A stretch of DNA of 64,000 nt, from assembly GCA_963722255.1 (NCBI GenBank), contig CAVRJO010000002.1:288001-352000 (forward strand), written 5' to 3'. The notes under the pieces were generated by a model that saw only the letters and a list, made by a program, of their open reading frames with translations, ran no database searches and was not told the DNA's origin. How positions within the stretch are numbered: position 1 is the stretch's first letter; each line of letters starts with the position of its first letter. The stretch comes from Candidatus Babeliales bacterium (GTDB lineage Bacteria; Babelota; Babeliae; Babelales; JANWKD01). Shown piece after piece: positions 1-64,000 of this stretch. Both the position numbers and the translations under genes were made by a program.

Positions 1-213
1 AAGCTTTAAGCTTTTTTTAAATTTTTTTGAAGCTATTTGCTCTTCTAAGTCCATCATCTTTGAATTTAAATCTACCCAGTTCTTATATTTTGGATCAAAT
101 TCTTTTTCCTTTATTTGTTCACTATCAATTTGATTCGATGAATTTTCAGCTTGTGTGTTTAAAAAGTTGATTGCAAAAGTGAGTAATAACACTAAAGAAA
201 AATATTTTTTCAT
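1..213 (-). CDS. Partial putative exported protein (runs off window start)
   Basis: ATG at 213 reads MKKYFSLVLLLTFAINFLNTQA-ENSSNQ..., a signal-peptide-like N-terminus, open to the window edge. Confidence 0.65.
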   Translation of the reverse strand, partial: MKKYFSLVLLLTFAINFLNTQAENSSNQIDSEQIKEKEFDPKYKNWVDLNSKMMDLEEQIASKKFKKSLKL

Positions 214-296
214 AGGACACCATAATTCATTATTAAACACTTAGAATCTTATGCCAAGACACATTGAAATCAAATAGATTGCCTACATAAGAAACT

Positions 297-929
297 TTAA
301 ACATTTTTTTCCTTATCCTGTTTTTGCAGCGCATCTTTTTCATATTCCAGTAGCAAATCAAGCATTGCACATGCTCTGCGATAATCAGAAGTGTTAACAT
401 CGAATTCTTCCATTTTTTCTTTGAGAATATTTTTAGGGGTTTCAGACGGACGCACAGCTTTGTTGATATCTGGGTTGTAGACAAGCAAAACATTAAAAAC
501 ATCAATCAGCAAATGCCTTGATGCATATTGCAATAAGGTATCGGAAGTTACTGCAAAACTGCCCATTTGCAAAGACAACCCTTCTTGCATTTTCAATGTA
601 CCTTGAAGTCGAGAAGAAAAACACTCATTAACATGACTAGAATCTTCATCAAGCAACATTGCTACCATTTTAACATCATTTGCCTCAACGGCATTAGAAA
701 GAGAATGTATTTCAGGATTAACTCCTTTTTTGAGAGCAATTCTAACTAATTCTTCACAACCAGAAAGCGTCCATAAAGGAAAATTGCTTAGATCTCCGTG
801 AACTACTTTATAACTTTTAATAAATTTTTTGAATTCACTTTTAGTATATGGCGATTGGTTCATACAGAGTATTGAAAAACTGTATGTAATTAAGCTTAAT
901 GATAAAATTATTCTATTTTTGAAGAGCAT
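297..929 (-). CDS. Putative exported protein with degenerate ankyrin-like repeats
   Basis: Signal-like N-terminus (ILSLSLITYSFSILC-MNQ); motifs LSNAVEANDVKMVAMLL, TLLQYAS, NPDINK, ETP. Confidence 0.65.
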   Translation of the reverse strand: MLFKNRIILSLSLITYSFSILCMNQSPYTKSEFKKFIKSYKVVHGDLSNFPLWTLSGCEELVRIALKKGVNPEIHSLSNAVEANDVKMVAMLLDEDSSHVNECFSSRLQGTLKMQEGLSLQMGSFAVTSDTLLQYASRHLLIDVFNVLLVYNPDINKAVRPSETPKNILKEKMEEFDVNTSDYRRACAMLDLLLEYEKDALQKQDKEKNV

Positions 930-1112
930 AGCATTCCCTTTGGTAATATTGTGGATAAAATCTTGCATAAACAGTGTATTTTCTCTTTATTGAGATTGCA
1001 AACTATTTAATTGTTTTGGTGTATATACCTAACAATGTATAGTCACTGCCTATTTTAATTGGTAAACTTTACTAGAATAATAGTTATTACTTTCAATATG
1101 AGGATATTCATT

Positions 1113-1766
1113 ATGAAATTTTCACTCTTACAGATATTAATTTTTATGTTACCTTTTCAAACTTTTTCCATGAATAACGATACATTAAATATAATTCAAT
1201 TATCTACAATTGAAACAAAGGAATTGCTTTTGGGTGCATGTATTGAGAATACCGCATCTAATTTAGAACGGATATTGAATTCTGGTATTTCACCTGATAC
1301 AACTGTATATCCATTATTAGCGAAATGCTTAAGTAGCGGCAAAAAAGAACATATCAATTTGCTTTTAAACAGAGGAGCAACTGTTACCAAATCACACATT
1401 TTGAAATCAATTAATTTAAAAGATCTTGAATTATTTGGGCGCTTAATTCGCCAATGTAAAAATTTTAATTGCAATGAAAAACTATTACCCCATAATAATG
1501 AAACACTTTTACATGAAGCTAGCCGCAATGGATCTTCTGAGATAGTTGAAAAGCTCATTTCGCTCGGCGCTGATTTGGAAGCAGAAGATGATTTCGGGTA
1601 TACACCTCTCTTTACTGCCGTTGCACATAAAAATATACCCGTAATTAAAACGCTCTATACTAAGGGTGCAAATATACATAAAAAAATTAAATCAGGAGAA
1701 ACTGCTCTTTCTAGACTTCAAACAACCCTACCAGAACTTGCAGAAGAAATATTAATAGAAAAGTAA
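1113..1766 (+). CDS. Exported ankyrin repeat protein
   Basis: ETLLHEASRNG, GYTPLFTAV, GANIH; signal peptide; start placed at the ATG after AGGA. Confidence 0.85.
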   Translation: MKFSLLQILIFMLPFQTFSMNNDTLNIIQLSTIETKELLLGACIENTASNLERILNSGISPDTTVYPLLAKCLSSGKKEHINLLLNRGATVTKSHILKSINLKDLELFGRLIRQCKNFNCNEKLLPHNNETLLHEASRNGSSEIVEKLISLGADLEAEDDFGYTPLFTAVAHKNIPVIKTLYTKGANIHKKIKSGETALSRLQTTLPELAEEILIEK

Positions 1767-1789
1767 AATTCCAACAAAAAGTTATTTTT

Positions 1790-2542
1790 ATGATGAAACA
1801 TATGATACTAATTCTTCCACTAATAGTGCTCTTAAATATCAATGCATTGATTTATACCATGAATAAAGATAACCAAACTATTAATCTTACGCAGTGCAAT
1901 AATCCAGCAAAGCTCTACACAAATGCTGACGTTTTATATAATTTTTGTAAAGTTGAGAATTTAGACCTATTGAAGTATGCATTAAATCACGGACTGTCTC
2001 CCAATACTGCACTTTTTCCCTTGTTAAAAACCACACTATCCAATGGCGCAATCGAATCTGCAAAGGAATTAATAAAAAGAGGAGCTTATGTTAGTTCTTC
2101 ACATATTCGTCAATCAATATCGTTATGCGATAATGAATTATTCAATAGCATATTCTCTGCTTGTGAAGATTTTGATATTGAGGAAGAAAAAGAAGAGTAC
2201 TGGCATACCTTATTACATGAAGCAGCAGCTAAAGGAACTCCCGAAATGGTCGAAAAATTCATCGAATTAGATTTTAATATCGAAGCACAAGATCGTCGTA
2301 ATCGTACACCATTATTTGTAGCAGTGAAAGCGGGTAATATCCAAAAAATTAGAGTATTAATCGCCAAAGGCGCTAACCTTCATGCAGAAAATAAATCCGG
2401 TAAAACTATTTTAATGCTTGCCCAAAAATCACCGATAGCTGCAAAAAATATTAAGGTACGTATGCAAGGTCTATCCTATCTTAGTTGTGGTAAACAGTTG
2501 CATGTTGAAATAACTGACTATATTGCTAGTTTTTATAAGTAA
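1790..2542 (+). CDS. Exported ankyrin repeat protein, tandem paralogue of 1113..1766
   Basis: TLLHEAAAKG, RTPLFVAV, GANLH; co-linear similarity to the upstream gene; C-terminal LHVEITDYIASF. Confidence 0.85.
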   Translation: MMKHMILILPLIVLLNINALIYTMNKDNQTINLTQCNNPAKLYTNADVLYNFCKVENLDLLKYALNHGLSPNTALFPLLKTTLSNGAIESAKELIKRGAYVSSSHIRQSISLCDNELFNSIFSACEDFDIEEEKEEYWHTLLHEAAAKGTPEMVEKFIELDFNIEAQDRRNRTPLFVAVKAGNIQKIRVLIAKGANLHAENKSGKTILMLAQKSPIAAKNIKVRMQGLSYLSCGKQLHVEITDYIASFYK

Positions 2543-2618
2543 AATTCGCTAAAATCACGATCTGTACATATCAAAGGTAAAGTAAAAATTATCTTAATTT
2601 TCATTATGAAGGAAAAAG

Positions 2619-3593
2619 TTGCTTTTTAGCTTACGGCTTTTTTGTATTATAATTTTTTTGGTCCTTACAAATTGGTTCACTATTTCAATCTCTGGAGAAA
2701 ATCAAGCATATAAACGTGAAATCGCTCAGCGTGCGGATGGCTCATCAATTGTTTATTATTTACAGCTTCCAATTAATACAGATCAAAAATATCCAATGGT
2801 TGTACTTTGTGACGGTTCATATGAACCATTCGGAACAATTCAAAATGTATTGCCGCTCCATGATTTTTTTGCACAACTTCTTGAATCATGCAATGTTGGT
2901 TTACTAACCGTTGAAAAATGGGGAGTTGATGGGAATCATGTTGATAAATCACTATTTCACAGTCACAATACACGCTCGCAACGAACTCAAGATCATCTTG
3001 ATCTACTACAATTACTTGATCAAAAACATATACCCGGATGGAATGGAAAATATGTAGTAATTGGAGGCTCTGAAGGAGGCGATGTTATCACCAGACTTAT
3101 GCTAGCGCGCGCAGAATCTATTATCGCTGCTATTAACTAAGCAGGCATTGGTGCTTGGGGTTGGCAAGATCAGATATGGGCATATATTCAACACATGCGG
3201 AAGCATGGTTCATTAATGATGAAATTATATATATGGTGGAAAAGATTACCCAAAACGCGTCAAGAATATGATCAGGTTTTTGCGCAAATCTTAAAAAATC
3301 CGACCCATACAAAATGGTGGTTTGGACAAACATATAAATATTGGGCCGATGCATTTTTACACAACATTATGGACGATTTTTATGCGCTTAAGATCCCTTT
3401 GTTAATCATTATGGGAACGAGTGATCCCGGCCTTAAATCATGTGATGAGTTAATTGACCAAGCCTCAAAACACGATATGCCCATAACTTATTGGCGCATT
3501 GAGGGTATGAACCACACTATTAGCAAAGATCGACCTGATATTTTCCCCAAGTCTATAGAATGGTTACATAAAATTTTGAGCAAGAAAACTTAG
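2619..3593 (+). pseudogene. Alpha/beta hydrolase interrupted by an in-frame stop
   Basis: GGSEGG nucleophile motif in 2619..3140; the same frame continues after TAA 3138-3140 (AGIGAWGW...) into 3195..3593 with GTSD and GMNH. Confidence 0.75.
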
Positions 3594-3743
3594 GAATCTT
3601 ATTTTTATACAATAATACTTAATGGCTTTAAATCTAATATTCAAACAAATACAAAAAGAAATATTATTGACATTTTATTAAGCTTTGTTATTATTTATAA
3701 TAATTGAAATATTTCAATATTTTTTAATAATAAGAAATCTATT

Positions 3744-4127
3744 ATGAAGATTCATAACAAAATTCTATTAATAATACCACTAATTATTGGCTTAGGTTTA
3801 GTTGGAAATAGCAATGGGATGCGCATCAAAGAGAAATTGTCTACATGGGATCCTGCAACCCGCCATCCTTATGCTCAACCCATAACAACTGATAAAGGTA
3901 ATGGATATACATGGAAAATCCGAGAAACTTACAGAATTTGGGGCATAGGTGTATATACAGAGAAGGTGCTTTATCAACAAGTAAGAGGCAGCTATAATTA
4001 TCCCTATCCGCCAGAAGAACTAGAAAGATCTGATTTTACACTATGCAAAAAGATAAAAGCTCTTTTAGGCGGCGCTGCACTCTTAACAGCTGGTGGGCTT
4101 TGGTATTGGTGGAAACATAAAAATTAG
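3744..4127 (+). CDS. Small exported protein with C-terminal membrane anchor
   Basis: Signal peptide, C-terminal ALLGGAALLTAGGLWYWWKHKN; degraded second copy at 6966..8200. Confidence 0.75.
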   Translation: MKIHNKILLIIPLIIGLGLVGNSNGMRIKEKLSTWDPATRHPYAQPITTDKGNGYTWKIRETYRIWGIGVYTEKVLYQQVRGSYNYPYPPEELERSDFTLCKKIKALLGGAALLTAGGLWYWWKHKN

Positions 4128-4180
4128 CTTATTTATTAAATGTATACAATTTTGTTGTACAAATACTCTGGAGGTTTTCT

Positions 4181-4951
4181 ATGAATAAATTATCAAAGCT
4201 TTTCCTATTTTTTCTAACAATGCTTTCCTGGAGTTGTGGATCTATAAATTCCGCTACCATCACCACTACCTCAACCGATGAAGCAACAGGAGTTAAGACC
4301 TACATAACAACCTATCCATTTTCAGCTAAAAAAGGCTTGGTCAGAATAAAAAATAGTATTCGTTGGAAAGGCGGATTATACCCCGGCTGTTTATACCCAG
4401 ATGATTGTCAAAATATTACGTTAACTGTTGAACGACATTCTTCAAATCAGGTTATTGTTAAAGCATTTCTTAACAAAGCTTTAGTCGAGCTGCTTGATGA
4501 AGGCGAAGATAAGAGTAACAGACGTCCATGGCACAAGCTTCACACACCCAACAACTGGTATAAAGAAAATGGCTTCATTTGGGTGCCATGGTTCGATGAC
4601 ACTATAGAGGATATGAAAAATCTTTTTAAAGCAAAAAGATGGGATACGATGCGAGGAGACAACAGATTACAACTTACACTGAATGAACCTGGCCATTATC
4701 ATATTATTGTCCCGCTTGATGCCGATGTAGAAGTTGATTTTTCAGAGGGGGATATTAACTATATAACACCGCCCTGGCAAGCCCGAACCCATCTTTCAAT
4801 AGAAAGTAGCACGGTGAATCACGGTGGAGATTCCGGGTGTTCTTTGCCGGCAGAACCAAAACAATCTTGGACATATTATTGGGGAAATCAATCTGACCCG
4901 TTAACAAAATTAATAACTCAAAAAGGGCATATTAATGTGCCTAATCCTTAA
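4181..4951 (+). CDS. Hypothetical exported protein
   Basis: 256-aa ORF, GGAGG RBS, signal-like N-terminus. Confidence 0.7.
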   Translation: MNKLSKLFLFFLTMLSWSCGSINSATITTTSTDEATGVKTYITTYPFSAKKGLVRIKNSIRWKGGLYPGCLYPDDCQNITLTVERHSSNQVIVKAFLNKALVELLDEGEDKSNRRPWHKLHTPNNWYKENGFIWVPWFDDTIEDMKNLFKAKRWDTMRGDNRLQLTLNEPGHYHIIVPLDADVEVDFSEGDINYITPPWQARTHLSIESSTVNHGGDSGCSLPAEPKQSWTYYWGNQSDPLTKLITQKGHINVPNP

Positions 4952-4975
4952 AAAGGTCAAAGCAATTTTGTAAAA

Positions 4976-6220
4976 TTATGTAATATCTTCCCACAATGCA
5001 TTAATCGGAAGCGCAAAAAGATCTTTTTCAAAAGGAATATATTGTGATCCAGTATAAAGAACAATTCCTTTGATAAAATTATCTTTTGCCTTTTCTCGTA
5101 AATATCTAAGTCCTTTAAAATCGCTTGGATTAACCGTTGTGCTATTTTTGATTTCAATACCAACAATATTGCCAGAACGATCCTCTAAAACAATATCAAC
5201 TTCTTCACCACTGGATGTTCTAAAATGATACATTTGAACGTGTAGTTTACTCCATGTTGATTGTTTTTGAAGTTCATTCATTACAAAATTTTCCATTATT
5301 TTTCCTGTATGAAGATTATCATCTAATAATTTTTCTAATGAAACATCAAGAAGATAGGCTAATAACCCGGAATCTACCAGATATAATTTTGGAGCTTTAG
5401 TAATTCTTGATGTTGCATTATTGCTCCATGTTTGTTTAAGATTCACCATAAAAATTGTTTCTAGAAGTGCAATATAGCGATGCACTGTTTTTGCTGAAAT
5501 CTTGCTATCTCGAGCTACTTCAGCAACATTAAGAAGATTGGATGCTCGCACTGCTAAAATTTTCAAAAGATTAGGCAACTCAGTTATTTTTTCAATCTGT
5601 GCTAAATCTTTAATATCTCTTTGCAAAATCAAATTTAAATAATTGCGCATCCAGGCTTCCTGATCTTCCACAGTAAGATTTTGAACCGATGGATATCCTC
5701 CCATTATTACCCGGGTATATAATGCTTTTTTCGTTAAACTTTTTTGAGGTGATTTTAATTGCTTCTTACCAAAAATTGTATCAATAAATTGCTCTTCATG
5801 ATTATAAATTTCTCCCTGAGATAAGGGCATTAAATTAATAACTTCCATTCTTCCTGCTAGTGAGTCTCCTAATCTCGGTATTAATAAAGGATTGGCTGAT
5901 CCGGTTAATAAATACCTCCCGGCGACTCGATTGTTATCTACATCTCTTTTGATTGCTAAAAAAATTTCAGGAACACGCTGAACTTCATCAATAATTAATG
6001 GCTTATTTATTGTAGAAAGAAAATCGGTACTATTACTTTTTGCTGCTAAATAGGTTATTTCATCATCAAAGGTTACATAGGTATAATTGTTTTCCTTCAT
6101 AAACTCTAAGGCAAGCGTTGTTTTACCAATTTGCCGTGCTCCGTTAAGTAATACTACCGGACTTCTTTTTAAAGCCTTTGTTAATAAAGGTTTTATATAT
6201 CTTTTAAACATCTTTTTCAC
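4976..6220 (-). CDS. AAA_14 ATPase with DUF4143 domain
   Basis: GARQIGKT Walker A, IIDEVQ Walker B, LTGS, LAGR, YLVDSG, C-terminal EVD...EIK. Confidence 0.9.
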   Translation of the reverse strand: MKKMFKRYIKPLLTKALKRSPVVLLNGARQIGKTTLALEFMKENNYTYVTFDDEITYLAAKSNSTDFLSTINKPLIIDEVQRVPEIFLAIKRDVDNNRVAGRYLLTGSANPLLIPRLGDSLAGRMEVINLMPLSQGEIYNHEEQFIDTIFGKKQLKSPQKSLTKKALYTRVIMGGYPSVQNLTVEDQEAWMRNYLNLILQRDIKDLAQIEKITELPNLLKILAVRASNLLNVAEVARDSKISAKTVHRYIALLETIFMVNLKQTWSNNATSRITKAPKLYLVDSGLLAYLLDVSLEKLLDDNLHTGKIMENFVMNELQKQSTWSKLHVQMYHFRTSSGEEVDIVLEDRSGNIVGIEIKNSTTVNPSDFKGLRYLREKAKDNFIKGIVLYTGSQYIPFEKDLFALPINALWEDIT

Positions 6221-6227
6221 CTAACTT

Positions 6228-6284
6228 TTGTAAAATCTGCCAGCAACTGTCATAAATTATGACAGCAACTGACATTTTTTACAA
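6228..6284. promoter_or_regulatory. Imperfect palindrome/direct repeat between the divergent ATPase and antitoxin genes
   Basis: TTGTAAAA...CTGTCATAA-A-TTATGACAG...TTTTACAA with CAGCAACTG repeated twice. Confidence 0.35.
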
Positions 6285-6408
6285 GATATTTAAAAGTGTT
6301 ATATCTTTTTGATGCAAGAAAGGTTATCGAAGCATAAATAAATAATATTATAATTCAGACAATAGTTATTATATTATGTTATAATGAGAATCAAGGAGTA
6401 TATATTTT

Positions 6409-6702
6409 ATGAAAAAAATAAATGTAACATTTTCGATTTCAGTAGAAACAAATGAGCTTTTGCACACTTTAGTTGGAAGAAAAAAATTAAGCGCTTTTGT
6501 TTCTTCTGTTTTACAGAAAGCCCTTGAAGAAAAAGCTAATGCCTTAAAAAGAGCCTATGCGGAAGCTGAAACAGATCCCAATCGTATTGCATGCATTGAT
6601 GATTGGCTTCCTACAGATACAGAGAGTTGGGAATGTAACAATTTCCAAGAAGAGGCGAAATTTATTGGGTTAACCTTGATCCAACAACAGGTAGTGAAAT
6701 AA
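6409..6702 (+). CDS. Putative antitoxin (RHH-like) of a MazEF-type module; natural stop probably at 6634-6636
   Basis: AAGGAG RBS, MKKINVTFSI beta strand, acidic Trp-containing tail DDWLPTDTESWE, directly upstream of a mazF-like frame. Confidence 0.7.
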   Translation: MKKINVTFSISVETNELLHTLVGRKKLSAFVSSVLQKALEEKANALKRAYAEAETDPNRIACIDDWLPTDTESWECNNFQEEAKFIGLTLIQQQVVK

Positions 6703-6968
6703 CAAAAACACGACCTGCTGTTATTATTTCTAATAATGTCGGCAATGAAATTTCAAGTAGAGTCATTGTTGCCCCAATCACAAGCAGCATTAAAAAAATA
6801 CTTCCTTTTGAAGTTGCAATAACTATTAAAGATAAAAAAGGCAAGGTTCTCTTGGATCAAATAAGAACTATTGATAAAATTAGACTCGGCACTAAAATTA
6901 GCACCTGCGATAAATCTACAATGCATGCTATAATTGATGCCTTAAAAATTGTCCTTGAGATTGATTAA
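6633..6968 (+). pseudogene. mazF: MazF/PemK toxin with a stop at codon 2 (missing from the ORF track)
   Basis: ATG TAA, then QFPRRGEIYWVNLDPTTGSEITKTRPAVIIS...VAPITS...LLDQIRTIDKIRL to TAA 6966-6968. Confidence 0.85.
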
Positions 6969-7213
6969 TATTCAAACAAATACAAAAAGAAATTGTCTAC
7001 ATGGAATCCTGCAATCCACCATCCGTATGCTCAACCCATAAAAACTGATAAAGGTAATGGATATACATGGAAAATCCGAGAAACTTACAGAATTTGGGGC
7101 ATAGGTATTTATACAGAGAAGGTGCTTTATCAACAAATAAAAGACAGCTATAATTATCCCTATCCACCAGAAGAACTAGAAAGATCTGATTTTACACTAT
7201 GCAAAAAGATTAA

Positions 7214-8137
7214 GAGCCTGTCTGAAAACTCAAGGCAGTTGAAAAAATAAATAAAAAAAAATAAAATCCCTCTTGTTGTTACTACACAAACAAAGAAGGA
7301 TTTTTTCATATGAAGCATTTAAATTACGAAGAAATTATACCATCAAAATATGTCATATCTAAAGAACTTTTACAAGAATTTCATAATTTTATTGCAGTCT
7401 ATATGCCACCAAGTAAAATAGGTCGACCACGTTCAGATAATGATCCATTAATAGCAGGAATATATTATTTACTCAAGACAGGATGTCAGTGGGATGCGCT
7501 GCCCAAATGCTTTGGTCCAGCAAAAACCGTTTATCACAGATTTAGAGAACTAGTTAAAGCAAATGCTTTTCAAAAAATTTGGAAATCAATTTTAATGCAC
7601 TATGATCGAACAAAAGGACTTCGTCTTGAAAATCAATCTATAGATTCATGCCATAAAAAAGCGCCTCTTGGAGGAGACAAAACGGGAATTAGCCCTGTTG
7701 ATAGAAGAAAATTGGGCTCCAAATTAAATCTTGTTGTTGAAGAATTGGGACTTCCTCTTAGCGCTACCGTTGCGGGTGGAAATCGACATGACACGCAATT
7801 ATTTGTTCCTCTTATTGATAATTTACAGTATCAAATCCCACAATCAAGAAATCATTATCTTCGCACTGACAAGGGCTTCGTATCTAAAAAAAATAAGGAA
7901 GAAGCTATTAAACGAAACTTTACGCCGGTAATGCCATTAAAAAAACCCAAAAATAAACCTCGAGTTACAACAAATAAAGATCCAATACGGTGGGTTGTTG
8001 AAAGAACATTTTCTTGGATGAATCGATTCAGACGCGTTTTCATTCGTTATGACAAGCTATCTAAAAACTTTCTTGGGCTAGTTCAATTTGCTTGTCTAGT
8101 CATCGTTTTCAGAAAAATTTAGTTTTCAGACAGGCTC
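7214..8137 (+). mobile_element. IS5 family element (IS1031-like)
   Basis: Perfect 17-bp IR GAGCCTGTCTGAAAACT; TAA target duplication at 7211-7213 and 8138-8140. Confidence 0.9.
7310..8122 (+). CDS. IS5 family transposase
   Basis: GRP, TGCQWDALP, SIDS, TDKGF, RWVVERTFSW, RYDK motifs. Confidence 0.92.
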   Translation: MKHLNYEEIIPSKYVISKELLQEFHNFIAVYMPPSKIGRPRSDNDPLIAGIYYLLKTGCQWDALPKCFGPAKTVYHRFRELVKANAFQKIWKSILMHYDRTKGLRLENQSIDSCHKKAPLGGDKTGISPVDRRKLGSKLNLVVEELGLPLSATVAGGNRHDTQLFVPLIDNLQYQIPQSRNHYLRTDKGFVSKKNKEEAIKRNFTPVMPLKKPKNKPRVTTNKDPIRWVVERTFSWMNRFRRVFIRYDKLSKNFLGLVQFACLVIVFRKI

Positions 8138-8354
8138 TAAAGCTCTTTTAGGCGACGCCGCACTCTTAACAGCTGGTGGGCTTTGGTATTGGTGGAAACA
8201 TAAAAATTAGCGTATTTATAGAAATAAAGTATTGAATTGCAACAAACTATATTTGCTACGCAATAAAACAAATTGACAAAATTGCATTTTTAGTCTATTA
8301 TTTTTTTAGATAGAAATGCTGTTTTAAATAAATATTAACAAATGGAATATTATT

Positions 8355-9119
8355 ATGAATACACTAAAAAAACTACTCTACTTTTCAACCTTACTATCAA
8401 TCTCGATAGCTTCAGCTGAAATCATTACCCCAGTTGCAGAACTTAAAAACCCTCTTTGTATCTTCGATGTCGGCAGAGTTTTGGTACACCAAAGTCAACT
8501 TTCAAACACACCTGCGTACTTAAACATTATTAGCGAATCAAACAACAAAACATCACTTATAAAGCCCAGCCTTTGGTGTATGTTTAACCTTGCTAAGCTC
8601 AGAACTATAAACCTTACAGGCCCTGAAGATGCTGTTGTAGATTATATTGCACAAAAATTCCCAGCTTTGAATCAAAAAACGAAATCAAATACTACCATAG
8701 CTGAACGAGCAAAAGAAGTTTTATGCACTGCAACCCCAATCAAAGAAACACAAAAAATCGTTGCAGATCTTATTGAAAAAGGGTATCCGGTTGCTCTCGG
8801 CTCTAATAAAGGTAAAAATACCATTGCTCGTATGATTAAATCTGGAGCTCTTGCTGATCTTGATTACGCATTGATTTTCACCTGTGATTCACATGATGAT
8901 GCAGCTCAAGGAATTTTCTATAAAAAGCCCGATGCGCGTTATTACGAAAATCTTAAAAAAGATTTATATAAACAAGGCTTTGTTGATCACTCATTTATTT
9001 TTATTGATAATGATCGTGCAAATGTCGAAGCTGCATGCAAAGCAGGAATGACCGGTATTTTCTATACAACACCTGAAGAACTGATTGCTGATTTACAACA
9101 ACTTGGTATTAAATTTTAA
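8355..9119 (+). CDS. HAD-superfamily hydrolase with signal peptide
   Basis: IFDVGRVL motif I, LGSN, KKPD, FIDND; N-terminal ...SIASA signal. Confidence 0.8.
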   Translation: MNTLKKLLYFSTLLSISIASAEIITPVAELKNPLCIFDVGRVLVHQSQLSNTPAYLNIISESNNKTSLIKPSLWCMFNLAKLRTINLTGPEDAVVDYIAQKFPALNQKTKSNTTIAERAKEVLCTATPIKETQKIVADLIEKGYPVALGSNKGKNTIARMIKSGALADLDYALIFTCDSHDDAAQGIFYKKPDARYYENLKKDLYKQGFVDHSFIFIDNDRANVEAACKAGMTGIFYTTPEELIADLQQLGIKF

Positions 9120-9142
9120 AGTATAAACATTATTGAATATTG

Positions 9143-9178
9143 AATAAGCCCATAAGAATCTTATGGGCTTATTTTTTT
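9143..9178 (+). terminator. Rho-independent terminator
   Basis: AATAAGCCCATAAG-AAT-CTTATGGGCTTATT followed by a T run. Confidence 0.8.
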
Positions 9179-9190
9179 GCATAATTCCTT

Positions 9191-9300
9191 CTGCTATTTT
9201 CGAAAACATCAAAAAACGAAAATAGCGGCGTTTCTTATTAGCGCAGGTGAAAATAAGGAATCATGCTATTATCGATTTTGGGGCAAAATGAAAATAGCAG
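9191..9300. repeat. Two related hairpin units, 72-bp period
   Basis: CTGCTATTTTCG...CGAAAATAGCGG and ATGCTATTATCG...TGAAAATAGCAG. Confidence 0.4.
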
Positions 9301-9317
9301 GTTTGTTGGCGAAAATA

Positions 9318-9947
9318 TTATTTTGGTTGATAGGTATCAATTAAAGCTTGTATCTTCTGCCATATAGTTAAAGCAAATTTGCCTTCAGCATCAAGCCCAA
9401 CTTGTGAACTCTTTTCCACTTCTAAACGATCTAATGATTCTTGAGCAAATTTTCTCATTGTTGCATGCGAGCCAATAGTCAAAACTCCTTGATCAACGGA
9501 AACCTGTTTTTGAACTAAAAGTTCTATGCATTCATATAACCGGTTAAGGGCATTGATTATGTTATCAATATTTTCTTCAAGACGCGTACGAGCTAAATAC
9601 CCTTCTATTATGAGTGCATAAGGAGAAAGTTGCTTCTGATCGGAAATAACGTGAGAAACATTAACAACTTGATCTAACGCATAAGGATTAACGCCGGCAT
9701 CTAAACTTTCTTTAATTATTTGTGTATCAAGCTTCCACAATCCCCAGGCAAATCTTTTTTCTAAGGTTTTTGGGGCAGAGTTTGGCATATCGTGAAGATC
9801 TAGTTTTGAGATAATTACAGATTCAGAAGTTTCAATCGGCGATTTAGTTTCATCAGTTGATAGCCGGCATCCTATAAAGGTAGATAAAAAAATAAAAATG
9901 AAACAATAAAAATTAAAGTACCATAGAATTTTAGTTACATTTTTCAT
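9318..9947 (-). CDS. Hypothetical lipoprotein-like protein
   Basis: Hydrophobic N-terminus ending FIG-C; AGGA upstream. Confidence 0.65.
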   Translation of the reverse strand: MKNVTKILWYFNFYCFIFIFLSTFIGCRLSTDETKSPIETSESVIISKLDLHDMPNSAPKTLEKRFAWGLWKLDTQIIKESLDAGVNPYALDQVVNVSHVISDQKQLSPYALIIEGYLARTRLEENIDNIINALNRLYECIELLVQKQVSVDQGVLTIGSHATMRKFAQESLDRLEVEKSSQVGLDAEGKFALTIWQKIQALIDTYQPK

Positions 9948-10374
9948 AACGATTCCTTAATAACTTACATATACATTTTCGATTGTTGTTATGTTGCAAT
10001 CATTATTATCTATTAAATCAAATATTTTATAATGCATAACTATTCCTTTTAGTAACTGTTTTATTTTCGATAATATAGCATTAAATCAATATACTGAAAA
10101 TAGCGCACTACTCATAATTGACAAAATATACCTTCTATGAAACAGTAATGATCGTTATTCTAAACCATTATTCGTCTATAATGAGTTATTTTGAAAGAAT
10201 TTTTAACATGATAACAATCCTCAAACAAACATTATTCATAGGTACAATTATTTGCAATGCATCGCATTACGTAGTTAGGGAATTATAAATTGTAAAAAAG
10301 CATTATTATGTTTATATTAAGCCAATCAATAGACATATTGCTTATTTCGCTATTTATTACAGGGTACATAAAGC

Positions 10375-11250
10375 ATGAATTCAACAAAAATTATATTTTC
10401 ACGAAGGCTTCTTTGTATATTATCTTTATGGTTTTGTACAAACAAAACCGTTGGTAATTATCCGATCATGTCCTATGAAAAGTATGCTTCTGTGTCGCGT
10501 TCTGGCCCTTATAGGTTTCAATTATCAAAATCAAATCAGAATTTTTTTTATTTTGGAGCAAATCATTCGTGTGAGCCTCATAATAAGCAATATCAAATGC
10601 TAGAAAAATTTTGGCAAGAATTTTTAAGGAAAACCAAAGGAAAAAATTGTGTAGTATTGGTAGAAGGATCAAAGCGCTTTGTTGGTCAAAATAAAGAAGA
10701 TGCAATAATGCATAACGGTGGAGAAGGCGGTTTTATTACTTTTCTTGCTCATCAAGCTAATATTGGAACTGAATGCCCTGAACCGAGTGAAATTTTTTTA
10801 CTAAATGAACTGCAGGAACATTTTTCCGAAGAAGAGATAATTTATTTTCGCTTTGCGCAAGCTGTTTTACAATTTAATAGGCATAAGAAGGCTGATGAAA
10901 GATTAGATTTTGAAACTTTTATTCAACCTTATCTAATCAATTTTCAAAAGTTTGTTCAACTTCCAATAACGCTTGCTGCAATGAAGCAAATACACCAAAA
11001 ATTGTTTAAGCAAGAATTTAATCCAAATGACGAAAATTTTTTCTACACAATTACCAATCCTGTTATTCAAGATACTATTATTAACAAAATATGTCGTGAA
11101 GCAAGTACTATTCGAGATATCAAAATTGTGAATTATATTGATAATCTTTTACAACAAGGGAAAGATATTTTTATCGTTTATGGTTTTACTCATGCTGTAA
11201 TACAAGAAGCAGCAATAAGAGAAATATGGGAAAATAATAATTTAAAGTGA
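10375..11250 (+). CDS. Hypothetical protein, probably exported
   Basis: 291-aa ORF; conserved-looking FGANH, VLVEG and VYGFTH motifs. Confidence 0.7.
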   Translation: MNSTKIIFSRRLLCILSLWFCTNKTVGNYPIMSYEKYASVSRSGPYRFQLSKSNQNFFYFGANHSCEPHNKQYQMLEKFWQEFLRKTKGKNCVVLVEGSKRFVGQNKEDAIMHNGGEGGFITFLAHQANIGTECPEPSEIFLLNELQEHFSEEEIIYFRFAQAVLQFNRHKKADERLDFETFIQPYLINFQKFVQLPITLAAMKQIHQKLFKQEFNPNDENFFYTITNPVIQDTIINKICREASTIRDIKIVNYIDNLLQQGKDIFIVYGFTHAVIQEAAIREIWENNNLK

Positions 11251-11536
11251 TTTTACGATATAAAAATTTCTCATATAACTTCATTAGTTTCACGCTTGCA
11301 ACAAACATAAAGTTCTGCATAACTAATGCCATAGTTGTTTATTCTATCTTTTGGCCCAGGACCCATAACAACAAATCCTTGTGATTCATAAAAAGCCAAA
11401 GCTTTTTCATTGTGAGAAAAGCAGTACACAGTGCAAGTTTTGCATTCTTTATATGTTTCCAATGCAGCATATATTAATTTTTTACCTAATCCCAATCTTC
11501 GATACTCTTTATCAATTATAAGAAGATCAATTTCTA

Positions 11537-12500
11537 TAGCGACCCTCGTTAAGCCGCGCACATTTCACTCAATGCATAAACAGCTGCTTCATAAAAATCT
11601 TTAATATTTTCAGCAGCTTTTCTGATTGCATTTTTGACAGCCGTCCAATGATGCTCAATTGGGTTAAAATCAGGTGAATATGGGGGTAAAAATATAACTC
11701 TGCACGAAGCGGCTTCGATAAGCTGAATTATTTTTTTAGATTTATGGAAGCTAGCATTGTCAATTATAAGTACCATTCCAGGTTCTAACGCAGGAGCCAA
11801 AACCTGTTCTACGTAAGTTTCATAAACAGCAGAATTTGAATATCCTTCAAACAAAAATGGCGCAAACAACAAATTTAAATTCAGTGCTGCCGTGATATTA
11901 TAACGTGCTTTACGTTCAGCTTTTTTTTGCGCATGGCAACGTTCTCCGCGTGGTGCCCATCCAGTAAGAACGACCTCATTATCGTCAATTCCAGTTTCAT
12001 CAGAGTAAATGATTTTTGCTGGATCGATGTCTTTAATTTCTTCTAAAAAATCGGCACGTTTTTTTGCATTTGCTTCGGCGTAGCTAAAAGTTTTTTTTTA
12101 GATGTAAAACCAATCTTTTTAAGCATCCGTAGCATCACGTCTTCAGAGACCTTCACGCCTGTAAGTTGCTCCCATCTAATAACCATTTGTGGGGATGTAC
12201 ATTGCTTATTAGAATTTGCAAATGCTTTGAATTTTTCCAAGTCTGTAATTTTGTGGCTATGGCCTTTTTGATAACCTGTTTTTGGTTTGAGCTCGCCAGT
12301 TTTTTTTCGTAATTCTAACCATTCATAAATTACCCTTCTGCTGACATCAAATATTTTAGCGGCCTCGTCTATATGCATGCCACCATCAACTGCCCCTATT
12401 ACTCGTTCTCTTAAATCAAGACTGAATGCCATTCGCTTCTCCTTTTTAAAATTTTAAGGATAGTATAGCACATTTGTGCGGAAATTAAAGCGGGGCGCTA
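11537..12500 (-). mobile_element. IS630 family element
   Basis: Imperfect IR TAGCGACCCTCGTTAAGCCGCGCACA / TAGCGCCCCGCTTTAATTTCCGCACA; TA duplication at 11535-36 and 12501-02. Confidence 0.9.
11549..12432 (-). CDS. IS630 transposase (HTH ORF plus DDE ORF joined by -1 frameshift)
   Basis: MAFSLDLRERV HTH; A9 run near 12091-12099; -1 frame reads KTFSYAE...YSDETG...IDNASFH...LPPYSPDFNPIE. Confidence 0.88.
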
Positions 12501-12510
12501 TAGAACCCTA

Positions 12511-13366
12511 GGTTCTGTGAACCAAATTTAAAAAATGCTTAAAAAAAGATAAGCTTCCTTTGTTAATCAACTAAAAAAACAAAAGGAAGCTTGTAATGCA
12601 TTACCTAATTAATGATACAGATTTTGAAAAAATATTGAATGTTTTAATGAGCATCAAAGGGATTCACAAGAAGTCTATTGAAAAATTACGTAAATTTATA
12701 GAGGCAATATATTACATATGCAGAAGCGGTTGCCAATGGAGATTATTGCCAATTTATTATGGTAGTTGGCGAGCTGTTCACAAGCGATTTAAGCAGTGGA
12801 ATAAACGTAATATTTGGAAAAAACTATTTGAAAGTTTTCAAGAAGATCCTGATATGGAATGGGCAATGATAGACTCTACAGTTATTAGAGCACATGCATG
12901 TGCAGCTGGATATGGTAAAGATACTCAAGAACAAGAGGCGTTAGGACGTAGCAAGGGCGGCTTCTCAACAAAAATACACGCTTTGGTTGATGCATTGGGA
13001 AATCCACTAAAATTTGTTTTAACACCCGGTCAACGACATGACATTACTCAAGCAAAAAATCTGAGCACTGGTATTGTAGATGCTTCTATCATTGGAGATA
13101 CTGCTTATGATGCTGATCATTTCATTGAAAGCATAAAAGATCAACGATGTAAGCCAGAAATTCCTCCTCGTAGAAATCGTAAGCAGCCTCGTGACTATGA
13201 TGTTCATCTTTACAAAGAGCGACATTCCATCGAATGTTTTTTCGGAAAAATTAAACATTTTCGTAGGATTTTTTCGCGATTCGATAAATCTTCTCAATCT
13301 TATTTATCTTTTTTATATTTTGTAGGGACCTTAATTTGGCTTAGGTAAAATTTGGTTCACAGAACA
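12511..13366 (+). mobile_element. IS5 family element (IS427-like)
   Basis: IR GTTCTGTGAACCAAATTT at both ends; CTA(G) duplicated at 12508-12510 and 13367-13369; ends uncertain by 1 bp. Confidence 0.88.
12596..13348 (+). CDS. IS5 family transposase
   Basis: GCQWRLLP, IDST, LGRSKGGFSTKIH, GDTAYD, YKERHSIECFF, RFDK. Confidence 0.93.
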   Translation: MHYLINDTDFEKILNVLMSIKGIHKKSIEKLRKFIEAIYYICRSGCQWRLLPIYYGSWRAVHKRFKQWNKRNIWKKLFESFQEDPDMEWAMIDSTVIRAHACAAGYGKDTQEQEALGRSKGGFSTKIHALVDALGNPLKFVLTPGQRHDITQAKNLSTGIVDASIIGDTAYDADHFIESIKDQRCKPEIPPRRNRKQPRDYDVHLYKERHSIECFFGKIKHFRRIFSRFDKSSQSYLSFLYFVGTLIWLR

Positions 13367-13774
13367 CTAGAATCTTTTTTTAAAAAAACTATCAAGCCAA
13401 CGACTTGTTGCGTTCTCGGATCAAATGCTACATAAAGCCTTTCATGGCCAACTAGATTTACGCAATCAGAGAACTCTTTTTTGTCATTAGCACAATCCAT
13501 CTTCAAATAATAATCCGGATCTTTGCCTATTGGAGTATGAGAATATTTTTTACTATAAAAAGGCTTAAAATATTCCATAGAAACACGCCAATCTAAATCT
13601 ATTGCAGAAGGAATATCAGACAAAGTTGCCTGTCTTATAATAATTTCAGATACCTTATCTACCATAAAGGCATCATTAAAAAGGACCGAAATAAGCAGCA
13701 GGCATAAAAAGTTACACACAATGCATCTCATATCTGAAGAACACAATTAGCTCCCTTTTTTAATGCATTAATTT

Positions 13775-14641
13775 CTAAGGCTTATAAACAAAGACATCAA
13801 AATCAAAAACATGTTCAAAGCCAATTTTTTGATTTATAGAATATGCTTGCTTACCAAGTCCATCTAAAATAACGTAGTCTAGCCCAAGTTCATCTGCCCG
13901 TTGTAAAAGCATTTGAAGTAATGCAGTAGCAATTCCTTGATTGCGATAGTTTTTATCAGTTGCAACTTTAAAAATAAATGCATAATTAGTATTGATCATA
14001 AGATTGCCAGTACCCACAAGTTGATCATTATAGAATGCTCCATAAAACTCTAACTTTGGCATATCGGGCATATTGTGTGTAACTGCTTTTAAATAAGCAT
14101 CAGCAACTTCACTACTATAATTGAATGATTGTGCAACAATAGTAATCCAAGGCTCCATTTCTTGAGGAGTATTAGAAAGTTTTCTAATGTGTATATCTAA
14201 TTTAGGCCACGATTGCATTGGCGATTTTTTGTGCAAATGATATATCATAGTCGATAGAGTAAATTTGTTTATAAAGCCTCTTTCAATAAGAAGATTTGGT
14301 AAAGTAGATGGTTGTGATGATGGTGATACAGCCCAAGAAAGAGGTGCATTATTTTTTTGAGCTTGCGCAACTACATAATCAATAAATTCTATAGCTTTTT
14401 CTTGTGTGTCTGAAAAATGAGTTACATCGTTAAATACCGGCGTATTAAGTCCTGATACACAATAATGCACATTTTCATTAATAAGCATTTTGCCATTAAG
14501 ACGCGATATAAAAAATTCTTGTGCTTTTTGCACCTGCGATTCAACTTGTTTGATATCTGGATAGTTTTCTAAAGCAGCGCACCATGCAAAAAAAGTAAGA
14601 TAATTAATGAAAAAGATCGGGAAAATACTTTCTTTATACAT
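13775..14641 (-). CDS. GNAT acetyltransferase with hydrophobic N-terminus
   Basis: VATDKNYRNQGIATALL acetyl-CoA motif, KIGF. Confidence 0.85.
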   Translation of the reverse strand: MYKESIFPIFFINYLTFFAWCAALENYPDIKQVESQVQKAQEFFISRLNGKMLINENVHYCVSGLNTPVFNDVTHFSDTQEKAIEFIDYVVAQAQKNNAPLSWAVSPSSQPSTLPNLLIERGFINKFTLSTMIYHLHKKSPMQSWPKLDIHIRKLSNTPQEMEPWITIVAQSFNYSSEVADAYLKAVTHNMPDMPKLEFYGAFYNDQLVGTGNLMINTNYAFIFKVATDKNYRNQGIATALLQMLLQRADELGLDYVILDGLGKQAYSINQKIGFEHVFDFDVFVYKP

Positions 14642-14823
14642 GTTATTCCTTTTACAGTAGATATTGAAAATTACCTTACTCATTTTATCTAATTTTTAAT
14701 GGTATCAAAGCGACTAATATAAAAACAAGAGAAATAACTGCGCAAGCACACAATTATGTTTGATTACGAAATAACAGGTTTATTTACATCAAAATAATCA
14801 CACAAAAATAGAGAATTATTCTT

Positions 14824-15687
14824 CTATACAATGAAATATTTATTACCCTCAAGTGCCATTATAGCATCTTTTGATTTGCACAGTTCTTCTACCGCTTTCA
14901 AACTATCTTCGGATTTTTCTGACATAAGATCACTATAATGGCGATAAAAAGGCTCTGAAAGAGGATTGGATAAACGAAGAGACCTCATTTTTTCTGCTAA
15001 AATTTCTTTACGAGCTTTAATTTTCTTATTCGTTGAACTAATTCTTAGTTCATGCGCAACCGCTTTAGTTGGTTGTATCACTATAGAATTGAGCGCAAGA
15101 TATAAAAGCAATGATGATCCGGCAAGAACCCCAAGACTTCCCGCAAGCACAGGTGAAAGAATAATACATTGAACTAAGGTCTCAGATTTGTCACAAAACA
15201 TATCACCTAAACCAAATCCAACATATGTCCCCATTGATCCAAGAAACAAATTTAATACCCCATCTGCCATTTCACATACACAAATATCATTAGGTTCTTT
15301 TGTTAGTTTTTCTCGAAGCTCAAGGAATGTTTTTAACTTTTGACAATCCACCATTAATGCATAATAAATCTTATCAGTTTCTTCATCATCACTGTCTGTG
15401 ACATACGTCCTATACAATTGCAATTGCATAATTGTCTTTTGTGATGAATATTTTTTTCTACAATTTTTTTTTAATATAGAACTATTCTGAGTATAATCAA
15501 AGGTATGTTGACCTGCTGCAAGACTTACGGTTCTTAACGATCTTGATACAACGGGTTGAGTAGATACAGCGCTCAATAGTTTAGTGCTTTGTGAGCAAAC
15601 ACTATTGCCAATCCTATGTTTCATTGCATAAAGAGGATTAAAAAGCAGAACAAAAAATAGCGGTAGTATTTTATTTACATGTTTCAT
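14824..15687 (-). CDS. Putative exported membrane protein
   Basis: Signal ...NPLYA-MKH; basic Ser/Thr-rich segment; two hydrophobic segments; coiled-coil tail. Confidence 0.7.
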   Translation of the reverse strand: MKHVNKILPLFFVLLFNPLYAMKHRIGNSVCSQSTKLLSAVSTQPVVSRSLRTVSLAAGQHTFDYTQNSSILKKNCRKKYSSQKTIMQLQLYRTYVTDSDDEETDKIYYALMVDCQKLKTFLELREKLTKEPNDICVCEMADGVLNLFLGSMGTYVGFGLGDMFCDKSETLVQCIILSPVLAGSLGVLAGSSLLLYLALNSIVIQPTKAVAHELRISSTNKKIKARKEILAEKMRSLRLSNPLSEPFYRHYSDLMSEKSEDSLKAVEELCKSKDAIMALEGNKYFIV

Positions 15688-15771
15688 AACAATTTCCCTA
15701 ACAAACTTTGGCATGTGAAATTCTAAAAACAAGAGCAGCGCAAATCGATATTCCATGATTGTCAACAAACT

Positions 15772-16449
15772 TCAATGTTCCTTTTCTGAATCAAGCATTC
15801 TTAACTTTGCAAACAAAAGATCTTGTTCAGCTTCTTTTTGTCTCAAAATGCATGCTTGTTTTTCCTGTTCCAATTTTTCTTGCATATCTCTACGTTTTTT
15901 GTATTCTGCATTGTATTTTCCTATTAAAATATTACAACCTCTTTGGCCATCTGAATATTGACAAATACCATGTTGAATAATCCGTGTCTTTAAAATATCA
16001 ACATCAGTATCAAGTAAAAGTTTTGTCATTTCTTCAGATACTTGAACAGCCAGGCTAAAGTATTCATCAATTGGACCATCTTTAGGGTCGTGATAATCAG
16101 CGATAAACTTTCTTACAAGAGGAATATTGTTAGATCCTATTGCTTTACTAAAAAGTTTTGAAAATTCATCAGAGGTTACACCATCTTTAGATATATAATT
16201 TCCATGACCATCTCTATTACTACAAATCAACCCTTCTAAAAGTTCCATTTTTTCATGTTTTTTGCATTCAATGAGTTCTTCAATCATCTGATGACGTTTT
16301 GCTCTGGTATAACCCATTGCCAAAAATTGTGATGCAAGAGTTTTTCTACGCTCTTGAGAACATGATTCTTCCCATCTTTTTTCCATAGCTTGCATATTCA
16401 TTGAAATGACACAAAATATAAGAATCAAATAGTGCTTGTAATTGATCAT
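15772..16449 (-). CDS. Exported protein with degenerate ankyrin-like repeat and coiled coil
   Basis: Signal ...MNMQA-MEK; AIGSNNIPLVRKFI, EEMTKLLLD; AAAGGA RBS. Confidence 0.65.
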   Translation of the reverse strand: MINYKHYLILIFCVISMNMQAMEKRWEESCSQERRKTLASQFLAMGYTRAKRHQMIEELIECKKHEKMELLEGLICSNRDGHGNYISKDGVTSDEFSKLFSKAIGSNNIPLVRKFIADYHDPKDGPIDEYFSLAVQVSEEMTKLLLDTDVDILKTRIIQHGICQYSDGQRGCNILIGKYNAEYKKRRDMQEKLEQEKQACILRQKEAEQDLLFAKLRMLDSEKEH

Positions 16450-16555
16450 GAGATCCTTTCTTTGATAGAGTAAATATTCTGAATAAGAATAACTTCATTA
16501 CGTACGCATGTCTATACTTATATAGTGTAAATAGAGCCTACGTCACTGTTTTCAA

Positions 16556-18127
16556 TTAAGTATGATTATTTAATTTTTTGATCACAAAATCAAGATCTAA
16601 AACATTATTATTGCAATTAAAAGCTAAGCCAATTAACGTGATTTTTTTATTCTGAAACAGATACTTTTGATAATACTCTTTTTCTTCAATTTGTTGCAAT
16701 GCACGCTCTGCTGTGTCATCCGCTTTTATTTCAAATATGTAAATATTTGATTGTGTTTGAATTACAGCATCGATTCTACCCTTATTGGTAGAAACTTCTG
16801 ATTGTATATTTGTGCCAAGCATACTGAAAACTAGTTGAAAAATTGTGTGATAATCTGCTTCTTTTTTCCGTGCATATAATTGATAGGGAACATGAGCAAA
16901 CAATGTTTGTAAGAGTATACAAAATTGTTTCATATCATCTTTATTAAGAGCAGTAATTAGTTGAGTTGTTATGGTTTCAATGCTTGAAACTTCATTGTGA
17001 GTAATAGCTGCTAATAGATAACTCTTAAATGATTCACGAACCTCTACATTCGGGTAGTCGAGGGTAAACTGTTGCAATGTTTCATCATACTTTTTAATGG
17101 TAAGGTAACCTGTTTCAAATAGTAAGGGTAGTAAAGGAATATCAGTAACTTCAAATGTCCTATCAAGCGCTTGTTTGCTTATAATACTATTTTTCTCAAG
17201 CTCAGAAGCTTCAGCTATTTTTTTACGCATAATATGTACTAAAAAGGATGGCGTTCCCGATTTAAACCAATAATTATTAAAACTAAAATCATGCAAGCAA
17301 TAAAGAACTGAAAAGGGATTATAGACTTTTATATTAGCTTCACAAAATCGGTAACCATTATACCATTGTTGCAATTTTGTAAAAATGTCAGGTGTTGTGG
17401 TTTTTGTTTTTTTAGCAAAAGCAGCTACGTAGTCATCAAAATAAAAGGGAAGTTCTGTTTGTGTGTATCCAAAAAGCTGTGATGTTTCTGGTTTAAGAGA
17501 AATATCATTTAAATTGTTCATGCCGGAAAAAACAGAAGTCCTTGCAAACTTAGTGACTCCTGTAATAAAAATGGCTTGCAAATATGCATCAAGACTTTTA
17601 ATGGTAGCATACAAACTATGTAAGATTGCTTGTTGCTCTTGTGCTTCTTTAATATTATGCAAATGATCAAGCATTGGTTTATCGTATTCATCAACAAGAA
17701 TTACAACTTTACTGCGTTGTGATAAAGCGATAATTAATTGATCAAGAGCGCTCTCAGGAAAATTACTCAAAGTAATATTTAATGAATAGTTATCTGCAAT
17801 CTGTTGAAGATGTCTTACCAGTTCTTGCTCTAATTGTTGAGGTGTTCTATGAGCAATGCGTGAAAAATCCAAATGAATAACTGGATATTCAGTCCATTGA
17901 TAATCGCTCGATCCAATACGCAAATTTTCAAAAAGTTTTTTATTTCCTGAAAAAAGTTCTTTAAGTGTTGATATAAACAAGGATTTACCAAAACGTCGAG
18001 GCCTCGATAAAAAATAATATCCTTTTTCTTTCACCAAAGGATATATAAATTGAGTTTTATCTATATACAGATAATTCCCCGTTATCATTTCTTCAAAGTT
18101 ACTTACAAAAATTGGCAGTTTTTTCAT
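16556..18127 (-). CDS. AAA-ATPase-like protein with PD-(D/E)XK nuclease domain
   Basis: YIDKT, RPRRFGKS, LVDEYDKP, WYNGY, YNPFS, GRID...IFEIK, ALQQI. Confidence 0.92.
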   Translation of the reverse strand: MKKLPIFVSNFEEMITGNYLYIDKTQFIYPLVKEKGYYFLSRPRRFGKSLFISTLKELFSGNKKLFENLRIGSSDYQWTEYPVIHLDFSRIAHRTPQQLEQELVRHLQQIADNYSLNITLSNFPESALDQLIIALSQRSKVVILVDEYDKPMLDHLHNIKEAQEQQAILHSLYATIKSLDAYLQAIFITGVTKFARTSVFSGMNNLNDISLKPETSQLFGYTQTELPFYFDDYVAAFAKKTKTTTPDIFTKLQQWYNGYRFCEANIKVYNPFSVLYCLHDFSFNNYWFKSGTPSFLVHIMRKKIAEASELEKNSIISKQALDRTFEVTDIPLLPLLFETGYLTIKKYDETLQQFTLDYPNVEVRESFKSYLLAAITHNEVSSIETITTQLITALNKDDMKQFCILLQTLFAHVPYQLYARKKEADYHTIFQLVFSMLGTNIQSEVSTNKGRIDAVIQTQSNIYIFEIKADDTAERALQQIEEKEYYQKYLFQNKKITLIGLAFNCNNNVLDLDFVIKKLNNHT

Positions 18128-18311
18128 CGCGCACTCTAAACTGATTACTTTCAAAAATTTACTGTAATTCAAGTATTAGCACAGAATACTATGTTATTGT
18201 AACAAGATTTGTAAAAAGTTACAGTCTACTTCTTTTTTTGGTTCTCATCCATCAATTGGCTATAAATCTCACGAGATGCTAAACAAAATAGCATTCTTTA
18301 CTTTTTATTGT

Positions 18312-19145
18312 TTAAAAGCTCCCGCCAGGACGTGCGCATAAGGCATTATACAAATCATTGGGAATAGAGGCGAGCAGCTCAGCAACTTTTTGCCAACGCT
18401 TGGTAATATAGGCAACTGCTTGTTGATTTTTTATTGCTTCAACAATTTCTTGTGAAGCATCCTGTAATGACTCAACCCAATAAGCCTGTGGTAATTGGTT
18501 AAAATCAATATCATCTCTACTGTTAACCCAACCGGGAACAATGTCAGTAACGACAATTGGAATACCTCTTTGCAAATATTTATTTCGTTCAGCTTCTAAA
18601 TAACGAGAACAAAACGCTTTAGCCGCTGAATATGGTGGATGAGAAGCCACTCCATGGAGCCCATCTATTGATGAAAAACCAACCAAATGGCCATGGCCTT
18701 GTCTTTCAAAAAAATTTAGCCCCGTTCTTGCTAGAGCAAAAAAACCTACAACATCAACTTGTAATACACACAATGAACCTCTCCAATCATTACTTTCAAA
18801 ATCCGCGTCCCAACCTCCCGTGCTGGCAAGTATCAGAAGATCAAGGCCGCCCATTTGTATGATCAGCTCATTCAGCTTTTCTACTGCCTCTTCAGGTTTT
18901 GAAACATCAATATAGGCACTATATGTTTGCGAAGGAATTTCTTGCTGGATTCTTTCTAACAGTGAAATTCTGCGCGCAGCCATGCCAACAATATACCCAT
19001 CGGCTGCAAGGAGTTTTGCAACTTCTTTTCCCATTCCGGAGCTTGCTCCAATAACAATTGCTCTTTTGGTGTGCGCATCAAGCAATGACATGATACTTAT
19101 TACTGCTATTACTAATGCACCTATGAGGATGTCCCTATTGCCCAT
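18312..19145 (-). CDS. SDR family oxidoreductase with N-terminal hydrophobic leader
   Basis: IGASSGMG, YSAAK catalytic motif, PGWV. Confidence 0.9.
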   Translation of the reverse strand: MGNRDILIGALVIAVISIMSLLDAHTKRAIVIGASSGMGKEVAKLLAADGYIVGMAARRISLLERIQQEIPSQTYSAYIDVSKPEEAVEKLNELIIQMGGLDLLILASTGGWDADFESNDWRGSLCVLQVDVVGFFALARTGLNFFERQGHGHLVGFSSIDGLHGVASHPPYSAAKAFCSRYLEAERNKYLQRGIPIVVTDIVPGWVNSRDDIDFNQLPQAYWVESLQDASQEIVEAIKNQQAVAYITKRWQKVAELLASIPNDLYNALCARPGGSF

Positions 19146-19321
19146 TACAATTCCCCCTGATTTTTTAGTTATTTTTTTATAACTATACTGATCTTTAATA
19201 GGGCGAAGCAATACTAGAAAATTTTTTTTGATATAATCGTCATTCTTGAATTAATTGAATGGTATGAAAAAGAAGAAGCGAATTCTAAGGATGATCAAGC
19301 TCTTCCCTTTTAAAAGTTATA

Positions 19322-19353
19322 AAACCGGGGATGGCATTGCTGCTCCCCGGTTT
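19322..19353 (-). terminator. Rho-independent terminator
   Basis: AAACCGGGGA...TCCCCGGTTT stem downstream of the 19388 gene. Confidence 0.7.
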
Positions 19354-19387
19354 ATTTTAGTGTGCAAAAAAAAAGAGTCTTATTGTG

Positions 19388-20191
19388 CTATTGCTGAGCT
19401 TGTAATTTTTTTAATCTCTTTTTTTCTCTTTTTTCGCGTATCGATTCTTTTTTCTTTTCTGTCTTTTCTGCTCTCTCTTCTTTTTCTTTTTTCACTTGCT
19501 GTGCCGACTTTTTATACTCATGTGGTCTTGTATCGCCACGCGTTGTTCTAACTCTTTTTCCAGCTTTCTTGCTCAATGGCTGAACTTCTTGCATTTCACC
19601 TTTTGATGCTTTTTGTATTGGCAACGCTCTTGTTCTTTTGGAAACTTCTAAGGGTTTTGTTTGGCTCGGTAATTGACCCGCTATTCCCGTTGTTCTTTTT
19701 TTTGGTTGTAAAACTTTTGGCCCCACAATAGGCTCAACACTTCTGCTTGGATGAACCGGACGCAAATGTTTCATCAGTGTTTTAGGTTTTTTATAATTGA
19801 AAATATGGCCTTCTGCAATGTCCAAAAATTTGTTAGCGGCATCTATACCCATTTCTGACTTAATCGAATCGTATGAATCCTTTACGACTCTTGCAATTTG
19901 TTGCTCATTCTTAACCTTTAATAAATCACTATGATCTTGTTCCGGGTGATATCTAAGCTTTTTCAAATACGACAAAATGTGATGTCTATTTTTTGAATTT
20001 AATGTCTGATCTTCTCTTTCACTTTGTTTTAAATTTGCAAGTGCCTTCTCTAAGGTATCTATCGAAAGAGCTTTGTCCAAATTGCTTACATGCATTTGTA
20101 CTTGTTTACCTGCACCGCCGGCACAAAACAGTTGTAAGGGTACCACCAACACAACAATCGCTAAAACCTTTAAAAATTGTTTATTCTTCAT
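19388..20191 (-). CDS. Exported, very basic protein with Lys/Arg/Glu-rich C-terminus
   Basis: AGGAG RBS, signal ...LQLFC, tail REKREKKRLKK. Confidence 0.75.
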   Translation of the reverse strand: MKNKQFLKVLAIVVLVVPLQLFCAGGAGKQVQMHVSNLDKALSIDTLEKALANLKQSEREDQTLNSKNRHHILSYLKKLRYHPEQDHSDLLKVKNEQQIARVVKDSYDSIKSEMGIDAANKFLDIAEGHIFNYKKPKTLMKHLRPVHPSRSVEPIVGPKVLQPKKRTTGIAGQLPSQTKPLEVSKRTRALPIQKASKGEMQEVQPLSKKAGKRVRTTRGDTRPHEYKKSAQQVKKEKEERAEKTEKKKESIREKREKKRLKKLQAQQ

Positions 20192-20280
20192 AAAACTCCT
20201 TTTTAAATAAACAAACAAACTATTCTAGGTTTTAAACTAACACTCTTATATTTTTAATTGCAATATGTTTTATAATTTTT

Positions 20281-21593
20281 TTAAATTTTTACTGTTTTAA
20301 GATTTATTCCCAACCACCGATCAAAGATAATGGCAGCAGCGGAACGAACCGATAAATGATTGAAATCAGAAAAGCCTTCAAGAGGTAATAATAAGAAATC
20401 GCATCGTTCGATAACCGATGGAGCAAGGCCACGACCTGTGCCAAAAATCATAAGTACTGGACGATCAAGTTTCCATACTTTAGATTGATCAAAATAAGTT
20501 ATAGAAGGAGCACCTTTTTCATCAGATCGAGCCGAAGTTGCTATAAGTAAAGGTTTTTTACCCTCAATTTTTTCAATCTCATCAATAACATTCTGTAAAG
20601 AATCAACAACCTCTACCTTGCGAACCGCCTCATGTCTATTGGTATTGTATTCAACACCAATGCCCGTTTTCCAAAACTCAAGTAGTTTGTTTGTTATTCT
20701 TTGTTGATCTATCAAAGGCGTTACTATAAAATATCCCTTCAATCCATAGGTACATGCAGAACGTGCAATATCATGAATATCAAGTGAGGTAACGGACGTT
20801 GTGCCAATTTGATCACCCGGCAATACAATTTCATCATGCATTAAAGCACAATAATGGGAAGGCAAGAATGGTTGAGCAATTTTTAATTGCTGATCAGTAA
20901 GTTCATGAGAACGTAGCCAATCAAAATGGTATTTTACCGTCTTTTCAGCAGCTTTTTGCTCACGCCATTGAGCTATCTTCTCATGATTTCCCGAACGAAT
21001 AATCTCAGGTACTTCTCGTTCATTCCATACAACAGGCATGTATATTCAGGATAATCGACAAAAGGGCCGGAGAATGATTCACGTTCAATAGATTCTTGGT
21101 TACCAACAACTCCGGGCAAAAGGCGAACGATACCTTCAAGCAAAACCATAGCAGGTAAATCACCTGCCATGATTACAAAATCACCGAGTGAAATAACAAG
21201 ATCTGCATATTCCTGCTCAACACGCTCATCCATTCCTTCATAACGAGCAGGAAGTAACATAAGATGTTTTGTTTCCTGAGTTTTTTCAACAATTTCTTGA
21301 ACTAGCAAGTTTGATCTAATTTTTGTCCTTGAGGTGAAAAAAAAATTTTGAAAGACGGCCCATAAAGAGCATCCTTTTGCATAATAAACTTTTGTATGAG
21401 ATCAGGCCTTAACAACATTCCAGGACCTGGACCGAATGTTGGAGAATCAATTCTCTCTTTTGGTTGCACATACGAAAAGTATGATGCTATATCAAAATGC
21501 ACAAGCCCATTCTGCTGAGAACGACCGATTAAACTCGTTCTTAAAAAATGCATCATAGAGTTCTGGGAAAACGGTAATAAGAGAAATATTCAC
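20281..21593 (-). CDS. trmD: tRNA (guanine37-N1)-methyltransferase fused to a SPOUT_MTase_2-like domain; three apparent frameshifts
   Basis: GTG start NISLITVFPE; FGPGPGMLL, RYEGMDERV, SLGDFV, RLLPGV, DYPEYT; C-terminal TSLDIHDIAR, FGTG, NHLSVRSAAAIIFDR. Confidence 0.88.
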
Positions 21594-21827
21594 TGTTGCG
21601 TACTATCTAAGTTAATTTCAATATTTTCATGAGGTTCTATGCAATTCACCATAGAACGAATTGCTCGAACAACACGACCTTCTTTACCAATAACTTTTTT
21701 AAGATCATGAGCAGCAACTCTAATGTCCAAAGTCTTTTTATCTCCGTCATGGCGTTCAGTAACAACAACCAATTCAGGTTTATCAACTAACTGTTTGATA
21801 ATGCATTCTACTAAGTTTTTTAAGCAT
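21590..21827 (-). CDS. khpA: KH-domain RNA-binding protein (one extra A near the start)
   Basis: LVDKPE...VIGKEGRVVRAIR; position between rpsP and trmD. Confidence 0.85.
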
Positions 21828-21848
21828 TATATCCTAATGTTAATATCA

Positions 21849-22103
21849 TTACGCAGCAGCAGGCTTTTGCTTAGCATATATTTTTTGCAACTTCACAACT
21901 GATTCTGTAGGTATCGCGCCTTGAGAAATCCAGTGAGTAATACGATCTTGATGAAATTGAATAATTTCTCCTGTTAAAGGATTATAAGTACCCAAATCTT
22001 CAATAAATTGACCATCTCGTTTTCTACGAGAGTCTATTGCCACAATACGATAAAACGGAGCCTTTTTTTTCCCAATGCGGGACATGCGAATTTTAACGGC
22101 CAT
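21849..22103 (-). CDS. rpsP: 30S ribosomal protein S16
   Basis: MAVKIRMSRIGKKKAPFYRIVAIDSR...RDG...LGTYNP. Confidence 0.97.
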   Translation of the reverse strand: MAVKIRMSRIGKKKAPFYRIVAIDSRRKRDGQFIEDLGTYNPLTGEIIQFHQDRITHWISQGAIPTESVVKLQKIYAKQKPAAA

Positions 22104-22150
22104 TCAAAAGTCCTTTCATAAATAATAATCTTGAATAGATAACATTCATT

Positions 22151-23488
22151 TTAATTAAAGCCTGGCAATTTACCTAACTTCTTAAAAAGCTTAACAAATT
22201 GCTGACTTTTTTCAAATCGATCTAAAAATTCATTAATATGTGTTACGGTTACTCCCGCTCCTTTAGCTATTCTTTCTTTCTTGAACCGTTCAGAATAGCA
22301 GGACACAATTTTTCCTTATTGGTCATTGAACTTATGATAGCTCGAAATCTTTTAATCTCTTTTTCGCCTTTTTCAATCATTTCTGGAGTAATTTATTTTG
22401 ACCTACACCTGGCATATAATTAATAATATTGCGATAAAGAGCCTATTTTATTCATCATTTCAATTGCTGAGCAAAATCTAACAAACTTATCTTGCCTTGC
22501 TGAAATGATTTTTCTAAAGCATCTTTATCTGATTGTTTAATCTTTTCTTCCGCTTTTTCAATCAAACTCTGAATATCACCCATACCAAGAATTCTGGACT
22601 AGCCATACGATCAGGTCTACAAAACTCTAAGTCACCAATTTTTTCACCCGCACCAATGAATACTATTGGTTTTTTCATAGTATAGCGAAAAGCAAAAGCG
22701 GCTCCTCCACGAGTATCACTATCAATTTTGGTCAATATAGCACCGCCAAAACTAACCGATTCTTCAAATAATTGTGCTACCCTTAATGACTCTTGACCCG
22801 TCATAGCATCCAAAACCAAATACTTATACTTAGGATTGAGCCTAGAATCTATAGTTTTCAACTCTTGCAATAAAGCTGTATCAATATGCATGCGTCCTGC
22901 TGTATCCAAAAATAAAAGCTCATAACCGTTTTTCTTGTAATAAGCTTGGATATCAAGTGCTGCAGCACAAGGATCTTGTAACGGAGATCGATAGAAATCA
23001 GCACCGATCTGTTTTGCTAAAATTTCAAGCTGATCAAGAGCCGCCGGCCGATAAAAATCGACTGATGCAAGCAAAATTTTTCTGTTTTTCCCACGTTTTT
23101 CAGCTTGTTTTTGAGCAAAATATGCTAACTTTGCAATGGTAGTCGTTTTACCCGACCCTTGCAGTCCCATAAGCATGATAACTGAAGGAATTTGAAAAGT
23201 AAGCGATTCGGTTCCTTGAGATCCACCCAAAAAAGCAACCATTTTATCATGAATAATCTTTATAAGATGTTCACCCGGCTTCAAAGTGGCCGTAAACACC
23301 TTTTGACCTACTACTTCATCTGAAACTTCTTTGAGAAATGTTTCGACCAAGGCATAAGGAACATCCGCCTCTAAAAGCGCATCATGCACCTTTTGTAAGG
23401 TTTCCTTCATATTGCTTTCAGTAAGTTTACTTTGACCTGTTAACCTCGAAAAAAGATTAGAAAACTTATTGGATAAAAAATCAAACAT
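22151..23488 (-). CDS. ffh: Signal recognition particle protein (at least two apparent frameshifts in the 3' part)
   Basis: GLQGSGKTTT, DTAGR, TKIDSDTRGG; M domain (ILGMGD, IISSMT, SRKKRIAKGAG) continues in shifted frames to TAA 22151-22153. Confidence 0.93.
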
Positions 23489-23581
23489 TGTTTACAAATA
23501 CCTATTAAAAAAATTTTTTTCAATTACAATGGTATAAACAGTTTATCAAAAATAGCTAAATGCACAACTAAAGGAATATTC

Positions 23582-23908
23582 ATGAAAAGGATCCCATTAG
23601 CCATTTTTTTATTCATGACAATGCAATCTTTAAGCGCAATGGAAAAGTATATACATCACCAACCTCATGCATGTACACCTTCAAAGCACACAAAAGAAGC
23701 CCAATCGTTCACAGAAGACAACCCCGGATCTTGCTGTTTTTGTGGCTTGGTAACCTGTACCTGCTTTACGGGTGTGGGAACCTGTTTATCATTAACCCAT
23801 TCAGCCCCAATGGTTACCCTAGCAGCATGGACATGCTGTTTTGGCACCTCATTGTATGTTCTTAAAGAAATCGCACTAGCATACTGGGAAGATAAAAAGG
23901 ATCAATAA
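23582..23908 (+). CDS. Small exported Cys-rich membrane protein
   Basis: Signal ...SLSA-MEK; two hydrophobic segments with CC/CxC clusters. Confidence 0.65.
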   Translation: MKRIPLAIFLFMTMQSLSAMEKYIHHQPHACTPSKHTKEAQSFTEDNPGSCCFCGLVTCTCFTGVGTCLSLTHSAPMVTLAAWTCCFGTSLYVLKEIALAYWEDKKDQ

Positions 23909-24085
23909 CTATAAGCATAAAGATACAAAAACAGCCAATCTAGCCAAAATATTCAGCCTGAATTACTTTTAGTCCTATGATATTGACAATTTTACAAAAA
24001 TACCTATTATTAATACTATACTGCTACTATACTCTCCCTATAAATGAGAGCATTTTAGACATTTAATGAACCACTAAATGGAAGA

Positions 24086-25372
24086 ATGGATATGAAATTA
24101 GCACGCTATCTTTTACCCGCTTTTCTTGCTATACCAGCTTTGGGGCTTCTTATAGTGCCTTCAACTATAACGAGTAATTTTCACTATTCATTGGTAAAGT
24201 TCATTACTAAAAAAGTTAAACCTACTCTTTTTATTCCGACCCTTACAAGCATTAATGCTCTTACTATGTATAATTTTTCTACAGAGCTTCAAGAAAACAA
24301 TTCTAAAGCAACAACCATTCAAGAGCTTGCCGTTGCTGTTCATAGCGACTATACAAGCATACAAGATGGTATTTCTCTTTCAATAAACTCATCGCACGAA
24401 CCAACGAAATATTGTTCTATCTATAAAGGTGTGCATATACCCGATAAAAGCCCTTGCATTACGGTTTACTCACGCGGATTTGCCCGAGAATCAAGGCCCT
24501 TAAATCCTACCTCTAATGACTCATACTATAATAAAATATTAAATTCGATCGTGCCTGGCTTTCAGCCCCAAGGATTACCTCAAAAAGGTGGTGGCGCTAT
24601 TTGTGCTTATGCCACTATTCGCGAAAACCTTATTCATTCCCCCTGCATTAGTTTTGACTATCCAGATACACGCCTTTCTGCTAATTATGCTCAAACAGTA
24701 GATCTACAATGCTTGACAACAATATTAAGTAAGATTCCTCAAGATAAAAAAATTGTTCAGATAGGAGCAAGCCGTGGCGCAACCGTCTTACTCAAACATG
24801 AACTTCTTAATAAAACAGAGAGGCATCCTGCAGCATTAGTTCTAGAATCGCCCTTTTTAAGTCTTAAAGATACCGTCATGCGTCTTATAAAAAAGACTCT
24901 TTATAATATTCCAATTCCTTCATTTTTAGTTTTAACTGCATTCAACTGGCTCTACCCGCAATACAATGCTAAAGAAGATAACCTGCAGGAGCTCCTCTTA
25001 AATATCAATAAAGATGTCCCCATTTTTATTGTACATCTCAAAGATGATCCCTATGTATCAAATGAATCTATGTTTTGCTTGGTAAACACACTTGCTCAGG
25101 TAAATAAAGAAATTCATCTTCTTGTTCTTAATGATCCATCAAAAAAAGCTCGACATGGAAAGCTCAATATCATGAAACCTTTTCAGCAAGCAGCAAATGC
25201 CTTTTATAAAAAGTATGAGCTTCCTTGCAATGAAGAATTAGCTACAGAAGGCGCAACACTTCTTGACGATGCTAAAAAAAATGCGGAAGCATCTTCTATT
25301 CAAGAATGGATATTCACTCAATGCTTCGAACATCCTACCAAAGAGCATGAATTTTATTTAAAAGATAAATAA
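24086..25372 (+). CDS. Alpha/beta hydrolase fold protein
   Basis: GASRGA nucleophile elbow, VLESPF, DDPYV, ARHG. Confidence 0.8.
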   Translation: MDMKLARYLLPAFLAIPALGLLIVPSTITSNFHYSLVKFITKKVKPTLFIPTLTSINALTMYNFSTELQENNSKATTIQELAVAVHSDYTSIQDGISLSINSSHEPTKYCSIYKGVHIPDKSPCITVYSRGFARESRPLNPTSNDSYYNKILNSIVPGFQPQGLPQKGGGAICAYATIRENLIHSPCISFDYPDTRLSANYAQTVDLQCLTTILSKIPQDKKIVQIGASRGATVLLKHELLNKTERHPAALVLESPFLSLKDTVMRLIKKTLYNIPIPSFLVLTAFNWLYPQYNAKEDNLQELLLNINKDVPIFIVHLKDDPYVSNESMFCLVNTLAQVNKEIHLLVLNDPSKKARHGKLNIMKPFQQAANAFYKKYELPCNEELATEGATLLDDAKKNAEASSIQEWIFTQCFEHPTKEHEFYLKDK

Positions 25373-25472
25373 CATAATTCTTTTTAGGACAAGCGTGTAC
25401 ATTTTTTTTAACAAATGTACACTAGATTATAATGATTTCACGTAACCTCATACTATTACTTATTGGATTTTT

Positions 25473-26588
25473 ATGACTAGACCCGCACTTAGTTTTGAAG
25501 AATTTCGTCCCAAAATACTTTTGGTTGGCATTCATGCGCCTTATAACCATACTTCCAATATCCAAGCGTATTATGATGAATTTATTAAATTAGTAGAATC
25601 AGATAATTTAAGATACGATGAAACGCTCTTTTTCAAACTTCGTGAAATTGACGCAAGCACGTTTGTCACCAAAGGAAAATTAGAAGAGATCGCTGAACTG
25701 TGCGATAAAGAAAATATCGATGAAATAATTTTTTCAGAACCTTTATCACCACAACAAGAACGGAATTTGCGGGATTATCTTCATCGAAAAGTTTTCGATC
25801 GCAATCAGCTCATTTTAGAAATTTTTGAAAAAAATGCACATTCTGCTGAAGGAAAGATGCAGGTTCAAATCGCTATGCTTCAGCACAAAAAATCTCGCCT
25901 TGCCGGTAAAGGAGTGACGCTCGGACAACAAAAAGGTAAAGGTGCAATTGGCGGAGCCGGTGAAACAGGAAAAGAACGTGAACGGCGGCATATAGAAGAA
26001 GAGATCTTAAAAATTAAACGACATCTGCTCAAATTAGAGCAAACTAAAGAAACACAACGCAAACAGCGCCTAGGTAATAAAATGCCTTTAGTATGCCTCA
26101 TTGGTTATACAAATGCGGGAAAATCTACTATTCTCAATGCCCTTACCAAAAGTGATGTTTTAGCCGAAGATCGTCTATTTGCAACGCTAGACACGACAAC
26201 ACGCCAACTCTTTATTAATAGCAAGAAAAAGGGACTTATTTCAGATACTGTTGGTTTTATACAAATGCTTCCAACCAAACTTGTTGAAGCCTTTAAATCT
26301 ACCCTTTCTGAGCTTAAGTATGCCGATCTTTTATTACACGTTGTTGATCTTTCTGATAAGAGTTGGGAAAACCATATCAGCGTTGTGCAGGAAATTATTG
26401 CTGACTTAGATATTGAAAAACCTATTCTCTATGTCTTTAACAAAACTGATGAAGTTGAAATAACACCAGAACTTGAAACAGCTCTTAAAAATTATACGCC
26501 TCATGTATTAATTTCTGCTATTTCAGAAGATGGATTAGATGAACTTATTACGTTTCTTGATTCCTGGAAAAAAGATACCCAATTTTAG
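25473..26588 (+). CDS. hflX: GTPase HflX
   Basis: GKLEEI, LILEIF, GYTNAGKST, LFATLD, DTVGFI, NKTD. Confidence 0.96.
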   Translation: MTRPALSFEEFRPKILLVGIHAPYNHTSNIQAYYDEFIKLVESDNLRYDETLFFKLREIDASTFVTKGKLEEIAELCDKENIDEIIFSEPLSPQQERNLRDYLHRKVFDRNQLILEIFEKNAHSAEGKMQVQIAMLQHKKSRLAGKGVTLGQQKGKGAIGGAGETGKERERRHIEEEILKIKRHLLKLEQTKETQRKQRLGNKMPLVCLIGYTNAGKSTILNALTKSDVLAEDRLFATLDTTTRQLFINSKKKGLISDTVGFIQMLPTKLVEAFKSTLSELKYADLLLHVVDLSDKSWENHISVVQEIIADLDIEKPILYVFNKTDEVEITPELETALKNYTPHVLISAISEDGLDELITFLDSWKKDTQF

Positions 26589-26734
26589 CATATCAATATT
26601 TTCATATAAGTAACAAATCATAGTTTTTATAGAGTGTGTATATAAAATTTTTTATACACCCTTCACACCATTATAAGAATATATTAAGGTAGGTGTAATT
26701 GTAAAAACTAAATTCTTGTTTTAAGGAGTTTTTT

Positions 26735-27778
26735 ATGAAAAGAGTAATGACATCCCTCATACTGCTTCTATTGAGTGCCGGGTCACAAGATCTTTATGCA
26801 ATGAAACATAATAAGAAAAAACATCGTAAAAAGCCTCAGCACGTCGGCGCTCAAAATAACTCAGAAATAAAAGGTAAAAACGCCCGCAAAAAAACAACTC
26901 TCATAGGTTTTATACAATCAGGTGATATTAAAATTCCTGAAACTTCTATTAGCGAACAACCTGTTGAAGTTCTTGAACCTTTATTCAAGGCATTACATTC
27001 TTCTGTGACTGTTGCTACTCCAAAAAAAGAAGCCCAAACAACCTATGCTCATACTAGAGCAATTCTTGATGAATTATCCAAAAAACGTGGTGACAAAAAA
27101 AAGGCAAAAGAAGGTCTCCAGGGTTTTGCTGATGATTTTAGCGATGATGAAAAAAATATGAAAGCACTGTGGCAATTTGATTCAAAGGAAGATATTGCGG
27201 ATCCAACAAAAATATATTTGGGAATAATGGCGGGTTCTACTTCTCCATGGAAAAATCATGTATACGAATATATGAAAAATAAAAACCAACTGTGTGAAAA
27301 ATATGATACACAGATTGTTGCAAGAGAAAGCACTCTTAAAGATCTTAATGATCAAATAGTTTCGCTTCAAAAAAAAGCACAAGAAGAACATGAACACATT
27401 CAAGCACTCACATTAACCAAAGAACACCATGAAACAAAGCTTAAATCTGCTGAAATCTATTCTGCTGACCTCGTTGATTACCTTACTGGGCAAATAGAAG
27501 AAACAGTCGGGCTTATCGAAAATTACGATAGTGATTTAGATAAATTAGACCTTCAATCATCTCAATTGAGAAAAAACAAAAATACGGATGTAAAAAATTT
27601 TAATGAACAAACTTCTAAAAATAATTTAGAAAAAGGAAATATACTTACAAAGAAAAAAGAAGCTGAAACAATTTTAAAACAATTAAATGTAGCTTTAGAG
27701 CATGTTAACCAAAATCTTCCAAAAGCACGTGATGGCGGTTCTTTTGGACGTCGCTATGTCTGGGGCAAAAGCTTCTAA
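26735..27778 (+). CDS. Exported coiled-coil protein with basic N-terminal cluster
   Basis: AGGAG RBS; signal ...DLYA-MKHNKKKHRKK; heptad-rich C-terminal half. Confidence 0.75.
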   Translation: MKRVMTSLILLLLSAGSQDLYAMKHNKKKHRKKPQHVGAQNNSEIKGKNARKKTTLIGFIQSGDIKIPETSISEQPVEVLEPLFKALHSSVTVATPKKEAQTTYAHTRAILDELSKKRGDKKKAKEGLQGFADDFSDDEKNMKALWQFDSKEDIADPTKIYLGIMAGSTSPWKNHVYEYMKNKNQLCEKYDTQIVARESTLKDLNDQIVSLQKKAQEEHEHIQALTLTKEHHETKLKSAEIYSADLVDYLTGQIEETVGLIENYDSDLDKLDLQSSQLRKNKNTDVKNFNEQTSKNNLEKGNILTKKKEAETILKQLNVALEHVNQNLPKARDGGSFGRRYVWGKSF

Positions 27779-27798
27779 TAACGGTAACTGAAATTTCT

Positions 27799-27829
27799 AA
27801 TTGGGACCGAATATTTTTCGGTCCCAATT
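27799..27829 (+). terminator. Stem-loop, probable terminator
   Basis: AATTGGGACCGA-loop-TCGGTCCCAATT. Confidence 0.65.
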
Positions 27830-27907
27830 GCTTTCATAACAAAAATAATCTATTCTTAAACTCTGTTTACCTACAAAAAAAAACCCAAATAAAAACCGTG
27901 TAACAGA

Positions 27908-30175
27908 ATGCAACAAGAACAACAACGCTTTAAAAAATTCTTCGAAGAAAATCTTAATCAAGAACAACAAAAAGCGGTTATTCAAAAATCAGGTTCTTTA
28001 TTAGTTATTGCTGGAGCGGGTTCCGGAAAAACACGAGTCATTACATCACGTATCATTAATTTAATTGTTAACGAAAAAACGTCTCCACAATCAATTATTG
28101 CATTAACATTCACCAATAAAGCTGCTGCAGAAATGAAAGAGCGTCTGTTGCATTTTTTGGGAACACATGTAGAAAAAACATTTATTGGAACATTCCATTC
28201 TTATTGTTTGTATCTTTTGCGACAAAACGCATCAATGCTGCCCCATTCACAATTTTCAATTTTAGATTCTGATGATCAACAACAGTTGCTGCAGGGCATT
28301 ATCAAACGAAATGGATTGCAAAAAAAAATTACCGCAAAAAATCTTTCATATCAGATTTCTTTGCGAAAAAATAGTTGTTTAGAAGCATCAGCAGCATCTC
28401 ATGATCAACTTTTTGAACAACTTTATCTAGCATATGAACAAGAAAAAAGCTTAAGCAAATCTCTTGATTTTGACGATCTATTGCTTGAAGTGTTACGCTT
28501 ATTTGCAAATAATTCAGTATTTAAAAATCAATTTCAACAACGAGTCCGACATATTCTTGTTGATGAATATCAGGATACAAATGTTGTTCAGCATGAACTT
28601 CTCAAGCATATGGCTTTAAATAATAAAGAATTTTCTGCCGATTCTTTATGCGCTGTTGGAGATGAAGACCAATCGATCTATTCTTGGCGCGGCGCAACAG
28701 TAGCGAATATCATGCATTTTAAAAATGATTTTCCTGCAACAACAACCATAAAAATTGAACAAAACTATCGTTCTGCTGAACCCATTTTACACGTTGCAAA
28801 TCATGTCATTCAAAATAATAAACAAAGAACGCCTAAAGCATTATGGTCAACAAGAAAAGCAACTGACCGCGTACGAATTATTACAGCACTTTCAGGCTAT
28901 AATGAAGCTGAAGCATTAGCACAATCATTGCAAAGTGCCAGTAAAACGAAATTAGTGCATTCTAAAGCTATTTTATATAGAGCTCACTATCAGTCGCGAA
29001 TTATTGAAGAGGCCCTTTTAAGGCACTCAATTCCTTACAAAATTATTGGTGGCATTCAATTCTATGAACGTAAAGAAATTAAAGACATGCTCGCCTATTT
29101 ACGATTAGTTGTAAATCCCTATGATCGTGTCTCATTTTTTCGAATCATTAATACTCCGGCTCGTGGGCTTGGAGAAAAAGCTGAACAAGAGCTACACGAA
29201 TTGTGGCATAAGGAGCCTTTATACAGCTTTCATGATCTTATTAATCATCTTATCAATAAAGAAATTGTTACCGGTAAAAAAGCACAGCAGCTCAAAGATT
29301 TTTTGCGCTTATTTAGAAATATTTCGTATGAAGATAAACCAAGCCACTGCATCAACCATTTTATCTATGAAACAGAATATTACAGCTACTTAAAAGATAC
29401 TTATGAACAACAAGAATCTGAATCGAAGATTGACAATATTAAAGAGCTTTTGCGTGGAGCACAATATTTTGAAGAACGAACCGATACAAGCTTAGCGCTT
29501 TTTCTTTATGACATTGCTCTTATGCAAGAAAAAATAAACGAACAAGAATCAAGCACAGAGCATGTATGCTTAATGACACTTCATGGAGCAAAAGGATTAG
29601 AATTTGATCTCGTATTTCTCGCCGGCTTGGAAGAAGGGCTGTTCCCATCGAACCATTCGATCTACACTGCTGATGGCCTTGAAGAAGAGCGACGTCTTTT
29701 TTATGTAGGTATAACGAGAGCAAAAGAATATCTCATTATCAGTAATGCACGCTGGCGACACACCTATGGCTCTATGTCCGATCAACGTCCTTCACGTTTC
29801 TTAGCAGAAATTCCTGAAAAACTTGCTTCCAAGCATGATCTGAGTCATATGAATTCTGATGAGCTTAGCTCATTTTTCTTACATTGGTTTACCAATAAAG
29901 CGGAATACAAATCGCAAACAGTCACTTTTGGAACAGCACAAAAAACTATCGTAAAAAATAAAACATCTCCACAATTACCTTCTGATAAACAAGAAAAACA
30001 GCAGATTGAAAATAACACTTCCACCTTTAAAAAATATCAATCTGTTCATCATGTTACTTTTGGAATAGGTATTATTGAAAACGTCGAACAAAAGGACGAA
30101 TCAACAACATATATTACTGCAAAGTTCAAAGCTGGGCTCAAAAAAATAAAAGCCGACTTTCTTCAAAAGATATAA
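27908..30175 (+). CDS. pcrA: UvrD/PcrA superfamily 1 DNA helicase
   Basis: AGAGSGKT, TFTNKAA, VDEYQD, VGDEDQSIYSWRGA, QNYRS, HGAKGLEF, EERRLFYVGITRA. Confidence 0.93.
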   Translation: MQQEQQRFKKFFEENLNQEQQKAVIQKSGSLLVIAGAGSGKTRVITSRIINLIVNEKTSPQSIIALTFTNKAAAEMKERLLHFLGTHVEKTFIGTFHSYCLYLLRQNASMLPHSQFSILDSDDQQQLLQGIIKRNGLQKKITAKNLSYQISLRKNSCLEASAASHDQLFEQLYLAYEQEKSLSKSLDFDDLLLEVLRLFANNSVFKNQFQQRVRHILVDEYQDTNVVQHELLKHMALNNKEFSADSLCAVGDEDQSIYSWRGATVANIMHFKNDFPATTTIKIEQNYRSAEPILHVANHVIQNNKQRTPKALWSTRKATDRVRIITALSGYNEAEALAQSLQSASKTKLVHSKAILYRAHYQSRIIEEALLRHSIPYKIIGGIQFYERKEIKDMLAYLRLVVNPYDRVSFFRIINTPARGLGEKAEQELHELWHKEPLYSFHDLINHLINKEIVTGKKAQQLKDFLRLFRNISYEDKPSHCINHFIYETEYYSYLKDTYEQQESESKIDNIKELLRGAQYFEERTDTSLALFLYDIALMQEKINEQESSTEHVCLMTLHGAKGLEFDLVFLAGLEEGLFPSNHSIYTADGLEEERRLFYVGITRAKEYLIISNARWRHTYGSMSDQRPSRFLAEIPEKLASKHDLSHMNSDELSSFFLHWFTNKAEYKSQTVTFGTAQKTIVKNKTSPQLPSDKQEKQQIENNTSTFKKYQSVHHVTFGIGIIENVEQKDESTTYITAKFKAGLKKIKADFLQKI

Positions 30176-30360
30176 TGGAAAAAAACATCAATAACAATGA
30201 TGTCATTCAGAGCGTAGCGTGGAATCCAGTTAATAAAATCTTTTCATTATTAATTATTTTGATTTTCTTTATTGCTGGATCCCACGGACTTCACTACGTG
30301 AAGCTCCTCTGGATGACATTATCACTTTTGAAAAACACCCTGTTTTTAAGTTTTTCTTAG
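30175..30360 (+). CDS. Small hypothetical membrane protein
   Basis: TAATG coupling to the helicase stop; one hydrophobic segment. Confidence 0.45.
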   Translation: MEKNINNNDVIQSVAWNPVNKIFSLLIILIFFIAGSHGLHYVKLLWMTLSLLKNTLFLSFS

Positions 30361-30373
30361 ATCAAATTCACTT

Positions 30374-30871
30374 TTATTTTTTCTTCAAAGGATCTTTAGG
30401 TAAAAATGCTCTCAACATCCAAGCCATCTTTTCATGATTTTCAAGCTTTTCAATTAAAAAATTATTAGTGCCAATATCATCGTATTTAGCAAGCACTTCA
30501 TCAGCATCTTTACGAATTAACTTGATTATTGTTTCATGATCTAAGGCCAACTGTTCAATCATTTGTAATTGATTTTTCCCGCCACCAAATAGTTCATCTT
30601 CAATTTTTGACAACTTTGAATATTCTTTGAGCGAGGCAACAGTTTTAAAACCTAATGCTCGAACACGTTCAGCAACTTCATCAATAATTTCCAAGAGATC
30701 TTCATACTGACTTTCAAAAAATTTGTGCAATGAATAAAAATCAGAACCTTCCACATTCCAATGATAATTCAAAGTTTTGATATATACTGCAAATTGGTGT
30801 GCTAAAATTTTATTGAGAACTGCTGCAATATCACTACGATTTTTCTCCGAAATTCCAATATCTGTTTTCAT
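30374..30871 (-). CDS. dps: Dps DNA-protection protein
   Basis: HWNVEG, LHKFFE, DEVAERVRALG, EKMAWML. Confidence 0.95.
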   Translation of the reverse strand: MKTDIGISEKNRSDIAAVLNKILAHQFAVYIKTLNYHWNVEGSDFYSLHKFFESQYEDLLEIIDEVAERVRALGFKTVASLKEYSKLSKIEDELFGGGKNQLQMIEQLALDHETIIKLIRKDADEVLAKYDDIGTNNFLIEKLENHEKMAWMLRAFLPKDPLKKK

Positions 30872-31074
30872 ACAAAATCCTTTTTTTAAAAAAATTTAAA
30901 ATTTTCCAGCTCTTCTAACTTTAAAATAGATAGATGCAGCAAAAATTTCAATAGTTACACATTTTTGTAATCATAGTGACGAATAATAGTTAATGCTCCA
31001 GTTGACGGTTTTTAATAGTAAGGTAAACTGCATTCATAGTGAATCGAATTGTAAGAATTTTGAAAGGTAAATTA

Positions 31075-31689
31075 ATGAAAAAAACTTTTATATTTTGTTT
31101 ACTCACCTCTTTAACCTTAATCGTTAAAGCTGATGATAAAAAAGTTGGATTATCACAAGCCGCAGATGCCAAAACACAAACTGCTGCTTCAGCAGTTGAA
31201 TCAGTAAAGATTCGTTATGTTGATCCATACAAAATTATTCCTAAATTAGAACAGTGGAATGATGAACGCGTAAAAATTCAAAAAGAACTTGAAAATCGTT
31301 CAGCTCAAATTGAAAACCTTAAAGTGGCTTATTCAACAAAGGCAAATGAGTTACAAACCAAAGGTAATATTTTAAGCGAAGCTGCTAAAGCTACTGCACT
31401 TAAAGAACTAAATCGTCTTGAAACAGATATCAAATTTGAACAACAATCATTCCAAGAAACCGCTGAAAGAAGTTCACAAGAAGCACAAGTTGCTATTTTT
31501 AGAGAAATCGAAGCTGCTGCTAAGGAATATGCACAATCCAATGGAATTGATTTTGTCTTTGCCGGTGGAGCGATTTTTGTCAATGAAAAATATGACATTA
31601 GTGATATAATTGCTGATATTATGAACAAAAAATATGTAGCACAAAAAGCTAAAACTGCACCCAAAGCACCTGAAATAAAACGGCCATAA
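31075..31689 (+). CDS. skp: OmpH/Skp family periplasmic chaperone
   Basis: Signal peptide, KIRYVD, long helical arms, GIDFVF...YDISD. Confidence 0.8.
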   Translation: MKKTFIFCLLTSLTLIVKADDKKVGLSQAADAKTQTAASAVESVKIRYVDPYKIIPKLEQWNDERVKIQKELENRSAQIENLKVAYSTKANELQTKGNILSEAAKATALKELNRLETDIKFEQQSFQETAERSSQEAQVAIFREIEAAAKEYAQSNGIDFVFAGGAIFVNEKYDISDIIADIMNKKYVAQKAKTAPKAPEIKRP

Positions 31690-31700
31690 TAGAATCAACC

Positions 31701-31728
31701 AAAGGGCTCCTTTCAAGGGGGCCCTTTT
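31701..31728 (+). terminator. Rho-independent terminator
   Basis: AAAGGGCTCCTT-TC-AAGGGGGCCCTTTT. Confidence 0.7.
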
Positions 31729-31744
31729 ACCTATCCATAACTCT

Positions 31745-32287
31745 ATGAATACACCATCTTCTCTTTCATCTATAAAACTTATTATCGGATTAGGAAACCC
31801 CGGAAGACAGTATTATCATAATCGTCATAATATTGGATTTCGAGTTGTTGAGGAATTAGCTAAGCTCCATCATGGAACATTTAAAAAAGTTAATGATATG
31901 GAACTTGCCCAAATAACCGTGAATGGCAAGCCCTATTATTTAGTTATGCCACAAACATTTATGAACTCTTCGGGGAAAGTTCTTTCCTATTTTACCAAAA
32001 AAGGAATAACGGCTGAAAATATTTTGGTGGTGCATGATGAACTTGAGATACCATTTGGCAAAGTTAAATTTAAAATGGGCGGCAGCGCCAAAGGGCATAA
32101 TGGTTTAAAATCTATCATTCAACAGATTGGACCTGATTTTCCACGTTTAGCATTAGGTATTGGCCGGCCTCAAAATCGTGAAGATGTTCCTGATTATGTT
32201 TTAGAAAACTTTGAAGATTCATCTGCAACGCAAACTATGATTGATGAAGCAATTAGATCTCTTGAACATTCAATTTTTAACAAATAA
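31745..32287 (+). CDS. pth: Peptidyl-tRNA hydrolase
   Basis: GLGNPG, RHNIGF, TFMNSSG, VHDEL, GHNGLKS, YVL. Confidence 0.96.
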   Translation: MNTPSSLSSIKLIIGLGNPGRQYYHNRHNIGFRVVEELAKLHHGTFKKVNDMELAQITVNGKPYYLVMPQTFMNSSGKVLSYFTKKGITAENILVVHDELEIPFGKVKFKMGGSAKGHNGLKSIIQQIGPDFPRLALGIGRPQNREDVPDYVLENFEDSSATQTMIDEAIRSLEHSIFNK

Positions 32288-32422
32288 ACTAATCATCAAG
32301 GAGTTACGTATGCAATTAAAAAAAATATTCACTACTTTAGCAAAAATAGTTTTATATGTATTTGAAGCAATTTTTGCGATATGAACAACATATATTTCAT
32401 CAACTATAGAAAGAACATTACC

Positions 32423-33304
32423 ATGCGCTTCTTGCTTTTCACCCTCTTTTCAATTCCATTTTTACCTTTATATACAATGGAACCAGAACTGCATAAAGAA
32501 CTTGTTGCTAAAATTCTTTTAGATACTGTTAATCCACAAGATTCACTGGTAATTACTTTAAGGAATTGCCATGCAATAATGCGCACTCACAGTTCCTTTA
32601 AAGAAATCATACAAAGCGATGCTTCCATTGAGCATATTGCTTCACTCTATACTGCAGAAAAACCACTCATTGCTTTATTATTAGGTAATGATACAGAACA
32701 AAAATATAAAGAAAAAAAAGAACTCATTACATCGTATAAAGAAAAAGAAGATATTGTTAATAATTTTCAATATTGGCTTACTGGAGATGAACGGTATATT
32801 TCAAACCTTAAATTCCATGAAGCAGGCATTTTAATAGTGTTAAAATATCAATTACCTTATAACAAGCAGCGTGGATTAAGAACTGCACTTCATGAAAACA
32901 AAGGCAAAGCCGCAGAAGTTTTGCTTGATTCTCTTAAAGTACCTTTAGCAGCACCATACGACACAAATAAGGCTCTTTTAAAAGTTACTAAAAAATGTGC
33001 TTATTCATGTATTGCACTACTTATAAAGCATGGAGCAAATCCAAATCTTAAAGATGAAAATGACAATACTCTCTTATTTAATACAATACTAGGTTATATA
33101 AGAAATAGAGATACACGGGACATGTATACAGAAAAAGTAACTTCAGAAAACATACTTGCCGTATTACCACTCTTAACTAATGAATACACTATAAATTTGC
33201 CTAATAATGATGATGAAGCCCCATTAACGCTAGCAAATAAATATGCACCAGAGCTTGTTGAATTTCTTAAACAACATGGCGCAGAAGATTGGATGTTACA
33301 ATAA
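32423..33304 (+). CDS. Exported protein with N-terminal F-box-like motif and C-terminal ankyrin repeats
   Basis: Signal ...PLYT-MEPELHKELVAKIL; LLIKHGANPNLKD, EAPLTLA. Confidence 0.75.
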   Translation: MRFLLFTLFSIPFLPLYTMEPELHKELVAKILLDTVNPQDSLVITLRNCHAIMRTHSSFKEIIQSDASIEHIASLYTAEKPLIALLLGNDTEQKYKEKKELITSYKEKEDIVNNFQYWLTGDERYISNLKFHEAGILIVLKYQLPYNKQRGLRTALHENKGKAAEVLLDSLKVPLAAPYDTNKALLKVTKKCAYSCIALLIKHGANPNLKDENDNTLLFNTILGYIRNRDTRDMYTEKVTSENILAVLPLLTNEYTINLPNNDDEAPLTLANKYAPELVEFLKQHGAEDWMLQ

Positions 33305-33365
33305 ATCAATAATCATTTCGGAAGTCCTGTATCAAGTTTTTTTTAATTTAATGCGAAATCTTCAC

Positions 33366-33866
33366 ATGCAAAAAAATAAATTCATACTTTTTTTCACAAT
33401 CATATTTTTATCTACATTATCGGTTCGATCTATGGAACAACCCGAGTTGCCAAGTGAGCTCATTGCTCATATTCTAATCACTAGTCAGGATTCTCTTCCA
33501 TTGGCAATAAAAGTATCAATTGCTTTTAGTCAATGTAGCCATGAATCACGAGACATTGTTCATAGTGAGCATTTTACCTCTCAAGTTGCATCAACCTACA
33601 ATGCTGAGAAATCTTTGATTGCCCTTTTACTAGGAAATTATGGATTACCAGAATATCAAGAAAAAAAGAAGTTGCTCGATACCTATAAAGAAGCAAAAGA
33701 TACAACTGAACTTATCAACAATGATAATTGTCTTTTTGAAACAGATGAAGAACATTGGTTTTTTAAAAATAATGAAGTTAGATTGATTTTAACAATGTAT
33801 ACAAATCAACCTAACTATCTTTATCTAAAATCAAATATGTATCTTTATCTTTATTTAGTCTCTTGA
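33366..33866 (+). pseudogene. Truncated paralogue of 32423..33304
   Basis: MEQPELPSELIAHIL, QDSL and YNAEKSLIALLLGN align; ankyrin half is absent and the frame ends in TATCTT repeats overlapping the convergent gene. Confidence 0.6.
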
Positions 33867-34633
33867 AGCTCTTTACGAACCTCTTCTAGGCTCAAATTAT
33901 TTGTTTCCCAAAGAGCCGGATGATCCTTCATTTCTGTTAGCATGGTCTCAATCTTTTCTTGCTCTTCTTGAGTTCGTTGATCAAAACCTCTTTTCCAAAG
34001 AGCTACCATTTTTTCATTTGAATCAATAGCAACTGTTTTTGTATTAGCGCATCGCGCGGCAGTTGATTCAGCAAAATATTTTATAAAAGCTTTATAACAT
34101 TCAGGATTATTCTTTTTTAGATCATTCAATTTTTCAAGAGGCAAAATAGTATTGATAAATGGATCAAGACTTATCATGCCATCTTCTACTATAGTTCTGT
34201 TTCTCTCCGTTTTCAAGTGTTGCTCAAATGCTTCAAGAGGTTCATAAATCTCTTGAGGCATTTTTTCTTTGTAACGGCCCAGTATATCTTCGTCATCATG
34301 ATAAAGTTCTTTTCTATTCATATATACGGAATCATACCTTAATATATATATCACAGGATCAAATTCATAATATTCCATAGTTTCTTGAACCAAAGCCATT
34401 TTTGATTCTTCTAACTCTAAACATGAATCTTGCTTATTGTTAATGTGACATTCTTGTGCCAAAAGTATTTCTTCTCTTTCTCTCAACGGAATCCTGCGCA
34501 TAAATTTTTCAAAAGCAGATGCATGTTTTTTTAATGCATCTTTTTCTCCTTTTGTTAAGGTGCAAGAGATATCCTTAATAAAAAGATTACCTGCACTTAT
34601 AAGAATGAAAACATTTAATAAAAATTTTTTCAT
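33851..34633 (-). CDS. Hypothetical exported helical protein
   Basis: 260-aa ORF with signal-like N-terminus. Confidence 0.7.
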   Translation of the reverse strand: MKKFLLNVFILISAGNLFIKDISCTLTKGEKDALKKHASAFEKFMRRIPLREREEILLAQECHINNKQDSCLELEESKMALVQETMEYYEFDPVIYILRYDSVYMNRKELYHDDEDILGRYKEKMPQEIYEPLEAFEQHLKTERNRTIVEDGMISLDPFINTILPLEKLNDLKKNNPECYKAFIKYFAESTAARCANTKTVAIDSNEKMVALWKRGFDQRTQEEQEKIETMLTEMKDHPALWETNNLSLEEVRKELQETK

Positions 34634-34707
34634 AATATCCCTGAAAAAAAAATATTGTTTAAAACATTAGTAATATCTTGATAATAGTATAATTTAAAAA
34701 AAATAAA

Positions 34708-35703
34708 TCAATGTTCAAAAGTATGTTCTACTGATTCATTGAAAAAATTATCATGTATACTAAGCGATGAAACATCAATCAAATGATATTTATGCTTTTT
34801 TAATAAGTTTGCAATATCTAAATATCTTAGACTTTTTGCATGCTTTAATGGCTTTCTTCCACAATATCTCTTATCTTTATCAGCACCATAATTAAGCAAT
34901 AGTTGAACAGTGGCAAGGTCGCCATTCTGTATAGCGCTTATTAATGGTCTTGGTTCATCTATATCCTCATAAAAGGGACCTCTAATTTTACTATAATCAT
35001 CAACCGCAGCACCATGCTCCAAAAGAAGTTTAACAAGAGCATAATATCCCCCTTTTGTTGCCGCATCCAAAGGACGAACATCGTAAGGATCTTCAACGTT
35101 CATTGGAGCTCCAGCGTCAAGAAGCCATTGTACCATTTCTATATGACCTCGTTTGCTGGCTAACGTCAAAAGATTATTTGTATCACGATTTCTTCCTTGA
35201 TAATAGAGATATTGGTCAACAAAGAATTTTTTCACATCTTTTGCAGTATCCAAAAAAAACTTCACGATGTTTTTATGACCATTAAATATCGCGTATCCTA
35301 TTGAACTATGACCAAACAGATCTTTTTGGTATACATCTGAACCTCTAGCAATAAGAAAAGTAACCATTTCTAAATTCCCACCTTCAGCAGCAACCATCAA
35401 AGCTGTTTTACCCCAATACGATCTTTGATCAATTTCAACACCTTGATGTATTATAAATTCGATTATTTCAGAAAATCCCATTTTTGCTGCTTTATGAATT
35501 GGATAATGTCCCTTTTTAGCCTCTTTGAGAAGCGTAGGAGAATGCCATACTAAAGTTTTTAGCTCTTCACAATTTCTCTGTTTAATTGCATGAAAAACAT
35601 CATTGACAGTTCTTCCTTTTTTAATGGTACACGACTCTTCCATTGCATGAGATAAAACAATACCATTTGCCATCATTAGTAAAGCAAGACATCTATACAT
35701 CAA
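34708..35703 (-). CDS. Exported ankyrin repeat protein
   Basis: PIHKAA, GKTALMVAA, LLTLASKRG, RPLDAA, RPLISA; AGGAG RBS; signal ...LSHA-MEE. Confidence 0.92.
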   Translation of the reverse strand: MMYRCLALLMMANGIVLSHAMEESCTIKKGRTVNDVFHAIKQRNCEELKTLVWHSPTLLKEAKKGHYPIHKAAKMGFSEIIEFIIHQGVEIDQRSYWGKTALMVAAEGGNLEMVTFLIARGSDVYQKDLFGHSSIGYAIFNGHKNIVKFFLDTAKDVKKFFVDQYLYYQGRNRDTNNLLTLASKRGHIEMVQWLLDAGAPMNVEDPYDVRPLDAATKGGYYALVKLLLEHGAAVDDYSKIRGPFYEDIDEPRPLISAIQNGDLATVQLLLNYGADKDKRYCGRKPLKHAKSLRYLDIANLLKKHKYHLIDVSSLSIHDNFFNESVEHTFEH

Positions 35704-35723
35704 CTCTCCTTACTTATATTTAA

Positions 35724-35963
35724 TCAATGCGTTAAAACAACCGTTGCTTCTTCACGTGTAATGTGCAATATCCCACCGGGAATAGTTGTAGATTCTTCTT
35801 GTCCATTTTGAAGACAATATACGAGCGGTTTATTTGGGGAAAGGATAAGAATCATTGGTGCATGCCCACGTTGCATCACAAAATTACCCTCGGGAGTATT
35901 GACCTCTAACCACGCAATGTCAAACGATTTTTTATCAGAGATACTTACCATAAAAAGCTTCAT
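35724..35963 (-). CDS. atpC: ATP synthase F1 epsilon subunit (beta-sandwich domain only)
   Basis: Follows atpD; TPEG...GHAPMI, GGILHI. Confidence 0.8.
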   Translation of the reverse strand: MKLFMVSISDKKSFDIAWLEVNTPEGNFVMQRGHAPMILILSPNKPLVYCLQNGQEESTTIPGGILHITREEATVVLTH

Positions 35964-35964
35964 A

Positions 35965-37449
<1,485 letters not shown>

Positions 37450-37639
37450 TTATTTAATGCTAGTTTAACATTATCAAATTGTAAAGGTTAAGCTCTACAT
37501 TACTATATTCTTAGTTTTTTGTAACAAATGAAAAATAATTAATACGTATTGTATACTATTTCTCTTGTAATTTGAATGACAATAATCTTATCATTACAAT
37601 GTATTACTCAATAAAAATCTATGCAAAGCGTGAGGCTTT

Positions 37640-39124
37640 ATGAAAATTGTAACTATACTTATAAGTATATCCTTGTTTTCTTGTACAATTTTGTATGCCC
37701 CCGATAAACAAGAAAAACAGAAGAATGCTCAACCGGTCTCAAGCAATGAATTTGAACAAATTATTTTTCAATGGACAAAATCTTTTGCCGAGGTGGTTCA
37801 TATAATACATAAAAAATATCATGAACAAATAAACCCCGAGAAAGCGATGATTAATGCAATAAATGCTTTTGTCTCCACGTTAGATCCACACTCAAGCTTT
37901 ATGGATCCAAAATCCTATAAAGAAATTATTGAAACAACACAAGGAGAATTTTTTGGTATTGGTGTGATTATCGATAATATGAAAGAAGCTGAACAAGAAT
38001 TTCTTAAAATAATTGATACCATTCCTTCAGGTCCGGCTGATAAAGCGGGAATTAGAGCAGATGACATGATCGTTCAGGTCAATGATGATTCTTTAAAAGG
38101 ACTTACGGTCGAAGAAATTATTGCTAAGTTAAAAGGAAAACGCAATACACCGGTAACCATAAAAATCAAAAGGGGAAATAATCCCGAACTCCTCTCCTTT
38201 ACCGTTAACCGAGACATTGTCAAAGAACAAGATGCTCTTTGCTACTATTTCAAAGACAATAGTATCTATTATTTGTCCTTACGATTATTTACAGAAAACT
38301 CGGTTAAACAGCTTGAACAACTGTTAAAAAAGTGCCAATCACAACATTCTAAAGGACTTATTCTAGATCTTAGGAATAACTCTGGAGGGCTCCTTAATGC
38401 TGTAATTGATATTGCAGGCCTTTTTTTACAAAAAAATAGCGTCGTTGTTATCACACAAGAACGCGATAAGCGTATTGAATACAAGACAACAAGGGACCCA
38501 ATCGATATTGGCGACATACCTGTTTTTATAATCATTAATAACTTAACGGCGTCCGCAGCAGAAATATTAGCAGGTTGCTTACAGATTCATTCCGATACAA
38601 CAAAAACTAGCCAAAAAAATAATAAAAACCCAATGGTCTTTCTTATAGGAAGTAAAACATTTGGAAAAGGTTCTGTTCAAGAAGTAATACCCATTCCAAA
38701 TGATTGCGCAGCAAAAGTTACAACAGCGTTATATTATTTGCCTAACAATAGTTCTATTCAAAGTATTGGTATTCAGCCGGACTTTGCCATTGAGCAACGG
38801 TTTGCACCGACAAAAGAGATGCAATGGTTCAATAAATTTTTTGGCTATGAAAGCAGTTTGAAAAATGCCATAAAAAACAAAAACAGCGCTGAAGCAAATG
38901 AGACGAAAGCCAAAGATGAAAAAGAAAAAACATGGCAAGAAAAGAAACAAGAACAAATTGGCAGTGATTATATTATTTTAAGTACACTACGTTTAATTGA
39001 AATGTTTACCATGACAAAAAAAGCTTTCCCTCAACTAGTTTCAACACGAAAAGATAGTATTGAATTTTTAAAAAAAAATTATGTAGCAAGCGATACAATT
39101 GCTATGGAAGAAATTACTATTTAA
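37640..39124 (+). CDS. ctpA: S41 C-terminal processing peptidase with PDZ domain
   Basis: LDPHS, GIGV, LDLRNNSGG, TASAAE, TFGKGSVQ. Confidence 0.92.
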   Translation: MKIVTILISISLFSCTILYAPDKQEKQKNAQPVSSNEFEQIIFQWTKSFAEVVHIIHKKYHEQINPEKAMINAINAFVSTLDPHSSFMDPKSYKEIIETTQGEFFGIGVIIDNMKEAEQEFLKIIDTIPSGPADKAGIRADDMIVQVNDDSLKGLTVEEIIAKLKGKRNTPVTIKIKRGNNPELLSFTVNRDIVKEQDALCYYFKDNSIYYLSLRLFTENSVKQLEQLLKKCQSQHSKGLILDLRNNSGGLLNAVIDIAGLFLQKNSVVVITQERDKRIEYKTTRDPIDIGDIPVFIIINNLTASAAEILAGCLQIHSDTTKTSQKNNKNPMVFLIGSKTFGKGSVQEVIPIPNDCAAKVTTALYYLPNNSSIQSIGIQPDFAIEQRFAPTKEMQWFNKFFGYESSLKNAIKNKNSAEANETKAKDEKEKTWQEKKQEQIGSDYIILSTLRLIEMFTMTKKAFPQLVSTRKDSIEFLKKNYVASDTIAMEEITI

Positions 39125-39447
39125 TTGATAAAATATAGTTTTATCATCGTTAGTAAAAATTCAATTTTTGACGATTTCTGTAACGTGAATTTCTTGTGTA
39201 TGAGGCGGGTAGTTATTCGTTAAAACAAAAATAACCAACAATACAATTGTTGACCCCAAAGAGATAGCTATTCGATATTTATTTTTTTTACACATATAGA
39301 TACAATTACGAATTATTATTCAGCAATTATAGCCATTTTACCAAAACACCCAAAAATTGTCAAAATTTCACAAACCCCTTTAATATATTTGACTATTACA
39401 TATATTGTTTAATATGATTTGTAATAATAATTACAATATGAGGATAT

Positions 39448-41478
39448 ATGAGCACGCTAAAGATTTTTTTATCACTGATAATCATACCTGTTACTCTACT
39501 TTGTAAACCACCTATAGAAGAACTGGTTAAAATTCATACACCTTTTGTCTTCAATAATCATTTTTATTTAAGTCCTTTACACGGTGCAATAGGAGCAGAA
39601 GGGAATTTATTAAAAAATATGTGGCTCTATTATGATACTAAAAGTTCAATGGTCAAACTCCTTAAAACACTCTTTGTCGTTGAAGAGGGTGATGAATTTT
39701 CAGCAACGTCGTATCAACCATATTGCAGGTTTACACCCTTAACAATTGGCATGCTTGTTTCACATGCTTACGACAAAACCTTATTCAACGAAGATGAAAA
39801 TAATAATAGTCTTATCATTAAAGAGCTAAGGGAAACCTTCAAAGGACCCAAAAATCCAAATCGAGTGCAAAAACTTCTTACGCTCATTAAAAAATCACTA
39901 CAAGAAGAAGATACTGCACTATTTCCAAAAGGAACAACCTTTCAAATTTTATTAGCATTTTTGTATTTACAAGCAAATTCAACTGATGATCTTGAACAAT
40001 ACACTACATATCTTTCTCAGTATTTTGATCTTAATTCAGATTGCAGGGAACCAAAAACTACGCATAGTCAATCACCTTTAATGCATCAAATTTTGCACAT
40101 GTCACCTGAACAGATAATAACTCAAAAACTGACCGAAAAAATGGTTGCGCTTCAAAGACCGCCAACTCTTTATTGGAAAAGAAATGTTTCATATAATGAG
40201 AATAAACCTATCTCGGATTGTTGCGAAACCGCAATCCGAGAAATTATTAATCTTCTATTATTTGATCCTCAAACAAAAAATTTTGATATCTCACGACTAC
40301 CAAGAAAAATAGGACAAAAGCTACCTTTTCCGATAATCGAATTTTATCAAACACACAATAGTGGCACAATGTCTAATGATGTCAATAATCTTCAAAGTCA
40401 CCGAGATTGGATGCATGTTGTTACCAATCTACCTTCTATAATGTATAGGCAAGAAGATCACGAAATCGATCCTAGTCTACTCAATATCATGTCTTGTCTT
40501 TCTATGATTTGTGGGATGAAAATTAATAAGAATAAATTCTTAACTAAAAAAATGTTCATAAAAAAAATTTGTAAAAAGCTATCAAATCCAGCACTCTATA
40601 TCATTGATGTAGAAAATATTTTTAATGGTAACAGTAATGCAGTTGATATTCTTTTTAAACTATCCTATACACAAGATAGCAAAATCCCGTTTCATTCTTT
40701 TACGCTCCATATAAGAAAAGATCATGCGTGGATCAATCATATAGCAGCAAAACAGAATAGTTCTTGTTCATTAATAGAATATGGATCAATGCCTGTCTCA
40801 TTAGATTATCTAACTGCAGAACGAATCAAAGAAAGATTGCAGGATACCCATGAATTTCATCCCGCATTACATGATCTTTCCACCTTGTATGCATCATATA
40901 TAGTAGATAACTCTTGCCTTACTCATCACTTTCATAAGGCAATGTTATTCAGCCTTGATACTGATTCAAACCTTCAAAAATACCAATGCTTTAGAAGATT
41001 ATTAGCCTATTATAATCAATCAGCAGACCCTGATGCCTATGCATATATACTTGGAATTTTAAAATCCCTTTCAAATTCTTTTAGATTGGGACAATGCTTT
41101 CAACAATTATTGTATAAGCATCATACAAAACCTGAAGTAAAAAAAATTGTAGAAGAAAAATATTCATTACTTACTAGAGCTGATCAACAAAGCTTAATGC
41201 TCTGTTGTGCACAAAAAAAATTATGGCAAGATGAAACTTATAGAAACATCATTTTGGCAATTCTTATGAGTCTTAATAACTATGCATCAAGTGAACAGCT
41301 ATTTTTTGATAATAAAATTTTTACCTTACGACAACTTATACTCTGTGATGCTCAAAAAGATCCAACAATAAAAATTGCACTAACTATTCTTATCAATGGA
41401 TTAACACCCAAAAAACGATTGTTGCGTTTCCAAAAAAGCTTAGCTTATGCCGAAGATAATCAAAGGTTTTATTCCTAA
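39448..41478 (+). CDS. Large exported hypothetical protein with DCCET motif
   Basis: 676-aa ORF, GAGGA RBS, signal peptide. Confidence 0.75.
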   Translation: MSTLKIFLSLIIIPVTLLCKPPIEELVKIHTPFVFNNHFYLSPLHGAIGAEGNLLKNMWLYYDTKSSMVKLLKTLFVVEEGDEFSATSYQPYCRFTPLTIGMLVSHAYDKTLFNEDENNNSLIIKELRETFKGPKNPNRVQKLLTLIKKSLQEEDTALFPKGTTFQILLAFLYLQANSTDDLEQYTTYLSQYFDLNSDCREPKTTHSQSPLMHQILHMSPEQIITQKLTEKMVALQRPPTLYWKRNVSYNENKPISDCCETAIREIINLLLFDPQTKNFDISRLPRKIGQKLPFPIIEFYQTHNSGTMSNDVNNLQSHRDWMHVVTNLPSIMYRQEDHEIDPSLLNIMSCLSMICGMKINKNKFLTKKMFIKKICKKLSNPALYIIDVENIFNGNSNAVDILFKLSYTQDSKIPFHSFTLHIRKDHAWINHIAAKQNSSCSLIEYGSMPVSLDYLTAERIKERLQDTHEFHPALHDLSTLYASYIVDNSCLTHHFHKAMLFSLDTDSNLQKYQCFRRLLAYYNQSADPDAYAYILGILKSLSNSFRLGQCFQQLLYKHHTKPEVKKIVEEKYSLLTRADQQSLMLCCAQKKLWQDETYRNIILAILMSLNNYASSEQLFFDNKIFTLRQLILCDAQKDPTIKIALTILINGLTPKKRLLRFQKSLAYAEDNQRFYS

Positions 41479-41484
41479 AATTCA

Positions 41485-44400
41485 TCAATTTTTTGAATAC
41501 ATCTGATATGACCAAAATAAAGCCATTATGCCAATAAGAACTGAACCCATCAATCCTCCCAATAAAGCACCCGGATATGCATCAAATACCATCAAAGGAA
41601 TTGAATTAGAAATTTTTATTGTTGCTATGATCCAAGGAATAGCAACTCTTAAATTTCTCAATGCATAATAATAAAAAATCCATATAACTACTCCCCAAAG
41701 TATGCCTATACCTATTAATGCCCCTATTGGCATAAAATCAGGTACATCAAGCATAATAAGACCAACTATAAGTAAAAATGGTACTGCTACCCATCGATAC
41801 TTATTGTTACACTCAACAACATAATTTAATGCAGTAAAAATAATGAGAGCAAGCATAGTATACTCTATATAGTTACTCAGCATACTCAATGATTGGCTTA
41901 ACCAAGGCAGATATGCAGCAGCATAGGTAATGGTAGGCCATTGGGGATTTATATGTGGAAGCATATATTTAACTAATGAAAAAAATCCAATCTCAATCAC
42001 ACCTAATCCAATTCCCATACCAATATACTGCGCAAATGGTAGATCCACTTGAGGCGATTTAAAACATTTTTCATGTAAAAAACCAACAACTAATCCATAA
42101 AGTATTGCAGTAAATAGTGCATATACAACCCAAAATAAGATAACGTACCATGCTTGGTGACTAAAGGGTTGACTTGTATTGAAATAAGCTATAGCAGTTG
42201 GCCAAATATTAATCGCTTGTATCAAAGATTTCAAAAGCAGTGTCAACGTAATTACGAGAAACATCTTGAAAGAAAAATGAATTGATTTGAGCGAAAAACC
42301 AAGAATAACTGCGCTTGCACACATAATAAGAAGCATGAACAATAGAAATTTGACTGTTTCTAATAAAGAAATAAGAGCAGTTTCATCTTTAAACGATCTA
42401 TCCCATTGCTCAGGAACAAAAATAAAACGAGAAGCATCAACTACATTCTTACCTGCTACTTCAATGGCAATACGTGCTTGGCCCAATTCTAACTTTTGAC
42501 GCAGATCATTAAACAAAAATTTCCAATCAACACGTTGTGGTCGCTGTATTGGAACAACTAATATTTCTGAAAGATCCTGTTTGCTCAACTTATAGGTATG
42601 TTCAATATACCTATATGCAACCTCGAGAGCTTCTTGTTTAGATAAAGATTCTAAGAAATAATTTTCAGGATATTGATGATGAACTCTTCTTACTATTGGT
42701 TCCTTTTTACTTCCATCAATAAATAACTCATATTCTTCACTACGCTCCTCTATAGTTCCGTCAAAGCGAACTAAACGTACTTTAAATACGACTGGCATCA
42801 AATAACTAGTTAATAGTTTTTTGTAAACATCGTGACCAAATTTTCTCCATATATAGATATGTTGATTACGTTCTTTTAAATCGAGCGGAATCTCAATACC
42901 AACTAAAGATGTCCATGGGTAATTGCCAACAGTATTCACCTTTTGAGCAATAGAGATTGCATCGCTACGATTAAGCGATAAAGGAGTTGTATCATAGCTC
43001 CAACGTGTAGTTGCAAACCATATACATAAACCAAAAAAACCCACTATAAGAATGCATATCTTTTTTCGTAGTGACCAAGAAACCTTCAAACTTTCTTTAA
43101 CAACAACCGTTTCTCTTTGAGGAGTATACGAAGGCTTCCATGCACCATTATAAAAATTAGATGGTAACTGAATCCAAGCCTTTTGCTGTAATCTCCTGAA
43201 AATAACGAAGAGCAAGGGTACTAAGCTAAGGATGACAATCATACCTTTATCAAGAAGAATCGAAGAAGCATGAGATATAAAAATTGGAAGCGAAAACCAT
43301 ACTACATCAAAGACAAAATGTGAAATTATTGTAGGCAAAAGGCCATACCATATATAGGTCAATCCAAATATAAACGAAGGAATTATAAGTTCTATTAAAC
43401 GAGCATACGCTGGTTGAGCCGGATAGTTGGCATGTGCAGCACCAAAAATTATTGCCTGAAGAATCAATGCAATGCCAATAAATAAATTTCTTTTACCAAA
43501 TCTATTTCCTAATAATGCTGCACCAGCTAAAGGAATTGCTCTAAAAAGGCATTCCTCAAGAAATCCAGCACTTAAAGATAAGGCAATTGGCGAAACCCAT
43601 GGAAGATATGTTGCTAAAGCGTTAGGATTATAAAGTGCATCAGAAGGAGACCACCAACCTAAATATTGAAAAGCCAAATAATAGAAGCCAATAGCATAAG
43701 CCAGGTCTATTCCCAGAAGCAAGTACCCACCTAAAGTCCTACCAAAAATTTGTACTGAAGCACCCGCTAAAGGAGACCATACTTTCCATAATTGAATTTT
43801 CTTTGGAAAAGCTTTACGTGTTAATCCTTCTGCCACCATAATGAGAAGTAAACTTGCACTAATAAACATGAAGAAATGAAAGATAATCTTTATGATGATA
43901 TTGCCAATAAATTGCTGCATAGAAACTGCAGTATCATACTCAAACCAATAAAAAGGTATCTGATTTATATCATGTATTACTTGCAAAGAACCAATAAAGA
44001 ATGCACACACTAAAGGCCATTTAAATTCTAACCATGACCATCGTGATAAGAAAAACAAACCTAAAAAACAACCACAAAAAACATATAAGATAATCACGAG
44101 TATTAATGCTATAAATGCAATAAAATTATTTAATGATCGCATTTCTTCATATTTTCTTGTAAATCGTTCGGGAATTTTCACTGAAAGCTTTAATTCAGTT
44201 AATCGATCGCCTTTTAAAACAAGCCTCAATCGATAAGGCGCTTCTCCCACCTTTTTATCAACTCTTTCAAAAACAAATGTATGATCAATCCGACCTTTTG
44301 ACGTAGTTTCTTGTCCTGATTCAATAATTTTATAGTTACTAAAATCAATGCCCCAATTAGTTTGTGCTTCGTACATTGCTTTTTCTTGTGCTTCTTGAGA

Positions 44401-44847
44401 GGCTAATGCCGCACCGGGTTCATCTTCAGCAATTTTTTGAACAAAACCATCCGGTTTTCCATCGGGTTTAAAAAATAGATCAAGTTCATTTGCATCATAT
44501 TCTTTAAAATGGCGTACTTTCCAAAAATAAGGAGAATAGTATCCTTCTTTAATAATGTTACCAAATTCTTTTGGTCCTCCGGCTTCTAATTCTATAAAAT
44601 TTTGAACCTCAGCCTCTTCATCAAAAGTAACGGCTTGATGATAGTTTTCAGGTTTTAGTTTTAAAGACGAAGCGATTTCTTGAGCTTTCTTTAATGCTTG
44701 CTGACGATTCATGGTGATTTCAAGATCTACAATTGGAAAGGCTTTTGGAAAGAATCGAAATGAAAAGAGTATCCCTGCTATCGAAAGACAACTAAACAAA
44801 AACCAAAAAATAGTAGTATGCGTGAACGATTTTTTAACTAGATACAT
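41485..44847 (-). CDS. Large CPBP family intramembrane metalloprotease
   Basis: EECLFR, FGAAH and HFVFD motifs; multiple TM helices; internal two-fold repeat. Confidence 0.85.
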   Translation of the reverse strand: MYLVKKSFTHTTIFWFLFSCLSIAGILFSFRFFPKAFPIVDLEITMNRQQALKKAQEIASSLKLKPENYHQAVTFDEEAEVQNFIELEAGGPKEFGNIIKEGYYSPYFWKVRHFKEYDANELDLFFKPDGKPDGFVQKIAEDEPGAALASQEAQEKAMYEAQTNWGIDFSNYKIIESGQETTSKGRIDHTFVFERVDKKVGEAPYRLRLVLKGDRLTELKLSVKIPERFTRKYEEMRSLNNFIAFIALILVIILYVFCGCFLGLFFLSRWSWLEFKWPLVCAFFIGSLQVIHDINQIPFYWFEYDTAVSMQQFIGNIIIKIIFHFFMFISASLLLIMVAEGLTRKAFPKKIQLWKVWSPLAGASVQIFGRTLGGYLLLGIDLAYAIGFYYLAFQYLGWWSPSDALYNPNALATYLPWVSPIALSLSAGFLEECLFRAIPLAGAALLGNRFGKRNLFIGIALILQAIIFGAAHANYPAQPAYARLIELIIPSFIFGLTYIWYGLLPTIISHFVFDVVWFSLPIFISHASSILLDKGMIVILSLVPLLFVIFRRLQQKAWIQLPSNFYNGAWKPSYTPQRETVVVKESLKVSWSLRKKICILIVGFFGLCIWFATTRWSYDTTPLSLNRSDAISIAQKVNTVGNYPWTSLVGIEIPLDLKERNQHIYIWRKFGHDVYKKLLTSYLMPVVFKVRLVRFDGTIEERSEEYELFIDGSKKEPIVRRVHHQYPENYFLESLSKQEALEVAYRYIEHTYKLSKQDLSEILVVPIQRPQRVDWKFLFNDLRQKLELGQARIAIEVAGKNVVDASRFIFVPEQWDRSFKDETALISLLETVKFLLFMLLIMCASAVILGFSLKSIHFSFKMFLVITLTLLLKSLIQAINIWPTAIAYFNTSQPFSHQAWYVILFWVVYALFTAILYGLVVGFLHEKCFKSPQVDLPFAQYIGMGIGLGVIEIGFFSLVKYMLPHINPQWPTITYAAAYLPWLSQSLSMLSNYIEYTMLALIIFTALNYVVECNNKYRWVAVPFLLIVGLIMLDVPDFMPIGALIGIGILWGVVIWIFYYYALRNLRVAIPWIIATIKISNSIPLMVFDAYPGALLGGLMGSVLIGIMALFWSYQMYSKN

Positions 44848-45003
44848 TACAATTTTCTCTCATTAATGTTACACAATATTTTAGTCTAAGAATAAATTTT
44901 TTAACCAATTTCCCAACCATAAATTATATGGTACAATGACTGTTCAAAGATTAAAAGCTTTTTAAACAGATTAAGCTTCTAATAAAAAAAGGAGAAAGAA
45001 GAG

Positions 45004-45846
45004 ATGCAGACAACTAGTTTTATATATGAAATTTTTACCTTTGCCACTTCATTTTTTGGTTGGCGTGATTGTTGCGAAATTGCTTTCTTATCAACTATAG
45101 TTTACTATTTTTCTTCCTGGCTAAGTACAGATACTACAAAAAATCTTTTAGGCACCTTTTATATATATCTTATTCTATTATACGTTTCATATACCTTGCA
45201 ATTAACAACGATAACCATTTTCTTACTTTATTTTTCACCTATTGCAGCAATCCTGCTTATTATTATGCATCAAGAACTTTTACAAAAAAACTTTATTACT
45301 TACAAGAAAATTAGTTTGATTAATGAAATAAATGAAGACTGGCTTGAGACCATTATTCAAGTTTGTTTACAAACAATAAGTAAAAATAAAAGTATTAATA
45401 TTATTATAGAGCAACATGACTCATTAAAAGATTATTTTCAAATTCCATGTAAGCTCAATACACCACTCAGCAATATCCTCTTGTCAGTATTAATTGATAG
45501 CAATTGGTACGATGACAATAAACTTATTTGGCTTTCCAGTACAGGAACACTCTTTGGCATCAATACACAGTGTAAAAAAATAAAAAATGAGTTTTGGTTT
45601 GATTCAACAATTCAAAATTACGAACAATGGAAACAAGACGCTTTTGCACTTTCAAAAAAAACCGATGCTCTCTTTATATGCATAACGCCAACCATAAGAA
45701 CTTTTACCGTAGCATACCAAGGCAAAGTCATGGAACAACTTCAAGGATCTACCGTTATACAATTAATCAAAAAAATTCTAGTAACCGAAACTAAAAAAGG
45801 AACTATATATGGCTACACTTACAAAACTAATAACAAACAAATATAA
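45004..45846 (+). CDS. CdaA-like diadenylate cyclase homologue lacking catalytic motifs
   Basis: Three N-terminal TMs, IIMHQELL, IIIEQ, LSKKTDAL; upstream of a YbbR-like gene and glmM; no DGA or RHR. Confidence 0.75.
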   Translation: MQTTSFIYEIFTFATSFFGWRDCCEIAFLSTIVYYFSSWLSTDTTKNLLGTFYIYLILLYVSYTLQLTTITIFLLYFSPIAAILLIIMHQELLQKNFITYKKISLINEINEDWLETIIQVCLQTISKNKSINIIIEQHDSLKDYFQIPCKLNTPLSNILLSVLIDSNWYDDNKLIWLSSTGTLFGINTQCKKIKNEFWFDSTIQNYEQWKQDAFALSKKTDALFICITPTIRTFTVAYQGKVMEQLQGSTVIQLIKKILVTETKKGTIYGYTYKTNNKQI

Positions 45847-46198
45847 TCTTGCCATAAGTTCAACTATTATTGGATTTTGTTTTTGGTATTTTTTAAGCAC
45901 TATGCGGCCTCATGAAATTATGATAAAAATACCTTTAAGTTTTTATGGAGAAAAATCTGAAACGTGTATCATTGATACTTTTGAATCCATTACTGTTTGC
46001 TTAAAAGGCTTAAAAAAAGATTTTTATAATCTACAGTTCAATAATCTCGCAATACACATTAATGCTGATACATTGCAAGAAGGTAAAAATAATATTTCAA
46101 TTTCTTCTGAACATTTATTTTTACCACATGAAATTAAACTGATAAACTGTAAACCATCAAATATTGTAGTAGTTGTAAAAAAAAATAGTATACATTAG
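45809..46198 (+). CDS. CdaR/YbbR-like protein (single domain)
   Basis: N-terminal TM ending FW, ITVCLKG, LQEGKN, KPSNIVV; operon position. Confidence 0.7.
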   Translation: MATLTKLITNKYNLAISSTIIGFCFWYFLSTMRPHEIMIKIPLSFYGEKSETCIIDTFESITVCLKGLKKDFYNLQFNNLAIHINADTLQEGKNNISISSEHLFLPHEIKLINCKPSNIVVVVKKNSIH

Positions 46199-46204
46199 GA
46201 CACA

Positions 46205-47530
46205 ATGATTGATAATATTTTTGGAACTGACGGAATTCGTGCAAAAGTTGGAACATATCCTTTTACGGTAAACGCTCTTCATTTATTAGGAAAGGCAATT
46301 GCATTATGGTCTTTACAAAAATATAATAAGAAACCATCTTTTCTTTTAGGACATGATACTCGAATATCATGTGATTTTGTAAAATCATCATTAAAATCAG
46401 GATTACTTTTGTATCCAATTGTTATACATGATGGGCATGTTTTAACATCTCCCGCTGTTTGTAATATTATCACAACACAACAAAAAAAGTTTGATTGTGG
46501 AATAATTATTTCAGCCTCTCATAATCCCTTTCAAGACAATGGCATTAAAGTAATCGATGCAATTCAAGGCAAATTATCTTTGGAGGATGAACTTATCATC
46601 TCAAATATTTTTCATATGGCGATCCAAGAAGATACCTATACTAATCTTGGTACCGAAATTAACTGGCCACAGGCAGAAGATGCCTATAGAAGTTCACTTC
46701 AAACTTTTTTCAAAACTAATTTCTTACAGGGAAAAAAAGTTGTTTTAGATTGTGCACATGGAGCGGCTTATCATATTGCACCGACAATTTTCAGAGACTA
46801 TGGAGCAACGACTATTGCACTCAACAATCAACCAAATGGCATTAATATAAATCATAAATGTGGCGCCCTTCATCCTGATGCATTACAAAAAGCGGTCATT
46901 GCCTATAATGCAGATGTGGGATTTGCATTTGATGGTGATGCTGATAGGGTTGTCATGGTAAACAACCGAGGGGAGGTTCATGATGGCGATGATATTCTTG
47001 CTCTTCTTCTAAAACATCCTTTATATGAGCACACAAATGAGGTTGTTGGAACAATAATGACAAATCAAGGATTCCAATTTTATCTTCAAAAATTAGGTAA
47101 AAATCTCATTAGAACATCAGTAGGAGATAAATATATAGCTGCGCTCTTATTAGAAAAAAATCTTCTTCTTGGTGGTGAACCTTCCGGTCATATTATTGCT
47201 CGAGACTATTTACCAACAGGTGATGGAATTTTTATTGCACTAAGAATATTGGAAACAATTACTATAAATCAAAATTTGGAAATGAAATCTTTTGTGAAAT
47301 TTCCACAAATTATCATTAATATTCCAATTTCATTTAAAAAAGATTTAACAATTTTGCCATACGCCCAATTGATAACCGAAAGCCAAGATTCACTTATGCA
47401 AGGACGTCTCATTGTTCGTTATTCCGGAACAGAGCAGCTTTTGCGTATTATGATTGAGGATAGTGATTACAATCATGCACATACAATAGCTCAAACATTA
47501 GCACAAGAATTATCCAAAGCCCTTAACTAA
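46205..47530 (+). CDS. glmM: Phosphoglucosamine mutase
   Basis: FGTDGIR, ISASHNP, DGDADR, VGDKY, GGEPSGH, RYSGTE. Confidence 0.96.
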   Translation: MIDNIFGTDGIRAKVGTYPFTVNALHLLGKAIALWSLQKYNKKPSFLLGHDTRISCDFVKSSLKSGLLLYPIVIHDGHVLTSPAVCNIITTQQKKFDCGIIISASHNPFQDNGIKVIDAIQGKLSLEDELIISNIFHMAIQEDTYTNLGTEINWPQAEDAYRSSLQTFFKTNFLQGKKVVLDCAHGAAYHIAPTIFRDYGATTIALNNQPNGININHKCGALHPDALQKAVIAYNADVGFAFDGDADRVVMVNNRGEVHDGDDILALLLKHPLYEHTNEVVGTIMTNQGFQFYLQKLGKNLIRTSVGDKYIAALLLEKNLLLGGEPSGHIIARDYLPTGDGIFIALRILETITINQNLEMKSFVKFPQIIINIPISFKKDLTILPYAQLITESQDSLMQGRLIVRYSGTEQLLRIMIEDSDYNHAHTIAQTLAQELSKALN

Positions 47531-47544
47531 GCGAGAATCTCTCT

Positions 47545-48174
47545 ATGATAAAAAAGAATTTTAGTTACACCGTTCATCAAATTCAATCAATCTTTCTAAG
47601 CGGCCTTTTATCAGTTTTACCTTTTACGCTCACCATTGCACTTTTCACCTTTTGTTATCGCGTACTCAATAATTGGCTTGCTCCTGTATATAATTTAGAA
47701 CCTACCTATCTTCAATCAATACCGGGATCCCATATTTTTATAGTTCTTTTGGTTATTTTTTTAGTTGGTCTTTTAATAAAATTCTTTTTTTTAGGGCCTC
47801 TGATTCATTTTCTAGAATCAATTTTTTTTAAAATTCCTCTCATGAAACAAGTTTATGGTGGAATAAAGCAGCTGGTCCATGCCTTCAATATTCAGGATGA
47901 ACTTGCATTCAAAAAAATAGTTATGGTCCCTTTTCCCACTGCACAAAGCTATTGTATTGGTTTTTTAACCGGTGAAATGCCGGTACAAGTTACCCATTTT
48001 AGCACCGAAAAATACTTTAATATTTTTATACCTACAACACCAAACCCAACAAGCGGATTTTTGTTACAAGTTGCTGAAAAAGATGTTATCGTTATAAATT
48101 TAACACGTCAGGAGGCCATGTCCTTAATTATTTCCGGTGGCATTATTCAACCTGAGCGATTTAAAAATAAATAA
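47545..48174 (+). CDS. DUF502 membrane protein
   Basis: FLSGL..VLP, KIPLMKQVY, PTTPNPTSGF, IISGG. Confidence 0.9.
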   Translation: MIKKNFSYTVHQIQSIFLSGLLSVLPFTLTIALFTFCYRVLNNWLAPVYNLEPTYLQSIPGSHIFIVLLVIFLVGLLIKFFFLGPLIHFLESIFFKIPLMKQVYGGIKQLVHAFNIQDELAFKKIVMVPFPTAQSYCIGFLTGEMPVQVTHFSTEKYFNIFIPTTPNPTSGFLLQVAEKDVIVINLTRQEAMSLIISGGIIQPERFKNK

Positions 48175-48178
48175 TTAT

Positions 48179-48553
48179 TTAAAAACCTTCTGTGCTAGGT
48201 GTCGCTCCAACGGGTAAATCTGCAGCCGATCCGGAATAATAAGCTCTTGTTCCATAAGGTCTTTTTTCAGATCTTTGAAGCTGTAGAGCGCGCATTCTTC
48301 GATTACGTTCAATTGCAACCTCTTCTGCAGTTATGGGAGTAACTGGATTACTATAATATGCAGTATCAAAATCCCCACTATTTATAAATACAGGTTCTTC
48401 ATTTTGTTCTTCATATGATGGAAAATAATACCGCCTACCGCTTACGCCACTATAATGAGGAACTACAGTCTTGGTCATTCTGGGTTTTATGGCAAAAAGC
48501 ATGGAATCTATACTCAAAAAAAATAGTAGAATGAAAACAGTAAATTTCTTCAT
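48179..48553 (-). CDS. Small hypothetical exported protein
   Basis: MKKFTVFILLFF...LFA signal; AGGGG upstream. Confidence 0.65.
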   Translation of the reverse strand: MKKFTVFILLFFLSIDSMLFAIKPRMTKTVVPHYSGVSGRRYYFPSYEEQNEEPVFINSGDFDTAYYSNPVTPITAEEVAIERNRRMRALQLQRSEKRPYGTRAYYSGSAADLPVGATPSTEGF

Positions 48554-48768
48554 ATATACCCCTTTATTAACACATTATACTCTATTTATTACTCTTATTG
48601 TAAAATAGTGAGTGTACAAAAAGCAATAAAATCACCATAAATATATTTTTAAACTTTTCTCTAAAATAAAGCCATTTTTGCTAATTTATTGCAATTTGAA
48701 TTTAACATTATGTATACTTATACTATAGTAATATGTTCAATTATTTTTATCTATTAAAGGAGTATCTC

Positions 48769-48966
48769 ATGGCAAAGCATGAAAAACATGAAAAAGGTCA
48801 TCTTGGTCAAGAACATGAAAAACACGAAGCTCACCATCCAAAACATGGCGCTGCGCATCAAAAACATGGTGCTAAAAAGCATGAAAAATCTGCAGAACAC
48901 GAAAAGCACGGTAAACATGAAAAACCTCATCATGAATCAGCTAAAAAAGAAAACAACTGGAAATAA
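48769..48966 (+). CDS. 65-aa His/Lys/Glu-rich low-complexity protein
   Basis: AAGGAG RBS 6 nt before ATG; repeated KHE/KHG units. Confidence 0.8.
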   Translation: MAKHEKHEKGHLGQEHEKHEAHHPKHGAAHQKHGAKKHEKSAEHEKHGKHEKPHHESAKKENNWK

Positions 48967-48969
48967 TTA

Positions 48970-49137
48970 ATGAATAAGCACAAAAAAGGTAAGATTAAGG
49001 AAAGATCTGAAACAGTTGTTTCTTGGGTTAAAGAAGAAATACCTAAAAAAGGACAACATGGGAAAAAAGCAAATATAACCCGAGGCATTGAAAAAGAATC
49101 ATATCCTAAAATTCAACATCATAAAAAGGAGGAATAG
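48970..49137 (+). CDS. 55-aa Lys-rich protein (below ORF-track cutoff)
   Basis: MNKHKKGKIKERSETVVSWVKEEIPKKGQHGKKANITRGIEKESYPKIQHHKKEE; ATG 3 nt after the previous stop. Confidence 0.6.
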   Translation: MNKHKKGKIKERSETVVSWVKEEIPKKGQHGKKANITRGIEKESYPKIQHHKKEE

Positions 49138-49140
49138 ACC

Positions 49141-49320
49141 ATGGCACATAGAAAACACTTAACAAAAGAAGCTCATGTTGCACCGGAAACACATCCAAAA
49201 AAAGCAGCTGCTGAGCAAATCAAAAAAATAGAAAAAAATGCACCTAAAGAAAATGCAAAAAAAGAGATTAAATCAAATTATGGCAACAGCCATATCAAAG
49301 GTGAGCACGGCGAATATTGA
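49141..49320 (+). CDS. 59-aa Lys/His/Glu-rich protein (below ORF-track cutoff)
   Basis: AGGAGG RBS; MAHRKHLTKEAHVAPETHPKKAAAEQIKKIEKNAPKENAKKEIKSNYGNSHIKGEHGEY. Confidence 0.72.
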   Translation: MAHRKHLTKEAHVAPETHPKKAAAEQIKKIEKNAPKENAKKEIKSNYGNSHIKGEHGEY

Positions 49321-49332
49321 TCTGCATATGAT

Positions 49333-49376
49333 TCAAAAGGTAGCAACAAAAAATGATGCTACCTTTTGAGTTTTTT
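49333..49376. terminator. Terminator between convergent operons, possibly bidirectional
   Basis: TCAAAAGGTAGCA...TGCTACCTTTTGA followed by a T run. Confidence 0.75.
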
Positions 49377-50370
49377 ACTTAATATCTTCAAAGATTTTTT
49401 TCATTGAAGCTAAACTTCCAACAAGCGAACTCGCTTCATAAGGAACAAGAATCATCTTATCTTCTTTACCCTTAGTCATTTCCGGCAATGCTTTTATGTA
49501 TTGCATCGCTATCATGTAAGGTAAAGGATCTTTTCCATTAACCGCATTTTGAATCATTGCAATAGCTTCAGCTTCTGCTTGTGTTATTTTTAAACGAGCT
49601 TCTGCTTGGCCTTGGGCATCTAAAACATTGGCTTGTGCAGCACCATCAGCACGCAAAATATCAGCTTCTCGAATACCTTCAGCTTCTAAAATTGCAGCTC
49701 TCTTTTTTCCTTCAAATTCTAAAATGATTGCTCTTCTATCACGCTCCGCTCTCATTTGTTTTTCCATAGCGATGCGAATATCAAGCGGTGGATTTACTTC
49801 CTGAAGCTCAACACGATTGATTTTAACACCCCATTTATCGGTTGCTTCATCAAGAATAAGTCTTAATTTAGTATTAATTGCATCCCGTGAAACTAAACTT
49901 TCATCCAAATCCATTGCCCCAATTACATTACGAAGCGTTGTTTGCGTTAACTTTTCAATAGCTTCTGAGAGATTTGCTACTTCATACACCGCCGCTTTTG
50001 GATCAGTGATTTGATAATAGAGCAAAGCATTAATCTCCATGGTCACATTATCTCGAGTAATAACATTTTGTTTAGGAAAATCGTATACTGCTTCACGCAA
50101 ATCTAATCTATAGGTTTCTTTTACAAAACGGTGATATCGCTTTCCATCCCCTTGTATAACAACATAAGTCCATTGCACCAATCGAGGGACCTCTATGAAA
50201 GGAACAACAATGTGAAGTCCTGGAGTTAAGGTACGACTATATCTACCAAAACGCTCTATAACAATAGCCTCTGCTTGCTTAACAAGATAGACAGTTTTTA
50301 CAAGAGCTAACATAAAGAAGAGTGCTAAAAGAGCAACAAAAAATAACCCTACATATAAAAATAATACCAT
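49375..50370 (-). CDS. SPFH/stomatin-like (QmcA-type) protein
   Basis: VIERFG, PGLH, VITRDN, TTLRNVIG, WGVKINRVEL, QMRAERDRRA. Confidence 0.93.
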   Translation of the reverse strand: MVLFLYVGLFFVALLALFFMLALVKTVYLVKQAEAIVIERFGRYSRTLTPGLHIVVPFIEVPRLVQWTYVVIQGDGKRYHRFVKETYRLDLREAVYDFPKQNVITRDNVTMEINALLYYQITDPKAAVYEVANLSEAIEKLTQTTLRNVIGAMDLDESLVSRDAINTKLRLILDEATDKWGVKINRVELQEVNPPLDIRIAMEKQMRAERDRRAIILEFEGKKRAAILEAEGIREADILRADGAAQANVLDAQGQAEARLKITQAEAEAIAMIQNAVNGKDPLPYMIAMQYIKALPEMTKGKEDKMILVPYEASSLVGSLASMKKIFEDIK

Positions 50371-50409
50371 GATAATATCCTTTTAATTTAAAGTTTTAAG
50401 AATGTACGA

Positions 50410-50859
50410 TTAATTGTAATCTTGAACCAATCGTACGATACAATGACATCCAATTACATCTATAATTTCTACAACTGATCCCACAGCAAAGTGATCACTT
50501 TCCTTACCTCGTGCTGACCAAATTTCACCGCCAACTTTAATAAGTCCAATGTGAATTGGTTTTATTTCTTTAATCACTTCTGCATGCTTACCTTGAAGAG
50601 CAAAAAAATTGGTTTTTGCTCCATGCTTCGGGCCAAAATAATGGCTTTTTTTTAAAAGTACGAATAAGAGCACAATTGAAACAAGCGCGATGCCAAAAAA
50701 AGAACTTATCTGTAACAATAAACTGAATTCAAAATAGGATAACAATGAAGCACCTAATGAACCAAGAAAAAAAGATACAAAAAAGAAAAGAGTTGGTGTA
50801 AACAGCTCTAAAAATAGAAATAGTAGCCCTACGATCAACCACAATAAACATAGCATCAT
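50410..50859 (-). CDS. NfeD-like (YbbJ-type) protein
   Basis: TM helices plus OB-fold GGEIWSA; adjacent to the SPFH gene. Confidence 0.88.
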   Translation of the reverse strand: MMLCLLWLIVGLLFLFLELFTPTLFFFVSFFLGSLGASLLSYFEFSLLLQISSFFGIALVSIVLLFVLLKKSHYFGPKHGAKTNFFALQGKHAEVIKEIKPIHIGLIKVGGEIWSARGKESDHFAVGSVVEIIDVIGCHCIVRLVQDYN

Positions 50860-50971
50860 TTGAAAACTCCTATAGTTGCAATGTTTTCTTAGTAACATGG
50901 TTGGTCCTCTGCTAATAATAGTAACATTTTAACAAAAAAATTCAATGCTATTTTCTAATAGTTTATTGATA

Positions 50972-52075
50972 CTATACCAATTCTTCTAAGCTTCTTGGTT
51001 TCATTTTTTCTATTCTCTCTTGAGCCAACCTAATCATTTTCTCCTTATTTGATTTAAAACAGGTAAAAGTGTAGTTTGTCATACACATTCCATCAAATAA
51101 GCAACAAGGTAGATATATGGGTATACTCGAGAAAGAAATTACCCCTCCTAGCCATTTAGTAAAATCTTCAGTGGTATCTATACTCGAAGTACCTGGCGGT
51201 CCATAAATATACTCAGCAATAGGCCTTGAGTAAAAAAAGAGAAGCAATCCAATGACATTCATACTTAAAGGAACAATATATTTTGGAGACGTTGCAATAC
51301 AGCATGTCATAGCCCCTTTTTTATTCAGCTTTTTTTTCAATGTAACGTGAATGCAGCTTAAAAATAACCTTCGGGTTTTCAAATAAATCTTCGTAATGCG
51401 ATTTGAAGGAATATTCATTGAATGATATAGATAATCAATCTGATTCTGCGTATTAGCGCTATATTCTTCAAGCGATTCTCTAAAATCGTCATCATTCATA
51501 TTCAGTAGATTTTGTACTTTCTCCAAATCAGCATAACTATCTGCACATTTGGTTGCATATTTTTTGGATCGGGTCAAAAAATTTAAAGCTTCAGTAATTA
51601 AACATGAACATTCATCATAAGCTTCTTTATCAAAATAATGCCCTTTAGAACAACAACAATTATTTTTAACAATTTTCATCGGATTTCTTTTGATTTTTTG
51701 AGCTTCTTCACTAAGATAACGATGATGCATAAAAATAATTTTCTTCTCAACTGAGCCAGGCCAAACAAAATAAGGAGCTAATGCATATAAGGTTCCAATA
51801 TTTACATAATCACAAATATGTTCTTTAAGTTCTTCAGGTAGTTGATTAAATGAAGGTAAAAATAGTTCCTCTACTTGCATTTCACTACTATTTTGCAAGG
51901 GTAGACTACTATATTCACCTACTTCGCTTCCGTCAAGCAGCCTCGTAGTTTCCATTTGATATGATTCATTATTCACGCTTCCTATTTGAGGGGCATATTC
52001 AAAAGCTTGATCTTCCATTGCATAATTAAAAAAAATAACCTGTAGCATTAACAACATCATACAGAAAGTTCTCAT
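50972..52075 (-). CDS. Exported F-box-like protein with C-terminal TM pair
   Basis: Signal ...FNYA-MED; FNQLPEELKEHICDYV; two hydrophobic segments flanked by CC. Confidence 0.75.
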   Translation of the reverse strand: MRTFCMMLLMLQVIFFNYAMEDQAFEYAPQIGSVNNESYQMETTRLLDGSEVGEYSSLPLQNSSEMQVEELFLPSFNQLPEELKEHICDYVNIGTLYALAPYFVWPGSVEKKIIFMHHRYLSEEAQKIKRNPMKIVKNNCCCSKGHYFDKEAYDECSCLITEALNFLTRSKKYATKCADSYADLEKVQNLLNMNDDDFRESLEEYSANTQNQIDYLYHSMNIPSNRITKIYLKTRRLFLSCIHVTLKKKLNKKGAMTCCIATSPKYIVPLSMNVIGLLLFFYSRPIAEYIYGPPGTSSIDTTEDFTKWLGGVISFSSIPIYLPCCLFDGMCMTNYTFTCFKSNKEKMIRLAQERIEKMKPRSLEELV

Positions 52076-52512
52076 ATTTTTCCTTTTAAATGGCTTTAAA
52101 CCAATTCTACCATTCTTCTTCGTTTCATAGATTTTATTACATCCTGAGCCGACATAATCATATGCTCCTTAGTTGACCCACAAAACAAAAATGGATGCCA
52201 ACCTGCTAAATAGCAAGTATTACCAAAACAAACCGTTAGAGCTATCATGCAACTACTAAAGCATAATAATAGTCCTGATATTTTACAAATAGCGTTCAAA
52301 TCATTTCCATCATTTGTATCAGTTATATCTCTCGAATTACGCATGAGATAAACACCAACTAAAAATATAAATGAGGCACTAGCATATTTTAGCGGTGCTC
52401 CAATACAGCATACAGCAGTTTATAATGAACCCCAGAAACTTGACACGATAAAATTAAAAATGTGTTAGTTTTTAATGAACATGAAAGTGAACATTATTAT
52501 CGGGGAATTTTT

Positions 52513-52788
52513 ATGGCAAGAAGATATAAAAAACATAGTAGTTCATTCAAAGCAAAAGTAGCTATAGATGCTATTAGAGAACAAAAAACTTTAAACGAAC
52601 TAAGTCAGGAACATAGCATTGCTCCTGCACAAATCTCTATCTGGAAAAGACATGCTGAAGAAAATATGAGCAACCTTTTTGAGGGGAAACAAGAAAAGGA
52701 CCAACAAGAGGAAATTGATAGGCTTTATCGAGTAATTGGTCAAATAACGGCAGAGCGTGATTTTTTAGAACGCTCGCTCAATCGATAG
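52513..52788 (+). CDS. IS3 transposase OrfA
   Basis: HSSSFKAKVA HTH, IGQITAERDFL. Confidence 0.9.
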   Translation: MARRYKKHSSSFKAKVAIDAIREQKTLNELSQEHSIAPAQISIWKRHAEENMSNLFEGKQEKDQQEEIDRLYRVIGQITAERDFLERSLNR

Positions 52789-52808
52789 ATTTAAAGCAGC
52801 GTAAGGAA

Positions 52809-53690
52809 ATGGTTGAGTGTGTAAATGAAGCAATAGACTTTAAAAGAAAATGTGAACTTTTAGATGTATCGAGAGGATCGATGTATTACAAGCCTAAACC
52901 TCAAAAAAATAATGATGCAATTATTATGAATGAGCTACGTGAAATTTATCAAGAAACGCCTTCCTATGGCTATCGGCGCATGACAGTAGCTTTAAGAGAA
53001 AATGGTTTTTTGGTTAATCATAAAAAAGTTTTTATGTTGCTTAAGATAGCGGGCATCCAGGCCATTTACCCTCGCAAAAAAACAACCATACGAAATCAGG
53101 GGCACAAAGTATTTCCTTATTTATTGCGTGGGTTGCTTATTAATCGACCAAATCAGGTTTGGCAAGTAGATATAACCTATATAAAAATACGGGGTGGTTT
53201 TGTATATTTGGTTTGCTTAATTGATGTTTTTAGTCGAAAAATCATGGGATGGAAATTGTCAATTTCTCTTGATACAGCGTTATGCATAGAGGCGTTCAAT
53301 AGTGCTTTGCAACATGGTATTCCAGAAATTGTTAATAGCGACCAAGGATGTCAATTTACCAGTGCTCTGTGGGTTGAATTAGTGCAACAATATGGAATTC
53401 AAATAAGTATGGATGGTAAAGGAAGATGGGCAGATAATGTTTATATTGAGAGGCTTTGGCGTACGATAAAATATGAGATGATACATTTGCATAGCTTTGA
53501 TACAGTTCAACAGGTAAGAGATGCGCTTGCAAGTTACATTGTTTTTTATAATACACGACGTTATCATTCAAAGCTTAATTATCACGCACCAGACGCTATT
53601 TTCGCAAAAAAAATTATTCCATCTAAAAAAGAATTATTCGAAAGTTTTATAGCTTCACAAATTTATAAACTTGGAGCCGCTATGATTTAA
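52809..53690 (+). CDS. IS3 transposase OrfB (integrase core)
   Basis: YGYRR, WQVDITY, NSDQGCQF, DNVYIERLWRTIKYE. Confidence 0.93.
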   Translation: MVECVNEAIDFKRKCELLDVSRGSMYYKPKPQKNNDAIIMNELREIYQETPSYGYRRMTVALRENGFLVNHKKVFMLLKIAGIQAIYPRKKTTIRNQGHKVFPYLLRGLLINRPNQVWQVDITYIKIRGGFVYLVCLIDVFSRKIMGWKLSISLDTALCIEAFNSALQHGIPEIVNSDQGCQFTSALWVELVQQYGIQISMDGKGRWADNVYIERLWRTIKYEMIHLHSFDTVQQVRDALASYIVFYNTRRYHSKLNYHAPDAIFAKKIIPSKKELFESFIASQIYKLGAAMI

Positions 53691-54397
53691 ATTTTTTTTT
53701 AATTTCGTGTCTTGACAAAGGGGTTCACTATACGGTTCATAAAATTTAAAGCTTGATTTATCAAACTTGAATATTCATTATAAGCCTGTTTATTCAGAAA
53801 ACGGTCTTTGTTACCACATGACTCAATTTCAATTACTCTCATTGGATCTTCTTTAATTTTCTTGGCTTGACTGGCAAGATACCAATAATGAACATGTTGA
53901 ATTTTTTTTGCAATTGAGCCAGGCCAAACAAAATAAGGAGCCAATGCATATAAGGTTCCAAGATTAACATTATCACAAATTTGTTCTTTAACTTCTTCAG
54001 GTAGTTGATTAAAAAAATCTAGAAAGTATGGCTTCAAACTATTATTATTTTGCATCGGAAAATCATTATAGTCCTGATTTGGTTCATCAGTAAGTAACTT
54101 CGTACTTTCTGGAGCATCTAATTCATGTTGTACGTTTCCTTGTTGATCGATATATTCAAAGACTTGGTCTTCCATTGCGTAACTAAGATAAACTATATGG
54201 ATCATTAATAAAGGCACAAAAATTAAATGCATATTTTTCCTTTTATCATAAAGATTTTTTGTTAACTCTATCTGATTCATCGCAATTTTCTATACCTTGT
54301 ATTTATTTTTATAAATTTATTTCAAATATTAAAATTATTGATTTTTGATTGCTTTATTTTATAAACTTTGAATAAGATAATCGGAAAGGAAACTCAT

Positions 54398-54640
54398 ATG
54401 TACAAGAAAATAGTATTCGCTCTTATTTGTTACCCTCTTTTAACACACGCACAATTTGATATGACCATGGATCGGGTTTCAACAACAGATATTCCTACTG
54501 AATTTACACAAATTTATTATAAACCACGAAATCCAACACGAGCTACTGAAAATGTCCCTGCTCGAAGAAATCGATGGGCTCGATGTAATAAAAAAAATCT
54601 GGATATTAAAGAATACTGCCAAGACGAAGATATCGTTTAG
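54398..54640 (+). CDS. Small hypothetical exported protein
   Basis: AAGGA RBS; MYKKIVFALICYPLLTHA signal. Confidence 0.55.
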   Translation: MYKKIVFALICYPLLTHAQFDMTMDRVSTTDIPTEFTQIYYKPRNPTRATENVPARRNRWARCNKKNLDIKEYCQDEDIV

Positions 54641-54727
54641 CCCAATGATTACATGTCGACTCGCAATTGCCTCTGTGCTATACTTTTTTTACTAGGATAA
54701 CTATTCAAACATAAATTATGCGAGATC

Positions 54728-55654
54728 ATGGGAAAAATTTTATTATTTTATAAATATGTCGACATCGTATATCCCGAACAGATAAGAAAATGGCAAGAAC
54801 GCCTTTGTAAGGAATTATCCCTAACAGGTAGAATTATCATCGCTCATGAAGGCATTAATGCCACCTTAGGTGGATCCACAGAGTCTATAGAAAAGTATAA
54901 ACAAGCTGTTTCTGAGCATATTTTATTTGATAAAATCGATTTCAAGGAGAGTGTAGGAGACAGCGACTATTTTCCTCGACTTCGCGTTGTTGTAAAAGAA
55001 GAAATTACCCGATTAGGACTTGATCCCAAAACTATTACTGCGCATGATGGCGGCTTACATCTTGCTCCTGAAAAAGTAGATGAACTTCTTAAAAATGCAC
55101 CTGAAAATTTTGTAATTTTTGATGCACGTAATAACTACGAATCGCGCATCGGCGCATTCCACAATGCCATTACTCCGGATATAAAAAATTTCAGAGATTT
55201 ACCACACTATATCGATGAACATCCTGAACTTTTCAAAGATAAAGAAGTTCTTATGTATTGCACAGGGGGAATTCGTTGCGAACGCGCTTCAACCTATTTA
55301 AAATCAAAAAAGTTGGCTAAAACCGTTTACCAATTAGAAGGCGGCATCCACCGTTATGCTGAAAAATTTCCTGATGGTTTTTTTAGAGGCAAAAATTATG
55401 TTTTTGATGGGAGAATAGCTGCAAAAGTTACTGATGATATTTTAACAACCTGTGATCTATGCCCTACCCATTTTGATGATTACACAAATTGCCTCAATGC
55501 TGAATGTAACAAACAGTTTATTGCCTGTGATCAATGTATTAAAAATTTTGGCAATACCTGCGGATCAGTATGTTTAGAACTTGTTCAAAATAATAAGGTT
55601 GTAATTCGAAAAATTCCAAAAAAAGTTGTTATGAATACAGTTCATTCCAAATAA
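54728..55654 (+). CDS. trhO: Rhodanese-related tRNA hydroxylase (UPF0176)
   Basis: LFYKY, EGINAT, DARNNYE, YCTGGIRCE, LEGGI, YVFDGR. Confidence 0.92.
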   Translation: MGKILLFYKYVDIVYPEQIRKWQERLCKELSLTGRIIIAHEGINATLGGSTESIEKYKQAVSEHILFDKIDFKESVGDSDYFPRLRVVVKEEITRLGLDPKTITAHDGGLHLAPEKVDELLKNAPENFVIFDARNNYESRIGAFHNAITPDIKNFRDLPHYIDEHPELFKDKEVLMYCTGGIRCERASTYLKSKKLAKTVYQLEGGIHRYAEKFPDGFFRGKNYVFDGRIAAKVTDDILTTCDLCPTHFDDYTNCLNAECNKQFIACDQCIKNFGNTCGSVCLELVQNNKVVIRKIPKKVVMNTVHSK

Positions 55655-55686
55655 TATAATTACCTAAAAATAAAGAGTTTATAACT

Positions 55687-56631
55687 ATGTACAAACAATT
55701 TCTCTTAATAACGAGTATGTTCGCCTTCTTCTCCACTACATCATTTGGTATGGAAAATGACAAATCATCCATTATCTTATTCTGTACCCCATTAATTACT
55801 CCATTGGTCATGGAAAATCCTGACCCAAACAAAAAAATTGTCAAAGCAATCGACGAAAAAGATAATAAATCATTACGAAAAGAACTTTCCAATAACACAA
55901 ATCCTAATGTTCAATTAAATAAAGAATCATTGCTTACTAGAGCAATTCAAGAAAGAAATCCTAAAGCTATAAAATTGTTGCTCAATGCCGGCGCCAATTG
56001 CACAGCATGCGATGACAATAAAAATGGTCTTTTTTGTTTTTTCATGAAATCTTTTGGAGTACATCTAAACAATAAAAAAGAAATCGCAATCCTCAAAGCA
56101 ATTGTCGATGCTGGATGTAATGTTAATACACCTCTAATAAGTAGAGTAAATGTAATGCCTTTACATAAAGCTTCCATTGACCATAAAACTCATATTATGC
56201 AACAACTTATTGAACTCAGAGCACAAGTAAATGCGCAGACTCAAAACTTATGTACACCTCTCCATCTTTGTATATCTCATGCACCATATAATGATATAGA
56301 TGGAGTACAACTTCTTATTAAAGCAGGAGCTGAAGTTAATATTCAAGATTCTAAGGGGAAAACTCCCTTACGTTATGCAGTAAACTTAAATGCACCTTAC
56401 ATCGTGAAAACACTTCTTTCTGTTCCGGGCATTAAGACATCAATTCTGAGCAAAGATGGTAAATCAGATTTAGCCATTGCTAAAAAAAAAGGACATAAAA
56501 CAATTGGCCGTTTGCTCATTCAACATTTGGGAGTCTATTCTGCTCAGGGACGCATTTCACGCCAAGGATTTGCGCAAATCTTGCCTCAAGAAATCGCAGA
56601 GCATATTGCAGCATTTTTATTTAGAGAATAA
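55687..56631 (+). CDS. Exported ankyrin repeat protein with C-terminal F-box-like motif (array copy 1)
   Basis: MPLHKA, TPLHL, GKTPLRYA; tail ILPQEIAEHIAAFL. Confidence 0.9.
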   Translation: MYKQFLLITSMFAFFSTTSFGMENDKSSIILFCTPLITPLVMENPDPNKKIVKAIDEKDNKSLRKELSNNTNPNVQLNKESLLTRAIQERNPKAIKLLLNAGANCTACDDNKNGLFCFFMKSFGVHLNNKKEIAILKAIVDAGCNVNTPLISRVNVMPLHKASIDHKTHIMQQLIELRAQVNAQTQNLCTPLHLCISHAPYNDIDGVQLLIKAGAEVNIQDSKGKTPLRYAVNLNAPYIVKTLLSVPGIKTSILSKDGKSDLAIAKKKGHKTIGRLLIQHLGVYSAQGRISRQGFAQILPQEIAEHIAAFLFRE

Positions 56632-56665
56632 ATAATCTATGGATATACCGAAAAAATTGTTAACT

Positions 56666-57553
56666 ATGCAAAAACGATTACTCTCAACAAATAGCATATT
56701 CGTCCTCTTTTTCACAGCTGCATCATTTGGTATGGAAAATAAACAAGCCATTAATAATCTTTTCTCAGCAATCGTAACTTATAATCACAAATTATTAAGA
56801 GAAGAACTTTCAAATAGTACCAACCAAAATTCTCAGCTAGATCGAGATCTTCCTTTGGACCTAGCAATTTGCTATAGAAATTATAAAGCAGTAAAATTAT
56901 TACTTAAAGCTGGTGCCAATTGCACAGCATGCTATAACAATAAAAATGGTCTCTTTTATTTTTTCATGGACTCTTTTGTCATAGATATAAGCAATAAAAA
57001 GGAAATCGCAATCCTTAAAGCCATTGTCGATGCTGGATGTAATGTTAATACACCTCTAATAAGTAGAATAAAGGTAATGCCTTTACATAAAGCTTCCATT
57101 GACAATAAGACTCATATTATGCAACAACTTATTGAACAGGGGGCTCAAATAAATGCAAAAACTTTATACAAAGCTACACCTCTCCATCTTTGTATACTTC
57201 ATGCACCAGATAATGATATCGATGGAGTACAACTTCTTATTAAAGCGGGAGCTGAAGTTAATATTAAAGCTTCTAAGGGAGAAACTCCCTTACGTTATGC
57301 AGTAAATTTAAATACACCTTACATCGTGAAAACACTTCTTTCTGTTCCGGGCATTAATACATTAATTCTGAGCAAAGATGGCAAATCAGATCTAGCGGTC
57401 GCCAAAGAAAAAGGTCACCAAGAAATTGGCCGTTTGCTTATTCAACATTTGGGAGTCTATTCTGCTCAGGGACGCATTTCACGCCAAGGATTTGCGCAAA
57501 TCTTGCCACAAGAAATTGCAGAGCATATTGCAACATTTTTATTTAGAGAATAA
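56666..57553 (+). CDS. Exported ankyrin repeat protein (array copy 2)
   Basis: Near-identical to copy 3; alternative start at 56639. Confidence 0.9.
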   Translation: MQKRLLSTNSIFVLFFTAASFGMENKQAINNLFSAIVTYNHKLLREELSNSTNQNSQLDRDLPLDLAICYRNYKAVKLLLKAGANCTACYNNKNGLFYFFMDSFVIDISNKKEIAILKAIVDAGCNVNTPLISRIKVMPLHKASIDNKTHIMQQLIEQGAQINAKTLYKATPLHLCILHAPDNDIDGVQLLIKAGAEVNIKASKGETPLRYAVNLNTPYIVKTLLSVPGINTLILSKDGKSDLAVAKEKGHQEIGRLLIQHLGVYSAQGRISRQGFAQILPQEIAEHIATFLFRE

Positions 57554-57587
57554 ATTATCTATGGATATACCGAAAAAATTGTTAACT

Positions 57588-58475
57588 ATGCAAAAACGAT
57601 TACTCTCAACAAATAGCATATTCGTCCTCTTTTTCACTGCTGCATCCTTTGGAATGGAAAATGGTCAATCAGTTGAAGATCTTTTCAGGGCAATAAACAA
57701 CTGTAATCATAAATTATTACGAGAAGAACTTTCAAATAGTACCAACCAAAATTCTCAGCTAGATCGAGATCTTCCTTTGGACCTAGCAATTTGCTATAGA
57801 AATTATAAAGCAGTAAAATTATTACTTAAAGCTGGTGCCAATTGCACAGCATGCTATAACAATAAAAATGGTCTCTTTTATTTTTTCATGGACTCTTTTG
57901 TCATAGATATAAGCAATAAAAAGGAAATCGCAATCCTTAAAGCCATTGTCGATGCTGGATGTAATGTTAATACACCTCTAATAAGTAGAATAAAGGTAAT
58001 GCCTTTACATAAAGCTTCCATTGACAATAAGACTCATATTATGCAACAACTTATTGAACAGGGGGCTCAAATAAATGCAAAAACTTTATACAAAGCTACA
58101 CCTCTCCATCTTTGTATACTTCATGCACCAGATAATGATATCGATGGAGTACAACTTCTTATTAAAGCGGGAGCTGAAGTTAATATTAAAGCTTCTAAGG
58201 GAGAAACTCCCTTACGTTATGCGGTAAACTTAAATGCGCCTTACATCGTGAAAACACTTCTTTCTGTTCCGGGCATTAAGACATCAATTCTGAGCAAAGA
58301 TGGCAAATCAGATCTAGCGGTCGCCAAAGAAAAAGGTCACCAAGAAATTGGCCGTTTGCTTATTCAACATTTGGGCGTCTATTCTGCTCAAGGACGTATC
58401 TCACGGCGAGGTTTCGCCCAAATCTTGCCACAAGAGATTGCTCAACACATCGCAACATTTTTATTTAGAAAATAA
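57588..58475 (+). CDS. Exported ankyrin repeat protein (array copy 3)
   Basis: 922-bp period with copy 2; alternative start at 57561. Confidence 0.9.
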   Translation: MQKRLLSTNSIFVLFFTAASFGMENGQSVEDLFRAINNCNHKLLREELSNSTNQNSQLDRDLPLDLAICYRNYKAVKLLLKAGANCTACYNNKNGLFYFFMDSFVIDISNKKEIAILKAIVDAGCNVNTPLISRIKVMPLHKASIDNKTHIMQQLIEQGAQINAKTLYKATPLHLCILHAPDNDIDGVQLLIKAGAEVNIKASKGETPLRYAVNLNAPYIVKTLLSVPGIKTSILSKDGKSDLAVAKEKGHQEIGRLLIQHLGVYSAQGRISRRGFAQILPQEIAQHIATFLFRK

Positions 58476-58482
58476 AAAAATT

Positions 58483-59466
58483 ATGCATATAACTAATTCA
58501 AAGCTTATTCAAGAACATATCCCTCTAGCTGATAAAAACTGGTTTAGAACTGGCGGCCCTGCTCGGTTTTTTGTACAACCAAACTCGGCGCAAGAATTCC
58601 AAGAAGCTTTGATCTATGCACAGCATAATAAGTTGCCAATCTTTCTTTTAGGCGAAGGCGCAAATATTTTAATTAGTGATGAAGGATTTGACGGACTTGT
58701 TATTCATCCAAAACTCAACAATCTTGAAATAAGCGATCTTGATGATGACAATGCGCTCGTTACGGCTGGCGCAGGCATTACCATGCCGGATTTAATTCAA
58801 TTTTGTCTTGAAAATAACATGAGCGGCCTTGAAGAATTTAGCGGCATTCCGGGAACCGTGGGCGGATCTGTGTATATTAATTTACATTATTTTCAGTTTC
58901 TTCTTTCACAGTTTCTTTACGAAGCTGTAGTTATTGAAAAAGCAACAGGAATGATGCATAAAGTCAATAACTCTTGGTTTAATTTTGGTTACAATAGTTC
59001 AAAATTGCAAGAAAATAATCACTATTTAGTTTCAGCTACATTTAAATTAAAAAAAATAAATGATTTAGAAACTGCCTATGCCAAAGGTAGGTCTATTGAA
59101 ATCATTCGTCATCGCGCAAGTCGATACCCCGCAAAAAATACGTGTGGAAGCTTTTTTAGAAATTTTCATGACAATGAGATAACACTTATTAGCAATGGCA
59201 AAAAACTAATTTTTGTTGCTTACTATTTAGATAAGATTGGCGTCAAAGGAGTTTTACAACATGGTGATGCGATTGTTTCATATCAACATGCAAATATGAT
59301 TGTTAACCAAGGAAAAGCAACCACTCAAGATATTATTAACGTAGCTCGTATCATGCAACAAAAAGTTTATGATAACTTTGGTATTATTCCGCAACCTGAA
59401 TGTAGATTGATTGGCTTTAAAGAATATCCATTGTTTGACTATAATTTTTATACGCCTCTATTGTAA
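58483..59466 (+). CDS. murB: UDP-N-acetylmuramate dehydrogenase
   Basis: FRTGGPA, LGEGANIL, GIPGTVGG, CGSFFRN, HANMIVN. Confidence 0.95.
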   Translation: MHITNSKLIQEHIPLADKNWFRTGGPARFFVQPNSAQEFQEALIYAQHNKLPIFLLGEGANILISDEGFDGLVIHPKLNNLEISDLDDDNALVTAGAGITMPDLIQFCLENNMSGLEEFSGIPGTVGGSVYINLHYFQFLLSQFLYEAVVIEKATGMMHKVNNSWFNFGYNSSKLQENNHYLVSATFKLKKINDLETAYAKGRSIEIIRHRASRYPAKNTCGSFFRNFHDNEITLISNGKKLIFVAYYLDKIGVKGVLQHGDAIVSYQHANMIVNQGKATTQDIINVARIMQQKVYDNFGIIPQPECRLIGFKEYPLFDYNFYTPLL

Positions 59467-60418
59467 TAATATTCACTTCGATACTCAGCCTCTAAATCAA
59501 TGCTGCTCTTGTGATACATGGAACACATCACATGGCCATTATATCCAAAACAGCAAGGTGAAATATCATCTGATCTATAACAATCACTATATTCGTTAAT
59601 AACATACACTGGATGAATGAGCGCTCCCGCCAAAGCACCGATTGCAAGCCCTATTCTACCAAAGGGATACTGTTCATTCAAGGCCTTTGACTCCAAAAAT
59701 GACTTTACAACATCAACTCCAACCCCTGCCAATCCACCTGTGACGCTACCAATTCCCGCCGTAAACGGACCGACAATTCCTAGATACCATAACAACACTG
59801 GAGAAGTATAATAGCGATATAAAACTATAGCGTGTTTCCAAGCTGAACATTTTTTTTCATACAGCCTTAATCTCTTTTTTGTTTCTTTTGAAAAATTGTT
59901 ATCGCAAAGATCCAACCTACACAGCTCTCCAAGCAAAAAAGGTTCTAGATCTTTAAGGTTATTGTTAGATGCTCTTAAAATGAATCTATCACGCAAGTTA
60001 CCAATTTTTAACCGTTCTAATTTATTATAAGAAATATCGAGCTTTCTCAAATTAGGAAACAGTCTAAACAAAAATGGCACATCAAAACTTTTTAATTTGT
60101 TATTTCTAAGATCAATTTCTGTAATTAATTCACTCGAAAAAGATTCAATACCCTGCAGATTATAAAGCTGTTGACCAGATAAATTGAGTTTTGTTTCTTC
60201 TACAATCACCCTTTCTTTATCAAGATCAGCAATAGTCATAATACCAATCTCTTTATCTATTTCGATTGGAACATTAAACCTTAAGGCCCGTAACGTTAGT
60301 TTCTTACGAAACTCTTTTGGCGCCCCTATAATGAACCCCAGAAACTTGACACGATAAAATTAAAAATGTGTTAGTTTTTAATGAACATGAAAGTGAACAT
60401 TATTATCGGGGAATTTTT

Positions 60419-60694
60419 ATGGCAAGAAGATATAAAAAACATAGTAGTTCATTCAAAGCAAAAGTAGCTATAGATGCTATTAGAGAACAAAAAACTTTAA
60501 ACGAACTAAGTCAGGAACATAGCATTGCTCCTGCACAAATCTCTATCTGGAAAAGACATGCTGAAGAAAATATGAGCAACCTTTTTGAGGGGAAACAAGA
60601 AAAGGACCAACAAGAGGAAATTGATAGGCTTTATCGAGTAATTGGTCAAATAACGGCAGAGCGTGATTTTTTAGAACGCTCGCTCAATCGATAG
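60419..60694 (+). CDS. IS3 transposase OrfA
   Basis: Identical protein to copy 1. Confidence 0.9.
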   Translation: MARRYKKHSSSFKAKVAIDAIREQKTLNELSQEHSIAPAQISIWKRHAEENMSNLFEGKQEKDQQEEIDRLYRVIGQITAERDFLERSLNR

Positions 60695-60714
60695 ATTTAA
60701 AGCAGCGTAAGGAA

Positions 60715-61596
60715 ATGGTTGAGTGTGTAAATGAAGCAATAGACTTTAAAAGAAAATGTGAACTTTTAGATGTATCGAGAGGATCGATGTATTACAAGCC
60801 TAAACCTCAAAAAAATAATGATGCAATTATTATGAATGAGCTACGTGAAATTTATCAAGAAACGCCTTCCTATGGCTATCGGCGCATGACAGTAGCTTTA
60901 AGAGAAAATGGTTTTTTGGTTAATCATAAAAAAGTTTTTATGTTGCTTAAGATAGCGGGCATCCAGGCCATTTACCCTCGCAAAAAAACAACCATACGAA
61001 ATCAGGGGCACAAAGTATTTCCTTATTTATTGCGTGGGTTGCTTATTAATCGACCAAATCAGGTTTGGCAAGTAGATATAACCTATATAAAAATACGGGG
61101 TGGTTTTGTATATTTGGTTTGCTTAATTGATGTTTTTAGTCGAAAAATCATGGGATGGAAATTGTCAATTTCTCTTGATACAGCGTTATGCATAGAGGCG
61201 TTCAATAGTGCTTTGCAACATGGTATTCCAGAAATTGTTAATAGCGACCAAGGATGTCAATTTACCAGTGCTCTGTGGGTTGAATTAGTGCAACAATATG
61301 GAATTCAAATAAGTATGGATGGTAAAGGAAGATGGGCAGATAATGTTTATATTGAGAGGCTTTGGCGTACGATAAAATATGAGATGATACATTTGCATAG
61401 CTTTGATACAGTTCAACAGGTAAGAGATGCGCTTGCAAGTTACATTGTTTTTTATAATACACGACGTTATCATTCAAAGCTTAATTATCACGCACCAGAC
61501 GCTATTTTCGCAAAAAAAATTATTCCATCTAAAAAAGAATTATTCGAAAGTTTTATAGCTTCACAAATTTATAAACTTGGAGCCGCTATGATTTAA
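60715..61596 (+). CDS. IS3 transposase OrfB
   Basis: Identical protein to copy 1. Confidence 0.93.
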   Translation: MVECVNEAIDFKRKCELLDVSRGSMYYKPKPQKNNDAIIMNELREIYQETPSYGYRRMTVALRENGFLVNHKKVFMLLKIAGIQAIYPRKKTTIRNQGHKVFPYLLRGLLINRPNQVWQVDITYIKIRGGFVYLVCLIDVFSRKIMGWKLSISLDTALCIEAFNSALQHGIPEIVNSDQGCQFTSALWVELVQQYGIQISMDGKGRWADNVYIERLWRTIKYEMIHLHSFDTVQQVRDALASYIVFYNTRRYHSKLNYHAPDAIFAKKIIPSKKELFESFIASQIYKLGAAMI

Positions 61597-62143
61597 ATTT
61601 TTTTTTAATTTCGTGTCTTGACAAAGGGGTTCACTATACCCCCAAATTTCCTGCCAAATCAATAATATATTTAATCCGCTGATCGCACAATTTATTTATA
61701 TTCATATTATTTCTGACACACTCAAATAATTTAGTAAAATTTTCTATCGTATAATAACTATCCGTTTTTAATTCTATAACTTCACCAGCAACATTCATTT
61801 GATCTTGTATTACTTGGAATTTCTCAAGAAGCTTTCCTGAAACCACTAGACGTCCGTCACAAAGTTCGATCATTTCAAATTTTGGCCTATTTTGAACATT
61901 CTGCTTTTCCATACACAATGCATTAGAGAAAAAAAATAGTATGCACAATGCAACAACCATTATTCACCTTACTAAAATAATTTTTAAAAAAAAAACTAAT
62001 ATTTACCGTAAATTATAAAGATAATTTATAATATTGAAATAATTTAAAGATTTGCACTAAAAATTAAAACCATTGAATTTTAAACAAATAGTATGCATCA
62101 TGGAATAGTTCCCTAGTGACCCTAGACTTTGAAATTGAAAAAC

Positions 62144-63085
62144 ATGAACTTAATAAATATCTTTATATCATTCATTTTTTTAGTACATTCATCATCATTT
62201 ACAATGCAAAAAATATTTGGCCAGAAAAAGAAACAAGCGCAACAAACGAAAACTATTGGCACAAAGAAATACCTAAATGAACAACTATTTAAAAGCGTTC
62301 AATCAAGACAACGTGTGACATTAAAAAATGCTTTAAAATCTGGCGCAGATCCTAATTGTTATGATTCCAATAAACAAACACCATTAGTGCATGCTGTAAA
62401 AAAAATTGATTTTAAGTCGATAAAACTTCTACTGGATGCAGGAGCTCTTGCTACGATGGATTTACCGAGAAATATATCACTTGCACACATTCTGACCAAA
62501 GGTGAAATCAATGAAAAATCACTCAAAATATTAAAACTGCTTATTATAAATAAAGCACCTTTAAGCATACAAGCCGATACGGGCTATACGCCATTGCATT
62601 ATGCAGTTACCAATGATTTATCCACGTTTGAAAACAAACTAGCTTGCATCAATCTATTATTAGACCACAACGTCTCATGCAATGAACCTACTAATACAAA
62701 TTTGACACCCCTTCACCTTTCAATTTCGATTGCTCACAATCAAAAACTGGCTCACTACTTTGTAAACTTGAAAAATATTAAAATCAATGCAAAATCTGAT
62801 GAACGACAAACACCATTAACCTATGCTATACAATATGATCTGATTTCGATCATAATCTCATTACTAACTCAACCAAAAATAAAAACAAAAATAATTGATA
62901 GATACAACAAATCTGCATTAGAGCATGCAAAACAAAATGGCAAGAAAAAAATAGGCAGATTATTGCTTGCTCATTTAGGATTTTATTCCTATCAAGGTCT
63001 GATCGCGCAGAAAGGATTAGTTCAAATTTTTCCTAAACCAGTTGCAAGAACTATAGCAGCTGAATATATAAAAAATTGCTTTTAA
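62144..63085 (+). CDS. Exported ankyrin repeat protein, distant paralogue of the 55.7-58.5 kb array
   Basis: QTPLVHA, GYTPLHYA, LTPLHL; tail IGRLLLAHLGFYSYQGLIAQKGLVQIFPKPVARTIA matches the array tail. Confidence 0.9.
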   Translation: MNLINIFISFIFLVHSSSFTMQKIFGQKKKQAQQTKTIGTKKYLNEQLFKSVQSRQRVTLKNALKSGADPNCYDSNKQTPLVHAVKKIDFKSIKLLLDAGALATMDLPRNISLAHILTKGEINEKSLKILKLLIINKAPLSIQADTGYTPLHYAVTNDLSTFENKLACINLLLDHNVSCNEPTNTNLTPLHLSISIAHNQKLAHYFVNLKNIKINAKSDERQTPLTYAIQYDLISIIISLLTQPKIKTKIIDRYNKSALEHAKQNGKKKIGRLLLAHLGFYSYQGLIAQKGLVQIFPKPVARTIAAEYIKNCF

Positions 63086-63186
63086 AGAATCAAATGCTAA
63101 TCGCCTACGATGCTTCTTCACGCACAGAAAAAATTACCCACAACTCTCCTTTTTAAAGAGCAATGTATTATCACAAGCAATAATTC

Positions 63187-64000
63187 TTACACAGGAGCTG
63201 ATGATGATCCGGTTGAAGAAGTTGAACCAGCAGGAGTTGACCCTGAGCTTCCATTTTTCTTGTTAATAGAATCAAAAAACTCAGCATTTGTTTTATGCTT
63301 CTTCATCTTATCAATTAAGAATTCCATACCTTCCACAGTATTCATAGTTGCCAAGAATTTTCGTAAAATCCATGATTTGTTGAGTTCATCAGGCGACAAC
63401 AAGAGATCTTCCCTTCTTGTTCCAGAAATAAGTACATCAAATGCAGGAAATAGTCGGCGATTTGCTAATTTACGGCTCAGATGCATTTCCATATTACCGG
63501 TACCCTTGAACTCTTCATAGATCACTTCGTCCATTCTGGAACCAGTTTCAATAAGAGCGGTTGCGATAATAGTTAATGAACCACCTTCTTCAGTATTTCG
63601 AGCAGCACCAAAAAATCTTTTAGGGCGTTGCAATGCATTTGCATCGATACCACCAGTAAGAATTTTACCTGAAGCCGGAGCCGTTGTATTATATGCACGA
63701 GCTAAACGTGTTATTGCATCAAGAACAATTACTACATCCTTACCAACTTCAACAAATCTTTTAGCCTTTTCAAGAACCAGCTCTGCAACTTGTACATGTC
63801 GTTCTGCTGCTTCATCAAAAGTTGAACTAATTACCTCTGCATTATGCCCTTTAATTGAACGTCGCATATCTGAAACTTCTTCAGGACGTTCATCAATTAA
63901 AAGCACAATAAGATATATTTCAGGATGATTTGCCAAAATTGTCTGAGCAATTTCTTTCAACAGAACTGTTTTACCCGCTTTTGGTGGCGCAACAATCAAA
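63187..64000 (-). CDS. rho: Transcription termination factor Rho (5' part outside window)
   Basis: [43 protein letters not shown]. Confidence 0.97.

Follow-up and report, generated by a model that had tools for sequence, protein, structure and literature searches.

Leader-bearing genes in the window

The window, a 64,000-nucleotide stretch of a Babeliales genome, harbors 19 genes whose products begin with an N-terminal hydrophobic leader of 16–27 residues followed by Met (Table 1). The first-pass annotation had proposed this shared signature for these genes, listing them by start codon rather than by the position of the Met, and all 19 carry it. For the ankyrin gene 34708–35700, the start at 35703 listed there is a TTG one codon upstream. 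Public gene calls place the same upstream start as ours in two window genes: 34708–35700 (330-aa product) and 50972–52075, an orphan whose sole match is the identical 367-aa product of that gene call. The weak case is 13357–13746, which has a TTG start, Phe at −1 and no −3/−1 site.

Seven carriers have Pfam-supported ankyrin repeats, and an eighth has a weak ankyrin match. Three of the ankyrin genes (55687–58475) form a tandem triplet with a 922-nt period. The LRR gene is split by an IS copy (60327–61639); its proximal fragment carries the signature attributed to the gene, whereas the distal part encoding the LRRs (59448–60239) lacks a leader of its own. The F-box mentioned in the first-pass annotation could not be upheld for genes 32423 and 33366: Pfam gives no F-box match in either, even at E ≤ 1. 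The Skp/OmpH chaperone, the CtpA-type S41 peptidase and the exported HAD-like hydrolase, which had been cited as contrasts, were correctly described: none has Met after the leader, and the Skp/OmpH site is conventional.

Table 1. Leaders and adjoining Met codons in the window. A slash marks the end of the leader; "+1-blind" refers to the −3/−1 rule described in the text.
Gene	Coordinates	Strand	Leader (aa)	Leader plus Met coordinates	Met codon	Site	Remark
Orphan	297–929	−	22	861–929	861–863	...FSILC/MNQ	no Pfam family
Ankyrin	1113–1766	+	19	1113–1172	1170–1172	...QTFS/MNN	+1-blind site concurs
Ankyrin	1790–2542	+	23	1790–1861	1859–1861	...LIYT/MNK	
Orphan	3744–4127	+	25	3744–3821	3819–3821	...NSNG/MRI	copy without leader, 81% identical, at 6993–7250
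	13357–13746	−	27	13663–13746	13663–13665	...NDAF/MVD	TTG start
	14824–15687	−	21	15622–15687	15622–15624	...PLYA/MKH	+1-blind site concurs
	15772–16449	−	21	16384–16449	16384–16386	...NMQA/MEK	
	23582–23908	+	19	23582–23641	23639–23641	...SLSA/MEK	+1-blind site concurs
	26735–27778	+	22	26735–26803	26801–26803	...DLYA/MKH	
Weak ankyrin match	32423–33304	+	18	32423–32479	32477–32479	...PLYT/MEP	
	33366–33866	+	22	33366–33434	33432–33434	...SVRS/MEQ	
Ankyrin	34708–35700	−	19	35641–35700	35641–35643	...LSHA/MEE	
Orphan	50972–52075	−	19	52016–52075	52016–52018	...FNYA/MED	
	53699–54232	−	19	54173–54232	54173–54175	...LSYA/MED	paralogue of 50972–52075; reading frame enters IS copy at 52421–53733
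Ankyrin	55687–56631	+	21	55687–55752	55750–55752	...TSFG/MEN	triplet copy 1
Ankyrin	56666–57553	+	22	56666–56734	56732–56734	...ASFG/MEN	triplet copy 2
Ankyrin	57588–58475	+	22	57588–57656	57654–57656	...ASFG/MEN	triplet copy 3
LRR, proximal fragment	61634–61960	−	16	61910–61960	61910–61912	...NALC/MEK	
Ankyrin	62144–63085	+	20	62144–62206	62204–62206	...SSFT/MQK	
Skp/OmpH chaperone	31075–31689	+				...IVKA/DDK	contrast, no Met
CtpA-type S41 peptidase	37640–39124	+				...ILYA/PDK	contrast, no Met
Exported HAD-like hydrolase	8355–9119	+				...IASA/EII	contrast, no Met

A genome-wide Met signal after putative Sec-type leaders

Across the 1.62-Mb genome, 726 proteins in our own gene calls were classed as leader-bearing by hydrophobicity, a loose filter that flags 44% of genes. 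Met accounts for 300 of the 5082 residues at positions 19–25 of these proteins (5.9%, against a background of 1.7%; binomial p = 5e-72). Further along these proteins, at positions 40–100, its share is 1.6%, and leaderless proteins (n = 935) have 1.8% at positions 19–25. The combination [AGSCT]-Met, located 2–10 residues past the hydrophobic core, occurs approximately 20-fold above the expectation from composition; the runner-up residue reaches 5.4-fold. Sequences around the junction follow the consensus S-L-[FY]-[ASG]/M-[E>N,Q,D], with L/I/V/S/A at −3, F/Y at −2, A/S/G/C/T at −1 (76% summed) and Glu at +2 in 31% (4.9-fold versus background). Soluble exported carriers number 248 genome-wide, far more than the approximately 19 cases initially cited, although a pilin and inner-membrane proteins illustrate that some carriers are false assignments. 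Asp, Glu, Asn or Gln directly follows Met in 163 of the 248 (background 21%), and Glu alone occupies +2 in 41% of this soluble set, versus 6–8% at position 2 of the genome's leaderless proteins, orphans included.

In their anatomy the leaders resemble Sec/signal peptidase I signals: their length is sharply peaked at 18–23 residues, they open with Lys/Arg, and positions −1 and −3 hold small residues. A lipobox-like string is present in only 10 of the 248 carriers. Cleavage directly before Met is predicted on the basis of our own heuristics and gene calls: a crude −3/−1 rule that is blind to +1 places the site there in 128 of 242 cases and misses it in 114, the latter figure counting against this reading, while the residue most commonly predicted at +1 by the same rule is Met (26–33%).

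Mean Shine–Dalgarno pairing at the upstream start, which was picked without use of this criterion, is −4.63 kcal/mol, compared with −4.25 kcal/mol at unambiguous starts. At the internal Met it is −1.79 kcal/mol, versus −2.59 kcal/mol at deep internal ATGs. Because pairing is normal upstream and weaker than random at the Met, the leader is translated and the Met is no ordinary second start.

Distribution of the signature among exported proteins

The claim that every ankyrin gene bears the signature holds in the window, for the seven Pfam-supported genes and the weak match; genome-wide, 30 of 32 ankyrin genes encode a leader of some kind and 25 a leader followed by Met. Among exported non-ankyrin proteins, the configuration is found in 8 of 58 conserved proteins (those present in at least two of four far-family samples) and 190 of 394 non-conserved proteins (odds ratio 0.17, p = 3e-7). 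Named conserved exported proteins without it include thioredoxin, FKBP, a C39-like peptidase, Skp, CtpA and one secretin. The Met thus separates effector-like from conserved exported proteins, as the first-pass annotation had suggested: it marks fast-evolving effector-like proteins, among them ankyrin proteins and orphans restricted to the lineage, and is mostly absent from conserved envelope proteins.

Distribution among relatives

The signal was found in six of seven sampled Babeliales genomes (five of six relatives, which are kin to one another and were each sampled as one 400-kb stretch). The [AGSCT]-M share of leader-bearing proteins is 35% in the genome studied here (G000), 36% in the same genus, 35% in the same family and 25–27% in three other Babeliales families. 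In one further Babeliales family (14%) and in an AT-rich gammaproteobacterial control run through the same pipeline (9%), the signal is absent. Among public ankyrin homologs from many taxa, 4 of 119 have a leader followed by Met.

N-terminal ortholog alignments are too noisy for per-site conservation, and retention was counted among best hits: the configuration is kept in 24 of 32 other-genus homologs (median 27% identity), with quite different leader sequences, and in only 14 of 33 in the same-genus sample, which counts against the explanation proposed below. We consider it probable that the +1 Met rule is specific to this lineage, spanning several Babeliales families, and to one protein class.

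Origin of the Met

We propose, as the probable explanation, that these leaders are genuine, translated Sec-type signal peptides, that signal peptidase I most likely cleaves directly before Met, and that the Met would be kept by protein-level selection, yielding a mature N-terminus of Met-Glu (or Met followed by Asp, Asn or Gln). The Met would mark a fast-evolving, host-directed secretome comprising most ankyrin proteins, an LRR protein and approximately 200 orphan families, with conserved envelope and periplasmic proteins retaining ordinary +1 residues. Alternatively, the Met could be a neutral remnant of an old start: complete genes that once began at this ATG, often young orphans or genes of host origin, would have gained a signal peptide through extension into upstream AT-rich sequence or through fusion, with the Met persisting in young genes and having disappeared from old conserved ones. 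Such a history would account for the concentration of the Met class in non-conserved proteins and its depletion in conserved ones, for a secreted J-domain protein whose mature part begins almost exactly at the cytosolic DnaJ start, and for the leaderless copy of gene 3744. We nonetheless regard it as unlikely: the ATG is kept with no Shine–Dalgarno relic before it (pairing is below that of random internal ATGs), the configuration persists in other-genus homologs at approximately 27% identity, Glu is far more frequent at +2 than at ordinary second positions, and the small −1/−3 residues lie exactly before the Met. Furthermore, the Babeliales family without the signal has equal AT-richness and leader number. 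Leader DNA is common to genes with dissimilar mature parts in only eight pairs, which also disfavors the earlier suggestion that signal cassettes were grafted in front of complete genes. In the secreted J-domain protein, the Met lies at most two residues from the cytosolic DnaJ start, a single case that fits grafting.

The other alternative raised in the first-pass annotation, that translation also initiates at the internal ATG, giving an exported and a leaderless cytoplasmic form of each protein, is highly improbable. In its favor, an in-frame ATG is present at a fixed place, and our start scoring prefers the internal ATG in 24 of 337 configurations; however, Shine–Dalgarno pairing favors the upstream start in 270 of 337 pairs and reaches at least −5 kcal/mol in strength at 53% of upstream starts, but at just 10% of these internal ATGs, below the 15% seen for random ones, and cytoplasmic copies of approximately 250 host-directed proteins have no evident use. 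Of the earlier interpretation, the Sec/signal peptidase I anatomy, the split between effector-like and conserved proteins and the Asp/Glu/Asn/Gln preference after Met are supported; its two alternatives are disfavored. An annotation artefact, in which the Met is the true start and the "leader" is untranslated sequence, would draw on the fact that AT-rich DNA reads as Phe, Ile, Leu, Lys and Asn and thus as hydrophobic, and on weak pairing at the upstream ATGs of genes 1790, 3744, 33366, 56666 and 62144. The tight peak in leader length, the Lys/Arg start and small −1/−3 residues, the normal upstream pairing and the patternless AT-rich control leave this scarcely credible. It is just as hard to believe that the signature descends within a small number of expanded families and is only apparently general: paralogous carriers do exist (the ankyrin triplet, a 20-member cluster and the pair 50972/53699), but paralogy fails to explain the signature because the 248 carriers spread over 199 BLAST clusters, 177 of them singletons.

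Possible function and comparison with known systems

Under the favored explanation of cleavage before a selected Met, the Met-acidic end exposed after cleavage may serve as an N-terminal label, either read by a second export step of the bacterium over the outer membrane or providing a host-like, N-degron-safe end inside the host cell; we consider the two about equally likely. The genome encodes two secretins, and searches for VirB4 and TolC-type genes in it gave no match, which fits a putative route combining Sec with a second step. Against this reading, type II secretion is not known to rely on a linear N-terminal tag. N-degron avoidance leaves the choice of Met unexplained, because Ala, Ser and Gly, which are also stabilizing, would do equally well. 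To our knowledge, no enzyme modifying a +1 Met has been described. The leader-Met junction looks like an address label on the host-directed secretome of an amoeba-parasite-type Babeliales/Dependentiae bacterium, and one that appears to be undescribed: no account of a +1 Met rule was found in the literature searched.

Among known systems, the Bacteroidetes Q-rule comes nearest; as described in PMC5837995 and PMC10653852, it places Gln at +1 of most signal peptidase I substrates, where it is cyclized to pyroglutamate. Both are lineage-specific, proteome-wide preferences for a single residue at +1 with a presumed role after cleavage; here, however, the residue is Met with a preference for an acidic or amide one behind it, the phylum is different, and the rule is limited to a fast-evolving effector-like class. 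The terms "methionine", "TM6" and "Dependentiae" do not occur in PMC5837995. Within the same phylum, the main texts report signal sequences on 44% of coding sequences and 78% of ankyrin proteins in Chromulinavorax destructans (PMC6561590) and on 79 of 126 ankyrin proteins in Babela massiliensis (PMC4378268), matching the situation here, where leaders occur on 44% of genes and on 30 of the 32 ankyrin genes. "Methionine" is absent from both main texts and "cleavage" from that of PMC4378268; neither text describes a Met at +1, a Glu/Asp residue paired with it or a difference from envelope proteins in this respect.

With respect to the host, PMC2518864 concerns control of a bacterial protein's fate in the host cytosol by its N-terminal residue (the N-end rule). 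As in such cases, the first residue of the mature secreted protein could set its stability in a eukaryotic cell; those cases concern single proteins, whereas the present pattern is proteome-wide. Listeriolysin O is reportedly an example of the N-end rule in the host cytosol, and an N-terminal Met is stabilizing when the next residue is non-hydrophobic.

With respect to export, an acidic motif directly after the +1 Cys directs Bacteroidetes lipoproteins to the cell surface. Like the configuration described here, that signal is a short linear motif at the cleavage site, and it sorts a subset of proteins across the outer membrane; it differs in its +1 Cys and processing by signal peptidase II, the lipobox-like string being rare among the Met carriers.

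Leader-Met genes in the window and across the genome

The first-pass annotation had listed 19 genes in the window whose products run from a hydrophobic, signal-peptide-like leader directly into a Met (leader-Met, the hyphen marking the presumed cleavage site and Met being residue +1), and translation from each proposed gene start recovers all 19. Each begins with a Lys- or Arg-containing segment that leads into a hydrophobic, uncharged run, and a small residue separates this run from the Met. A weak case is gene 13746, which starts with TTG and has Phe at -1; the start placed at 35703 is a TTG one codon ahead of an ATG at 35700. Three cases form an ankyrin triplet, with copies that are 86% identical and all keep ...SFG-MEN. 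The envelope proteins Skp and CtpA and a HAD-like hydrolase, put forward as contrasts, indeed have ordinary sites with no Met. The F-box assignment made alongside is not supported: Pfam finds no such domain in genes 32423 and 33366, which look F-box-like by eye.

The genome (1.62 Mb in two contigs, 34% G+C; 64 kb of it in the window) uses the standard genetic code, and its 16S tail carries a normal anti-Shine-Dalgarno sequence. Pfam assignments for 70 window proteins comprise housekeeping functions (ATP synthase, UvrD, HflX, Pth, Skp, CtpA and MurB), several transposases, and many ankyrin-repeat genes and proteins without a family; the nearest named relatives of HflX share 60-65% identity with it and carry the source labels 'Candidatus Babeliales bacterium', 'Candidatus Dependentiae bacterium' and 'candidate division TM6'.

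Features and their coordinates (positions in the window; secretin genes in genome coordinates)
Feature	Position	Remarks
IS3-type element (1313 bp, transposase pair)	52421-53733; 60327-61639	Two identical copies
Ankyrin triplet	55687-58475	Tandem, period 922 nt
LRR gene, proximal part	61634-61960	Bears ...NALC-MEK
LRR gene, other part	59448-60239	No leader of its own; split off by IS3-type copy 60327-61639
Gene with paralogue at 53699-54232	50972-52075	Homologue search of public proteins matched just itself
Paralogue of 50972-52075	53699-54232	Truncated by IS3-type copy 52421-53733
Ankyrin gene used for homologue survey	34708-35700	
Orphan gene	3744-4127	Leader-MRI
Leaderless copy of orphan gene	6993-7250	81% identical; TTG-start open frame
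IS4/5-type transposase gene	7310-8122	Adjoins leaderless copy
trmD and ffh	20281-23491 (-)	Fragmented over several reading frames
GNAT acetyltransferase gene	13775-14641	Hydrophobic N-terminus
GNAT fragments	13357-13746; 11271-11558	Hydrophobic N-termini
IS630-type and IS5-type transposase genes	11549-13348	Interrupt GNAT genes (11271-14641)
Secretin genes	G000:C1:854049-861459	Two genes, about 2 kb apart

Genome-wide figures rest on our own gene calls (a simple scheme of open reading frames, codon usage and Shine-Dalgarno scores, giving 1661 genes), on heuristic calls of signal peptides and cleavage sites, and on partial samples of relatives. A leader was flagged where an uncharged 9-residue window near the N-terminus had a mean Kyte-Doolittle hydropathy of at least 2.0, which selects 726 proteins, or 44% of those called. 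The accessible text of PMC6561590 gives the same share for another member of the phylum, and, with that of PMC4378268, reports signal peptides on about half of the proteins of Dependentiae and on most of their ankyrin proteins.

In these leader-bearing proteins, 300 of the 5082 residues at positions 19-25 are Met (5.9%; binomial p 5e-72). Further along the same chains, at positions 40-100, the share is 1.6%; in the 935 proteins without a leader it is 1.8% at positions 19-25, and overall it is 1.7%. It peaks 6-7 residues past the end of the hydrophobic core window (61-63 occurrences per position, with 38-45 at 4-5 and 8), and in the same test, applied residue by residue, it is about 20-fold enriched, with every other residue at 5.4-fold or less. 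A logo anchored on the Met (319 proteins) has Leu, Ile, Val, Ser or Ala at -3, Phe or Tyr at -2, Ala, Ser, Gly, Cys or Thr at -1, and Glu as the leading +2 residue (31%, 4.9-fold), with Asn and Gln next. The observation made on 19 window genes is thus confirmed and extends to the genome.

Further hydrophobic segments divide the carriers of the configuration into 248 with a soluble mature part and 89 with more membrane-like segments. The mature parts of the 248 fall into 199 single-linkage BLAST clusters (E<1e-5), 177 of them singletons, the largest being a 20-member ankyrin cluster. Leader-plus-upstream DNA is alike in 22 pairs, in 14 of which the mature parts are alike too. Sharing of a signal cassette was considered and dropped, since only 8 pairs match in leader DNA alone. 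With 199 clusters among 248 proteins and so few leader-only pairs, neither a family effect nor a circulating cassette accounts for the pattern.

Signal-peptide type and cleavage site

The leaders have the features of Sec signal peptides. Lys and Arg in residues 2-8 average 1.63 in the Met class and 1.68 in other leaders, and 41% of leader-bearing proteins have Lys as their second residue. The hydrophobic core of at least about 9 residues follows from the selection filter, so independent support comes from the leader length of 18-23 residues. Residue -1 counted from the Met is Ala, Ser, Gly, Thr or Cys in 76%, and -3 is Leu, Ile, Ser, Val, Ala or Thr in 81%; relative to other leaders, the Met class has more Leu at -3 (31% versus 8%) and more Phe or Tyr at -2 (34% versus 18%). 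Other signal types are rare among the 248 carriers: 10 have a lipobox-like string (signal peptidase II type) inside the leader or at its end, and, as for Tat signals, 2 have an RRxFL-like string and 4 any RR in the first 12 residues. Type IV prepilins have a short charged leader and a Gly-Phe/Met site ahead of the hydrophobic stretch, with Glu at +5. In the carriers, the Met comes after that stretch; one true pilin-like protein is a false positive of the hydrophobicity filter.

Two full-length paralogues of signal peptidase I score above the TIGR02227 cut-off. A special peptidase was considered when a split family match of one paralogue seemed to follow the rule (Met at +1, commonly followed by Glu, Asp, Asn or Gln, in effector-like exported proteins), and was rejected: the two share 65% identity from end to end and have the same motifs, and neither stands apart as a special type. 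Cleavage directly before Met, as the first-pass annotation had it, is predicted in 128 of 242 soluble carriers (9 of the 19 window cases) and not in the rest by a crude, hand-made rule of -3/-1 and polarity terms that is blind to +1. Met is the commonest predicted +1 residue under this rule (26% of 545 sites, 33% of the 128 best-scoring; Gln 6-9%), whose predictions of Leu, Phe or Ile at +1 are surely errors. This outcome lends support to cleavage before Met, short of proof. A position-weight predictor on residues -8 to -1 was too weak, often placing sites inside the hydrophobic core, and was replaced.

Translation of the leader and origin of the Met

Two other accounts of the Met had been raised: that it is a second start, or that signal cassettes were grafted in front of complete ATG-starting genes. 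For the first, the configuration was collected from any candidate start without use of Shine-Dalgarno scores (337 of 1661 genes). Pairing of the upstream start with the 16S tail averages -4.63 kcal/mol, with 53% at -5 or better (unambiguous starts, -4.25). Internal Met codons average -1.79 kcal/mol, with 10% at -5 or below, weaker than deep internal ATGs (-2.59; 15%), and the upstream start pairs better in 270 of the 337 cases. Leader length is narrow, mostly 18-23 residues, and the public protein collection holds the exact product from the upstream ATG for two window genes. The Shine-Dalgarno contrast, the narrow length and the public products indicate that the leader belongs to the translated product and that the Met is no ordinary second start, an account that is accordingly disfavoured.

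Grafting is likewise disfavoured, given that leader DNA alone is common to so few pairs, although one secreted J-domain protein fits it, its ...LNA-MEYKEDYY aligning no more than two residues away from the N-terminus of cytosolic DnaJ. If the Met were left over from a former start and neutral, its purine-rich ribosome site, 6-10 nt upstream, would be expected to last at least as long as the ATG; the ATG is retained and the purine-rich signal upstream of the internal Met is gone. The second residue also bears on this: Glu directly follows the Met in 41% of soluble carriers, and leaderless proteins, orphans among them, have Lys, Asn or Ala as their second residue, with Glu at only 6-8%. Among best matches of carriers in the sample from another genus of the family (G003), 24 of 32 keep leader-Met at a median identity of 27%; these correspond to 12 different subject proteins, whose leaders are unrelated in sequence and mostly run into -ME. 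Exported queries that are not carriers find a carrier as best match in 11 of 72. Results within the genus are less clear-cut: the configuration is kept in 14 of 33, many of the remaining best matches being partial, domain-level ones such as DnaJ. Retention of the configuration took the place of per-site conservation, as MAFFT alignments of N-termini from reciprocal best hits (27 same-genus and 14 same-family pairs) were too noisy, many pairs being false carriers. From these sequence comparisons we conclude that the Met is probably kept for a protein-level reason, and some leaders may have been added ahead of complete genes.

Protein classes that carry the Met

A whole-genome search with Ank_2 gave 63 matches, 60 of which map to 32 called genes. 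Leader-Met is present in 25 of the 32 (23 flagged and 2 plain by eye, just below the hydrophobicity threshold); 5 have conventional sites and 2 lack a leader. Three exported J-domain (DnaJ-like) proteins with leader-Met are encoded outside the window (g0525, g0540 and g0708), the DnaJ-aligned case above among them.

Carriers are also less conserved: a BLAST match in the 400-kb same-genus sample exists for 13% of them, 25% of other exported soluble proteins and 27% of leaderless proteins. With ankyrin proteins set aside, the Met class accounts, among exported soluble proteins, for 8 of 58 with matches in at least two of four other-family samples, some of the 8 being false positives of the filter, and for 190 of 394 without an other-family match (odds ratio 0.17, p 3e-7). 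Conserved exported proteins have ordinary ends such as ...VFA-QSI, ...SKA-AES, ...SNA-QFR and ...VDA-QPE; by Pfam, eight of them comprise a thioredoxin, an FKBP isomerase, a C39-like peptidase, a pyridine-nucleotide oxidoreductase, an S9-like hydrolase and three without a family. Since Met at +1 is rarer in conserved, housekeeping exported proteins than in effector-like ones, the comparison favours the original observation.

Distribution among Babeliales

One 400-kb stretch from each of six relatives was put through the same pipeline, so that seven Babeliales genomes are covered; all available genomes of the phylum belong to one order. The outgroup locus came from a search with the ATP synthase beta subunit, which gave distant phyla only.

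[AGSCT]-Met as a share of leader-bearing proteins in Babeliales genomes and an outgroup
Genome	[AGSCT]-Met	After Met, or remarks
G000, this genome	35% of leader-bearing proteins	Glu, Asn, Gln
G001, same genus	36% of leader-bearing	Glu
G003, same family	35% of leader-bearing	Glu, Asp
G020, other family	27% of leader-bearing	Asp, Gln, Glu
G022, other family	27% of leader-bearing	Asp
G014, other family	25% of leader-bearing	Glu, Asp
G057, other family	14%	Met 2.3% at positions 19-25, background 2.0%: no peak
G058, AT-rich gammaproteobacterial MAG, outgroup	9%	Leader in only 17% of genes

In the G020 and G022 samples (loci L124-L163), Asp rather than Glu is commonest after the post-leader Met. Public ankyrin homologues of gene 34708-35700, from many taxa, have a leader in 72 of 119 cases and leader-Met in 4, one of which is the closest relative (58% identity). 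Taken together, and with the proviso that the relatives are kin and each contributed a single sample, the family samples, the outgroup and the 119 homologues assign the rule to part of the Babeliales and not to ankyrin proteins or AT-rich genomes as such. A DNA-pattern index (for example TWYGSNATGGAN) for scoring the rule across genomes gave no separation of known positive and negative genomes and was abandoned.

We found no description of Met at +1 in Dependentiae or Babeliales in the main texts of open-access papers and preprints, and the accessible texts of PMC6561590 and PMC4378268 do not contain the word 'methionine'. Nearest in kind is the Q-rule of Bacteroidetes, likewise a lineage-wide residue at +1, as described in the accessible parts of PMC5837995 and PMC10653852; it differs in that the residue is Gln, most substrates carry it and the modifying enzyme, a glutaminyl cyclase without relevance to a Met end, is known. 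Gln is not the predicted +1 residue of most signal peptidase I substrates in the present genome. An 'M-rule' would give, after the Bacteroidetes, a second lineage in which the residue that follows the signal peptide has been rewritten, here in a class-specific manner.

Possible meaning of the Met-acidic end

Beyond the observed anatomy, its statistics and its distribution by class and lineage, signal peptidase I (two paralogues) would cut right before the Met and place it at the mature N-terminus, and the exposed Met-Glu/Asp/Asn/Gln end would then work as a label. Asp, Glu, Asn or Gln follows the Met in 163 of 248 soluble carriers (66% versus 21% background), the N-terminus that eukaryotic NatB acetylates; hydrophobic Leu, Ile, Phe, Tyr or Trp does so in 20 (8% versus 28%), and the former four residues avoid a Met-hydrophobic degron. 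Ala, Ser and Gly N-termini are equally safe from the N-degron pathway, and acidic residues past a cleavage site are generally good for export. As for a known effector injection system, a search of this genome, which is 93% complete, yielded neither a VirB4-type type IV gene nor one of TolC/OEP type. Two secretins are present, and pilin-like proteins occur among the filter's false positives. With these secretins and no VirB4 or TolC-type gene found, the available route is export by Sec and then a secretin-type or vesicle step.

Judged from sequence, a bacterial sorting tag and a host-like stable end appear equally likely as readings of one label, and the reading preferred in the first-pass annotation is plausible. 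Our fullest proposal, a real possibility that we put forward tentatively, is that in several Babeliales families signal peptidase I leaves Met-Glu/Asp exposed on about 250 host-directed proteins (about 15% of the proteome) as a genuine address code that tells effectors from envelope proteins. Its reader would be either a secretin-based step at the outer membrane or the host, in which it would pass for a native, N-degron-safe N-terminus of NatB type. Dependentiae are widespread, mostly uncultured protist parasites, and under such a rule their effector repertoire could be read straight from genomes. A mark dividing the exported proteome into envelope and host-directed sets would be a practical effector predictor for a phylum-level lineage, and would indicate a sorting or stability step testable by a single-residue change.

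Other observations in the window

The genes trmD and ffh are both normally essential and both broken up: trmD, fused to a Methyltrn_RNA_4 domain, is spread across three frames, and ffh stops after the GTPase domain, with pieces of the M-domain carrying on in other frames. This is either real decay or the result of indel errors in the assembly; such errors could shift a few starts, not the statistics. A truly broken SRP54 would be remarkable given the share of leader-bearing proteins in the same genome. The interrupted GNAT acetyltransferases would, if exported, be of interest in view of the Met-acidic N-termini.
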